Shown piece after piece: positions 1 to 64,000 of a DNA stretch of 64,000 bases. Every line of letters begins with the position of its first letter. Within the stretch, counting starts at the first letter, position 1. The DNA is from Callorhinchus milii (taxonomy: Eukaryota). Position numbers and translations under genes: made by a program. The notes under the pieces are model-generated. The model had not been told where the DNA came from and did not search any database. It saw only the letters and a program-made list of their open reading frames with translations. Location: positions 1,798,001 through 1,862,000 of the forward strand of contig NW_024704760.1 in the NCBI RefSeq assembly GCF_018977255.1. Reading direction: 5' to 3'.

Positions 1-21
1 CCTCGCTTTCATCATGCCCAG

Positions 22-155
22 GTCACAAGGAGTTGGAGCTGACCAGGTTCCGGCTTTTCCGGGCTGTTCCCCGCTCCACCAGGAACGCTGTGGCTCCTAC
101 CCCCAACCATCCCGGAGAATCCCAGCTGGGAAAGCCAACCCCTCCTCGGAGAGCA
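22..155 (+). CDS. Unidentified coiled-coil gene, first exon visible in window
   Basis: cccag| acceptor at 20-21 and |gtaagt donor at 156; open frame SQGVGADQVP...NPSSES; phase 1 end matches the next exon. Confidence 0.55.
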
Positions 156-372
156 GTAAGTATCGGAGCCTGGGAAAGACAGAAAGCTCTTCCAAAACCT
201 CCCAGATACTTTGTGCGAATCCACCAAGGCTGACACTCATCGCCTATTGCATTGCACTACATGAGATTAAACGTCCACCGTGGTTCATATCACGTGAGTG
301 ACGCTGCTTAAATCGCTCGCTGTGCATCCTGTGAAGCGCTTTGAGACGTCCTACCCACACGAAGGCTTTGTG

Positions 373-740
373 TGTCAGCCTGGCGCAGTGGGTAACACTC
401 TCGCCTCTGAGCCAGAAGGTTGTGGGTTCACACAGTCTAAGCTGACACTCCAACGCCTTGTCGGAGGTGCCGTCCTTCAGACGAGACGTTAACCGAGGTC
501 CCGGCTTCCTGTTTGGGTGAACGCTAAAGATCCTGCAGCGCTATTGGGAAAGAGAAGGAAGTTTCTCTCCTCCAGGGGTCCTGGCCAACAATCCCCTCAA
601 ATAAAATCAGCAAACAAGCTTGCTGTGTGGTGGGACACGGCTGTGTGGATAAACTCCCCCCACCCCCCCCACTTCACAGTGTATCCTGTCAAGCGCTGTG
701 AGACGTTTCATTAACATGATAAGACGCTGCGTCAAATGCC
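373..740 (+). mobile_element. Deu-domain-type tRNA SINE (family A), degenerate
   Basis: tRNA-like head, then gtcggaggtgccgtccttcagacgagacgtt...aaagatcc...ggtcctggccaa, recognised from memory as the Deu core of SacSINE1/LF-SINE/AmnSINE-type elements. Confidence 0.7.
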
Positions 741-822
741 AGGCTTACTGTTGCGTAAAGTATCAATGGTACCAAGCTTCCCCCCCAACTCTCCCTCACC
801 CCCACCGTCCCCCCCCACACAG

Positions 823-967
823 GTGTGGAACATTTGCTGAGAGCTGTGGAGGGCCGTGCAGCATCTGATGAGGAAGAGGAGGAGGAGGAAAGGTGCACAG
901 AGGAGCAGAGTCATCAGGCCACGGAGCTCAGGAGAGTCCTGCACCCGGCCAGCTGCTGTGAGGAAGG
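823..967 (+). CDS. Unidentified coiled-coil gene, internal exon
   Basis: cacag| acceptor and |gtgagt donor; VEHLLRAVEGRAASDEEEEEEERCTEEQ...CCEE; phases 1 and 2 match neighbours. Confidence 0.7.
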
Positions 968-1027
968 GTGAGTCAGGGTCTCACTTGCCCAGCTGTGGGG
1001 ACGGAACACCTCCGAGCCCTAATAAGA

Positions 1028-1392
1028 GTGGATCCCCGTAGCGTAGCGATTAGAGAGCTCGCCTCACAAGCGAGAGGACCCGGGTTTGATTCCCGGCCGG
1101 GCGGGGGTGTAACTACGGGCAAGTTTCCTCTACGCGCCCACCTCTGTGTACCCTGCGGTAAGTAGGAACCCGGTCGTTCGTCGATTGGCGGATCGCTTTC
1201 TAGGGTAATGACCCCTTAAAAAAAATGTTGGTCATTCGACCCACGACTGTTTGTGGGACACTTGGCTGCCGCGTTTCGCCACGAGATACACGGTCGATCC
1301 ACTTTGCAGCGTATTCTGTCCGAGCGCTTTGAGACGTCCCAAGGACGTGACGAGGCGCTGTATCAAACTCAGGGATTATTATTGTTATTATT
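1028..1392 (+). mobile_element. tRNA-derived SINE (family B), full length
   Basis: A box, CTCGC/GCGAG stem, B box GGTTTGATTCCC, conserved body, aggcgct..atcaaa tail and (ATT)n. Confidence 0.85.
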
Positions 1393-1597
1393 ATGTAAAA
1401 CAAATCGGTATCTAATTCGCTCGTGTTCACAATAAAACTTACTGCAACGCTGGAGCTCGGCAAAACCGTGGACAGACGCAGCTGGCAAAGCGCCGGGCAG
1501 ATGACTGACCAGCCTGTCCGCCTGTCAATCACAGGCTTAGCAAGTGTCAAACTGCGGGAGCTTCATTTTAAATGATCCGCCCTCTGTACCCGACCAG

Positions 1598-1754
1598 GTG
1601 CCAGAGCCACGGCATCCGGCAGATCCTGTCTTGCAACTGCTGCTGGCGTGGCAATGCGGACGTCTCCTCCGCGAGGGAAGAGAGGAGGAAACTCGCAGCC
1701 GAGCTCAAGGCAAGGGACGGACGAGCGCAGGAGCTGGAGAGTGAGATAGAGAAG
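1598..1754 (+). CDS. Unidentified coiled-coil gene, internal exon
   Basis: accag| acceptor; CQSHGIRQILSCNCC...EERRKLAAELKARDGRAQELESEIEK; weak gt donor at 1755 gives the phase 0 needed by the next exon. Confidence 0.7.
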
Positions 1755-2373
1755 GTGCCAATGGGGAATCACTCTCAACAACAACAACAACAACAAAATT
1801 ACATTTATACAGCGCCTTTCACGTCGGGAGGACGTCCCAAGGCGCTGAAGATCTGTCGGGAGATCTTCTTAAGCACACGAATGGTTTCATTTGGTCAGAC
1901 TCCAGCAGCTAAACCAACACACACTCTCGGCTCCTCCAAGCCTTGGCTCTCACCAGGCCTGAGCTTAATACTTTCCGGGATTAGGTAAGCAGGGTGCGTC
2001 CCTCTGGGTAGAGAGAGAGAGAGATCCCAGCATTCCAGACGCAGGGAAATCTCCACACGTACGCAGAACTATCAGTCAGCTTTGAATACTCTTAAACACG
2101 CCACTGGGTTTAAGTGTGTGTTGGATGCCCGGCTTTACCCCCTTACAAAAGAGTACAAAACCTTTTTCAACTGGTGTGAACGGAGACAATAAACGTTGTC
2201 TCTCTCTCTCAAGCTGAGATCGCTGATCGGGTAGACCTTGAGGTTTGTTTTTGTTTTGCACGCGCAAAATTCCTGCTAACCTACCCGGTTGAAGACTTTA
2301 ATCCATGGGAAGGGATCTTCCTCTTTAGCTCGTGGTGGTTTGAAGTTCTCCTTTCGTTGTTGTCTCGGCGGTG

Positions 2374-2770
2374 GTGGAGTTCTGCGGCTTCGTGGTTAGA
2401 GCGCTCGTCTCGCAAGGGAAAGGACCTGGGTTCGATTCCCGGACCGAGCGAAACTTTAGGGAAGTTTCCTTACTCCCACACACACACATACATACACAAT
2501 CGCCTCTGCTTACCTGCAGTAAGTAGGTAATAACAGTTGTTAGTCGATTGGTGGGGTAATAATCCCTTCAAAAAAATATTACTAATAATAATCTGGTCAC
2601 TCAATCCCACTGTTTGTGGGGACGCTGCTGTGCGCAATTGGCTGCCGCATTTCGCCCACAAAATACATACTCAATTCACTTGACAGTTTGATCTATGGAG
2701 AGCTTTGAGACGTCTCGAAGATGTGATGAGGCGCTGTATCAAATGTGAGGATTACTATTATTATTATTAT
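2374..2770 (+). mobile_element. tRNA-derived SINE (family B), full length
   Basis: Same head, body and tail as 1028-1392. Confidence 0.85.
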
Positions 2771-2777
2771 TTCCTAG

Positions 2778-2936
2778 TTGACCTGCTCGATGGCCAAGGA
2801 GCTACAGCTAAAGGGGGAGGAGGTGGAGATGCTGCGGATGGAGCTGCAGATGGTGGAGACCGATCGGGTGCGACTCTCGTTGGTCGAAGAGAAACTGACC
2901 GATGTTCTCCAGCTGCTCCGACACCTCCAGGTCCTG
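2778..2936 (+). CDS. Unidentified coiled-coil gene, internal exon
   Basis: cctag| and |gtaaat; 53 codons [53 protein letters not shown] with heptad-like pattern. Confidence 0.8.
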
Positions 2937-3160
2937 GTAAATATTCCTCTCAATCTGCAACAGCGCAGGAAAAGGAGCCGCAGGTGTGGAGCGAACAGCC
3001 TGGACATATCGCGTCGGTGTAAAGAGAACTGAAAGTTCCTGTGTTCCTCAGACCTTTGCTATCTCAGAACGTAGGTCTCTCTCAGGCTCCTTGAATGTTG
3101 ATCCCTTTATTTTATCCTGGGAGGGTGAAGGAAATTATTCTCTTCCCGTTTCCATTGCAG

Positions 3161-3230
3161 AACATTTCCAGACGGTCGCTGGGGAAGATTTTGCTGAACA
3201 CCCTGAACGCCTGCTACGTGCCCGGACACG
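3161..3230 (+). CDS. Unidentified coiled-coil gene, internal exon
   Basis: ttgcag| and |gtgagt; NISRRSLGKILLNTLNACYVPGH; phases 0 and 1. Confidence 0.8.
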
Positions 3231-3521
3231 GTGAGTGATCGGCGGCTCGTCACGGAGACAGATCTCACCAGAAAACCGTTTGCTTAGTTTCAGTCGAACA
3301 TTAAAGCTCGCCTAAGTCTGATCGGTATAAACCGTATAATCGCCCAAGGATTATTATTATTGTAATCCTTACATTTGATACAGCGCCTCTCACATCAGGA
3401 GGACATTAGTTTCCTGTACAGTGTAGTGACTGTATTTTGTAGGCCAGCGCTGCAGTTACTTTGCGCACAGCGACGTTCTACAAAGAGCTGCGATTTTGAC
3501 TCCGACTTTCTGCCCCTACAG

Positions 3522-3649
3522 AGACATCGAGCTCCCTGGACGTGCTGAACTCTCTCAGCAAAGAGCTCCTCTCGTGCGAGTTACTGTCTGACATGACAGC
3601 GCAGAGAAAACAGCAGCAACTGGAAAACTCCCTGATCATATCGTGTTAG
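3522..3649 (+). CDS. Unidentified coiled-coil gene, terminal coding exon
   Basis: ctacag| acceptor; TSSSLDVLNSLSKELLSCELLSD...ENSLIISC then TAG at 3647-3649. Confidence 0.75.
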
Positions 3650-3992
3650 CAGAAAGAGAACTGTAAACCTCTGCACCTTGCTTCCATCCCTTATCCTGTT
3701 CTGGTCAGAAAGCCTTTGACTTTAAAATCTGTGCTCGCGGCGAAAAAAAGCAGCTCGAGCTGCAAAATATGCCCAGTCGAGCGTAACATATTAATAATAT
3801 AAGAGTGCCTCATTGCATCATTGAGAAGTCTCAAACCGCTTCACCGCACATACTATAAAGTGCAGTGACTGGCTGCGTATTTTGTGGGAGAAATCGCAGC
3901 AGGCAATTTGCGCACCGCAACGTCCTACAAGCAGCCACGGAGTGAGTGACCGATTTTATTTGGAGAGATGGTTGACCAGGACAATGAGAGAG

Positions 3993-4029
<37 letters not shown>

Positions 4030-4320
4030 GAAACTCCCTTCTCTTTTCGAATAGCGTCGCAGGCTTTTGAATGTCCCCCTGAACAGGCAGACGGGGAGTG
4101 AGGTTTAACGTCTGATCCGAAGGACATTGGCGGAATCTCTCAGCACACATCTTCTCAGCCTTAGCATCTTTTTATTCTCTACAGGTCCACAACGAGGGCA
4201 TTTCGAAAAGGGTCAATTTAATGCGTTGATGTTAATAAAAACAAGGCGTAGCTCTGGGTGTGGAGCCCCGCGCTTTGTGCTGAATTGTATTCCTGCGAGA
4301 TGGTACGAAATGCCGTTCGG

Positions 4321-4490
4321 GTTTCGTTCAGTATTCCTTTCAAGAACAAATTAGCGAGATTTCTGTTACGAAATAATATCTCAGGATGCAGTAGTATACT
4401 GTGTACAGTTTGGGACACGACGTGTGCAAAGCGACTGGCGGAAGGTGCACTGTATGGACCTGGGTCTATTTTTGCCGAGCAAACTGCTAT
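4321..4490 (+). mobile_element. CR1-like LINE 3' fragment
   Basis: FKNKLARFL-like ORF2 end; related copy at 17409-17550. Confidence 0.55.
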
Positions 4491-6729
4491 GTTCTGTATT
4501 TATTGAAGCGTTTACAGTGTGGGATGTGCTCCATGGCTCAGTTGCTCTGTAACGCTGCTTTGGGGGGGGGTGGGGGGACGGGTGGGGGGGAGAGTTGCTA
4601 TTGTCTGACGGTTGTTATTTGTTCAGCTTTGAGTACGTGTCGAAAGATCCTCTATATTTTAGCGAAATGCCCCAATTCGGGGGCACTTTCCCCTGCAACG
4701 TGTTGTTTTATTCTAAAAGATATATCACCCCCTTGTGGCCTCTAACAATCCATCACTACGGTATTCATTTGCGACTCTGTAATGCAATGCTCGGCCACTC
4801 CCCGGAGGGTGGGGGGGGGGGGGGGATATTATGGGACGGGATGTGGCAGGGATAAGATTGAGCGAATAAAAGTGGAACAGGAAAAAAAAAACCACACCAA
4901 ATCGCTCGTGTCCCGTTAAGTGTTTGGGTTGATCTGACCGGCTGGCGGGGAGTGCACTATGTTACGTTTCATTCGCTTCAACCGCTGCAGTTGTTGTTTC
5001 ACTGACAATGTTTCGCCTCAAATCATCTTTACTCCTGTGCCAACTCTGGTGAAATGTGCATCCTGCGCTCAAATCCCATTACATCCCAGGATTTAAAACA
5101 TGCTGGAGCTTAGGAACATTGCGTATTAGACTCTTCCCGCCCCCCTCCCCAGCCCACACTCTCTCCTTTCCTTCTGCCCACCCAATTGTGAGTTACCCCT
5201 GGAAACAGCCCTCAACTAAGAACAAGTCAATGATAAACAAGGCCCAAGTGAGGGAACCTGCCAGCCGGGCTCCCTGGCTCCCCACGCTTTCTGCCCTCAT
5301 GTTAAAAGTTCATTCGTGGCCAGGTTTTACAGAGGATTGACTTTCCCCAATCTTTTTTTCCCCTCCCTTGACAGATAAAGTACTTGACAGCTGTCAGCCG
5401 GCATGAAGGGGCTATGGTAATCACATCTGACATTTAGCAAGAACGCTAAAAAAAAATCCTTCAAAGCCAGAGAGAGAGAAATAGCACTCTCTAATCTGGC
5501 TCCGTCCATCTCCCTGTTAAAACCCTTTAATTTGGCTTTGCTCTGTTCTGACCATCACAATAAGCTGTTGACAAGATTACAGAAAAAAGCACTCGTCCTC
5601 TGAGATCCAGAATTCCACTCGCTCTTAGCAGCCCCGGTGTGGGACACATTTTTCGACTGAGAGTTTAAGTCCACCCACACTCGTGGAATAAGCTTAAATT
5701 TGGTCTTAAATTTATTTATTTTTTGTAAAAATTCTTGCATTTGATACGGCTCCTTTCACGCCGGGAGGACGTCTCAAAGCGCTTCACAGGGGTTACGGTG
5801 AAGTGTGGTGACTGCGTATTTGCCGGTGGACACGGCAGGCAATTCGATCACAGCGACGTCCCACAAACAGCCAACCAGTGAATGACCACAACCTCCTGAC
5901 TCAGACGCAAGACTGTTACTGACCGACAAGTTAGAACTCAATTTAAGACATTTTCCACCATTCTGCCTAAGATCTTAAGGCTGAGAGCATGAGGGAATTT
6001 GGGCCTGAGATGTCCTTTGCCGTGAGCTTCAGTGCTCAAAGAAAGATTTGTCGGTTAACACTGGAGATTACTGTCTGTAGATCCATGAGATAAAGGTTCT
6101 CGCTTCTCAGTTTCTAATGGAATTTGGCTCTGCCTCACTGAGCTCAATGTGGCTGAGATGGGTTGTGAAGTCCTGGATTCCCATCTCTCCCAGTATGAAG
6201 AGGAATCCGGAGTGAGTGAGTCAAGGCCGGTTGAGACACAACAGGGTGAGTCAACTGCAACTCACGGGCCTCAGATGAATTAATGGTTGAGCACAGCTGT
6301 TGAGCTGAGACTTATATAACCATAATAACATGGAACATGAAAGGCTGTCAGAAAGTCCAGCTCATCCCTTCAAACGCCTTGTGTGCAATTCACTTTGTCA
6401 CAGCTTCTCCACAACTCATTTCACCCCCTTAAGGAATGAACGACATTCACAGGTGAAGCACTTGAGAAAGAAAAGCACAGTCAACAACACTCACGCTGCT
6501 GAATAAAACCTGAGTTAGAAGCTTGTGGGTTCGAGCCCCATGTCAAGACTTTGAACTCATATAGTCTAAACTGGGTCTCCAATGCAGTAATGGGGGAACC
6601 CTACATTGTTGGACCTGTTGAAGTGGACGTTAAAGATTCTCTGACACGATTCGAAAGGAGACCAGAATTTTTCCCGGTGTCCTGGTCAACAATCTCCCAG
6701 ATAAAATTGGCCATTTTAGAGTTGGGGGA

Positions 6730-6940
6730 AGTCTAGCGAGCAGAGTGTTAGCGAAGTCAAGCCCGGACCTGATAAAAGCGCAGATGAGAGTCTCGGCAGC
6801 CCGAGAGGAGAAATCGTGGTGAAGGCGGCAATATTGCGGAGGTGAGGGAAGCTGAACGGGTCATGGCACGGACGTGGACAGTTGACGGTCGAACGAGACT
6901 TGAAGGTTCTGCACTGGATTGAACAACCGTAATATGGTGG
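6730..6940 (-). mobile_element. L2 LINE ORF2 fragment
   Basis: Minus-strand HLRNIA and AAETLICAFIRSGLDFANTLLARL match the L2 ORF2 C-terminal pattern. Confidence 0.75.
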
Positions 6941-7246
6941 GAAAATCCGAAACTTGCGACTTCTAAAACAAATCGACACTTCGGATTGATATATATATAT
7001 ATATCTTGTTTATTTAAAGTGTAGCCGCATCAATGATCTGATTTATAACCTTTACCGTGCCCTTGCTTCTAATTGGATTTCTCTGATCAGTCGGTGGATC
7101 AAAACTCTTCAATCCCAACTAAGAAATTAGGTTAGAGGAGGGACGATTAAGGTGGAAAGTAAAGAGAGAGAGAAAGAGACAGTGCACAGTGGCAGAGGTG
7201 TGGAGCCAGGCTCGAGTGTAGACGAGAACCTCTTGATAAGGGCTGA

Positions 7247-7486
<240 letters not shown>

Positions 7487-7624
7487 TAGATTTGATGTAA
7501 CGCCTTTCACATTGGGGAAGACCTCTATAAGCGCTTCATAGGATATACTATAAAGTTACATCTGTGTATTTTGTGGGTGTACACAACAGCCGATTTGCAC
7601 ACTCCAATATCCCACAAATCATAA

Positions 7625-7930
7625 TAATAATAATAATCCTCGCATTTGATATGGCGCCTCATCAAGTCATTGAGATGTCTCAAAGCGCTTCATAAAATAT
7701 ACTATAAAGTGAATCGACTGTATATTTTGTGGAATTATTACCCCCAGAAAGTGATCCACCAATCAACTAACAACCAGGTTCCTATTTACTGCAAGGTAAA
7801 CAGAGGCGTGTGGAGGAAGGAAACTTGCCGAGGATTTTGCACAAACAGCCACAAAGTAAATGACCAATTGTACCTGGGGTGGGGGAATTGTTGGCTAAAA
7901 CACGGGGAGAGAGAAACTTGCTTCTCTTAA
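7625..7930 (-). mobile_element. SINE family B, near full length
   Basis: (AAT)n-ccttgcatttgat tail, body and degenerate head on minus strand. Confidence 0.75.
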
Positions 7931-9419
7931 CAAAATAGCACCACAGGATCTTTAACGTCCACCTGAATAGGTGCAGACAGGACCCAGGTTCCATTCCCTC
8001 AGCAGACCTTATTGTAGTTCCTGTGATACTTTGAGACAGTTTGGCGTATGTTACCTATAAAGATGTGCAGCCGAGTGTTAATCAGTCAAACATGACATAG
8101 GATGAAGAGGAAAATATGGGTGTCATTTATTGTCAATTAATCTCCCAACTCACAGTGAACCAATCAACTTATAACAACCACAACATACCTGGGGTCGGGG
8201 TCTCGAGCGCTCTGGGACGCTACCCGGCGTGAGAGGCGCTATATAAATGCAAGTTGTTGTTGTTGCTGTTGTGGTTTGAGCGGAGCTTGCTCTGAGCTGT
8301 TTTAAAGGGTTACCGATGTTTGCGTTGCCATGACTAACACATGCGGTTGGTCTACAGTGGGGTGAGAAAAGAAGATCAGCCATAGATAAATACCATCTCC
8401 GTCATTTGCTAAGCATTTTTGCTCCGCCACGCTGATCATTGTTGGTGCTTAAGAGTCCAATTCTTTGATGGGTGTCTGTCGCTGCTACAGGTTATGCTCT
8501 TGAGTCGCCTTTATTTGCGTTTCATCAGAGTAGGAGAATCGTTTTGTGAAAGCGCTTGGTGAGATGTGCATCTGAGTGTTAGAGTCCTTGTCGGTGAGAC
8601 GTTAAACTGAGGCCCTTCTGTTTTTACAGGCGTGTGTTAAACATCCCGCCTGCCTGTTCAGCTGGACATTAACAAGCCCATGACGCTAGTGGAAAAGAGG
8701 AAGGAGTTTTTCTCATTTTCCTGGGCAAAAATCCTTCAGATAAATTGGTCCGAGGTCATGTAACAATACAGTGTGTAAAATTGCCTGCGAAATACAAAAT
8801 CACGGTGCTTGACAGTAATTTGATACGTTTTGACGTCATTAGCGTTGCATCAAATGCAAGGATTATTACATGTTGGCTGGACGTGAGCCAATAGCAAAAC
8901 CCAGGGGGAGCTTGTTTAAACATGCGGCGTCTCAGAAATAATTCATTCCGTGGGGGAAAACTGGTATCTTTCAGTTAGTATAGCGGTCTCCAGACGATAC
9001 TATTGTGGTATCTGTCACTCAATACTTTCCCTTTGCGCACAGCACTAACCTGCCATGGGGATGCATGACTACTGTATACTGCACACTGACACACACGCAC
9101 GCACTTTTCCTTATGATTATGATTCCAAACTACAGCGTCTCCCAGCGAATGCTTTTCTGACTGCTGCATTTTACAACTAATCCAGTTGATAATAATCTAC
9201 TGTAGACCTTCCACCAAGTACACTCCTGCCCACATTGCAGTCAGCGCCTTGGGACGTCCTCCCGATGTGAAAGGCGCTATACAAATGTGATTTTGTATTG
9301 CACTGTAATATCTCTAATCATTGTAATCACACTGAGCTAATACTGGGGAGCGAAACTCTTAATTGGTGGTGCTTTCAGAGTAAACCACTAAGGATGAGAT
9401 AGCTCTCCATTCAATGCAG

Positions 9420-9545
9420 GGTTATGGGGAGAGCACGGGGGGGGGGGGGAGTGGGATTAATTTGGACAGCTCTTTCAAAGAGCAGGCACAGACACGATGG
9501 GCCGAATTGCCTCCTTCTGTGCTGTATAATTCTACGATTCTATGA
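9420..9545 (+). mobile_element. CR1-type LINE/SINE 3' end
   Basis: gatgggccgaattgcctccttctgtgctgta + (ATTCTA)n-like tail; minus-strand copies near 27530-27635, 35480-35600 and 47855-47975. Confidence 0.65.
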
Positions 9546-12500
9546 ATCCTGTGGCCATTATTGGTAGGTCTTGGGGAGAGACAAAGATTGTGGTTCACAT
9601 GAGCCATGGAGTAGAAAGATTATGAATTGCCGTCGATCAGACCTCAATGAGATAAAGAAGGCCAAAGCTTTGGGATACCCCATCCAGGACAGCAGCCTGA
9701 GAACCAAGGCCATGTATCCGCAGAAGAGGTGCTGAAGAAGGTGTGAATGATATCTCCGTCTCTCAACCCGGAGAATATTGTCCTTGTCTGTGAGATTTAC
9801 ATCTGGAACCGGATTTCCCTCTGGATTGTGGGAATTTTAAAGGGATTAAGGAATCTGCCGTGGGTCCTGTCAGCCAGGTGGACCTTAAGGACCCCCAAAA
9901 AGAGAAAAGAGCAGGAAGTTCCTCCTGGTGACCTGACCAGCAATCCTCTACTGGTTAGTCACATTTATGGAACCGTTAGTGGAACCTGACAGGCACATAT
10001 GGACACCAGTTTTGCCGACAAAACTTGGCTAAAACAAGTGATCTGCTTCTACTTCGAAAGATAATAAAGCTCCTCGAATCGTATACTGTATCCCGAGATG
10101 TTATTTCCTATCAGGAGTGATGGGAGGTGCAATGGGGGCGATGCTGGTGGCATCGTGGCTTTGCCAGATTAGCAACTAACTCGCTAAACAGATTACCGTG
10201 TGGGATGAAGAGCTTAACCTGGTGGAGCAGTCAAAGCACATTGATGGCCAGCGAACATGTCATCGACAAATGGGCAAGAAGCTTAGAGACCGGAGATTCT
10301 TTGCGGAGCTATATCCTGCCCCGTATACGACCACGGCGATAATAATAATCCTTGCATTTGATACAGCGCCTTACCGCGTCGTTGCGACGTCTCAAAGCTC
10401 TTCGCGGATATACTGCAAAATGAATTGACCGTATAGTTTGTGGGCGGAACGCGGCAGCCAATTGCGCACAGCAGCGTCCCACAAACAGTCGTGGATTGAG
10501 TGACCGCATTTGTTGTGGGGGATGCGAAGCACATCCGTCTCGGTGACGTTGTGGAGATAGTGGATTTGTTTTAGCGAACGACGCATAGCCAGCTTCTGCT
10601 TGGGATGCATTACCCCACACTCACCTCGAGATGTCACTGTCGTTGACACTATTTTCCCACCGTTGGTAAATTTATCAAGATAAGGCGACGGGCTCCACGA
10701 CGAGAGCGCCAACTCCAGGCCTGCCCCAACACAGGTCCTGCTAAGCCAAGAGGCGCAACCATTATTAAAACAGCGATGAAATACTCACGCTAATTTTAAT
10801 ATCAATTGATATCAGTACCATAGCTGAACTTCCGCACACCGGGAAACATGTGAGGAATGGTTCTTCACCTCACAGCTATCTGTGCATCAAGCGCACGGTC
10901 ACTACACTTGACAGCAATTGCACGCGGAGCGCTTTGAGACGAGGACTATTGTCACAGTATTGCCGAATGTGGAATTATTGCCCGGACGATTGGGGAAGGT
11001 TTAAGGAAGGGGATTGATGATGAATCCACCGCTTAGATCATTAATCCTGGCAAAGTGGTTTAGAGAACTTAAGCTGTTTCGATCAAAAGAAGGCGCGTTG
11101 GCAGGGACGCGACGGAGGGTTTGAGAGCAAAAGGAGAAGGGGGTTGAATCAGGGGAGGCAAAGCTGCAGCGTGCATCCCTGTCATGTCAGAATGAAATAT
11201 AAAAAGAAATATGTGTTTCTCGTTCAATGTCGCTCAATATTCTACCGCAGAGCAGGCAAGATTCAAGCTGTTAAGCCCCAGGTAATGCTCCTGTTGATGA
11301 GTCTACGTGACGTTAGCAATGCTAACCTGGAGTTACCTCTCTCTGGGATGGGGTTGGGGGGTGGGGGGGAATGATTAGTCTCTGCTCAGCCAACTTCACA
11401 TCTGAAAGACTCTTACCATGACTGTTTGTGGGGACGTTGCTGTGCGCAAATTGACTGCCGGGTTTCGCCCACAAAATAGGCAGTCGATTCACTTTGCGGT
11501 AAATTCCGTGAAGCGCTTTGAGACGTCTCGACGACGTGATAAGGCGCTGTGTCAAATGCAAAGATTGTTCTTATTACTATTACAGTTTACACGGTCACTG
11601 CACTTCACACTTACTCTAACGCTTTGTCAATTAATTCCTTTTCAACACAAGCCGGATGACTATCTATTTCCAACAACAACAACAAGGACGACGATTTGCA
11701 TTTATACAGCACCCCTCACACAGGGTAGCGTCCCAGAGCGCTTAATTTGCCAACTGTTTGCAAAAGGGAATGAAACGTTCAAGGATACATTAAGATCGCT
11801 CAAGGTGGAGGAATAATCAGCAGGAGACTGCTTCATTGGGATTGCAACTGGCCGCCATCGAATTAATGTACAAACCAGGGCAAGGTGTGCGGCATCTTAT
11901 AAAAGTGTTCCTTGGGTTAATGTTCCAAAATTAACGCCAGTGGACATCCTTGCGGGTTTTTTTTTTAATTCAAGCCCCGTCCGTTCTACTTAGTAAAGGA
12001 AAGCTCCCCCTTTTCCGAACGAGTTCGCCGATTAATTTGAACAGGGCGTTCAAATAATACCCGTGTCGATTGCCGCTGGCAGAGATCATCCTTTAGTAGA
12101 CCACAGGACACTCATTAACACGCATCCCCCCCACCTCTAGGTGACCTCATTCCGTTGCCAATGTGTTTTAGCTGGCGATATCGCTCGTCCATTGCTAATG
12201 AGCTCTCACTAGCCTCAAACAGTAGCTTACTGAAAGTCCGGTCTGCACAGACAACAAGGAATTCTGTCGTTCCACGAGGGAAAATAATACTTGGGGAATA
12301 TTATCCTCTTAAGAAAAAAAATCACACCTTTGCTTGGAAATCCAACTGGGCAATCAGGACAGGATTCCCTGGGACTATCTCACAGACACTTGGGTCTGAA
12401 ATAATAATAATAATCCTTGCGTTCGACACAACGCCTTATCATGTCTTTGAGATGTCTCAAAGCGCTTCACAGGATATACTGTAAAGTGGAGTGACTGGTT

Positions 12501-12679
12501 GCTTTGTGGGCGAAAGGTCTTCGACGCTTGTGCTCACTGGTTGACTCTAGCATCTGGATAGAAAATCTGGGAGAGACACAAAGCCTTTCCTGCGGCATTA
12601 TAACTCTGATGGAGACAATGCAATTTTATGTGTCCTGTTCTGACTATATCCTGTTAACTGTTATTTTCCGATGTTACAG

Positions 12680-12722
12680 GTGCTGGTGAATCAGGAAAGA
12701 GCACCATTGTCAAGCAAATGAA
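12680..12722 (+). CDS. GNAT2: Cone transducin alpha, exon 2
   Basis: 43 bp, P-loop [15 protein letters not shown], ag/gt boundaries. Confidence 0.95.
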
Positions 12723-14167
12723 GTGAGTCTCGTTTCTGTGTCTCTATATAATTTAACAACTAACTTCTATTTGTCCCAGAAGAATAAACGGATCAAAGTC
12801 TGACCATCCAGATATAAGCCTATCTGGAAGGTCCCCCAACCATCGGAATGGGAGATCTTCCTTTTGGCATCTTAGGTTTGGGCCTGTTTGAAAATACGTC
12901 AAACTAACCCTCACCCCATAGCCCACTTCACACATGATTGTGTGTTTCTGTCGCTTGCTACATACATGTAAGAATATACATGAGCGTCGCTGGTCTTGCT
13001 AATCTCTCAGTGTTTACCTGGGCTTAGTTGGTAGCACTTTTGCGCAGGGCTGAGTTCAAACTCTGACATAAGATGAGCTCACAGTCTGGACAGACGCTCC
13101 AGTCTAAGTGCACTTTTGTCAGAGGTGCATTGGCTGAGATGTTAAAGTAATGGCCTGTTGTGGTGGACGTGTTATAAATCCAACTGGAAAAGAAAACGTT
13201 TTTCTCTTCGCATCGCCCTGACCAACAATTCTCGACGTTAATTGATCAATCACTTTACGGCTCTTTGTGGGAAACGTCCAACTTCCAACCCTACAAATTA
13301 GCGGCTGTGTTTGCCTTCAAATACACAGCCACTACCTTTTAAATAGCCCGTGAAGCGATTGGAGATGGTTTTGATACTGTAAGCGCTGTATCGATTGTGA
13401 GGATTATAATATCCTGTGAAGCACTTAACACATTCCGAACACGTACAACCCAGTGTGTAATCTCACCTCTTCAAACACTAACCTCCAATTACAAAATCAC
13501 ACTTCCAAAAAGTGTCAGCTCACCCACTTCCATCTCACTGGGATTCGTTTGTTAGCTGAGCGCGAGAGAAACTAGAAGCGACGCCTCTTCTCACAGTTAT
13601 ATGTGGAACGTTAATATAAATAAGGTTCTTTTGTGCTAAAATGTGTTATTTAACTGAACCTATGATCCCCAATAATCGGTTGAAGTTACAGCTTATTTGA
13701 GAATGTATTTCTTTTATAAAATGTTATTAATATTATTGATATCCTGTCTTTGCCCAGCATCCCAACAGATCACAATGGCTAGTGATCAAACACTTAGACA
13801 GCTCAGTGACACTGAGGCCAGTTTCAATGCCCTCACACTCCACTACTAACTGCGGCCAAAATATTCACAGGATCAAAGATGGGTTCGGATGAAGAAGGCC
13901 CTTCGGATCATCTGATTTCATCCTTCTAGAACACACGCCCAACCATCCCTCCTTCATCAATAACAACAATTTGCATTAATATAGAGCCCCACATGCAGGT
14001 TAAGTCTTACATCACTAAGATGCTTTTATAAATGAATCCCAGATTCCTGACCTCTACCACCTTTCCTGGCCAAACTGGGAGGATTGGAAGTGTTAAACAG
14101 CCTGTTTAAATGTTGTTGTGTTGTTGTTTGTGAAATGATGCACTAAATACTTTGTCGTTTCTCATAG

Positions 14168-14309
14168 GATCATCCATCAGAACGGTTACTCGAAGGAAGA
14201 ATGTTTAGAATTCGTATCCATCATTAATGGTAATATCCTGCAATCTATCCTGGCCATCGTCAAAGCCATGTCTGTCTTTGGGATTAATCACGGAGAATCA
14301 GCTTGCGCG
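14168..14309 (+). CDS. GNAT2: Cone transducin alpha, exon 3
   Basis: 142 bp, [15 protein letters not shown]...ESACA, ag/gt boundaries. Confidence 0.93.
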
Positions 14310-14342
14310 GTGAGCACATCTGCGCTTCGAAACCTTTAGCAC

Positions 14343-14722
14343 GTGGAGACCTGTAGCTTAGTGGTTAGTGCGCTGGCCTCGCAAGTGAGAGGACTTGGGT
14401 TTGATTCCTGGGCAGAACGAAACCTTTGGCAAGTTTCCTTACGCCACACTCCTCTGTTCACCCAGCAGTGAGTAGGAACCCAGTTGTTAGTTGATTGACG
14501 GATCGCTTTTCCGTGAGTAATAATCCCTCCAAAAATCACAAAACAAAAAAAATTGGGTCACTCCATCCACGACTGTTTGTGGGACGCCGCTGTGCGCATT
14601 TGGCTGCCGCGTTTCGCCCACACAATGCCCAGTCAATCAACTTGACAGTGTGTTCTGTGAAGTGTTTTGAGCCGTCCTCGAAGATGTGATAAGGCGCCGT
14701 ATAAATGGCAAGGATTATGATT
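14343..14722 (+). mobile_element. tRNA-derived SINE (family B), full length, GNAT2 intron 3
   Basis: gtggagacctgtagcttagtggttag head, B box, shared body and tail. Confidence 0.85.
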
Positions 14723-14744
14723 GTTTGTATTTTGGGCTTTGCAG

Positions 14745-14902
14745 GATGCTGGCAGACAGCTGTTTAACCTGGCAGACTCCATCGATGAAGGCTCCATGCC
14801 CAAGCAGTTGGTGGATGTCATAAAGATGCTGTGGGCTGATTCGGGAGTTCAGGCCTGCTTTGAAAGGGCAGCCGAATACCAGCTCAACGACTCGGCTTCA
14901 TA
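14745..14902 (+). CDS. GNAT2: Cone transducin alpha, exon 4
   Basis: 158 bp, ...[18 protein letters not shown] (GNAT2-type; GNAT1 has RASEY...SAGY). Confidence 0.95.
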
Positions 14903-15084
14903 GTAAGTGCCTTGTAAACAACAGCAGCAATTTGGCTGCTGCGTTTCGCCCAAGTAACACACACGTTACGGTGAAACCCGTGAAGCGTTTCGAGATGTCT
15001 CGAAAATGTAAGGCTCTATATCAAAGGCAAGTATTATTACTGTTATTATTATTATTATTATTATTATTATACTTGGTGGGTTGG

Positions 15085-15210
15085 GCTTTCAGCCATCCAG
15101 CACCCACTCTGTTGAACTGGATCCCAGAGTTGCCCCTCTCCCTCAAAATAAAATCCCTCTCCACCTTTAAATCCTCCTGAAGTCCTTTCTTTTCGATCTT
15201 GCTTTTCTCA
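15085..15210 (+). mobile_element. L2 LINE 3' fragment
   Basis: AFSHPAPTL...FK.LLKSFLFDLAF-like ORF2 end. Confidence 0.6.
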
Positions 15211-16450
15211 ACCCCAATGTCAGGAAAATGTGTTGACCCCCAATGCAGTTAGTTTCTCCCCAGTTGCCCAAACCGGAAGAATTGGTGTCTAAAATATTGC
15301 CAATGCAAAGCAGCACAGAGCATTGCAGGACAGATGCAAGTGAGACGGACGCCAGATATAATTCTTTTAAAATAATAGTAATCGTAATCCTTGCATTTGA
15401 TGCCACGCCTTATCACATCGTTGAGAAATCTCAAAGCGCTTCGGAGAATATTCTGTCAAGTGCAATGACTGTGTAATTTGCGTAATAATAGCAGTACTTT
15501 GCAAAACACGGCAGCCAATTGCACACAGCAGACGCGTGTATTTTTTTGTTTATATCCACGATCAAAGAAGTGTGGGTTACCATGTTGGAGCAGCAAACTC
15601 TTCCTGTGCAGACAGAAGGTGAGTGATTGGGGTGTGTGTGGTTTCCTGATGATTTCCACCACACTTTGCATCAGGGGCAGAAACCACGGGGGTTTAGTGG
15701 GGGTGGGGTAGGGCGGGGGCGTGTGAAACCACAACTAAAGAAACAAACCTGCCTTGCAAGTGACGAGTGGTGAGTGGCTAACCTCAGGTTGGGAGTATAA
15801 CTGTGGTCTCATCACGTCTCAGAGAGGAACTTGTGTGGTTTGCCTCGAACTTGCTAAACGCCAAATACCCTACATACCGGATTCTGTCAGATTGCTGTAT
15901 TATTGATAGAGCACGGCTGAGCAGATTCATTCCCCTCCTGCTGCGCGGCTGTTCTTCTAACCGTGGCCACTGGCTTTCACAGAAGTGGAGCTGCAGTCTC
16001 AGCCGGATCTGAGTGACGGGATTTAATTCGTCAAAATGCTTGAATTGAATCGACAAATTTAATCAGTCGCCCTGTTGCAAACCCACTCATGTCTCCCTTC
16101 ACATGGATATTTCAACTGGCTGATTGGTGAAATTTGGACATTCCCTCCTCCGTGGCTGTTAGTGAAACCTTGGTCGGAATTTGGACAGGGATAAAGACAT
16201 GAACGCTGCCAATCATTAGTGTTTGTACGTATGTATATATATATATATGACGTGAATACGGTACACCTCACATAAGTCGTATCAGTTGGAACCAAACATT
16301 TAATATGACTTATGCAAAGTACCAGTTGTGTCAAACTTGCCTAGAATATAAACTCTTGAACTGGACTTGCGCAGATGTGCGACTTAGATGATTGTACGAC
16401 TTATACAGATCAGTCTGATGCGATTTTAACTGTATTTCTCTTTCCCTCAG

Positions 16451-16579
16451 CTACCTGAACAACCTGGAGAGGATCACAAGTGCCGGCTTTATCCCAAATG
16501 AGCAAGACGTGTTGAGGTCGAGGGTGAAGACCACAGGTATCATTGAGGAACAGTTCTCCTGTCAGGATCTACACTTCAG
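16451..16579 (+). CDS. GNAT2: Cone transducin alpha, exon 5
   Basis: 129 bp, switch [20 protein letters not shown]. Confidence 0.95.
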
Positions 16580-16856
16580 GTGAAAAGGCGTATATGTGTA
16601 TTTGCCATTTAATATCAGTGTTAGGCGTTACAACAGAGAGTTGGAAAATAACGGGAAAGGTCATTTGTTAAGGATTTTATGAATAATTGTGGGCAGACTT
16701 AGAAAAAAAACACAAACGCACGACTTTGGCAATTGTTACGCACTTTCTATGCCACTTCCTACAGCGTTTGCTCTGAGTTTAACCTTTTGAGTTAGACAGA
16801 TGGATAATTTCCAAAGGCCTCATTTGAACAGAGGGGGAAACACAAGTAAATACTCA

Positions 16857-17035
16857 ACAACAATAACAAATTATATTTCCACGGCGCCTTTCATGTTGGG
16901 AGGATGCCCCAAGGAGCTGGGCAATCAAGGATTTGCAACCGAGCTGAGGGTATGGGGTCAGGAGAGGGTGGCGGGCTGGGAGGGTGGGGTTAGGAGGGTG
17001 AACGAAGGCACGGTTGAAGAGGTGACGGAAGGTAA
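16857..17035 (-). mobile_element. L2 LINE 3' end with (GTT)n tail
   Basis: Reverse tail ccttgggg..cctcccaacatgaaaggcgcc and C-rich 3' UTR. Confidence 0.55.
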
Positions 17036-17138
17036 ACGGGTGGACACCCCCCTCTCCTCTGCCCCCCTCCCCCCCACCCCACCGGTGTTATTCTGTGGGG
17101 CAGCCTCGAGGTTAACGTGCGGATTTCCTCCCCTCCAG

Positions 17139-17268
17139 AATGTTTGATGTCGGTGGCCAGAGATCTGAGCGAAAGAAATGGATCCACTGTTTCGAAGGGG
17201 TGACCTGCATTATATTCTGTGGGGCGCTCAGTGCCTACGACATGGTGCTGGTGGAAGATGATGATGTG
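17139..17268 (+). CDS. GNAT2: Cone transducin alpha, exon 6
   Basis: 130 bp, [43 protein letters not shown]. Confidence 0.96.
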
Positions 17269-18705
17269 GTAAGAAGGCCAAGAGCCCGAGTTCTTACAAA
17301 AACAATTAAACAATTCGGTGCAATTGCATGAAAGGTGATTTTGGCCCCAAAAGAAAAAAGGTTTATGGACGAAATCAGACGGGGGAAGCAGAAAGTGTTG
17401 CTTGTTTCAAGAACAAATTAGATAAGATTTCTGCTAGAAAATAATATCGGGGGCTACAGTACAGCATATAGTTTGGGACACGACATGGCAAGCGACTGCC
17501 AAAGGATGGTGGAAGGCAAACTGGATGGAGCTTGGTCTTCTTTAACCTAGTAAATTCTTAAGGTCCTGTTTTGTTTGCACAGAAATCACGGAATAGGAAA
17601 CGTTAGACTAAGTTATGCACTGAATGTATTCTCGGCAGCCCAGAGTGACTGACGTCCGCAATACCGCACACTGTCCCAGCTCGTCCAGTCATGCATACAC
17701 TGAACAACGTAATGAGAAAGAGAAGTGAGGATCATTGAGTGAGACAAAAATAGGTTACCTGCCGGAGGTCGTTTCGAGTTCCTTGGCAACCTGTCGGCAC
17801 TCCTGGAGTTTCATCTCGCACGAACGACATTGGCATTTGCTGAGGTCGATTTCCCATTACATTAATAATAAGCTTAAAAAGTGAGTGTGCAAGTTAGAGA
17901 TCCAGACGGCTTCTGGCGTCGTAAGGAAGAGAAGATTGTAACCAGACTGTGTTGTAGTTTAATCAGTATGTATGTCAGCAGGACAAAACCATGCTTGGCG
18001 TCTGTCTATTCAGTGAAAATTAATGCAAAACTGTGTTCGACTCTGAATACATATCTTGCGGAATACTCCCAATGAGCATTCCAGTAACAGAGCGCGGTTT
18101 GGGTATGTTTGTGAGCAACGTTTTTTTTAAAAAAGAAAATGTTTCCTCTCACCGTGTCACTACTCATTAGGGCTTTGATTAACCCTGAAGCCAAAGTCCT
18201 AATGAGTCAGGTGGTCCCAGCTGGACAAGCAGCAGGAAGCTCGTCAGTTAATCAGTGCTTTCGATGATAATTTGGTCACTCAATCCACGATTGCGTGTGG
18301 GACGTTGCTGTGCGCAATTGGCCGCCGCGTTTCGCCCACAAGTTATCCGGTCGATTCACTTCACAGCATATTCTGAGAAGCGCTTTGAGCCGACTCGAAG
18401 TTGTGATAAGGCGCTATAGCAAATGCACGGGTTATTTATTATTACATGCTGTGCATTTTTTTTGCTGGTTAAACTCCAGCAGTTACCCCAACGCACACTC
18501 ATGACGCATAACTTAGTCTAACGTTTCCTATTCCGTATTTACAAATAGCGCCCCCCACGCAGAGTAACGCCTCAGAGCGCTGATAAAAGGGGCGGGGGGG
18601 GGGGGGGGTGGTGCGGGATGCATTGAACGTAGGGCGAAAGGAAATCTAGACCGAACCAAGCAAAAATTAATCCAGTCGGTGTCCGTTTACTCCTTCCTGT
18701 TATAA

Positions 18706-18918
<213 letters not shown>

Positions 18919-19399
18919 TGAGAAGCGCTTTGAGAAGTCTCGAAGATACGTGATCAGGTGCTATAGCGAATGCAAGGATTACTATTATTTATTATATCTA
19001 ATAGTATTCTTGCTTACACGATGGGTGCAGTGAGGGGGGAAAGTAACGCACTTTCTCATTGTGAAATGAAATCCAATGTGTTAAAAGGCATTTTGTGCTT
19101 GTGATTGTCCCCGGGTGACATCCTGCGCTCACACCTACACATGAAGGAGGGCAAGGAACAGTTTAACCTTAAAAAAAAATCCTGCGCATTTTCTTTAACA
19201 CCACAAACTTCATCACAAACCGTTACCTGAATAACGTGAAGTTTAGCTGTGCGGGGGTCGTGTATTTCGCTACGCTTACATGTTTGGATTGAAATGGTTA
19301 ACAACAGCAACAACAAAAAAATTGCATTTATATAGCCCAACCTCACGCAGGATAGTCCCAGATCGCTTGACCAGTCTTTCTGCTTTAACCCCCCCCCAG

Positions 19400-19590
19400 G
19401 TCCCAACACATACGAAGATGCCGGCAACTACATCAAGCTGCAGTTCCTTGAACTCAACATGCGAAAAGATGTGAAAGAAATCTACGCACACATGACATGC
19501 GCCACAGACACAAAAAACGTGAAGTTTGTGTTTGACGCTGTGACAGACATCATCATTAAAGAGAACCTTAAGGAATGTGGTCTTTTTTAA
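19400..19590 (+). CDS. GNAT2: Cone transducin alpha, exon 8 (stop)
   Basis: 191 bp, HMTCATDT...[15 protein letters not shown]; the eight exons sum to 1065 nt = 354 aa + stop. Confidence 0.96.
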
Positions 19591-20304
19591 AAACGCTCTT
19601 TCGTCTGTCTCAGGTAAATAATAATAATAATAATAATAATCCTGGCATTTGATCTAGCATCTTATCGTGTCCAATCAACAGAAATTGCAAATGCTTTTAA
19701 AGGGAACCTCACCATCGTTTTCATTTTAAAACTGAACATTGAAGCCTTTGCACTCTCCAACGAAGATGATAATAATCCTCGCACTTGATACAGCGCCTTA
19801 TCAGGTCTCCGAGACACCCCAAAGCACTTCACAGAATATACCACAAATAAAGTGAATTGAAGTGTAGTTTGTGGGCGAAAGGATGAACTAGTGGAGTATC
19901 TGTTTAATTATCACTGAGCTTGTTGGCTATTGCAAGATATCAGTTCCAAAAATGTCTTAAACAAACCAATTAGCAGAAATGACAGTGGAGTTCTCAGCAG
20001 TGTTCCTGCAGATTCACGGGCAGATATATTCCTTGACACAGTTTATTTTTACTCAGTAAGGTGTACAAAGTTTTTAAGGATTTAACTCTTATTTGACTAC
20101 CAGCAATCGCCTGCCTCCCGTGCAGGAATTTATTAGTCAAGCTCCGACCGTCACCGGTCACCGTCCTACCCCTAACCTTCTTGCCCTCCTGATTCCAGCT
20201 GCCTGCTCGGGTCCAAATCCCCGACTGTCCAGCGCCTTGGGAGGCCCTCCCGACATGAAAGGCGCTATGCACGTCTTGTATTGTGGTGGCTGACACAACA
20301 CCAT

Positions 20305-20660
20305 GGGTCAGCCTGGGCTCAGTCAGTAGCACTCTCACTTCTGAGTCAGAAGATCGTGGCTTCAAGCCTCACTAAAGAACTTTGAGCTTAGTCCAAGCTT
20401 GACTTCCCAAGTACAGTGCTTGGGCAAGCATTGCCTTGTCAGAGGTGCCTGTTCAGGTAGATATTAAAGATCCAGTGGCACTATTTGACAATGGAAGGGA
20501 GTTTTTGCCAACAATCTCTGTTAAAATGAAATTGTCTATTCATTTCACGACATTTGTTTGCCAATTGGCTGGTGTGCTTGCCTACAATATGCGCAATCAG
20601 TGCACTTCCTGTGAAGCGCTTTGACGTGATAAGGCGCAACATCAAATCCAAGTATTATTA
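20305..20660 (+). mobile_element. Deu-domain-type SINE (family A), full length
   Basis: gggtcagcctgg..ctctcacttctgagtcagaag head, Deu-like core, shared tail; other copies near 6480-6720, 13010-13400, 32490-32745, 43140-43340 and 59200-59530. Confidence 0.7.
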
Positions 20661-20706
20661 TTTTACTGTAGTTTTAATCTTTATGCGTTGTTTTTTTTTT
20701 GGCCAG

Positions 20707-22070
20707 GAGACCTCCGACATCCTTCTTTCAACAGATTTCTCAGGGGACGATGCACCTAAAATCTTCAATCGACTCTGCCCTTAGGCGACCACAGTTAAAT
20801 CTCAGCAGCAAAAACGAGCAAGTCAAAACACTAGCAAACACTGACTGGAAGGAGTAACAGAGGCAGAACCAGAAAACTCGACTCCACATTTCAATCCGGA
20901 ATACGTAAAATCTACTTCGAACAAGTCTGGGCACCTTACGCTCTGAAAATAGTGCGGTGTTCACAATGTTCACGTCGACAAATTTTATGCTTACAGAATG
21001 CGGAAGCAACTGGTAACGATCTTTGCATTTGGGACAGCGCCTTTTCACATTTGGACGTCAAAGGGTTTTCGCAGCATTTACCGCGAAGTGTAGTGGCTGC
21101 GCACGTTGTAGGCGAAGTGCAGACAGCTAAGAACTGTTCTCTTAAAATGTTTTAAATAGTTAAGCTTCAAGGTAACATTGGAAAAGTCCCCAAGTTATCA
21201 TCTGTCATCTTTCTCCTAAACTAGAGCGCTAGTAGCCACAAAAACTCAAATAGAATTTGGCAATATTTCAAAACTGATGTTACAACAATAATCCTCGTAC
21301 GAGCAACATTTAACAACGCGAACCTTAGACACCGTTCAACTTTGAACACTGCACCCAGTTGCTGGCATAGGGTTGAGCTCTCCAGAAACGTAATCAATTC
21401 AAATTTGGTCAAAATTCAGCACTGAACGATACACATCTGACTCTCATTTCATTGTTTCTTGGGCCAGCTTGAATTCACTGTAACCTTAGGAAGGTTCAAT
21501 AGTTCTAAAAAAAAATAAACCCAGAGCTTTCCTACAAAATACTGCATCGCCCGAAATTAAAGGCAGGATATCTGATACGACCGTTCTTGGAACTATTCAG
21601 TGTGGCATTACCATCTTGGAATCCATGCCTTCTGTTCTTGCTGATTATTTCTTGTTGCCACCCTTTCTTCCTATGTACACACCCAATTATTTGAAAGGAT
21701 ATTAGAAGGTGGTGCCATGAATGTCACGTCCGGCTGTATGTGGTTGGTTTGCAGCTGTGCCGTGCGGGTCATAAAGCACCTAAGGTGACACAGAATCTCA
21801 AATATTTCGGGCACAATTTTACTTCAACCGAATTAGTGCTTAATTGCCGATTCTTCTCTTAAAAAAATCTAGAATGTGAATGTGTTTTGTAAATAAAGTA
21901 GGTGGTTTTCCCTCCACGGCGGCAGATGTTCTAACTATTTTAAGGTTAATCTTTTAGTTCCAATAAAGAATGATTATACCCTTATCTATTTTGCCACTAC
22001 CTAGAGTATTTTCTGTTTTTCAGCACTAAATAGGGCGTCATGAAATAAATATGCATACAATACCAATCAA
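20707..22070 (+). other. GNAT2: Putative non-coding 3' UTR exon of GNAT2
   Basis: Donor cag|gtaaat at 19614; T-rich tract + ccag acceptor at 20705-20706; AATAAA at 21514, 21892, 21962 and 22044; end position uncertain. Confidence 0.4.
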
Positions 22071-22559
22071 GGACTGAAGATAGCACCGATACAAACTATT
22101 CTGTATAATTCTTCAATTCTACCCCATTAATAACTATCCCCATTGTGAGAAATGCAAAATTCCAATGTTTCCTGACATTACTTAAGTAGTTACTTAATGA
22201 TCTAGTTATTTAACTTCTACATTCAAATTTATAAAAGAATTCTTATAATGCCTCATCATGTCGTCGAGACGTCTCAAAGTGCTTCACAGAATGCACCGTA
22301 AAGTGTATATTTTGTAGGCGAAACCTAGCTACAGTATTTGTAAGCAGAACATTTCTAATTTTATGAACTTGCTTTTAAAAAGTTTATTCGTGACGTCGCG
22401 TAAGAATAGAAAGAATCCAAGCTTGTGGCAATATTAAACTCAAAAAAAGTTTGCATTTTATTATTTAGAACTGCCACTACAGTAACAAAGGCAGCGGATA
22501 CAATCAAGACCAAAAGTCTAAACCCACAAAGCAACAATTCCAGCAGAGGAATGTATTCA

Positions 22560-24985
22560 CTATATTAAAGAGCTACACTTTATTCAAAGGGGGGGAAAAA
22601 AAATAACATGGCAGAACGGGAATTTGGCACATTTACAAAATACTCAGGCATATTATGGTAACAGTTCAAAAAAAGACATTTACAGTTTAAAAAAACATGA
22701 TGTTGGCATTAGAAGATTAGATGATTAGAAGACCCATTAGAAAATATCACAGTTCATTGCCAGAAAGGTAAAGCTATCCAAATGCCCAACAACTTTGCAG
22801 TAGTCATCAATGTTGAAACATGCTGAGGCATCACCAATGAGCCCCATCAAATAAATGGACATGATGTACAGGACAGTACTGGCAGAATTACCAACTGACG
22901 AGGTGGGGAAATTCTATACCATTAAAAGCCGTTAATACTCCTAGTTTTCTTCATCTTTAGATCCCAGGTGGCTTCTCAGGTGCAATAGAACGGGTGACAT
23001 GGTGTCAGGTCTTTAGCCATGACAACTGGCTGTTTAACAGGAGGAAGGGAGAGCGCGATTCAATGTTGACTGAAACACTTAGGAGTGGGAGGAATCTCTA
23101 CCTGATCAACGAACAGAAGCTGAACGCCTCCTCCCAATTTTTACAAATAGATCTCGAAAGAGTGGACTGGTCAATGCGCGGAATACAAAGATCAGCGAAA
23201 ATGAAAGTTAGCCGTTAAAGCTATGAGTGGGAAACAGCACGGCACTGCTTTTGGTGTCACCAAATTCTATTTGTAGTCATAAGACTACAGCACAAACATT
23301 CGTTCAAATTCTCAGCAGCAGCGCAGATTTCTCCAACACTGGTGCAGTAATACACTTACACTGTAAACCAGCAAAAAAAAGGCTGTAAACATTTTACTGC
23401 CATTTTAGTCCACAATTTGTATGAACAAACAGTAAGGGGAACAGCCATCAAAAGCTTTTAGTTCCATCTTTGACTCCCTGTATCCCGTGGCACTTTTTAA
23501 TTACAACTTGGCACTATGTCAAAACTTTGTTTAAAACCGTTTGATTAATACCAGCAATTCATAGGTCCCGTTTTAAAAACATGCTTTTGGCACACCTGTA
23601 TTAATACTATTCAGTCTCAAATTTCATACTCCCCAGAAGTACTGGCTTTCCCAGTTACCCAACCAACATTTACAAGATTATATTTGTGAAAAATCGCTGA
23701 CAAGCTGAGCTCAGGCACTCTCCTGTTCATTTCAGTTTGACTTAAAAAGGCTCGGTGATTGTGAACCTCTTCATTGGTGAATGATGTGGAAAGCAAAGCA
23801 ACCTTTTAACAGTAATCAATGCTGAAACAGAGTGGGAAATATCAGGACAGATACTCTTTTAAGTATTAAAGCATAGTAGATTTGTGCCTGATACAACTAA
23901 TTGAGATAGCACTTGGAGAAAGAGCTAAGGTAAAGGCCAGAGTGAGAGGTCCATTCTTTTATACTTAATTTCTTATGAAGTAGTTTCCTCCCCATTGTAA
24001 ACCATGGGGAAGTTCTGCCCCGTTATACATTTACCAATACAGGCACTGAATATGATTCATTGAATTGGATCAAGCTGCATTGAAATCTCCTATCACTATC
24101 GTTCCTAGAATGACAATTTAGCCACAGTCCATCTTGCAACTTGACAAATTGTACAGCAGACAGCACGTGAAGTCCCAGTGATAAATTAGCTTCTCAAACC
24201 ATCACTGTGGGATAAACACAAGATTGAGAAGTTTACAGGTCCCTGTAGGCTGGGAATTTTAACTGATCAATAATTGGACACTTCACTGAACAACTGAGCT
24301 CACCTTGGAATTTGTTAGTCAACACAAATTAGTAGGCTTGCTTTTTCTGGTTGGATTCTGGGTTCACCAATCTACCCCTCGTATAAGCGATGTGGGATTT
24401 TTATTTTAAAAAACTCTCCTTGCATGATAAGAAATATGAGATTGAACATAATCCCTGAATTTCATGTCAGCACAAACATCCCTTAGGCAACTGGAATGAC
24501 GGTGACTAAATACGGCAGCAAGTTTCAACAATTCATAACGCTAGAAAGTTTAAAAATACCTAACAGGTGCACTTTAAGAAAATGCAGTGAAATATCTTGC
24601 AAAACAAAAAAAATGGTCATACGGATGTCATCACATTTTGGTCAACCAAACCGAAGGCAGCGTAGGATTCAACTTAATTTGATACGTAACGTTTAGAAGG
24701 CAAAAAGAGGAACGCGAGATAAAATCAAAGGTGTGTTGGAAACTGTTTGAACCAACGCTGAGTTTCAACACGTACATCGTGTGTACCTGCTGCTTTCAGC
24801 CTACAATGCAACTAGTTTAAAAATGCTCATAATACATATTTAGTAATGAATACAAGTATCGTGCATGCAGCCTCCCACACGAACGACTTCAGCCACGCCT
24901 TTTCAACCATGCCGCCTCACGCGACGACCAGCATTAATCAGGGAACAAAAGGATCTGCCGCAGGATCCCTTCTGTTAACAAAAGC
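22560..24985 (-). other. GNAI3: Putative non-coding terminal 3' UTR exon of GNAI3
   Basis: Donor cag|gtgaga at 25180; acceptor ttttctgttttcttgctttcag| at 24986; minus-strand AATAAA at 22579-22584, 22458-22463 and 22383-22388. Confidence 0.6.
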
Positions 24986-25203
24986 CTGAAAGCAAGAAAA
25001 CAGAAAATTTATGTAATTCTTGCCATCAAATGTTATCATTACTCTCTGTTTTGTTCACAAGAGCATGTTTGCTCAAACCTACAAGGTTTTCTTTTTACAA
25101 AAAAAAGTGACCAAAGAGTAAACCATTTGTATCAAAGGTCTCCAACTCTAGCTCATGAACCAGTGAGGCCTTATTCTCACCTGAATGTTCCCTCTGGACA
25201 ATC

Positions 25204-25398
<195 letters not shown>

Positions 25399-26321
25399 TC
25401 AGAAGCGGGGGGATGGTTTACCGGGGCGGGGCAAACAGAAATAAAATAAGCCTTAATTTGGCAGCAGCAATGGAAAAAGAACAAAGCTTCAATAAGAGTG
25501 GCCAACTACACACAAAGTACAGAAGGTAAGGGAGGTGTGCCAATGGTCATGATTAGTTTGATGCAAGTGAAATTATTGTTAGTGTCTGGACTTCTTACAT
25601 TGATCTGATCTAGATTCTCACCAACTGGTAGTGATTCAGAGCAAGACAGCACCACAGTAAGGGAGGGAACAATGTAAGTCTTTTGCAACAAACATCTTGC
25701 AAAAGAGTTACACTCTGATTCAGTGTACATCTGTACTCTGGATATTAATAGGTTTCTTTCCACACTAGATTTACGTATAACTTCAGCCAACTGCTAACTT
25801 CTCAGTTACATCAAAGTGTAATTTAGTGAAAGAACATAGTTCACTTCAGGTTGCTGCTTCGTGCATCTCGAGTGTCCCACGCCCACGTCACAATGCACTG
25901 TTCTCGCACAGCCGTTGCTCTGTTACCAACGGCTTCCCCTCCTGTACAGCCAGGTCACTGTGACCCAAAGCCATAATCACAATGCATCCAAATGGAAGAG
26001 GAAGAAAAGTACCTTCTACACTAATGTACAATACAAAAAAAGTTCATCTTGTCTTATGTGCACTTGTTGCTTAATTAGCAGTGTATTACATCCGCAGTAC
26101 ATAAAAGCCAAATTATTCAATGAAAATGGCACCCCATATCATTGCAGGAAGTTTCAAATGTCTCCGTTAATTAAGTTTCAACTTCCTTTTGCTGTCAATT
26201 TCTGCAGAACACTTTGTGCTTCGATATAATACACACAGAACGATACTACCAGGCACCAAGGTCTCTCAGCCCTCAGATAACACGCTAATGCTTTTACAAT
26301 GCCATTGTTCATTTTCTGTCA

Positions 26322-26531
<210 letters not shown>

Positions 26532-27270
26532 TTAAATGGACATTTCTCCCTCCTTCCCACTACCTCAGTCAATCACTAATTTAAACTCACAAATATTTTA
26601 AATTATTCAAATTCTCCATTCCAGGTCACCAGATCCTCATGAACTGTTCTGGTGGATGTAGACACAGCAGGGATGAAGGCATTGTGAAGAGTTTCAATTG
26701 ATTTAACTGGAAGCTGGCAGGCATTTCAGAGCAGTTTAGGAGCCAACCCGGAGCTACCTGACCCATAAAAACTACAACCAGCTCTGTACAGCATCTACCC
26801 CAAATGGTAGGACTCCATGAATCCAAACGAGATTATAGAAATGACAATCCTCATGGCGCAGCAACGTTTAACTTTACAAAGAAAAACTAGTGCCTTGACA
26901 AAATGCCCTAAAAATGTACAAGCGAATTAAAAATACATGAGCAAACAGCCTAGAAAGTGCACTAGAACACACAAACACACTCTACACAAGATCCTACAGG
27001 AATTTTCAGAAACATTAAAGCACATATTATTGTCTGTGCCAAGCACCGGTATCTGGGAGTTCAGTGAAAAATATTTTGCAGGAAACAAAACAAAGAAAAA
27101 AAAGTTGCTGAACAGCTTGAAACAAAATAGAATTTAATAGAAAACAATATTTATCTACTATCAACTATTTAAGAGTACAAATTGCAAAACTGGCAGAAAT
27201 AGTAATAAATAACTGTGCTAAGAATCCCAGACAGTTCTGAGCTACCGTTTTAAGAAACCTTGGCCTCCTA

Positions 27271-27510
<240 letters not shown>

Positions 27511-28913
27511 TCAAATATCAAAAATGAACATAGAATCAAGCAGCACAGAAGGAAGGCATTCGGCCCATCGTGTCATGTCGGCTCTTTGAAAGAGCTGTCC
27601 AAACTAGTCCCACTCCCCCGCGCTCTCCCCAACAGTAAGCGTGTATACAATGTGGCAGCCTCAAGGTCCCGTTTGGCTTTAATGATTCCCTAAAGAAATA
27701 AAGCATTAGAGATTGTTGCGTGCATTGTGTCCTGCTACACATACATTTTACAAAAGTATTCCACAATTCAAATTACTTTCATTCAATCAGGCTTAAAACG
27801 GATGGATCTTGGCACTACACCTATTTTACACCTCCTTTGCTTCACGTACTGCTAAATCTCATTTCAGAAGAATTCATCTAAAATTCATCTCAGAAGAAAG
27901 TAAATGCCCAGTTACGATTTTCCTCCAATTTTGTTAAATCACAAGCTTAAATGTTACTGTTGAATGATCCCAGAAATCTTACACCCATATACACATTCTG
28001 ATAAAAGCAGCAACTTAATGATGGAAACAATGCTTGAGGCAAATAGCTATGCACATATTCACTTTACACATGACACTGAACACAGATTACATCGCTGTAC
28101 ACTGCATATTTTCTCACAAATTAACCATCTGGCACGCGAATCACAAGTCTCATTCGCAAAAGATTCACATCATCAACACTTCGGAAACTACCCCTAGAAA
28201 ATCAGAGTGACACTGAGATAAATGGATAATGCACACAACAAATCATTAACCTCAGGCGGCATTTTAACTAATCAACCCACAGTAAACTCAGCACAAAGAA
28301 GAAGCAGACAGGTGCCTCCCTTTCTCTGACATGGAAAGGAATTACTAAATAGTTCAGTAAAAACATCTGTACATTGTAATCCATCACAAATAATTTAGAA
28401 TTCTCGTGCACTTAATGTGGTCAATCTGCATCTCAGTCTCATCAATCCAAACCAAATGGGTTTAATCAATAAATACAAAAGCTTTTTAAAATGTAATATT
28501 CATTTCCTTAAGGAATATGATGTTAAACTTAACCCTGACCCATCAGCACCCACCAGAGCCTAAATGGGGAACACAAACGTCAAGGACATTCTGAATCAAG
28601 ACAAATATACTCAAATATTTTTAATTTGAGAGCACTTCCTCAAACAGTACTGTTGCACGTGACATTTCATTCAACTTTGCGGAAATTGCAAGATCACAAC
28701 TTTTAATAAAATATTGAAGTAAAATATCCACTGGTTACTGAATCAACTGCTACTGTTTTCAGGCACAGTCATACTCCAATAGCGTCAAAACACATTGAGC
28801 GGTGCCTTTCAGCATTACAAATAGTGACAGTGCAAATATTTTGGTTCCTTCAAACAACTACATGGGATTGCAAATAGGTAGTTGTACACGGACTTGTGAT
28901 TAAACATTACTTA

Positions 28914-29120
<207 letters not shown>

Positions 29121-29189
29121 TCAGAAACCAAATCTATAAATCGGTGTAAAAGATACACCACTTTCGAGATTATTAAAAACCATACTTAC

Positions 29190-29347
<158 letters not shown>

Positions 29348-29820
29348 CTATATCAAAAGCAAGTAACTCTCAGGATTGTGAAGTGGTTCAAAATAACAGT
29401 ATACAGTGGAGAAAAAGAAACACAAAATACAGTGGAGGCCTGTTTTAATGTGGTGGTTGGGATCTGTAAAATCCCATTCAATGTGTGCAAATGCATTCAT
29501 ATCTGAGGTGACCTAATGACCTAGAAGTTGGCTACTTTAGTGAGTAAGTGGGCTGCTCACGCACGCAGCTAACTGAATCTGCGCTATAATGGGCCAAATT
29601 GTAGTACTGGTACACATTACACATTTATACCACCGATAATGATTTGGCACAAGCAATGTTTGTATCATGAGCTGTGGGCAAAATATTTTTGCAATAATGT
29701 TGAGATGGATGATTTAATACTTGCAAATGTTTATTCTATTGGTTAACTGGGGAGTAACTTTGACTCAGTATGAAGGATTGTATCCCTAGATTTTGCAGCA
29801 ATCTATTTATGCAACCATCA

Positions 29821-30060
<240 letters not shown>

Positions 30061-30764
30061 CTATCTTCTAGAAGATACACACTAAACACCCAAATGCCCA
30101 TCGTAAGCTCTAAGTTTTGGATAAGACACAAAGTGTAAGACCTGAGGGTTTACTGAGGTAGCCAAGATACAAAAACAACAATTGAATAACTAGTTTGATT
30201 TAACCATAACCCTATCTCTAACCCTTGACACCAAAATTCAAGGACAAGTGCTTCCAATTCATTGTTGAAACCAACTTTTAAAAAAAGTCTCACATCTAGA
30301 ACCCGAAAGAAGGAATGATTCGAAAAAAAAGGCTGACTGAAGTACAGAAAGTACTTCAGTCAAGAAATCACCACAGCCAGCACTCACACTTTATTGCTGA
30401 ACTTCACATCCTTGTATTGTAGGCCAATTGAAAGGCAAATAAATTAAACTCTGTTACATCTGATGTGCTTTAGCTCCTGGAAAAACCTCCCCAAGTAGTT
30501 TAAGAAAGACTCAAGTCATAAGAACAAAGTAGATGATAAACTAACAACATAGGAGGAGGAGTTAACCATCCCAACCTTGCTCTTTGCCTGTAGTTTCGGT
30601 ACCTGCATAAATCAATACAGAATCCAAGTATGGTAATATCACATTTAATCTATAGCTAGACATTTATCCGGTACATTACAAGTGTCCACTTAATGCTGAA
30701 CTCAATACAGAAAGTCTAGATCAAAAATTGCTAAAAGGAAATTGCTAAGCAGTTTCAGACTCAC

Positions 30765-30807
30765 TTCATTTGTTTCACAATTGTACTTTTCCCAGATTCA
30801 CCAGCAC
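30765..30807 (-). CDS. GNAI3: G protein alpha-i3, exon 2
   Basis: 43 bp, [15 protein letters not shown]. Confidence 0.96.
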
Positions 30808-31019
30808 CTGCAAAGAAAGAAAGTTGTATTCATATAGTGACTATTACATAACCCGCAACACAAATGTATACCTCCCAATTCAGTTTCTCTGTTTGGGAAC
30901 AATGTGGTTTGCTTCCATTTGTAGCAATGATAGACTACATGTAAACAATTTTTTTGCTAAAAGATTCTTTACTTCTGTCAATAACAAACCAACATTTCAG
31001 GCAACTTTCCTTACTTCAC

Positions 31020-31290
31020 ATGCCTCGATTTACCTAGCAGTAAGTAGGATCCCGGTTGTTAGTCGATTGGCGGATCACTTTTCCCTTATTTTACAAAAAA
31101 CATTAATAATGTGGTCACTCAATTCACAACTGTTTGTGGGACACTGCTGTGTGCAATTGGCTGCCGCATTCTGCCCACAAAATATACAGTCAATTCATTT
31201 TACAGTATATTCTGTGAAGTGCTTTGAGACATCTCGAAAAATGCAAAGTAAGGCACTGTATCAAATGCAAGGATTATTATTATTTTGTTA
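31020..31290 (+). mobile_element. SINE family B, 5'-truncated, GNAI3 intron 1
   Basis: Body and tail match family B; more than 20 further truncated copies are scattered through the window. Confidence 0.8.
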
Positions 31291-34200
31291 AGGTCATCAC
31301 TAGATTGACCAGCTACAATGTACCACAGCTTTAATTTCAAATATCACCGAGTAGCAGTAAAACATCCCCTATCAAATGATGTAGAAGATCTACATTGAGT
31401 AGAAAACACTAGCAAAAAGGAATTGCCAAGTTATTACCCTCACTGACATTTAATTTTTTAATGACATTTTATAACAGAGCAAATAAAATACTGACATTGT
31501 GTGCAGTCCATTTTATGGGCAATGATTTTATATTACATACGCACATCCATATAAAAATCCACCCAATGTGCCTTAAATCTTTCTGGGCCAAGAATATTTT
31601 CCATTTACCACATCAACGCAGCTTATGAAGTCACAATCCGTCAGATATTAAAAATCCTTCAGGCAAAAAGGTCGCTCTTGGATTGTTATCAGGAACTGAT
31701 ATTTTCAAACAGATGGGGAATTGTACCTCTTGTATTAAGATTAAGGTTTGTGATCTGCATTTAGGTTAAATTTGAAACCAATTTTAAACTCGGGCGGTTT
31801 TGACATTCAAGGTCACATGGAACACTGCACCTCCCTCAAAGCCAAGAAACACAGGATTCAGAGTGTGCAGGACTTAATATCGCAGCCAGTGCCAAGCAGT
31901 GTTTGTGAGTGGTGTAAACATAAGTGGAAGCAGATTTCGCAGAATTTATTCAAAAACAAATTAAGATGTTTTGGGTCCATTTGGTGCAATGTTAAATCAG
32001 AATAAAGGATTTAATTAAAGCACATGGATCCTAAGTAACTTCTAAAGTAAACTGAACAATCTGTAAGTAGTGTAGACTGTAAAGGCGTGGACTGGGCAAA
32101 GGTCCAGATGGGAGATGGAAGTTGCTGGATTGAGAGCTAGCACAAATGATGATAATGTATGGTGTTTATAACAAGGACACAGTGTTATTATAAACGTAAA
32201 CCACACAATCTCATAATTTCTGCAGTTCACGTCCTGAGCAGAGTCAGAGATGGATGCAGTAGGCGAAGATTTATAATAAATCAGCAAGCTGTCATGGCCA
32301 AAAGTGTCCAGATCCCTGCATGCCTTTGCTTTACACTGAATCATATGCAAAGACTCCGGTAATGTTTGTTTCACAAGCACATGCTTCATTTTCTGCTTAA
32401 CTTTGACAACTTGTTGTACTGTATTTGCCTTTTAGTAACAAGTCATAACTTATAACCAATTGCTAAGTTTCCATAGATGTCTGATCGCTATCGTTTGGGT
32501 AAGACATTAAACCGAGGTTCCATCTGCCTGTTCAGGTGGACGTTAAAAGATCCCATAGCTCTATTTAAAAAGAGAACAGAGCTTCTCCCGGTGTATTGGC
32601 CAACAATCCCCCAAATAAAACCAGTCACTCACTCCGTGGGTGTTTGTGGGACATTGCTGTGCATGATTGGCTGCCGAGTTTCACCCACAAAATACAGTCA
32701 ATCTACTTTAGAAGCGACATGATAAGGCACTATATCAAATGCATTGGTAGCATTCACAAACATTTCCCCAGTTTCCTCAAGGTCAACAGAGCACAAGGTC
32801 ACATTGTACAATAGCATACACTTCCCTCACGAGTTCATCGATAAAATCCCAAAACATTCATTTTGACAAGCAGCCTTTCACTCGATCCTTATGATCAAGC
32901 CTGAGGTAGTTGCAGAGGGAATTTGTTCCTGCTCATGAGAAGCTGCTGAGCTAAATCTGCAGCATATAGAATATTATATGAAACAACACGTACATAACCC
33001 CAGAGGAACCCAAAATAAAGCAGTACAACTATTGGCAAGTTAAATACACAAGTCCGTGAAGACCTAAGCGCTGGAATAATAATGAAGGAAAATATGTTTC
33101 ACTGGCATGCCATATACTGTTTAAAAAAATGACTTTTTTCATGATATTCATGTATCCTCAGCCCTTCCAATAGCTTGGCACTAGGCAATAGCTCTAATGA
33201 AATTAGAGTATCTAGAATGAAATACTCATGCAAACTGGGCATTGGATACTTATCCATAATTATAGGAAACATGCAGTGACTTGGCCGACCATCTGCTGAT
33301 TAAAGCTCAGAACACTTCCTGATTTTGAAGAGTCACTTTGTACTTCTGTATTTAAATATGAATACTGTAATAAAATAAACCCTGCTATGGGCAATAAACT
33401 GACCAGTCCTTATCAGTTATAGAAGGAAATGTCTGTTGTCTGATGAGAACATATTGTGAAGTTTTGAGCAGACTTAGTCACATTCCTGTGGTATTAGCTG
33501 CATTTATTCCAGACATACAAAGCTAGATTAGTATAGAGCAGTAGAAATCAACAAGTTTTCATGAAATTGCTACCAGTTTTTAAATTTCCAATTTATTTTC
33601 CAGACATCAAAATTAAATTACTTAATTTGATGTAATAATTGGCTTTTTCCACTCCCAAACATTACCAGGAGTACCATTTTGAAATTACAGCTCAAAGCAG
33701 TCAAACAATCCTATCAAATGTGTAATACTTATAGCTTTTTTTTAAAAATAAAAAATTTATCACTTGGCTACAAAATGCTCTGAGCAGGCATGCCTTCATT
33801 TAAACCCTTAGGGAGCATTCGCTAACATATCTTTTTTGTTGCTAAGTTCACTTTCAGCACAAAATAAGAGGAACTATATCACATTAACCCTTTTAAATTT
33901 CATCAGAAGTTTCCTCTCAACGATAATTTTGAGAAATCCATGGTGAAATAAGAAAAGTGAAAGTTACCCAACAATTGAGTGGCACTACGTTTATTATAAT
34001 AATAATCCTCGTATTTGATATAGCGCCTTATTGCATCTCCAAGATGTCTCAAAATGCTTCACAGAATATATTGTAAAGTGAATTGCCTGTATATTTTGTG
34101 GGCGAAAATATTGTGCCAGTTATGTAAAATACCTATTCCTGCATTCACAGGTTGCAGCGTGTCTGGCAATGGAGACAATGCCATCACTGTGTACATGATA

Positions 34201-37200
34201 AAGCCATCACAACATTATCAGTTCTGCTGCCTTGCTGAGTTCAGTGCTGGAACCCAAACAAGTCCAAAGCTTCGGGAGCACAAAAAATGGGCTCCGATTG
34301 TCAAGCAGTCGTGATATTCTCTGAAAAATTAATCTGAAAGCATCGAATCAGGTCTCCTATTGCCCATCAATCATATAGGATTATAATTGTAAGCTTACAG
34401 TGTGCATGGTGGCGTAATGTACCAATATCACAGTAAATATGTGCTTACTGTTCACAGCATGCAATATGCCAACAGGAAGAGAGCATCACGATTGAAACAA
34501 CAGCAGGACTCGTTTCATAAAGTGCCACCTTTTTACTAAATTATTCATCATCATTTCTTGCTAAAAAGGCTTTTATTTACTTTGCAACAGCGTCGTCGGC
34601 CTTAGCCCTGCCATTTGAAACAAACTGCAAGTTAAACTTGACATTACAATAAAACTTGAGTCGTCCATTTATAAATTGTATAATCTCCTAAACAGTACAC
34701 GTGCCCAAGTCCCATTCAGTTTCCAACCAAAAAACTTTTAGGTTTGTTAAAATACTAGCTGTATTTTATAAATTGGAAAAACGGTTAAATCTTAATGGTT
34801 TCTTGGTCCCAAATAATCCTAAATACCATGCAAATCACCTCCTAACTTGTAATGCACTTGCTGCTGCAGTGTTACGCTTCAAACAAGTGCTGGAAACAAT
34901 GTCTTGACCAAATAAGAGGAGGAAACAAAGTACTTGTTTATTGTTATGTGTTAGTGGTATAAAATGAGACTTATACACGTTTGCCTATAAACTTCACGCA
35001 AGTCATATGAAGTGTAACGGTCCCGACTGATATGATTTATGTGAGTTTTACTGTAGTTTGCATTTTTGAAAAGTTTACCACACCACTGGCACAGGATCAA
35101 TATTCAATGTTTGTGTTGGTGTTGCCCAAAAACTGAAAATATTCTACACTTTAATAACATGCTGTCTCTCACATTAAATATGCCTTTGCTCTAAGGAAAG
35201 GATTTATTTAAATTTGAGGAGTATCTGAAAACAAAATAAAAATAAATCTAATTTGAGCAGTTCATTACAATTGCTCCCAAAGTACAACCATAACAAATGC
35301 ATTAAATGAATGCACTGCTCTTAAATTGTGTTTTGCAGTTTTACCAAGCCTTAAGAAGTGGACACCAGTTTAACGAGGCTGTAGACATTTTAAGTATTCG
35401 AAGTCTGTCAGGTAAGTAACAAGAGAAGCACTTTCCTGGAGGTACTGCTGATTTTAAGAGACCAAATGTCCTGAATAAATGAGAGACTGCTTTACCACGT
35501 CCAACAATTGGGACCCATCGTGTCTGTGCTGGCTCTTTTAAAAGTGCTATCCAAATCAATCCCACTCCCTCACGCTCTCCCCATAGTCCTGCAAACGTGT
35601 CTTCCACGAATTTAAATTTTTGTCTACTTTTAACTCAAAAATAACTCAAACTCTTTGAAAATGTAAACTAGCACCATGAAAGTTATAATTGAGGCTGTAC
35701 CCTGCAATGTAAAAAATCTGAGTTGACAGGGATACAAAGTAAAATTTTCCAAAGGAGTAAAAACCATGTCACACAAATATATTCAACATTTTAATGTCAT
35801 AAATTATTAATATAGACATAAGATATTGGTGCATAATTTGTTTTAAACCCATTATTTTTACCAAGGGTACATATATTCCATAGGAAATCACAAGTTACTC
35901 GATTTACCATTCCCATTCAACTCTTTTTTTGTTTCAATGCTTTGCAAAGAAAAGTTCTCCAATTCTACCAGGCCTCCTTGGGTTTCCAAATCATACTTCA
36001 GAATGCATCATTTTCATCTTTAACAGATTAAATCAACAAATTTTAGTGAGATGCTTTGCTGGCTGCAGTCAACGGATTTTCCAAAACAGCTGGCCCCAAA
36101 ACAAAGGATGATTTTAAAAGTTCTGCACATGCTTGATCAGTATGTGGGCCCACTAATTTACATACCTACTGGACTCTTAACAGGCCTTGAATCATGCCAA
36201 AATTTGAGATTTATAATTTGAAAATTCCTTCAATTTCCTTTTACTTCAATTAAGGACCTGATAGCATTGGAGAAACAGTTTGCAGACTGAAGCGACTAGC
36301 TTTACAGTAATTTGCATTTACTTAGCATCTTTCATGTAAAAACACCTCAAAAAGCTTGCCAAATGTAATGGTGGACAATGAGCTAAGATTTAATTCCATG
36401 CCAATAGCCTGGTCTCTTTTGGACTTGGAGATACTGATAACACAAGCAAAATGGGAGCCAGGTGACACTGCGTTTCCACCATACTTATTTGTTTTCCTGC
36501 ACATATTGCAATTGCTTTCTGCAGAGGAAGCAAGTGCTTACTGCCAGTTATTTACTACCTACAAAGGCCCCATAAAACTTTCAACACTTGAGCCCTGTGC
36601 CAATCGCAGCAAATTACTCTACATGTGTGCAGAGTACATTATTCCTCCATCTCTGTAATGTACAATAATAGTACTGCATATTCCCAACATTGCAGGAGAT
36701 ATTTTCTTGTAAGGATTCATTTTCCACTAACTTGGCTGAAAATCAACAACTTTAACAACCATGGGACGATGTAAGCTAAGAAACACTTAGCTCATTTTCA
36801 CAACATACATCACTGTAGTTGAGTGTGAGCAAAAACCTAGGAATGTCAGTTTGCCTTAAGAGTGGATAGGACCCATTTTCATGAAATAATCATCTACCAG
36901 ATAAGCAACCCCTTTCAATCAAACGGGCAATAAAAAATACTATTTGGTTTGTTTTGGAAAAAGGCTCCACACTGATTGTTTTCACCTGTGGAAAAGATTG
37001 CATAAATTGCATGATTTGTACTGGAGAATCACTGTGTATTTGGCAGGTTTAGGACTGTAGCTCATGGATCTCGGCACGTAATCGATTCCCAACAATGGAA
37101 CAGAAAGGAGAACAATCGTAAACATAACTCTTGCTGTCCCCAGACAGAGCCTAACATGGTGCAAACATAACAATTTAAAAGGGAAGCATGGAGTGATTGT

Positions 37201-38772
37201 AGTTTCACAACGAAACACTGATAATGTTGCTTACAAGAATCATATGGTAGAGTATTATGAGAGAAATAACTGTACTGCAGACAGGAAAACAAACAGAAAG
37301 GAAGGAAGCTACACGAATAAAATCCAATGTAGAGCAGTGTTATTTCTCACTAAACTACTTTAGCTTACATTCCACTGATTGCATCACATACTATATTTAC
37401 CTCCAGCAAAGGCATCAGCAGGCAGCAACTGAAGGGAGCTACCACATCCCCTTTCAATCCTCCATTTTAATGTCAAACTATTGTCTCACTTAAGATTTCT
37501 TCAGCGGACATGTTTAGGAAACTGGAGCAATGGAGCAAGTCCACTCGAGTCACCTTCGGAGATTGGAACTGCAGAGTCCACAGCACAGTAACAGGCCTTC
37601 ATTTCACTAGCATCAACAGTGCCACCCAAATCCCACTCACTCAAAGCTTGAACTTTGTTTAAAAGTTAGGATACAACTGTAACTAGGTTGAGGGAAGAGT
37701 TTTAAACCCTTAAAAGGTGGTTAACTACTACGGGGTCGATTGGTCTACAGCCCTCAGATAAACCACACCCATCAGTAACAAAAAGGATTCATTAGTCAGT
37801 TTCCCACAACTGGTTAAATGTCTATATTTCACTACTGTATCTTCAAATTTTCCTCAATTAGTACCCAAATGCACTGACATATGAATCTGATCCATTTTGA
37901 TACAATCCCAACTCACTTCCTATGATCTTCTTGAAATCTGGGGATATTTCAAGTTAACAGAGGAGAAAACACTATCCAGATTCCCCTCTCAGTGGACATT
38001 CCCTCAAAATACCTTGCCTGCATCTAACATTTTGAGAGACTTTTATAGAAAAGCAACTTTGCATTTGCAAGCTGGTCTGTTTTCAGTGGGTACAGCTATA
38101 GTTCCAGGTTTACCACAATTAGTCACTGGCTAAAAAAATGCCTGATTCCCAAATTGTACTGAACTTGGCATAATGTTAAAACAGAAAGTGCTGGAAATCC
38201 ACAGTTCGATCAAAACACATTTCAGATGTGAACGGATTGTGAAAAAAAGGGTAATGCACCAAAATATTTATGAGGCACTTTTCAGCCACAGATTCACGTG
38301 ATAATTTCCAGCATTTTCTGCATGTACTTCAGATCTGCAGCATTCAGAGTTCCTTTTGTATGTCAACTATGGGATGCGTTAGTCAACAGTCAACTGGAGG
38401 TCGGTGTGGGGGTGGGGGCTTTGTAGCCATGTACCTGGGAAAGGGGGAGCCCAAGAACTGGACCTGGAAACTGGACCTAGGGCTAAAGAACACAAGAAGT
38501 TGCTGGGCCAAAGAAGACCAGGATCTATTCATTTCACCTTCCTGGCAGTCACTTGACATGCCGTGTCCCGAACTATGTAATGAATCCTGAGATATTATTT
38601 GCTAACAGGAGGGGATGGGTGGGGGGGGGGGGGGACGAGTGATGACAACAACAATAATAATCGTCGCACTTGATACAATGCCTTTTTCGTGTCTCAAGAG
38701 ATAATATGTACACAATAATAATGATGCTCGCGTCTGACAGAGCGCATTATCACAACAGGTTGAGACGTCTCA

Positions 38773-40060
<1,288 letters not shown>

Positions 40061-40116
40061 GGAGGGAGGGAGGGAGGGGTGCGGAGAAGGAGTGGAGGGA
40101 GATGGGGCAGGGGAGC

Positions 40117-40708
40117 GAGGGAGGGGAGGACGAGGGAGGGAAGGATGAGGGAGGGGAGTGAGGGAAGGATGAGGGAGGGGAGTGAGGGAAGGATGAGGGA
40201 GGGGAGTGAGGGAAGGATGAGGGAGGGGAGGGAGGGAAGGATGAGGGAGGGGAGGGAGGGAAGGATGAGGAGGGGAGGAGGGAAGGATGAGGAGGGGAGG
40301 GAGGGAAGGATGAGGGAGGGGAAAGGATGAGGGAGGGGAGTGAGGGAAGGATGAGGGAGGAAGGATGAGGGAGGGAAGGATGAGGGAGGGAAGGATGAGG
40401 GAAGGAAGGATGTGGGAGGGGAGTGAGGGAAGGAAGGATGAGGAGGGAGGGAGGGAAGGATGAGGGAGGGGAAGGATGAGGGAGGGGAGGAGGGAAGGAT
40501 GAGGGAGGGGAAGGATGAGGGAGGGGAAGGATGAGGGAGGGGAAGGATGAGGGAGGGGAAGGATGAGGGAGGGGAAGGATGAGGGAGGGGAAGGATGAGG
40601 GAGGGGAAGGATGAGGGAGGGGAGTGAGGGAAGGATGAGGGAGGATGAGGGAGGGGAGTGAGGGAAGGATGAGGGAGGATGAGGGAGGGGAGGGAGTGAG
40701 GGAAGGAT
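40117..40708. repeat. Polypurine minisatellite (GAGGGAGGGGAAGGAT-type 12-24 bp units)
   Basis: About 590 bp of degenerate tandem units directly visible. Confidence 0.95.
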
Positions 40709-40870
40709 CCCACGACTGCTTTGTGTGGGACGCTGCCGTGCGCAATTGGCTGCCGCGTTTCGCCCACGCAACCTACAGTCAACTCACTTTATAGTATATC
40801 CTGTGAAGCGCCTTGAGACGTCTCGAAGATGTGATAAGGTGCTATATCAAATGCAAGGATTGTTATATAT
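40707..40870 (+). mobile_element. SINE 3' half abutting the polypurine repeat
   Basis: cccacgactgctttgtgtgggacgctg...aaatgcaaggattgtt. Confidence 0.8.
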
Positions 40871-41748
40871 TTTACCCATGAGTTTGCACATGTCCATCCC
40901 GGCCGCTCCCAAAGTAACAAATCTTACGCTCCTCCCCATTGCTCACCATCTCTGAGTCAGTTTCTTCATCAAACGTCAAATGTCAGCCTTTTTACCCGTG
41001 AGCCCCATGTGCCTAACCCATCCTCAGTGTTGTGTAAAGACAGTTGCAACACCAACGTGCACTTATACGTGTGAAAGAAAGAGCCTCAAGGGAGCTTGAC
41101 AAAATAAGATGAATTAGTCATGAAGTGAATGTTGAGGAGGTAAAAGCCGGGACTAATTTTCCCCTGCAAATTCTTGTGCTTACATATAAACACCAATTGA
41201 TAAACACCAATGTTTATCTTTAATTTGATTTTAATACTGTTAGGGACTTAAAACGTTAGGTTACAAGTGCATAAGTATATAATATAAGTATATCATATTA
41301 TATTATATGATATAAGTATATTATATAAGTGTGCTGGAGCATCTCTGCACATCATTACCAAAAATATATTGACAGACACTATACGGTTTTGGTGATAATA
41401 TGCAGAGAAAACCAGGACTGTTGGGTAGGATTGTATATGTATGTGAACGTATGGATATTAATGTGTGCGCGCGTCTTAATATATGCACGCATGCGTTGGT
41501 GCGGAGCAAGGGAACAAACCTCATCTCAAACTTCCTCTTTGAGTGATTCAGGTCCAGTCAGTTGCAAATTAAATCAGGAAGTTCTTTCTTTCAGAGTTTT
41601 GAAGACGAAATGTGGTATACAACTCAACAGTAGAAAGAAATGGTGCTTCGGTGAGCTTGACTTGCTCTTTCTTTTAACGCTCAAGCTGCCTTTTCAGTAG
41701 GAAGCGATGAGAGCTGCCACACAGCAGACGTTGTTCTCTTCGCTCCTG

Positions 41749-41788
41749 ATGGACATCAGCTTGATTCTTCTCTTCACTTCTCTCGCAG
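41749..41788 (+). CDS. CD300/pIgR/MDIR-like receptor copy A, leader exon
   Basis: MDISLILLFTSLA with |gtgagt donor; in-frame upstream ATG at 41707. Confidence 0.8.
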
Positions 41789-42604
41789 GTGAGTGACACC
41801 CGGAGCTGAGCAGCCAGATGTTCCGAGTCTCATCAACCTCCAGGTTTACGTTGTGGCTCGTGTCTGTAAGTCTTTCTCCGCAATAACTTGTTACAAATGA
41901 ACCTTTGAAATGTTTGTTGTGATAAACTAGTTTATTACTAAATAGAAACAATTAAAAAATTTTGTCTAAGACTCAGCAGGAAAAATGCAACTTTACTGTA
42001 CACGTATCAAATGGACACGCACCTCTTCTGTAATAATAAACAATGAAAGTAAAACTATTTGATGTGGATCGATGGTACTATATTTTCAACAACACCCACT
42101 GGCCGATGTATTGGCTGAACTGAGCAGCAGTTTTAATGCAACCTTTGTTCTCAAAATACAAGTTATAAGTTACTTTGCAATCCTTGGTCTCAGTATTTGA
42201 CCAATTTGAGATCAGCTTTGGTTGTCACTGTTAGTGCCTCCTCCTCAACTAGATGCAGAACAACAACTTGCATTTATATAGCAACCGTCACACCAGCAGC
42301 ATCTCGGGAGTGCTTAAACTGCAATACAATAATAATAAGAATCCTTGCATTTGATATAGCACCTTATCATGTCTTCTAGACATCTCAAAGCGCTTCACAG
42401 AATATATTGTAAAGTGAATTGACTTTTAACAGCTGTGCCCAGCCTCAGTGATCAATGCTTAAACCCCAATCACAATACACAAGACATTTAACTGTATGGA
42501 TAAGAGCAGTGGTGCACACAGTCTGTACACATTTGGGAATCTTTTACTGAAGGATGCGCTTGTATTAAGCAGTTATAGTTCGATTTGTGACATTTTGTCT
42601 ATAG

Positions 42605-42931
42605 ATTCAGGTGGATTATGGGCAGAAGCTGAAGTAACAGGAGTTGTGGGACGAGCGATCACAATAGACTGTCGATATGGTAAGCAGACGTACTCGCGAC
42701 ACAGGAAATATTGGTGTCGGGGGCACTTTCGCTCCACTTGTAAAGTTGTAATTGATACAAGAGCCGACAATGGACAACGAGGAAATTTCTCAATCGTAGA
42801 TAACGCCAGAGACGGGGTATTTACTGTAACTATGAAGAATCTCAACACGAGAGATACAGGATGGTATTGGTGTGGTATTGATAAGCTTGCCAACGATCGA
42901 ATGTTTGCTGTAAAACTACACATATCTGACG
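42605..42931 (+). CDS. Receptor copy A, IgV exon
   Basis: CRY...KYWC-x7-C...DTGWYWCG, the CD300/pIgR-type V domain with an extra disulfide; phase 1/1. Confidence 0.92.
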
Positions 42932-43462
42932 GTAAGCTGTCTGAGCTATTGATTCTTATTTTAATGTGTAAAACTTGTATGTGAGAGTATTCAGGACAAT
43001 ATAATGTTTGTGTAAAGCTACTCATATCTGACCACACTTTAAACTATTTTCATTTGACTGATAAATTTTGCGAACAATGTATAAACTCAGCAAGTGTCCA
43101 GCTCCTCAGCACTTCTGTTAGTTGCACTCTCACTTCTGGGTCAGATGGTTACGGCTTCCAGCTCAATATTGGGGCTTTGAGCTCACTGTCTGGGCTAAAC
43201 CCCCAGGATGACACTGTGGGGAGTGCTGCAGTATCGAAATTGCAGTCCTTTGGATGAGAGGTTAAATCACAGTTGGATCTCCTTGTTCAGATGAATGTTA
43301 AAGATCCAATGACGCTATTTGAAAGCAGAAGAAGCTCTTTCTAATTTAAGACAAGTCAGATTACATGAAAAGTTATTTCTCTCTTCTATGGCCACCTGTA
43401 AAGAGTACCGTTGCAGAAATTGGAATCTGTCAGCCTGTGACTGATTGCTTCTTTCCCCACAG

Positions 43463-43783
43463 CGCCCGTGTCTATGCCTGTAATTAGATTTTTATCAGCA
43501 CCCACTGCCTCATGTTCGGAAGGTTATGTCTCCATCTCCTGTGAGACCATCAATGGATCCCTTCCCATTCAGTATGAATGGTACAGAGAGACAGAGAATG
43601 AAGCTTTAGAGATCTCTCACAGCAACAAACTAGACATACAATGCATCTCCACCGCCCAGTGTCACCAGTACTACTGCACAGCCTCAAATAGCAAAGGAAA
43701 ACAATCCAGTGAAAATGTTGAAGTCTCAGTCTTACAACCTGTACAGACAGCCTGCAGTTGCTCCGTACAAATCAACATTCCTG
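43463..43783 (+). CDS. Receptor copy A, Ig C2-like exon
   Basis: VSMPVI...ISCETINGSLPIQYEWY...YYCTASN; 321 bp; phase 1/1. Confidence 0.9.
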
Positions 43784-44554
43784 GTAAGTGCTCCTTTATA
43801 AAGACACTGGAATTGCCTAATATATCTACTGTATATTTATTTACCTATATGAGAACTGACTGAATTTAAAGCAGGGAGCCTCTCCTGGTGTCCTGGCCAC
43901 CAATCCCCAAATATGATTACACTTCATGGCTGCTTGTGAGACATTGCTGTGCACAAAATAGCAGGTGCGTTTCACCCATAAGCTACACAATCAACTGAGA
44001 AATTGTCTACACTGTACATTTTGCACTTGGATTTCACGCGCTGAGATTCCACTTGTTTGTTAACCAACAGTGTTAACCAAATTGCTGTGCGCAATTGGCT
44101 GCCGCCTTTGTCCACAAATATACAGTCAATTCACTTTACAGTGTGTTCTGTGAAGCGCTTTGGGACGTCTTCCAGACGTGAAAAGCGCTATATCAAATGC
44201 AAGGATTATTATTATTATTATTATTTAAATTTGCCACGTTTTATTTTGGTGATTATCCTGCCTAATGCACACCTTCCACAAACTTAAGAGTAATAATATT
44301 GAGCAGCAGCAGCGGGTCAGTGAGCCTGACCTCCAGTTTCACACACATTGTGGCTCAGCCCTGCTCTGTTTGTGAGCACAACATCCCAGACCTTAATCGT
44401 TGAGAGGATCATAGAGCTAAGGCCAATGAGCTAAAGTCAATTTCTAGCCAGACTTGTTCTGGTCTCAGATTTGGGGGGGTAATTTAATTGATTCTCGAGA
44501 GAAAATTCTGAAACTTTGAAATAACAAGATCAACCACAGATGACATTTACACAC

Positions 44555-44790
44555 CACCTTCACATCGGGAGTTCGTCCCAAGGCACTGGACAGTCAGAGA
44601 TTTGGAGCCAAGCAGGAGCCTGGGATCAGGAGGGGTGGAGGGTAGGGGTAGGAGGGTGACTGAAGGTGCGATGGAAGAGGAGATTCTTGAGACATGCCTT
44701 GACGGAGGCAAGGGAGGGAGTGAGGCAAAGGGATTGTGGTATGGAGTTCCAAAGGTTGGGGGCAGAGAGGCTGAAGGCCGGTGGTGGGAC
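44555..44790 (-). mobile_element. L2 LINE 3' fragment in the C2-stalk intron of copy A
   Basis: Homologous to 55110-55350 and 61476-61716; FKA.LK..LFDHAF-like end plus tail. Confidence 0.65.
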
Positions 44791-44967
44791 AGTAAATTAA
44801 CAGTATAAATGGCGAGTGCATTAGTACTAATGTCCCGTGCTGACCAATATGGTCACAATCACAGAGAAAGTGTTGTCTGTTTTTCAAGCCTGAGGTGCAG
44901 TTTGGTATCAAAGCTTTCTCCTGAGCAGCTATTGAGTAAATCTGAATTGTGTTCTTTCCCTTGAAAG

Positions 44968-45091
44968 GACATAAATATTCCTGTCCCGAGATCACAACCA
45001 AGCCAACATCAACTGCACATGTTCCAGCTGCAAGCATCTCCTCCACTGTCACACAAGCCACCTTCACGGCAACTGAAGGTGAACAGTACAG
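44968..45091 (+). CDS. Receptor copy A, Thr/Ser-rich stalk exon
   Basis: aag| and |gtagga; HKYSCPEITTKPTSTAH...TEGEQY; phase 1/2. Confidence 0.8.
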
Positions 45092-45713
45092 GTAGGAATG
45101 GAACTATCACCACATGTGTCTGGCCCTGGCATGTCAGCGAGTCTTGAAGGGGCAAACCGATCACTGAGAGCATGGATTCTTCTCACTCATCTACTTTTAA
45201 CCCTGTAAACTAATGAATAGCGTGGTCCTAAACCAACCATCTGATGGATAGGGTGATCCTAACTGGAGAAACAGTGGGAAAACTGCCTTTCAGTACTTTC
45301 AGTGGTAAATTATGCACTTTTAGCTGATTAAACTCCAATATTTACCACAAACCTCGTCTCTCGCCAACTGGCAGCTAATAATCTCTGGAATTGGATAAAC
45401 AGGGTGCGTCATTCCAGAGACAGAGAGAGAGAGAGAGAGTGCACATTCCATTACTCCCATAGGGACATTTCCATGTGTAGGTGGCATTCTCTCAGCCTGG
45501 TTTGGATACCCTTAAACACGGTGCTGGGTTTCCGCATGTGTCAGACACGTGGCTGCCCCCCCAAAAAACACAAAAGATTCTCACCAGCCATTCTGACATT
45601 AAGGTTTGAAAGTTGCAAAACGAGCCCTCCTCATTGTGTTATATTTCACAAACTTGGCAAAGAGTTGGGCGCTTCTCGAAAAGCGTTCCCACTTCCTGTT
45701 CTCTGCTCCGCAG

Positions 45714-45811
45714 GTTACTGTACATTGTGCTGGGAGTGCTGGGGCTGCTGCTGATTGCAGGCATTCTGTCTGTACTTTTGCTCAGGAAGCAAAAGCAAAA
45801 GAAAAAGCACG
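45714..45811 (+). CDS. Receptor copy A, transmembrane exon
   Basis: LLYIVLGVLGLLLIAGILSVLLL followed by RKQKQKKKH; no charged TM residue. Confidence 0.9.
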
Positions 45812-46068
45812 GTAGGTGTCTGGCTCATTAACATTTAATTATTTATATTGACATTTATATTAATTATGTCATTGTTGTCAAGTGGCTGCCCAAAACATAT
45901 ACAGTTAATTCACTTTACAGTATATTCTGTGAAGCGCTTTGAGACGTCTCGAAGACGTGATAAGGCGCTTTATCAAATGCAAGGATTATTATTATTATTA
46001 TTATTAGGAAGTGGATGATTCTTGCCAACATTTCTCCTCTGTTTAAGATCTCCGCCTTCCTGTTTCAG

Positions 46069-46112
46069 GTAAAAGAACGGTTGGCTCACGTGGAGCAGGG
46101 AATGGTGATGAG
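46069..46112 (+). CDS. Receptor copy A, short cytoplasmic exon
   Basis: ttcag| and |gtaaga; 44 bp; phase 1/0. Confidence 0.8.
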
Positions 46113-46423
46113 GTAAGACGTTTAATATACGCTTTATGACGCCAAGAAAAGTTAAAACTGATGTCCTGGGGTCTGTCTACAAGTGGATGTTAAAGAACCA
46201 CTATTCAAAAAGAGACAGGAGTTTCTCCCCATGTTTTGGCCAACAATCCGCCAGCTTAACTGGTCATTCACGTCCCGGCTGTTTGTGGGACATTGTGTGC
46301 GCAGATTGTGAAGCGAGCGATTTGAGACAGTGACATTATAGACGCGATTTCAATCGCAAAATTATTACTCAGTTCTATGCAAGCGTGACTGAGCATTGCA
46401 TTGACTGGTGAAATTAATTTCAG

Positions 46424-46705
46424 CTTGAAAGCAATATTACATACGCAACTGTGCAGAAGAGGCAAGCTCGTTCTGTGGCTGGGAGCAGCGAGGGAGCCAC
46501 ATTTACTGGAGATGCCGACATCAATTACGCAGAAGTGCAGTTAGTTCAGAGATCGGCAGAGAGTGGAACACCAGCCACGCTCTCACCTGACACTGGCAAC
46601 ACCACCATTTACAGCAATATCATGGTTCAAAATCCACCGTCGCAGGACAGAAAGGAAAATTGGAATCGGTTGGAATCAACAGAATATGCTACAGTTGCAC
46701 ATTAG
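46424..46705 (+). CDS. Receptor copy A, terminal cytoplasmic exon with ITIM/ITSM motifs
   Basis: ITYATV, INYAEV, TIYSNI, TEYATV, then TAG; AATAAA at 47128; whole CDS 1236 nt = 411 aa. Confidence 0.9.
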   Translation, partial: LESNITYATVQKRQARSVAGSSEGATFTGDADINYAEVQLVQRSAESGTPATLSPDTGNTTIYSNIMVQNPPSQDRKENWNRLESTEYATVAH

Positions 46706-47693
46706 CAGCAAGAATAGTGATGGGTATGTGTGTGTGGTGGGGGAGAGGGAATGCAACCCATGATGTGCTATTGATCACAAGTCGCAATTTTCGCTATATT
46801 GATGCATCGCGATGTGGGGCAGGAGTAGCTCACAATGCCTTTATTCCCATTAGCCGTTTTTGGCTCCAGTAAAATGCGCAGGGCTTTATGCGGCAATCCT
46901 TTTATGTTATTTTTGTCGGACGTTCAGAGATGCTGCACTATTTGTGTCCAAACTGTCCACAAAAAAAAACATCACCCTGATGGGATTTCCTCTGTCTGGC
47001 TGAGCAGGTAGACACATGCTGCGGGATTTCCTCTGGCTCCAATTAAACAACTCAGGGGATCCCATGTGTGTGACCGGCATTGCCTAATGTAACGCTGCGC
47101 TGAATGTTTACGCCTTTCGCTGAGTTGAATAAAAGTCTCAACTTCTTGACTTTCAGTGTTCATTTGCCTCAATAGTTGGGGAAGTGGAGCTGTGGGCGGA
47201 GCCACCACAACAAGCTGTCCCTGATATTAACACACACACCGTTCACATGGGAAATCTTAGTGTCACATGTACCGTTGTGCTAGTTCTGAGGATTTAGTTG
47301 ATACACATATGAGCAATGGATGACAAGAAAGAAAGTCAGTCACATACAGGTGCCTCCCTGCACCTAATACTTTCTGGGATTTCCACATGCAGGTGGGATA
47401 CATGATCTCTGTCTAGTTCGAATGCCGTGAAGCACGATGATGGATTTGTGCGTGTGTCAGACACCCGGCTGATTATGGTGATGGGTTTCCGCATGTGTCA
47501 GACATGGGTTGGACACCTGGCTGACACCTGAAAATAAATTGTAGCCGAATATAACCAGCTTGGTTTCATTTTCTGAAATATACAGGAAGAGATCATCTAG
47601 ATCACATGAATGCTCAATAGTCTACTGTGAGCTACTGCCAGTTCCTGAGCTTAACTCTGAAATTGATATCTGAAGACAAGGACAGAGCTAATC

Positions 47694-47817
47694 ATGTTCC
47701 TGCCATTTTCGGTGCCTCCAATTCTCATTCCGTTGGCCTCTGCAAACCAAGTTGATCTACTCTTCACCCCAAAGAAAACATTGGCCATTGTGATTCTTCT
47801 CTATTCTTCTCTCTCAG
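47694..47817 (+). CDS. Receptor copy B, leader-like exon
   Basis: Open frame from ATG ending LAIVILLYSSLS with |gtgagt; 3' end resembles the copy A leader; start codon uncertain. Confidence 0.55.
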
Positions 47818-48739
47818 GTGAGTGACAACCTGAACTGGGTTTTACCACTACTACAGAACCATAGAAACTTACAGCACAGAAGGTATCCATTTGGCTCATT
47901 GTATCTGTGCCGGTTCTTTCAAAGAGCAAACCTTTCAGTCCCAATTAGCTGCCTTTGCCCCCAACCCCCACCCCGTTCCCCATTCTCTGTAGTTTTTGCT
48001 GTGTGTGATTAGCTGCCACTGTTCACCAACAAAATGTTCAGTCAATTCATTTTACAGAATATTCCGTGAAGTGTTTTGAGATGTTTGCCAGGATTATTAT
48101 TATTATTACTCCGGCAGTTTAAACAATTACCGGAACGTCATTTTATTTCTGCTTTTAAAATTGAACTTTTCTTTTGCAGCAAAAATGTGATGTAAAGTGT
48201 TCAGGTTACATTTTCATAAACTTAAAAATGGGTAATAAAAATAGTAATGGTGAAATAATAGTAATAATATTGCTTTCTTTCATTAATAATACAGTAACAG
48301 TATGATAATGCTTTCTTTTTTACTGCAAAATGTGGTGTAGAGTTTTAAGGTTAGGTTTTCACAGACAATACTAACAGTATAAGAGACAATAAATTTTGGG
48401 TCTCGTTTAAAAGATCAATTAAAATACTATCTGTAGAAAAGAGGCTAATTGTAGAAAAAGAGAATTGAAAGTTTCTAAATTTGTTCCTGTGAAATAGGAA
48501 GTGAAACATTCTGTCACAAAAAACTCAAGGAAAATTAGAATTTGTGACAACTAGATTTTAAACTTCACAAAATAATGATTCTGTTTTTACAAAGGAAAAC
48601 GAGTTATAAGATCAATTCATCTTACTGCTTGGGAAACAGTTAACTGTGAATTATTTTGTCGATGACAAGGTTACACGACTCAACAATAACTTGCATTAAA
48701 AGGGAAGTGGCACCTTCCTGTCTCTGGTCTGCTCACGCC

Positions 48740-49010
48740 TCACTGCACTAACCCCCGCCTTCGCTTAGCTGGCTCTGGTCTTTTGCACGTCGCGGCCATG
48801 CTTTCAGTTACTATGCCCCGAATCTCTTGAACTCCCTGCATCAATCCTTCCATCTCTCCTCCTCTTTGCCCATCTTCACCTGAAGACTTTCCTCTTGGCC
48901 TTTGCCTTTGCCTGCTGTCAACCCCTGCCCCCACCCCCTCTCTTCGCAGCTGAGACGATACCCACCTGAAGGATGCTGTATATATGCAAGTTGTTGTTAC
49001 TGTTGTTGTT
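48740..49010 (+). mobile_element. L2 LINE 3' fragment with (GTT)n tail
   Basis: HLKTFLL-like end and gctgtatatatgcaagttgttgtt tail. Confidence 0.55.
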
Positions 49011-49894
49011 TGTTATATAGCACTTTTCACGTAGGATAGCGTCTCAGAGCACTGCAAACTAACAGGTACTAGATGTCAAACTATATCCAATGGAAACAGT
49101 CGTTACATAGAATTATTACGTTTGGCAAACAAAATACACAGTCACTCCACTTTACAATAACGTGATAAGACGCTATATCAAATGCAAGGATTATTATTAT
49201 TTTCATTGCAGTGAATATTGCATGGAAATGGGCCATTCAGCCCAACAAGCCTGTTTATATTCAAAATGAGCCGCAATCCTCCTTATCACCTCTCTCAGAT
49301 ATAGGTTTGTTACAGTGAAAAAGGAAGTGAAACATTTGTGTAAATGTTTGACTCTTCATCTCCAACGTACTCCTCCCTCTCTCTTTCTCTGGCCCTCATT
49401 GATAGCTTTTTGGTCATGTCCCCCCCCCCCCATTTTAATGTTTGGCTACCATTGCCTTGGCACCACTAACTCTCTGAGCCATTGTGAGGAAGAACCAGGG
49501 TCCTCAAATCAACAGCGTCCCGACCTGGCACCACTGAGCTGGAAATCACAGAGAAAATTAAATGTGGTGACTCAGTGTATTCAGGCATTTGTTCGGGAAC
49601 GGAGATTAAATCAAACACCAGTGGCTTTTTGTTTTTGTAACACAGCAACAACAACAACAACAACAACAAGATTACATTTGTATAGAGCCTTTCACGTCAG
49701 GAGGACGTCCCAAGGCGCTGGATAGAATTATTACGTTTGGCCAACAAAATACATAGTTACTCCACTTTACAATATATTCTGTGAAGCACCTTGAGATGTC
49801 TCAATGACATGATAAGGCGCTATATCAAATGCAAGGATTATTGTTAGAATAATAGTTACCAGTGAAACTGAAATGTGTTGCTTTGTCTTAATAG

Positions 49895-50225
49895 GAAACT
49901 GCTATCTTTACGAACAGCTTTCAACTCCATTATCCAGCCTCACACCAATCAATCCCCCCCAAAACAACTCCACAGCAACCAGTCTGCCAACATCCAGCCC
50001 CTCAACCATAAGCCCCGAAACCTCAAGCCCCCAAACTTCAAGCCCCCAAACCTCAAGCCCCCAAACCTCAAGCCCCCAAACTTCAAGCCCCCAAACCTCA
50101 AGCCCGCAAACCACAAGCCCCCCAATATCCAGCCCCACCACTGGACATCCCACAACTATAAGACAACAGACCATTGCTTACTCAACAAGGCCACAAGACA
50201 AAGAATCCAAATGTGAAAGCAGCAG
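49895..50225 (+). CDS. Receptor copy B, mucin-like stalk exon with TSSPQ repeats
   Basis: atag| and |gtatga; Ser/Thr/Pro-rich; phase 1/2 as in the copy A stalk. Confidence 0.8.
50018..50125 (+). repeat. 15-bp coding tandem repeat (ACCTCAAGCCCCCAA), about 7 units
   Basis: Directly visible; encodes TSSPQ-like units. Confidence 0.9.
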
Positions 50226-50593
50226 GTATGAAACTTACTTTCTTAGAATTGGGTAGGTCAAAGAACTCGTACCACAGATAAAATGTTCTTTAATAGCTGT
50301 GGGGGCGGGAGGAGGCAATGACAATTTCATCAGTCATTTGAAATAGAATGAATTGGACCGGAAATGTCAGCTGAGAGCTTCTGAGTAATGGTGGCGGTAC
50401 ATCAAAAGCAAGGATTGTAATCAGCACGTGTGAAAGCTTTTTATCGGGTTCTGCGTCTTGTTGCAGAGTTATAAATAGTATTTTTCTACAAACATTTCCT
50501 TCCAATCGTTCTAACCTTCTACAAATGGAGTAAAGAGTTGAGCCTTTTGACACAGTGTACTTACTGACTACTTCCTGTTTCTTTGCTCTGCAG

Positions 50594-50670
50594 TTCTCCA
50601 TACATTGCACTGGGAGTTCTGGGACCACTGCTAATGCTCTGTGTTCTGTCTGTTCTTTTGAAAAAGCATG
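50594..50670 (+). CDS. Receptor copy B, transmembrane exon
   Basis: SPYIALGVLGPLLMLCVLSVLLKKH; ctgcag| and |gtaggt; homologous to the copy A TM. Confidence 0.8.
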
Positions 50671-51166
50671 GTAGGTTTTTAAATCTCTCAACGTTTTGCC
50701 TGCGTTTTGCTCACGAAATACACAGTCAATTCACTTTAGAGTATATAGTGTGAAGCACTTTGAGACGTCTTGACGACGTGATAAGGCGCTATATCAAATG
50801 CAAGAATTATTATTATTATTATTAGTGTTTACTTACCAACAGAATATCTTTGCCCCTAAACTGGAGTTGTGATAGAGCTCAGACATTGGGCAGAGTGGGA
50901 GCAGGCCGGGAGGCTTCATATATTGTAAAAAGGAATGCATATACAGGATGTGGGGAAAAGACAGGGCTAAATGGATTGCTCTCCCATGGGTGATTATATG
51001 ATTGATACAAATCAAACATGTGCATTTTTTAATGTTGTGTCACTCCTCTATTCACACAACGTGTGATTAGAAAAAAAATGCTCTTTTCACCAATAACATT
51101 ATAACAACAAAAACAACTTGCGTTTATACAGCGCCCTTCACGTGGGGTAAACTTATTGTTTTTCAG

Positions 51167-51219
51167 GTAAAATGCAGCTCGGATTGGGCACAGCACACAA
51201 GGCTCTTCGTGACAGTCAA
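51167..51219 (+). CDS. Receptor copy B, short cytoplasmic exon
   Basis: tttcag| and |gtaaga; phase 1/0. Confidence 0.7.
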
Positions 51220-51337
51220 GTAAGAGCCTGATAGTAGGGTTTTACTGTTAAATTCATTGTCTGCTTGTTTGTCGGTGTGTCAGTGATGATCACGAGACCT
51301 CCTGTAAGGCCTCGTTAACGGCTGTACTTTATTTCAG

Positions 51338-51634
51338 TGTTTAAGGGAGTCTGAATTCAATGTCACATACGATGATGTGGAGAAGAGACAGGCCCACTCG
51401 GTGGTCAGGGACAGTGAGGGAGCCTCGCCTTTATTTGGTGGAGATGACAACATCACATACGCAGAAGTACAGTTTGGCCGGGAAACGTTGTTGGAGAGTG
51501 GAGACGAATGTCCAGTTGGCTCGGACACCAACACAACATACGCCACCATCAAGTTTTTCCAGCCTCCAAAGACATTTGATCAGTCGAAATCAGTGACGGA
51601 CACTGTCGAAAATAATGATAATCCTTGCATTTGA
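51338..51634 (+). CDS. Receptor copy B, terminal cytoplasmic exon
   Basis: VTYDDV, ITYAEV, TTYATI motifs; paralogous to the copy A tail; TGA lies inside an antisense SINE tail. Confidence 0.82.
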   Translation, partial: CLRESEFNVTYDDVEKRQAHSVVRDSEGASPLFGGDDNITYAEVQFGRETLLESGDECPVGSDTNTTYATIKFFQPPKTFDQSKSVTDTVENNDNPCI

Positions 51635-51975
51635 TACAGCGCCTCATCATGTCGTTGAGATATCCCAAAGCACTTCACAGGATATACTGTAAAATGAATT
51701 GACTGCGTATTCTGTGGGCAAAACTCGGCAGCCAATGCACACAGCAGTGTCCCACAAACAGTCGTGGATTGAGTGACAAAATGATTATTATAGTTTTTGG
51801 AGGGGTTCCTTACTCCCGAAAAGCGATTTGCCAATTAACTGGGTTCCTACCAACTGCTAGGTAAACAGCGTGTGGAGTAAGGAAACTTGCCCTAGGTTTC
51901 GTCCCACCTGGGAATCAAAACTGGGTCCTCTTCCTTGCGAGGCAAGTGCTCTAACCACTACGCTCCAGAACTCCA
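51611..51975 (-). mobile_element. SINE family B, full length, overlapping the copy B stop codon
   Basis: Tail starts at 51611 (aataatgataatccttgcatttga); tRNA-like head ends near 51975. Confidence 0.85.
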
Positions 51976-52366
51976 AATTCCCTTTAACTTAATGCTTGCT
52001 TATCTCTGAGCTCTTTCAGCCTTGTAATCACATGTCACATTAAGGTGTCAGCCTGGCTCAGTGGGGAGCAATCTCACCTTTTCTTGATGCTTTGCTGGAC
52101 ACTTGTCACATTTCCTTTCTCTAGGCCCCAGGTAATACTGCTTGATTTTTTAGCCAAGTCTGTTCAGAATGTGCATAGTCAGAGTGTTATGTAATACAGT
52201 ACTTAACAGTCAACAGTTTGCAAAATTACAGTCGATAATGTGTAAAGATGGTGAATTATATATGTCCTTAAATAAATATAACCATTTGTTCACATTGGGA
52301 ATGTGACCTGTGTTCCATTGGAACTCTCGGGGGTATTAGTTACGACAAATGTAGAAGTTCATAACC

Positions 52367-52465
52367 GTGATCAGCCGGGTTTCTGACACACAGAAACCCA
52401 TCACCGTGATCAGCCGGGTTTCTAACACACAGAAAACCATCACAGTAAGCAGCCGGGTGTATGAT
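52367..52465. repeat. 39-bp tandem repeat, about 2.5 units
   Basis: ccgtgatcagccgggtttct(g/a)acacacagaaa(c/a)ccatca repeated. Confidence 0.8.
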
Positions 52466-53142
52466 ACAAGCATGACCCCATCTCGATGCTTCATATATGC
52501 CATCTGGACATGGATATTCCTGTTAAATCCTGATAATCTATTTCCAGAGAGGCACCTGTATGTGATTGGCTTTCTTTCTTGTCATCGATTGAACACGTTT
52601 GTATTTTTGTGACAACTATGTCCTCAGAACTAACGCAATGGGACACATGACACTAAGATGTGAACGGTGTGTGTGTTAATATCAGGGACAGCTTGTTGTG
52701 GTGGCTCCGCCCACAGCTCCACTTCCCCAACTATTGAGGCAAATGAACACTGAAAGTCAAGAAGTTGAGACTTTTATTTAACTCAGCGAAAGGCGTAAAC
52801 ATTCAGCGCAGCGTTACATTAGGCAATGCCGGTCACACACATGGGATCCCCTGAGTTGTTTAATTGGAGCCAGAGGAAATCCCGCAGCATGTGTCTACCT
52901 GCTCAGCCAGACAGAGGAAATCCCATCAGGGTGATGTTTTTTTTTGTGGACAGTTTGGACACAAATAGTGCAGCATCTCTGGACGTCCGACAAAAATAAC
53001 ATAAAAGGATTGCCGCATAAAGCCCTGCGCATTTTACTGGAGCCAAAAACGGCTAATGGGAATAAAGGCATTGTGAGCTACTCCTGCCCCACATCGCGAT
53101 GCATCAATATAGCGAAAATTGCGACTTGTGATCAATAGCACA

Positions 53143-53481
53143 TCATGGGTTGCATTCCCTCTCCCCCACCACACACACATACCCATCACTATTCTTGCTG
53201 CTAATGTGCAACTGTAGCATATTCTGTTGATTCCAACCGATTCCAATTTTCCTTTCTGTCCTGCGACGGTGGATTTTGAACCATGATATTGCTGTAAATG
53301 GTGTGTTGCCAGTGTCAGGTGAGAGCGTGGCTGGTGTTCCACTCTCTGCCGATCTCTGAACTAACTGCACTTCTGCGTAATTGATGTCGGCATCTCCAGT
53401 AAATGTGGCTCCCTCGCTGCTCCCAGCCACAGAACGAGCTTGCCTCTTCTGCACAGTTGCGTATGTAATATTGCTTTCAAG
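53143..53481 (-). CDS. Receptor copy C, terminal cytoplasmic exon (1-nt deletion, frameshifted tail)
   Basis: Near-identical to the copy A exon; ggcaacacaccatt versus ggcaacaccaccatt in A; new stop at 53143, homologous stop at 53201-53203 is out of frame. Confidence 0.8.
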   Translation of the reverse strand, partial: LESNITYATVQKRQARSVAGSSEGATFTGDADINYAEVQLVQRSAESGTPATLSPDTGNTPFTAISWFKIHRRRTERKIGIGWNQQNMLQLHISSKNSDGYVCVVGERECNP

Positions 53482-53792
53482 CTGAAATTAATTTCACCAG
53501 TCAATGCAATGCTCAGTCACGCTTGCATAGAACTGAGTAATAATTTTGCGATTGAAATCGCGTCTATAATGTCACTGTCTCAAATCGCTCGCTTCACAAT
53601 CTGCGCACACAATGTCCCACAAACAGCCGGGACGTGAATGACCAGTTAAGCTGGCGGATTGTTGGCCAAAACATGGGGAGAAACTCCTGTCTCTTTTTGA
53701 ATAGTGGTTCTTTAACATCCACTTGTAGACAGACCCCAGGACATCAGTTTTAACTTTTCTTGGCGTCATAAAGCGTATATTAAACGTCTTAC

Positions 53793-53836
53793 CTCATCAC
53801 CATTCCCTGCTCCACGTGAGCCAACCGTTCTTTTAC
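53793..53836 (-). CDS. Receptor copy C, short cytoplasmic exon
   Basis: Identical to copy A 46069-46112. Confidence 0.8.
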
Positions 53837-54093
53837 CTGAAACAGGAAGGCGGAGATCTTAAACAGAGGAGAAATGTTGGCAAGAATCATCCACTTCCTA
53901 ATAATAATAATAATAATAATCCTTGCATTTGATAAAGCGCCTTATCACGTCTTCGAGACGTCTCAAAGCGCTTCACAGAATATACTGTAAAGTGAATTAA
54001 CTGTATATGTTTTGGGCAGCCACTTGACAACAATGACATAATTAATATAAATGTCAATATAAATAATTAAATGTTAATGAGCCAGACACCTAC

Positions 54094-54191
54094 CGTGCTT
54101 TTTCTTTTGCTTTTGCTTCCTGAGCAAAAGTACAGACAGAATGCCTGCAATCAGCAGCAGCCCCAGCACTCCCAGCACAATGTACAGTAAC
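54094..54191 (-). CDS. Receptor copy C, transmembrane exon
   Basis: Identical to copy A 45714-45811. Confidence 0.88.
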
Positions 54192-54818
54192 CTGCGGAGC
54201 AGAGAACAGGAAGTGGGAACGCTTTTCGAGAAGCGCCCAACTCTTTGCCAAGTTTGTGAAATATAACACAATGAGGAGGGCTCGTTTTGCAACTTTCAAA
54301 CCTTAATGTCAGAATGGCTGGTGAGAATCTTTTGTGTTTTTTGGGGGGGCAGCCACGTGTCTGACACATGCGGAAACCCAGCACCGTGTTTAAGGGTATC
54401 CAAACCAGGCTGAGAGAATGCCACCTACACATGGAAATGTCCCTGTGGGAGCAATGGAACGTGCACTCTCTCTGTCTGTCTCTGGTGTGACCCACCCTGT
54501 TTATCCAGTTCCAGAGATTATTAGCTGCCGGTTGGCGAGAGACGAGGTCTGTGGACCCCAATGGGATAAGTGTTGGAGTTTAATCAGCTAAAAGTGCATA
54601 ATTTACCATTGAAAGATTGAAAAGTAGTTTTCCCACTGTTTCTCCAGTTAGGATCACCCTATCCATCAGATGGTTGGTTTAGCACCACCATATTCATTAG
54701 TTTACAGGGTTAAAAGTAGAGGAATGAGACGAATCCATATTCTCAGTGATCGGTTTGCCCCTTCCAGACCCGCTGACATGTCGGGGTTTGACACATGAGG
54801 TGATAATTCCATTCCTAC

Positions 54819-54936
54819 CTGCCCAATCCACCTTCAGTTTTGGCTTCAGTTGTGATGGTGAAAGAGTTGCTTGCAGCTGGAACATGTGCAGTTGGCATTG
54901 ACTTGGTTGTGATCTCGGGACTGGAAAATTCAGTTC
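54819..54936 (-). CDS. Receptor copy C, stalk exon
   Basis: TEFSSPEITTKSMPTAHVPAASNSFTITTEAKTEGGLG; phase 1/2. Confidence 0.8.
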
Positions 54937-55109
54937 CTTTCAAGGGAAAGAACACAATTCAGATTTGCTCAACAACTGCTCAGGAGAAAGCTTTGATACC
55001 AAACTGCACGTCAGGCTTGAGTAAGAAACAACACTTTCTCTGTGATAGTCATGGTGCTGGTCAGCAGGGAGTGTCAGTACTGATGCACTCGCCATTGATT
55101 CTCTTAATT

Positions 55110-55350
55110 TATTGCCACACCATCTCCGGGCCTTCAGGCTCTCTGTCCCCACGGTTTGGAATTCCATCTGACAGTCCCTTCACCTCACTCCCTCCATTGT
55201 CTCTTTCAAGGCACGTCTCAAGACCCTCCTCTTCGATCACGCCTTCGGTCACCCTCCTACCCTCTTCCCTCCGTGCCCTCCACACTCCCTTATCCCAACC
55301 TTCAGCTCAACCTTCCCTGACTGTTCAGTGCCTTGGGACATCGTCCCTGT
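55110..55350 (+). mobile_element. L2 LINE 3' fragment (copy C intron; duplicate at 61476-61716)
   Basis: gccttcagg...tggaattcc...ttcaaggcacgtctcaagaccctcctcttcgatcacgccttc then cagtgccttgggacatc tail. Confidence 0.7.
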
Positions 55351-55635
55351 CATGGACTGGTTAGTGGTCACCCATTTAGCGCAGCGGACAAAATAGAGTG
55401 AGTTTCTGCAGTGCGGTCAATTGCTCAGTTGAGTCGCTATCTTCTGGGTAAAACCAGCAGCTATTTTGTGCACAGCAATGTCCCACAAGCAGCCGTGACA
55501 TTTAATTGTATTTGGGGATTGTTGGCCAGGACACCAGGAGAGGTTCCCTGCTTTAAATTCAGTCAGTTCTCATATAGGTAAATAAATATACAGTAGGTGT
55601 ATTGAGCAATTCCAGTGTCTTTATAAAGGACTTAC

Positions 55636-55956
55636 CAGGAATGTTGATTGGTACTGAGCAATTGCAGGCTTCCTGTATTAGCTGTAAGACCGACTCTTCA
55701 ACCATTTCACTGGATTCAGTTCCTTTGCTATTTGAGGCTGTGCAGTAGTATTGGGGACACTGGGCGGTGGAGATGCATTGTATGTCTAGTTTGTTGCTGT
55801 GAGAGATCTCTGAAGCTTCAGCCTCTGTCTCTCTGTACCATTTATACCGAATGGGAAGGGATCCACTGATGGACTCACAGGAGATGGAGACATGACCTCC
55901 TGAACATGAGTCAGTGAGTGCTGATACAAACCTAATTACAGGCACAGACACAGACT
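55636..55956 (-). CDS. Receptor copy C, Ig C2-like exon
   Basis: 321 bp, SVSVPVIRF...ISCESISGSLPIRYKWY...YYCTASN; ag/gt intact. Confidence 0.9.
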
Positions 55957-56254
55957 CTGTGGGGAAAGAAGCAATCAGTCACAGGCCGACAGATTCCAAT
56001 TTCTGCATCCGATCCCTTTACAGGTCATCGTAGAAGAGAGAAGTCACTTTCCCTCGGAATCGGACTCGACTTATGAGCTGAATATGCGCCGAGTTTACAC
56101 ATTGTGTTAGTGAAGTGCATCAGTCACATTAAAGGGAATGGTTTAACGTACAGTCAGATGTGTGTAGCTTTCTGCAAAGGTTGTATTATCCTGGCTGGAC
56201 TGACAGCTCACAGTTTTACACATTGAAATAAGAATCAACAGTCAGGTATCTTAC

Positions 56255-56572
56255 CGTCAGATATGTGTAACTTTACAGCAACCATTGTATCAAAGCCAGG
56301 CTTATCAATCCCACAGTTATACCATCCTGCATCTCTCATGGTGAGATTCTCCATAGTTACAGTAAATACCCCGTCTCTCTTATCTGTGATTGAGAATCTT
56401 CCTCGTTGTCCGTTGACGGCTTTTGTATCAATTACATCTTCACAACTGGAGCGATAATACCCGTGACACCAATATTTCCTGTGTCCCGAGTACGTCTTTT
56501 TATCATATCGACAGTTTATTCTGATCGCTCGTCCCACAACTCCTGTTACTTTAGCTTCTGCCCATAATAGGT
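56255..56572 (-). CDS. Receptor copy C, IgV exon
   Basis: 318 bp, CRY...KYWC-x7-C...DAGWYNCG. Confidence 0.92.
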
Positions 56573-57620
56573 CTGAAACCAGAGACAAAACGTCACGAAT
56601 CAAACGAACCACAACCGCTCAACAGAAACACATCCTTCGGTAAAAGATTCCCACTGTGTACAGACTGGTGCACCACTGCTCTTATCCATACACTGTGATT
56701 GGGCTTTAAGCATCGATCACTGAGGCTGGCGCTGATGTTATTGCTGTTTGTACTGTATCAGGTCTGGGAAAGAGGAACTGACCACCACACCCGAGGCTGA
56801 TCTCTGGCGCCCCATCAAATTCTCTTTTCTTTTTCATCGTTTTCTGTTATTTAGTTTTCCCCCAAAAATATACACATTCAACCGACTTTACAGTGTATCC
56901 GGTGGAGCGCTTTGAGGCAGACGTCCCGATGACGTGATCAGGCGCGACACCGAACGCAAGGATTATTATAATCGTCGTTGGGAAAAATCTGTGAATTTCC
57001 CCCAAGGAGTTGAACAAATTCACACCATAAATACAGCGACCGTGGGTTACAGGCGTTAATTTGCTCTTTAGACAGTTTTGCAGAAATGAACAACAAATTT
57101 TTACATTTCTTCCTGTGTTACACAGGAACAGGAGGAGACCATTCAGTCCATCCGAGCCTGTTTCGCCCTTCTATTAGATTGTGGCTGATCTGTACCTCAT
57201 CTCCAAGAAAAAGGGCTTGATTTTACAATGATTTTTTTGTTGTTCTTATTGTATTTGGGACCGATCTCAAACTGGTCAAATCCTGAGAATGTTCAGTGAT
57301 AGTAACAGCGCTCAGACCAAGGTTTGCAAAGCAACGTCTAACTTGTATTTTGTCGAAAAGACTTGAAACGTTCACAAGATGCACACCTCAGGCCGGAGAT
57401 CAGAGTGTGTCCGTGAGTAACGGGAAGTCATGAAACTACCAGTTTTTTTCTTTACCGAAATCTCAATACTGTTCAGCAATTGTTGGAAAATTTTGAGAGA
57501 GAAAGAGAGGGAGAGAGAGGGAGAGGGAGAGAAAAGGAAACATTTTTAACAACAGCTTTCAAACTGGCAACCAGTTCAACCATCAGAACATCTGGCTGCT
57601 CAGCTCCGGGTGTCACTCAC

Positions 57621-57660
57621 CTGCGAGAGAAGTGAAGAGAAGAATCAAGCTGATGTCCAT
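57621..57660 (-). CDS. Receptor copy C, leader exon
   Basis: Identical to the copy A leader MDISLILLFTSLA; in-frame upstream ATG at 57702. Confidence 0.82.
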
Positions 57661-57828
57661 CAGGAGCGAAGAGACCAACGTCTGTTGTGTGGCAGCTCTC
57701 ATCGCTTCCTACTGAAAAGGCAGCTTGTGTGTTAAAGGGAAGAGGAAGTCAAGCTCACGAAAGTGCCGTTTCTTTCTATCTTTGGGTTTTAAAAAATGCA
57801 GAAAGAAAGAACAAACTTCCTTAAATTA

Positions 57829-58157
57829 GTGGAGTCCTGTAGCTCAGTGGTTAGAGCACTCGCTTTGCAAGTGAGAGACCTGAGTTCAATCCCCGGCAGG
57901 TGAGGGCCAAACCTCAGGCAAGTTTCCTTACTCCACACAGAGCCTAATAATAATCCCTCCAAAACCAAAAACAATAATAAATTGGTCATTTTCAATCCAC
58001 GACTGTTTGTGGGACATTGCTGTGCGCAATTGGCTGCCGCGTTCGCCCACAAATATACAGTCAATTCAGATTATAGTGTGTTCTGTGAAGCGCTTTGGGA
58101 AGTCCTCCCGACGTGAAAAGCGCTATATCAAATGCAAGGATTATTAGTATTATTATT
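57829..58157 (+). mobile_element. tRNA-derived SINE (family B), full length
   Basis: gtggagtcctgtagctcagtggttagagcactcgctttgcaagtgag head, B box, body and tail. Confidence 0.85.
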
Positions 58158-60486
58158 AACAATTTGCAATGACCTGATGAAGATCACTCAACGACCAAGG
58201 GTCACCCAAAGTTTGATCCCCTCCCCTGCCACCAACACACGTGTGCACACACTAAGACAAGCACACATATTAATATACATACATAAACATATACATATAC
58301 TTACATAAACAAAGATAATAATAAGAATCCTTGCATTTATATACAGTCCCACCCATTTCTGTCAAACTCAATTATGTTGAAATCCCACATATATTGACAA
58401 CACAGGGAAGTTCTGGTTTCTTCTCTGCGTATCATTATGAAAAACATAGTGTCTGTCGACATGCAAATAAATTGCGTCACACTTACAGCCACAAACTCTT
58501 TGAGTCCCTGACAGTTTTCAAGACTTTTTTTTTAATCATGTTAACAGGCCCTTTTCCTCATGTGTGACATGTGAGTGAGTGTGACACATGTTAGGCTTCT
58601 AAATAAGATGTGTTGCATGTGCTGATCATAGTCTATAGTCTATTGTCAGGGTCTATACAATACTGAGGTTGGGTTAGGCACAGGAATAACATAGTGATAA
58701 GACGCTATACCAAATGCAAAGATTAGTATTATTATTATAAGCTCATGGGTAAAATAATAATAATCCTTGCATTTGATACAGAGCCTTATCACATCCTTGA
58801 GACGTCTCAAAGCGCTTCACAGGATACACTGTAAAGTGAATTGACTGTATGTTTTGTGGGCGAAACGCGGCAGCCAATTGCACACGGCAGCGTCCCACAG
58901 GCAGTCGTGGATTGAGTGAGCAAATGATTATTATTTAGAAGGGATTGTTACCCCTGGAAAAGTGATCCGCCAATCGATTAAAAGGCTGATAATTAACATT
59001 TGATGAAGAAACTGACTCAGAGATGGGAATAGGGTAAGATATGTTACTTTGGGAGCAGCCGGATGGACATGTGCAAATACACAGCCATTGATTCAGGTGT
59101 CGTTGTATCTTTTTATTATATGGAATTCATAGAAAAGACATTCAAGGTTTTCATGAACGATTCAGTAGAACAAACATTAATTTTTGTTTAAGAATAATAT
59201 CAACATTGAGGAATATCGAAGCGGCGGCTGTGTCTGTTTGGCACAGTTAGTAACATCCTGGAGGGAGCTGCGTTTCCAGAAGTGTCGTCGTCCTTCAGAT
59301 AAGGACATTAAGCCGAGGTCTCATCTACTTGTTCAGCTGAACGTCAAAGGCTCTGTGATCTTTCCATTAAGAGAAGACAGTTTCTCTCCGTGTCCTGGTC
59401 AACGATTCTCCAGCTATTTACCAGCCGATGCCTGTGTGTGGGACCTTGATGTGCATGTAATGACTGCTGCGTTGCACACCTCAAAGTAAAGTGCTTTGAG
59501 ACGTTTTGATAATGAGCCATAATGAGCTATAAACATTGCAAATCCACGTGATCCGGATTTCTCACCGACCAGGTCGGATGCCCAGTGAGGATCTTATGGT
59601 GTTGCTCGGGTTCAGCTGAAAAAACAAATAATTAATCCAGAGATTTTATTGATGTGACTGTGTATCAAAAGGGCATTTTACTTATCAGTTTACGAGTGTG
59701 TTTTATTTTACTGATATTTCTGAATTTCTCAGAAAAAGTACCAACCTCCTCCACAGGGTGTAACTGAGCAAAACCACAGAACAAAACAGTCAGTCTTAAA
59801 AGAGACAGTATCCGCGTGTGCCAAACACCATCATTTTCCTCCGTTCTGACTGTAACCTTAATGCAAGAACGATCAGATATTGGGCTTTGGCTGCGGATTA
59901 GACTTTTGCTGTTGACGTTTTAGAGAAAAGTCTAAATGCAAATTAGAGATCCGAAACTCAACATAACCGGGGTTTATGGACCAGCAATCGTCTAATCTGG
60001 AGGTCCTACTGTTGGGCTCAGGGATGTCTTCTGTAGGATATTGCTTGAAGGCGTGAGTGATAATCAGGAGAGAGACAATCAGAAGAAGACAGGATGTATA
60101 AAAGGACACTGAGAGTGCGACACACATGTGGGTTGGAGTTTTGTGAGTTGAGAATAAAGTGTGAAGCTTTTGAAAAGTGATGTGTTTGAGGAAAGAGGAT
60201 TGAGGCGCTCACTTTCTCCTGACGATTTTTAAGAGAATAATGGAGGAACCGTTGGGAAATATCCAGGGTGACATTTGTGTTCTGTGTGTTGGGCCCCGAG
60301 CCAATCGCCCCGACACGGTTCTCAGTCAAGGTTACAACAACAACAAGTTATATTTGTAAAGCGCTTCTCACGTTGGGAGGATGTCCCAAGGCACTGGAGA
60401 GTCAATGATTTTTAACAACACACACACAAGATGGAGGGTCAGAAATTGTGACTGTGATGTGATAATCATCACTCGTCCATTCCTAC

Positions 60487-60560
60487 CTGTGTTGTTGACC
60501 TTTAGTTGCCATGATGGTGGCTTGTGTGACAGTGAACAGTAACCAATGTACATTAACGTA
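60487..60560 (-). other. Chimeric TM-less exon-like segment replacing the TM exon of copy D
   Basis: Uses the TM-exon pyrimidine tract with ctcag|; remainder resembles the 3' half of a stalk exon plus its gtagga donor. Confidence 0.5.
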
Positions 60561-61184
60561 CTGAGCAGAGAACAGGAAGTGGGAACGCTTTTCGAGAAGC
60601 GCCCAACTCTTTGCCAAGTTTGTGAAATATAACACAATGAGGAGGGCTCGTTTTGCAACTTTCAAACCTTAATGTCAGAATGGCTGGTGAGAATCTTTTG
60701 TGTTTTTTGGGGGGGCAGCCACGTGTCTGACACATGCGGAAACCCAGCACCGTGTTTAAGGGTATCCAAACCAGGCTGAGAGAATGCCACCTACACATGG
60801 AAATGTCCCTGTGGGAGCAATGGAACGTGCACTCTCTCTGTCTGTCTCTGGTGTGACCCACCCTGTTTATCCAGTTCCAGAGATTATTAGCTGCCGGTTG
60901 GCGAGAGACGAGGTCTGTGGACCCCAATGGGATAAGTGTTGGAGTTTAATCAGCTAAAAGTGCATAATTTACCATTGAAAGATTGAAAAGTAGTTTTCCC
61001 ACTGTTTCTCCAGTTAGGATCACCCTATCCATCAGATGGTTGGTTTAGCACCACCATATTCATTAGTTTACAGGGTTAAAAGTAGAGGAATGAGACGAAT
61101 CCATATTCTCAGTGATCGGTTTGCCCCTTCCAGACCCGCTGACATGTCGGGGTTTGACACATGAGGTGATAATTCCATTCCTAC

Positions 61185-61302
61185 CTGCCCAATCCACCTT
61201 CAGTTTTGGCTTCAGTTGTGATGGTGAAAGAGTTGCTTGCAGCTGGAACATGTGCAGTTGGCATTGACTTGGTTTTGATCTTGGGACTGGAAAATTCAGA
61301 TC
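61185..61302 (-). CDS. Receptor copy D, stalk exon
   Basis: 118 bp, paralog of copy C at offset 6366. Confidence 0.7.
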
Positions 61303-62001
61303 CTTTCAAGGGAAAGAACACAATTCAGATTTGCTCAACAACTGCTCAGGAGAAAGCTTTGATACCAAACTGCACGTCAGGCTTGAGTAAGAAACAACAC
61401 TTTCTCTGTGATAGTCATGGTGCTGGTCAGCAGGGAGTGTCAGTACTGATGCACTCGCCATTGATTCTCTTAATTTATTGCCACACCATCTCTGGGCCTT
61501 CAGGCTCTCTGTCCCCACGGTTTGGAATTCCACCTGACAGTCCCTTCGCCTCACTCCCTCCCTTGAGTCTTTCAAGGCACGTCTCAAGACCCTCCTCTTC
61601 GATCACGCCTTCGGTCACCCTCCTACCCTCTTCCCTCCGTGCCCTCCACACTCCCTTATCCCAACCTTCAGCTCAACCTTCCCTGACTGTTCAGTGCCTT
61701 GGGACATCCTCCCTGTCATGGACTGGTTAGTGGTCACCCATTTAGTGCAGCGGACAAAATAGAGTGAGTTTCTTCAGTGCGGACAATTGCTCAGTTGATT
61801 CGCTATCTTCTGGGTAAAACCAGCAGCTATTTTGTGCACAGCAATGTCCCACAAGCAGCCGTGACATTTAATTGTATTTGGGGATTGTTGGCCAGGACAC
61901 CAGGAGAGGTTCCCTGCTTTAAATTCAGTCAGTTCTCATATAGGCAAATAAATATACAGTAGGTGTATTGAGCAATTCCAGTGTCTTTATAAAGGACTTT
62001 C

Positions 62002-62322
62002 CATGAATGTTGATTGGTACTGAGCAATTGCAGGCTTCCTGTATTAGCTGTAAGACCGACTCTTCAACCATTTCACTGGATTCAGTTCCTTTGCTATTTG
62101 AGGCTGTGCAGTAGTATTGGGGACACTGGGCGGTGGAGATGCATTGTATGTCTAGTTTGTTGCTGTGAGAGATCTCTGAAGCTTCAGCCTCTGTCTCTCT
62201 GTACCATTTATACCGAATGGGAAGGGATCCACTGATGGACTCACAGGAGATGGAGACATGACCTCCTGAACATGAGTCAGTGAGTGCTGATACAAACCTA
62301 ATTACAGGCACAGACACAGACT
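62002..62322 (-). CDS. Receptor copy D, Ig C2-like exon with mutated donor (GT>GA)
   Basis: Identical to copy C except the last full codon (P>H); donor reads gaaagt instead of gtaagt. Confidence 0.75.
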
Positions 62323-62620
62323 CTGTGGGGAAAGAAGCAATCAGTCACAGGCCGACAGATTCCAATTTCTGCATCCGATCCCTTTACAGGTCATCGTAGA
62401 AGAGAGAAGTCACTTTTCCTCGGAATCGGACTCGACTTATGAGCTGAATATGCGCCGAGTTTACACATTGTGTTAGTGAAGTGCATCAGTCACATTAAAG
62501 GGAATGGTTTAACGTACAGTCAGATGTGTGTAGCTTTCTGCAAAGGTTGTATTATCCTGGCTGGACTGACAGCTCACAGTTTTACACATTGAAATAAGAA
62601 TCAACAGTCAGGTATCTTAC

Positions 62621-62938
62621 CGTCAGATATGTGTACCTTTACAGCAACCATTGTATCTCTGCCAAACTGATCAATCCCACAGTTATACCATCCTGCATCT
62701 CTCATGGTGAGATTCTCCATAGTTACAGTAAATACCCCGTCTCTCTTATCTGTGATTGAGAATCTTCCTCGTTGTCCGTTGACGGCTTTTGTATCAATTA
62801 CATCTTCACAACTGGAGCGATAATACCCGCGACACCAATATTTTGTGTGTCCCGAGTACTTCTGTTCATCATATCGACAGTTTATTCTGATCGCTCGTCC
62901 CACAACTCCTGTTACTTCAGCTTCTGCCCATAATAGGT
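62621..62938 (-). CDS. Receptor copy D, IgV exon
   Basis: 318 bp, open, 10 aa different from copy C. Confidence 0.9.
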
Positions 62939-63990
62939 CTGAAACCAGAGACAAAACGTCACGAATCAAACGAACCATAACCGCTCAACACAAACACATC
63001 CTTCGGTAAAAGATTCCCACTGTGTACAGACTGGTGCACCACTGCTCTTATCCATACACTGTGATTGGGGTTTAAGCATCGATCACTGAGGCTGGCGCTG
63101 ATGTTATTGCTGTTTGTACTGTATCAGGTCTGGGAAAGAGGAACTGACCACCACACCCGAGGCTGATCTCTGGCGCCCCATCAAATTCTCTTTTCTTTTT
63201 CATCGTTTTCTGTTATTTAGTTTTCCCCCAAAAATATACACATTCAACCGACTTTACAGTGTATCCGGTGGAGCGCTTTGAGGCAGACGTCCCGATGACG
63301 TGATCAGGCGCTATACCGAACGCAAGGATTATTATAATCGTCGTTGGGAAAAATCTGTGAATTTCCCCCAAGGAGTTGAACAAATTCACACCATAAATAC
63401 AGCGACCGTGGGTTACAGGCGTTAATTTGCTCTTTAGACAGTTTTGCAGAAATGAACAACAAATTTTTACATTTCTTCCTGTGTTACACAGGAACAGGAG
63501 GAGACCATTCAGTCCATCCGAGCCTGTTTCGCCCTTCTATTAGATCGTGGCTGATCTGTACCTCATCTCCAAAAAAAGGGTTGATTTTACAATGACGATT
63601 TTTTGTTGTTCTCATTGTATTTGGGACCGATCTCAAACTGGTCAAATCCTGAGAATGTTCAGTGATAGTAACAGCGCTCAGACCAAGGTTTGCAAAGCAA
63701 CGTCTAACTTGTATTTTGTCAAAAAGACTTGAAACGTTCACAAGATGCACACCTCAGGCCGGAGATCAGAGTGTGTCCGTGAGTAACGGGAAGTCATGAA
63801 ACTACCAGTTTTTTTCTTTACCGAAATCTCAATACTGTTCAGCAATTGTTGGAAAATTTTGAGAGAGAAAGAGAGGGAGAGATAGAGAGAGATAGGGAGA
63901 GAAAAGGAAACATTTTTAACAACAGCTTTCAAACTGGCAACCAGTTCAACCATCAGAACATCTGGCTGCTCAGCTCCGGGTGTCACTCAC

Positions 63991-64000
63991 CTGCGAGAGA
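63991..64000 (-). CDS. Receptor copy D, 3' end of leader exon (cut by window edge)
   Basis: tctctcgcag|gtgagt identical to the copy A and C leader ends. Confidence 0.75.

Follow-up and report, generated by a model that had tools for sequence, protein, structure and literature searches.

The analysed window, a 64,000-nucleotide stretch of Callorhinchus milii DNA, carries four related receptor units (A to D) at positions 41707-64000, in a cluster directly upstream of GNAI3. The units lay almost to the base where the earlier note had placed them, and the architectures proposed there (A complete, B without Ig exons, C with a shifted tail and D without a TM) were all located. Positions 42074-64000 are identical to contig MU249850.1 of GCA_018977255.1. 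NCBI already has models for unit A (XP_007897670.2) and unit B (XP_007897673.1) and merges D with C in a third (XP_042198175.1); Gnomon models exist for A, in three isoforms, as well as for B, D+C and a further unit, E. The basic gene comprises seven exons, i.e., leader, V, C2, short O-glycosylatable stalk, uncharged transmembrane segment (TM), tail1 and tail2. Exon similarity between the units was far above chance (tblastn E-values of 1e-10 to 1e-74). The cluster had been predicted to extend beyond the window, and when the locus was followed over 10 kb of extra contig, a check suggested in the same note, at least two additional units were found past the window edge.

Unit A is a complete receptor gene, with the following features:

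41707-46705, plus strand: unit A (NCBI LOC103182453, XP_007897670.2), seven exons, intact ORF
41707-41788, plus strand: leader exon
42611 (or 42605)-42931, plus strand: V exon
43463-43783, plus strand: C2 exon
44968-45091, plus strand: stalk exon
45714-45811, plus strand: TM exon
46069-46112, plus strand: tail1 exon
46424-46705, plus strand: tail2 exon

All exon boundaries of unit A are AG/GT, with end phases of 1, 1, 1, 2, 1 and 0. Its product, 100% identical to XP_007897670.2, is an intact protein of 423/425 amino acids in which Pfam recognised V-set and Ig_3/Ig_2 domains, and the V domain was modelled by AF2 with a pLDDT of approximately 90. The tail contains two ITIMs (ITYATV and INYAEV) and two ITSMs (TIYSNI and TEYATV). 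In the Gnomon isoforms X2 and X3, the V domain is partly or wholly missing.

The Ig-less unit B follows on the same strand:

47694-51634, plus strand: unit B (XP_007897673.1, 'cell wall protein RTB1-like', formerly 'mucin-17-like')
47694-47817, plus strand: leader-like exon
49895-50225, plus strand: mucin-like stalk exon, with a 15-bp repeat present 7.5 times at 50010-50122
50594-50670, plus strand: TM exon
51167-51219, plus strand: tail1 exon
51338-51634, plus strand: tail2 exon

The ORF of unit B (293 amino acids) is intact, has AG/GT splice sites and is identical to the NCBI gene at this position. Its end phases match those of unit A, and its TM and tail are homologous to A's (blastn 2e-9 and 2e-14; tblastn 3e-10), in line with the proposal that the units share a phase-compatible exon set. 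The tail motifs are VTYDDV, ITYAEV and TTYATI. Neither a V nor a C2 exon was detected in the 2.1-kb first intron (tblastn at E<10; blastn at word size 7), B itself had no Pfam match, and neither an orthologue nor a B-like Ig-less unit was detected among the homologues found. The clean ORF, the correct phases and the Gnomon model present in two releases seem to fit a used gene better than decay.

Unit C lies in the opposite orientation:

52074-57702, minus strand: unit C, seven exons intact, forming the 3' half of XP_042198175.1
57702-57621, minus strand: leader exon
56572-56255, minus strand: V exon
55956-55636, minus strand: C2 exon
54936-54819, minus strand: stalk exon
54191-54094, minus strand: TM exon
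53836-53793, minus strand: tail1 exon
53481-53143, minus strand: tail2 exon, frame shifted

A 1-bp deletion at 53304/53305, opposite position 46602 of A, shifts the frame of tail2 after DTGNT; both ITSMs are thereby removed and the first two motifs (ITIMs) are kept. The NCBI model of C leaves tail2 via a GC donor (53309) and continues to a last exon at 52159-52074. The deletion behind the proposed shifted tail is thus present in the sequence, but the shift rests on a single base at a site that differs between two assemblies of A. Since the older assembly reads A differently at this very site, an error or a hotspot could account for the deletion.

Unit D is a truncated tandem copy of the 5' half of C, reaching over the window edge:

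59527-64000, minus strand: unit D
ends at 63991 (ATG at 64072, outside the window), minus strand: leader exon
62938-62621, minus strand: V exon
62322-62002, minus strand: C2 exon, with a GA instead of a GT donor
61302-61185, minus strand: stalk exon
60557-60544, minus strand: TM remnant, stopping after 14 nt, acceptor lost
60534-60476, minus strand: 59-bp stalk-exon fragment marking the duplication junction
approximately 59631-59527, minus strand: possible terminal exon, equivalent to the exon that Gnomon uses for E
54178-60536, minus strand: second unit of the tandem duplication (3' fragment of the stalk, spacer, C leader to the start of the TM exon)
60544-67342 in window-equivalent coordinates, running past the window end: first unit of the tandem duplication

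The duplication that produced D spans approximately 6.4 kb and is recent, as its two units are 98.8-98.9% identical in a self-blast of the extended locus, and C and D are 98.4% identical within the window. Its junction joins the middle of a stalk exon to the start of a TM exon, i.e., it falls inside exons and not at exon borders. The dead C2 donor (GT to GA), which the earlier note had missed in D, is common to D and E. The stalk donors of both remain intact in phase 2, the phase of the TM acceptor, and the leader together with approximately 90 bp upstream is conserved among the copies. The Gnomon model of E comprises 220 amino acids with a V-set domain and a non-TM terminal exon. XP_042198175.1 is a four-domain D+C read-through model crossing a retained intron and an internal leader/signal peptide; this join looks like an artefact.

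Alignment of A with the reverse complement of C (MAFFT) disclosed a nearly identical inverted tract of 1.8 kb:

45461-47246, plus strand: A arm (end of intron 4, TM, tail1, tail2 and approximately 540 bp of 3' flank)
52661-54444, minus strand: C arm

Over 1.46 kb the two arms are 100% identical, and in total a single 1-bp indel and two substitutions separate them, whereas their flanks are 75-93% identical; the tract is gene-conversion-like. Units C, D and E are three-way patchwork mosaics. The V exons change faster than the introns (14 C-D differences in the V exon versus an intron rate of 1.4%; Fisher p 7e-4), with dN/dS at or above 1. The values were 1.2-3.1 for V and 0.85-1.5 for C2, and as those above 1 did not differ statistically from 1, they do not demonstrate diversifying selection.

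The V domain was compared with known structures. In phmmer searches of PDB sequences, pIgR domains D1, D4 and D5 ranked at the top, and CD300LF (E 1e-20), NKp44 and TREM2 were also matched. The KYWC-x7-C motif aligned to pIgR D1 and CD300LF, and the extra C-C' disulfide of CD300-type V domains is present. At the level of the fold, Foldseek returned mouse CD300lf as the best match of the AF2 model (TM-score 0.89, rmsd 2.1 A, 39% identity), followed by CD300F, CD300A and pIgR. Among solved structures, the C2 domain was closest to the domains of FCRL5 (8e-8 for the best single one); CD22 d6-d7 and FCRL4 came next.

A skate homologue used as the query retrieved MDIR2, MDIR3 and MDIR5 of Rostroraja eglanteria. 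HMMs built from the V and C2 exons of the window matched every domain of these three proteins (1e-24 to 1e-34), which are laid out as V-C2 (MDIR2), V-V-C2-V-C2 (MDIR3) and V-C2-V-C2 (MDIR5). Unit A has the same architecture as MDIR2 and is 37% identical to it over 363 amino acids (E 1e-63), with collinearity from V through C2, stalk and TM to an I-x-YA-x-VQ motif; by this sequence comparison, A can be taken as the holocephalan counterpart of skate MDIR2. A phylogeny of the V domains against MDIR, CD300 and pIgR had been suggested as a check. In an ML tree, the C. milii V domains formed a clade (92/94) sister to, and not nested in, an elasmobranch clade containing the MDIRs (96/91). Outside the clade that unites the two (95/90) lay the V domains of turtle CLM, of teleost and Amia pIgR and of shark single-V CLM1/TMIGD3-like proteins, the outgroups being those sequences that the searches returned. 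The motif, phmmer, Foldseek, the collinearity with MDIR2 and the V tree thus agree with the proposed assignment to the CD300/pIgR/MDIR family.

The inhibitory-type tails envisaged earlier were confirmed in the models of A, B and C, all of which combine (I/V/L/S)xYxx(L/V/I) motifs with an uncharged TM. Tail residue Y367 is invariant, and Y395 nearly so, in 20 one-module chondrichthyan homologues. We infer from these sequences that the tails may function as ITIMs: the V domain would bind a putative ligand, Src-family kinases would phosphorylate the ITIM/ITSM tyrosines, and the subsequent recruitment of SHP-1/SHP-2/SHIP would dampen leukocyte activation.

We consider it probable that the locus is an MDIR-type multigene cluster in which A is intact and the other units arose by ordinary birth-and-death. 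The E, D, C series would have arisen by repeated tandem duplication of the 5' half, and breakpoints within stalk and TM exons would have deprived E and D of their TM and tail. A GT-to-GA change common to both inactivates their C2 splice donor. The TM and tail exons of A and C, which form an inverted pair, would have been made alike by gene conversion or a very recent exchange, while B would have lost, or never had, Ig exons, its stalk being expanded by the 15-bp repeat.

The earlier note had instead described a cluster that diversifies by exon-level shuffling and yields inhibitory, Ig-less and possibly soluble forms. On such a reading, A and C would be the inhibitory receptors, B the Ig-less one and D and E the soluble ones, all in active use and purposefully generated by recombining phase-compatible exons. 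Such a system is rather unlikely. It is consistent with the in-frame splice from leader to stalk, with the intact ORF and canonical splice sites of B, annotated in two releases, with the non-TM terminal exon modelled for E and its equivalent in D, with the loss of part or all of V in isoforms X2 and X3 of A, and with the soluble relatives known in carp (SITR) (PMC3031540). The 1-1 phase of the V and C2 exons also fits, but it is universal for Ig exons in the superfamily and therefore uninformative for this locus. The breakpoints of D, however, lie within stalk and TM exons, not at their borders, the A/C mosaic is a 1.8-kb conversion-like tract, and B has no detectable orthologue elsewhere. The C2 donor is destroyed in D and E, and the TM acceptor of D is lost. 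Because the C2 splice donor is dead in both, D and E look like truncated by-products rather than designed soluble forms, and yet, given the Gnomon models of E and D+C, read-through or soluble products may be made. The variety of the units is the outcome of ordinary multigene-family processes and not of a dedicated exon-shuffling system.

It is also improbable that these proteins serve cartilaginous fish as Fc or poly-Ig receptors, with V and C2 domains that would bind IgM/IgW and not lipids or other ligands. Although the best sequence matches are pIgR domains for V and FCRL5 domains for C2, the V fold is nearest to CD300lf/CD300A, which bind lipids, the tail carries ITIM/ITSM motifs and not a transcytosis signal, and bony-fish pIgR falls outside the clade in the V tree. 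The reading gains some appeal from reports that cartilaginous fish lack pIgR, FcRL and classical FcRs, and the question of how they manage these tasks has been asked (PMC4016189, PMC13337447).

There is little likelihood of a variable-cassette locus, likened to the clustered protocadherins or UGT1A, in which the leader-V-C2-stalk cassettes of E, D and C would have their own promoters and be cis-spliced to the TM/tail set of C. Three tandem cassettes of the same orientation do lie upstream of a single TM/tail set, with conserved leader regions and intact phase 2 stalk donors in D and E that fit the TM acceptor, and Gnomon already joins D to C. Nevertheless, splicing would be diverted to the strong V, C2 and stalk acceptors of the intervening cassettes, in most cases with loss of the reading frame, D and E have non-functional C2 donors, the Gnomon join depends on intron retention and passes through an internal signal peptide, and a divergence of only 1-4% across the array argues for recent duplication, not a maintained design. 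An assembly artefact, in which haplotigs or collapsed or misjoined repeats would account for D, for E or for the A/C tract of identical sequence, is just as hard to credit: the 98.4-98.8% identity of C and D, the identical A/C tract and the discordant indel site of C would suit it, as would older gene models (P0019, P0032, P0050), whose different pairing of V and stalk types makes some misassembly or structural polymorphism possible, but the window has no N runs, D has structured differences from C (an E-type junction fragment, the lost acceptor and the GA donor), unique spacer separates the copies, XP_007897801.1 from an older independent assembly has a D/E-type and then a C-type V in the same order, and typical long reads exceed the length of the 1.8-kb tract, which is bordered on both sides by diverged sequence.

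The MDIR-type cluster was finally compared with known receptor systems. CD300/CMRF35-like proteins of mammals and reptiles share the KYWC-x7-C V domain and the CD300 fold, and CD300A and CD300F have similar ITIM tails. However, CD300 has a single Ig domain, whereas the C. milii units carry an added FcRL-like C2, and the V domains of turtle CD300-like proteins were placed outside the C. milii/MDIR clade; membership of the single-Ig CD300 group was rejected on these two grounds. The human CD300 cluster is located at 17q25 and does not adjoin GNAI3. The resemblance to pIgR and teleost PIGRL lies in the PDB matches of the V domain. Many shark and ray homologues are labelled 'polymeric immunoglobulin receptor-like' by NCBI. 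In contrast to pIgR, which has two to five V-type domains without an FcRL-type C2 and a tail that directs transcytosis without ITIM signalling motifs, the C. milii unit has one V followed by a C2 and an ITIM/ITSM tail; teleost and Amia pIgR domains also lie outside the V clade. Membership of pIgR was rejected, as one V precedes a C2 related to FCRL/CD22 in place of tandem pIgR-type V domains. FCRL1-6 and CD22 share the C2 relatedness and the ITIM tails. FCRL proteins nevertheless have no CD300/pIgR-type V, and their similarity to the C. milii C2 is only approximately 30% per domain; with a CD300/pIgR-type V as the membrane-distal domain and only the second domain FCRL5-like, assignment to the FCRL proteins (FcR-type C2 only) was likewise rejected. 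Unit B resembles SIT and other transmembrane adaptors in its short/unstructured glycosylated ectodomain, single TM and ITIM/ITSM-like tail tyrosines. The Pfam match of A's TM-tail to SIT was sub-threshold (E 4e-4, under the Pfam cut-off), and the origin of B clearly lies in an MDIR-type gene and not in SIT.

The closest system is that of MDIR1-5 of the clearnose skate Rostroraja (Raja) eglanteria, with the same two kinds of domain and multigene families in both lineages. MDIR2 has the V-C2-stalk-TM-tyrosine tail organisation of A at a similar length (416 versus 423 amino acids). MDIRs reportedly contain one to six Ig domains, and some are said to be activating, with a charged residue in the TM; A, B and C have no charged TM, and no activating form was found in the stretch covered, which comprised the window and the 10-kb extension. 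MDIR3 and MDIR5 are multi-module proteins, whereas the C. milii stretch contains one-module V-C2 genes and an Ig-less unit. The C. milii genes form a sister clade with its own expansion and are not orthologues of particular MDIRs. Judged by sequence, the cluster belongs to the MDIR family already known from skates and is a new example of it.

The receptor units of this window (A to D, 41707-64000), together with those lying past its end, were rebuilt from the sequence exon by exon. Similarities among their exons (tblastn E-values of 1e-10 to 1e-74) were far above chance, and the earlier description of four related units proved correct. The window contained no N runs, and contig MU249850.1 of the public assembly GCA_018977255.1 was 100% identical to window 42074-64000. 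Two G-alpha genes were located in the window as follows.

17116-19587, forward strand: transducin-type (GNAT-type) G-alpha gene, gene end at 19587
25207-39207, reverse strand: GNAI3, last exon 25207-25398 (...NNLKECGLY), exon 1 near 39100

These genes were placed tail to tail, an arrangement that matches human GNAT2-GNAI3 at 1p13.3, and the receptor cluster was found on the 5' side of GNAI3, the side on which the earlier note puts GPR61 in human. When the 10-kb flanks of the catshark and skate homologues were checked for GNAI3 synteny, only more genes resembling MDIRs (modular domain immune-type receptors) were seen.

The spacers and introns were rich in low-complexity and repeated sequence. 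Directly upstream of GNAI3 exon 1 (39257-39311) there was a (TCC)19 run with long poly-purine/pyrimidine stretches, and a purine-rich minisatellite of 650 bp (40057-40707; units of 24, 32 and 48 bp, GAGGGAGGGAAGGAT...) was situated between the GNAI3 promoter region and unit A; the GC skew across 40-42 kb was +0.42. The spacer between units B and C carried a 39-bp tandem repeat (2.5 copies, 90% match, 52360-52458). A tRNA-Ala-like sequence (57834-57903, forward strand, Rfam 47 bits) was located approximately 130 bp upstream of the unit C leader, and a second, weaker tRNA-like match was present at 1034-1101. The former was adjoined by a repeat (57965-58151, ending ...GCGCTATATCAAATGCAAGGATTATTATT) that recurred often in introns and spacers, related copies including the following, among others.

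40710-40885: related copy
51609-51835: related copy
58739-58974: related copy

The tRNA-Ala-like sequence is most likely the head of a tRNA-derived SINE rather than a tRNA gene. Antisense open frames of 169-185 aa (44597-45103, reverse strand; 54807-55361 and 61173-61727, forward strand) were kept among units A, C and D over the intron 3/stalk region. The other long ORFs of the region, these conserved antisense frames included, had no Pfam match, and the antisense frames are probably repeat-derived sequence.

Unit A consisted of seven exons with end phases of 1, 1, 1, 2, 1 and 0.

41707-41788, forward strand: leader, AG/GT boundaries
42611-42931, forward strand: V, alternative acceptor at 42605
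43463-43783, forward strand: C2, AG/GT boundaries
44968-45091, forward strand: stalk, AG/GT boundaries
45714-45811, forward strand: TM, AG/GT boundaries
46069-46112, forward strand: tail1, AG/GT boundaries
46424-46705, forward strand: tail2, last exon

With AG/GT boundaries and an intact ORF, A was complete, as had been read from the sequence. Its product was 423 aa long, or 425 aa via the upstream acceptor, and the longer form was identical to NCBI entry XP_007897670.2 (listed as 'uncharacterized protein LOC103182453 isoform X1'). The sequence TATG/GTAAGC within the V exon (42660-42675) was the cryptic donor of the predicted NCBI isoforms X2 (385 aa) and X3 (341 aa), which drop part or all of the V domain. 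The tail contained two ITIMs (ITYATV, INYAEV) and two ITSMs (TIYSNI, TEYATV).

Unit B comprised a leader-like exon, a 331-nt Ser/Thr/Pro-rich stalk exon containing 7.5 copies of a 15-bp unit, and the TM, tail1 and tail2 exons.

47694-47817, forward strand: leader-like exon of unit B, phases matching A

The phases were the same as those of A throughout, and the ORF was intact (293 aa); the original ATG position was lost, and an in-frame ATG upstream was used instead. Consistent with the claim that B has no Ig exons, no remnants of V or C2 exons were detected in its 2.1-kb first intron (tblastn E<10; blastn word size 7), and Pfam found no domain in B. The model matched the NCBI gene XP_007897673.1 base for base; this gene was annotated in two releases, as 'mucin-17-like' and later as 'cell wall protein RTB1-like'. 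The tail motifs were VTYDDV, ITYAEV and TTYATI. As a protein, B would be of the ITIM type, mucin-like and Ig-less. A word-based search for orthologues with its TM and tail, insensitive for regions this short, gave B alone. The final eight codons and the stop (...ENNDNPCI*, 51609-51634) came from an inverted copy of the SINE-like repeat; thus, insertion of a repeat appears to have remodelled the C-terminus of B.

Unit C, on the reverse strand, retained all seven exons with intact splice sites. The shifted tail noted earlier was traced to a single-base deletion opposite A position 46602, which shifted the frame after DTGNT and thereby removed the last two tyrosine motifs, leaving only ITYATV and INYAEV. 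The tail2 AACACCACC stretch (46597-46605 in A; 53300-53308 in C) existed in three versions: NTT in the present A (DTGNTTIY), NNT in the A of the older assembly (DTGNNTIY), and one base shorter in C. Since the two assemblies of A differ at the same site as the C deletion, it is either a mutable hotspot or a position that is hard to sequence and prone to error. If the frameshift is real, C would be expected to signal more weakly than A.

In unit D, also on the reverse strand, the V, C2 and stalk exons were present, the C2 donor was GA in place of GT, and the TM exon ended after 14 nt at 60544, its acceptor gone; D had been described as lacking a TM, and these 14 nt were all that was left of the exon. 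A further fragment lay next to this remnant.

60534-60476, reverse strand: stalk-exon fragment, 59 bp

The NCBI model XP_042198175.1 (669 aa) joined D to C by reading through the broken donor of D and splicing into the C leader exon, so that a signal peptide came to lie mid-protein; for the C-terminus, the model used a GC donor within tail2, followed by an exon at 52159-52074. The D-C join is taken to be either an artefact of gene prediction or transcriptional read-through, and not a four-domain receptor.

As anticipated, the cluster ran past the window edge. The locus was extended by 10 kb (window-equivalent 64001-74072; positions 1-10000 of the extended sequence L001 correspond to 64073-74072), and two more units, E and F, were found there. 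Unit E (reverse strand) was oriented like C and D and had lost the first ATG of its leader. Its V was nearly identical to that of D, its C2 had the same GA donor, and its stalk was intact, ending ...VTQATIMATKGQQHR. The corresponding Gnomon model (220 aa, V-set) ended in a non-TM exon, an equivalent of which was found in D. Unit F (forward strand), placed head-to-head with E and without NCBI annotation, had a distinct V (CHYQKQWYRNNKKYWCWG) and a C2; a leader-like exon (..VPILTLLLCSASG) was recognised, without an ATG in frame, and a search for a leader that had one was negative.

What the sequence shows is the anatomy and evolutionary history of the cluster. Self-comparison revealed two tandem units, 98.8-98.9% identical (L001 6731-13529 and 13537-19895). 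Each begins midway along a stalk exon, passes through spacer, leader, V, C2, stalk and intron 4, and stops 14 nt into the TM exon. The junction between them accounts for the lack of a TM in D and marks a recent duplication of 6.4 kb; the 59-bp stalk fragment is the start of the second tandem unit. Over its 5' half, E was 97.0% identical to D and 95.7% to C, and is thus an older partial copy. The three-way alignment of C, D and E was a mosaic in which the flanks joined D with C and the centre, holding the GA donor and all 14 C-D differences in the V exon, joined D with E. Such a mosaic suggests that sequence was converted or unequally exchanged between copies. As all 14 V differences were common to D and E, the idea that D diverged de novo from C once duplicated was rejected. 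Units A and C were inverted relative to each other and were 84% (V), 89% (C2) and 80% (stalk) identical. A 45461-47246 and C 54444-52661, including the TM and both tail exons, differed by only one indel and two substitutions between flanks of 75-93% identity, and this tract has the signature of a recent gene conversion.

The V exons of C and D differed at 14 of 318 nt, compared with 38 of 2672 nt in the introns (Fisher p 7e-4) and 1 of 321 nt in C2. The differences fell in two patches, the C/C' region and the CDR3-like loop, and nearly all were nonsynonymous. Pairwise dN/dS values for V were 1.2-1.6 among the older pairs and approximately 3 for C versus D/E, and those for C2 were 0.85-1.5. Despite V values above 1, binomial tests of nonsynonymous versus synonymous changes were not significant (p 0.16-0.37); only the excess of the V exon over introns was (p 7e-4), and patchy conversion could alternatively be its source. 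The data are therefore compatible alike with relaxed constraint, with diversifying selection and with patchy conversion whose donors are paralogues not seen here.

Some misassembly in one assembly, or structural polymorphism, is possible, since the models of the older assembly combine exon types differently: XP_007897801.1 joined a C-type V to an E-type stalk, and others mixed A-type and F-type V exons. Against an artefact, the window was gap-free, the copies differed by structured features and were separated by unique spacers, and XP_007897801.1 itself, derived from an independent older assembly, already had V exons of the D/E type and then the C type, in that order. The view of the earlier note, that the cluster is in use and yields varied forms, is kept alive by the clean ORF of B annotated in two releases, by the non-TM final exon of the E model with its equivalent in D, and by the predicted isoforms of A using the cryptic donor. 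As a remote possibility, the E-D-C array could provide alternative ectodomain cassettes sharing one TM/tail. The claim of the earlier note that the cluster diversifies by exon-level shuffling was overstated: the duplication breakpoints lay inside exons, D and E lacked both a TM and a working C2 splice donor, the mosaic of A and C was a conversion tract, and Ig exons of the superfamily are in general phase 1-1. The cluster does not reveal a new diversification mechanism, and the most likely status of D and E is that of 5' duplicates without function.

Pfam assigned V-set, Ig_3, Ig_2, I-set and Ig_C17orf99 matches to A. By sequence, the solved structures closest to its V domain were pIgR D1, D4 and D5, then CD300LF (E 1e-20), CD300A/C, NKp44 and TREM2, the KYWC-x7-C motif being aligned in these matches. 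An AlphaFold model built from 20 homologues (V domain pLDDT of approximately 90) gave mouse CD300lf as the best fold match (TM-score 0.89, rmsd 2.1 A, 39% identity), human CD300F, CD300A and pIgR being further top matches. The C2 domain was closest to FCRL5 domains (best single domain 8e-8), followed by CD22 d6-d7 and FCRL4. No charged residue occurred in the TM of A, B or C. In the tail, Y367 was invariant and Y395 nearly so across the 20 one-module homologues compared, which came from sharks, rays and chimaera. The ITIM-type tails and uncharged TM support the inhibitory character proposed from the sequence. In the best-supported reading, A is a predicted inhibitory leukocyte receptor, whose signalling we infer from its motifs: the CD300-like V domain would bind a ligand, the candidates being lipids, by analogy with CD300, or immunoglobulin, by analogy with pIgR and FcRL, and the ITIM/ITSM tail would recruit SHP-type phosphatases.

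Homologues were spread throughout Chondrichthyes, most being named 'polymeric immunoglobulin receptor-like', 'Fc receptor-like protein 5' or 'CMRF35-like molecule' by NCBI; the elephant shark genes are themselves already in the automatic NCBI annotation under uninformative names. No paper describing the C. milii cluster was found within a limited coverage of the literature. A little-skate homologue used as query retrieved MDIR2, MDIR3 and MDIR5 of the clearnose skate, and HMMs from the V and C2 exons of the window matched every domain of these proteins (V-C2 in MDIR2, V-C2-V-C2 in MDIR5 and V-V-C2-V-C2 in MDIR3). V domains were placed in a maximum-likelihood tree, where A, C, D, E and F, the five copies from the elephant shark, grouped as one clade (92/94) sister to an elasmobranch clade (96/91) holding all MDIR domains. 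The joint clade (95/90) left out turtle CD300-like and teleost and Amia pIgR sequences, as well as a chondrichthyan single-V 'CLM1/TMIGD3-like' group and a second C. milii gene (database protein P0057). Chondrichthyan proteins with one V domain and an ITIM tail, named 'TMIGD3-like' or 'CMRF35-like molecule 1', make up a group apart from the MDIR-type receptors and include database protein P0088 and its relatives in other species. Human TMIGD3 lies at 1p13.2, not far from GNAI3, and an old linkage of CD300-type V genes with the GNAI3 chromosomal region is possible.

Holocephalans are the deepest-branching living lineage of cartilaginous fish. The V-C2 inhibitory MDIR2-type gene is common to chimaeras, sharks and rays, and was thus probably present in their common ancestor, with lineage-specific expansions later. 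The present data describe an MDIR-type cluster of a holocephalan at base level, covering exons and their phases, the orientation of the units, a conversion tract and the junctions of duplications, and place it beside GNAT2-GNAI3. Cartilaginous fish have been stated to be without pIgR-, FcRL- and FcR-related genes (PMC4016189, PMC13337447), and the later of these papers asks how they cope (PMC13337447). Domains of the pIgR and FcRL types were both present here, combined in one receptor, which bears on that statement and offers concrete candidates for testing immunoglobulin binding or lipid sensing in these animals. It would be a long shot that MDIR-type receptors, with a pIgR/CD300-type V and an FcRL-type C2 in one chain, are the missing Fc/poly-Ig receptors of cartilaginous fish and also resemble the modular ancestor of the pIgR/FCAMR and FcRL lineages of bony vertebrates. 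MDIRs were described in skate (PMC3031540). Unit A was 37% identical to skate MDIR2 over 363 residues (E 1e-63), in an alignment spanning the signal peptide, V, C2, stalk and TM up to the I-x-YA-x-VQ motif; together with the domain matches and the V tree, this upholds the assignment of the cluster to the CD300/pIgR/MDIR family.
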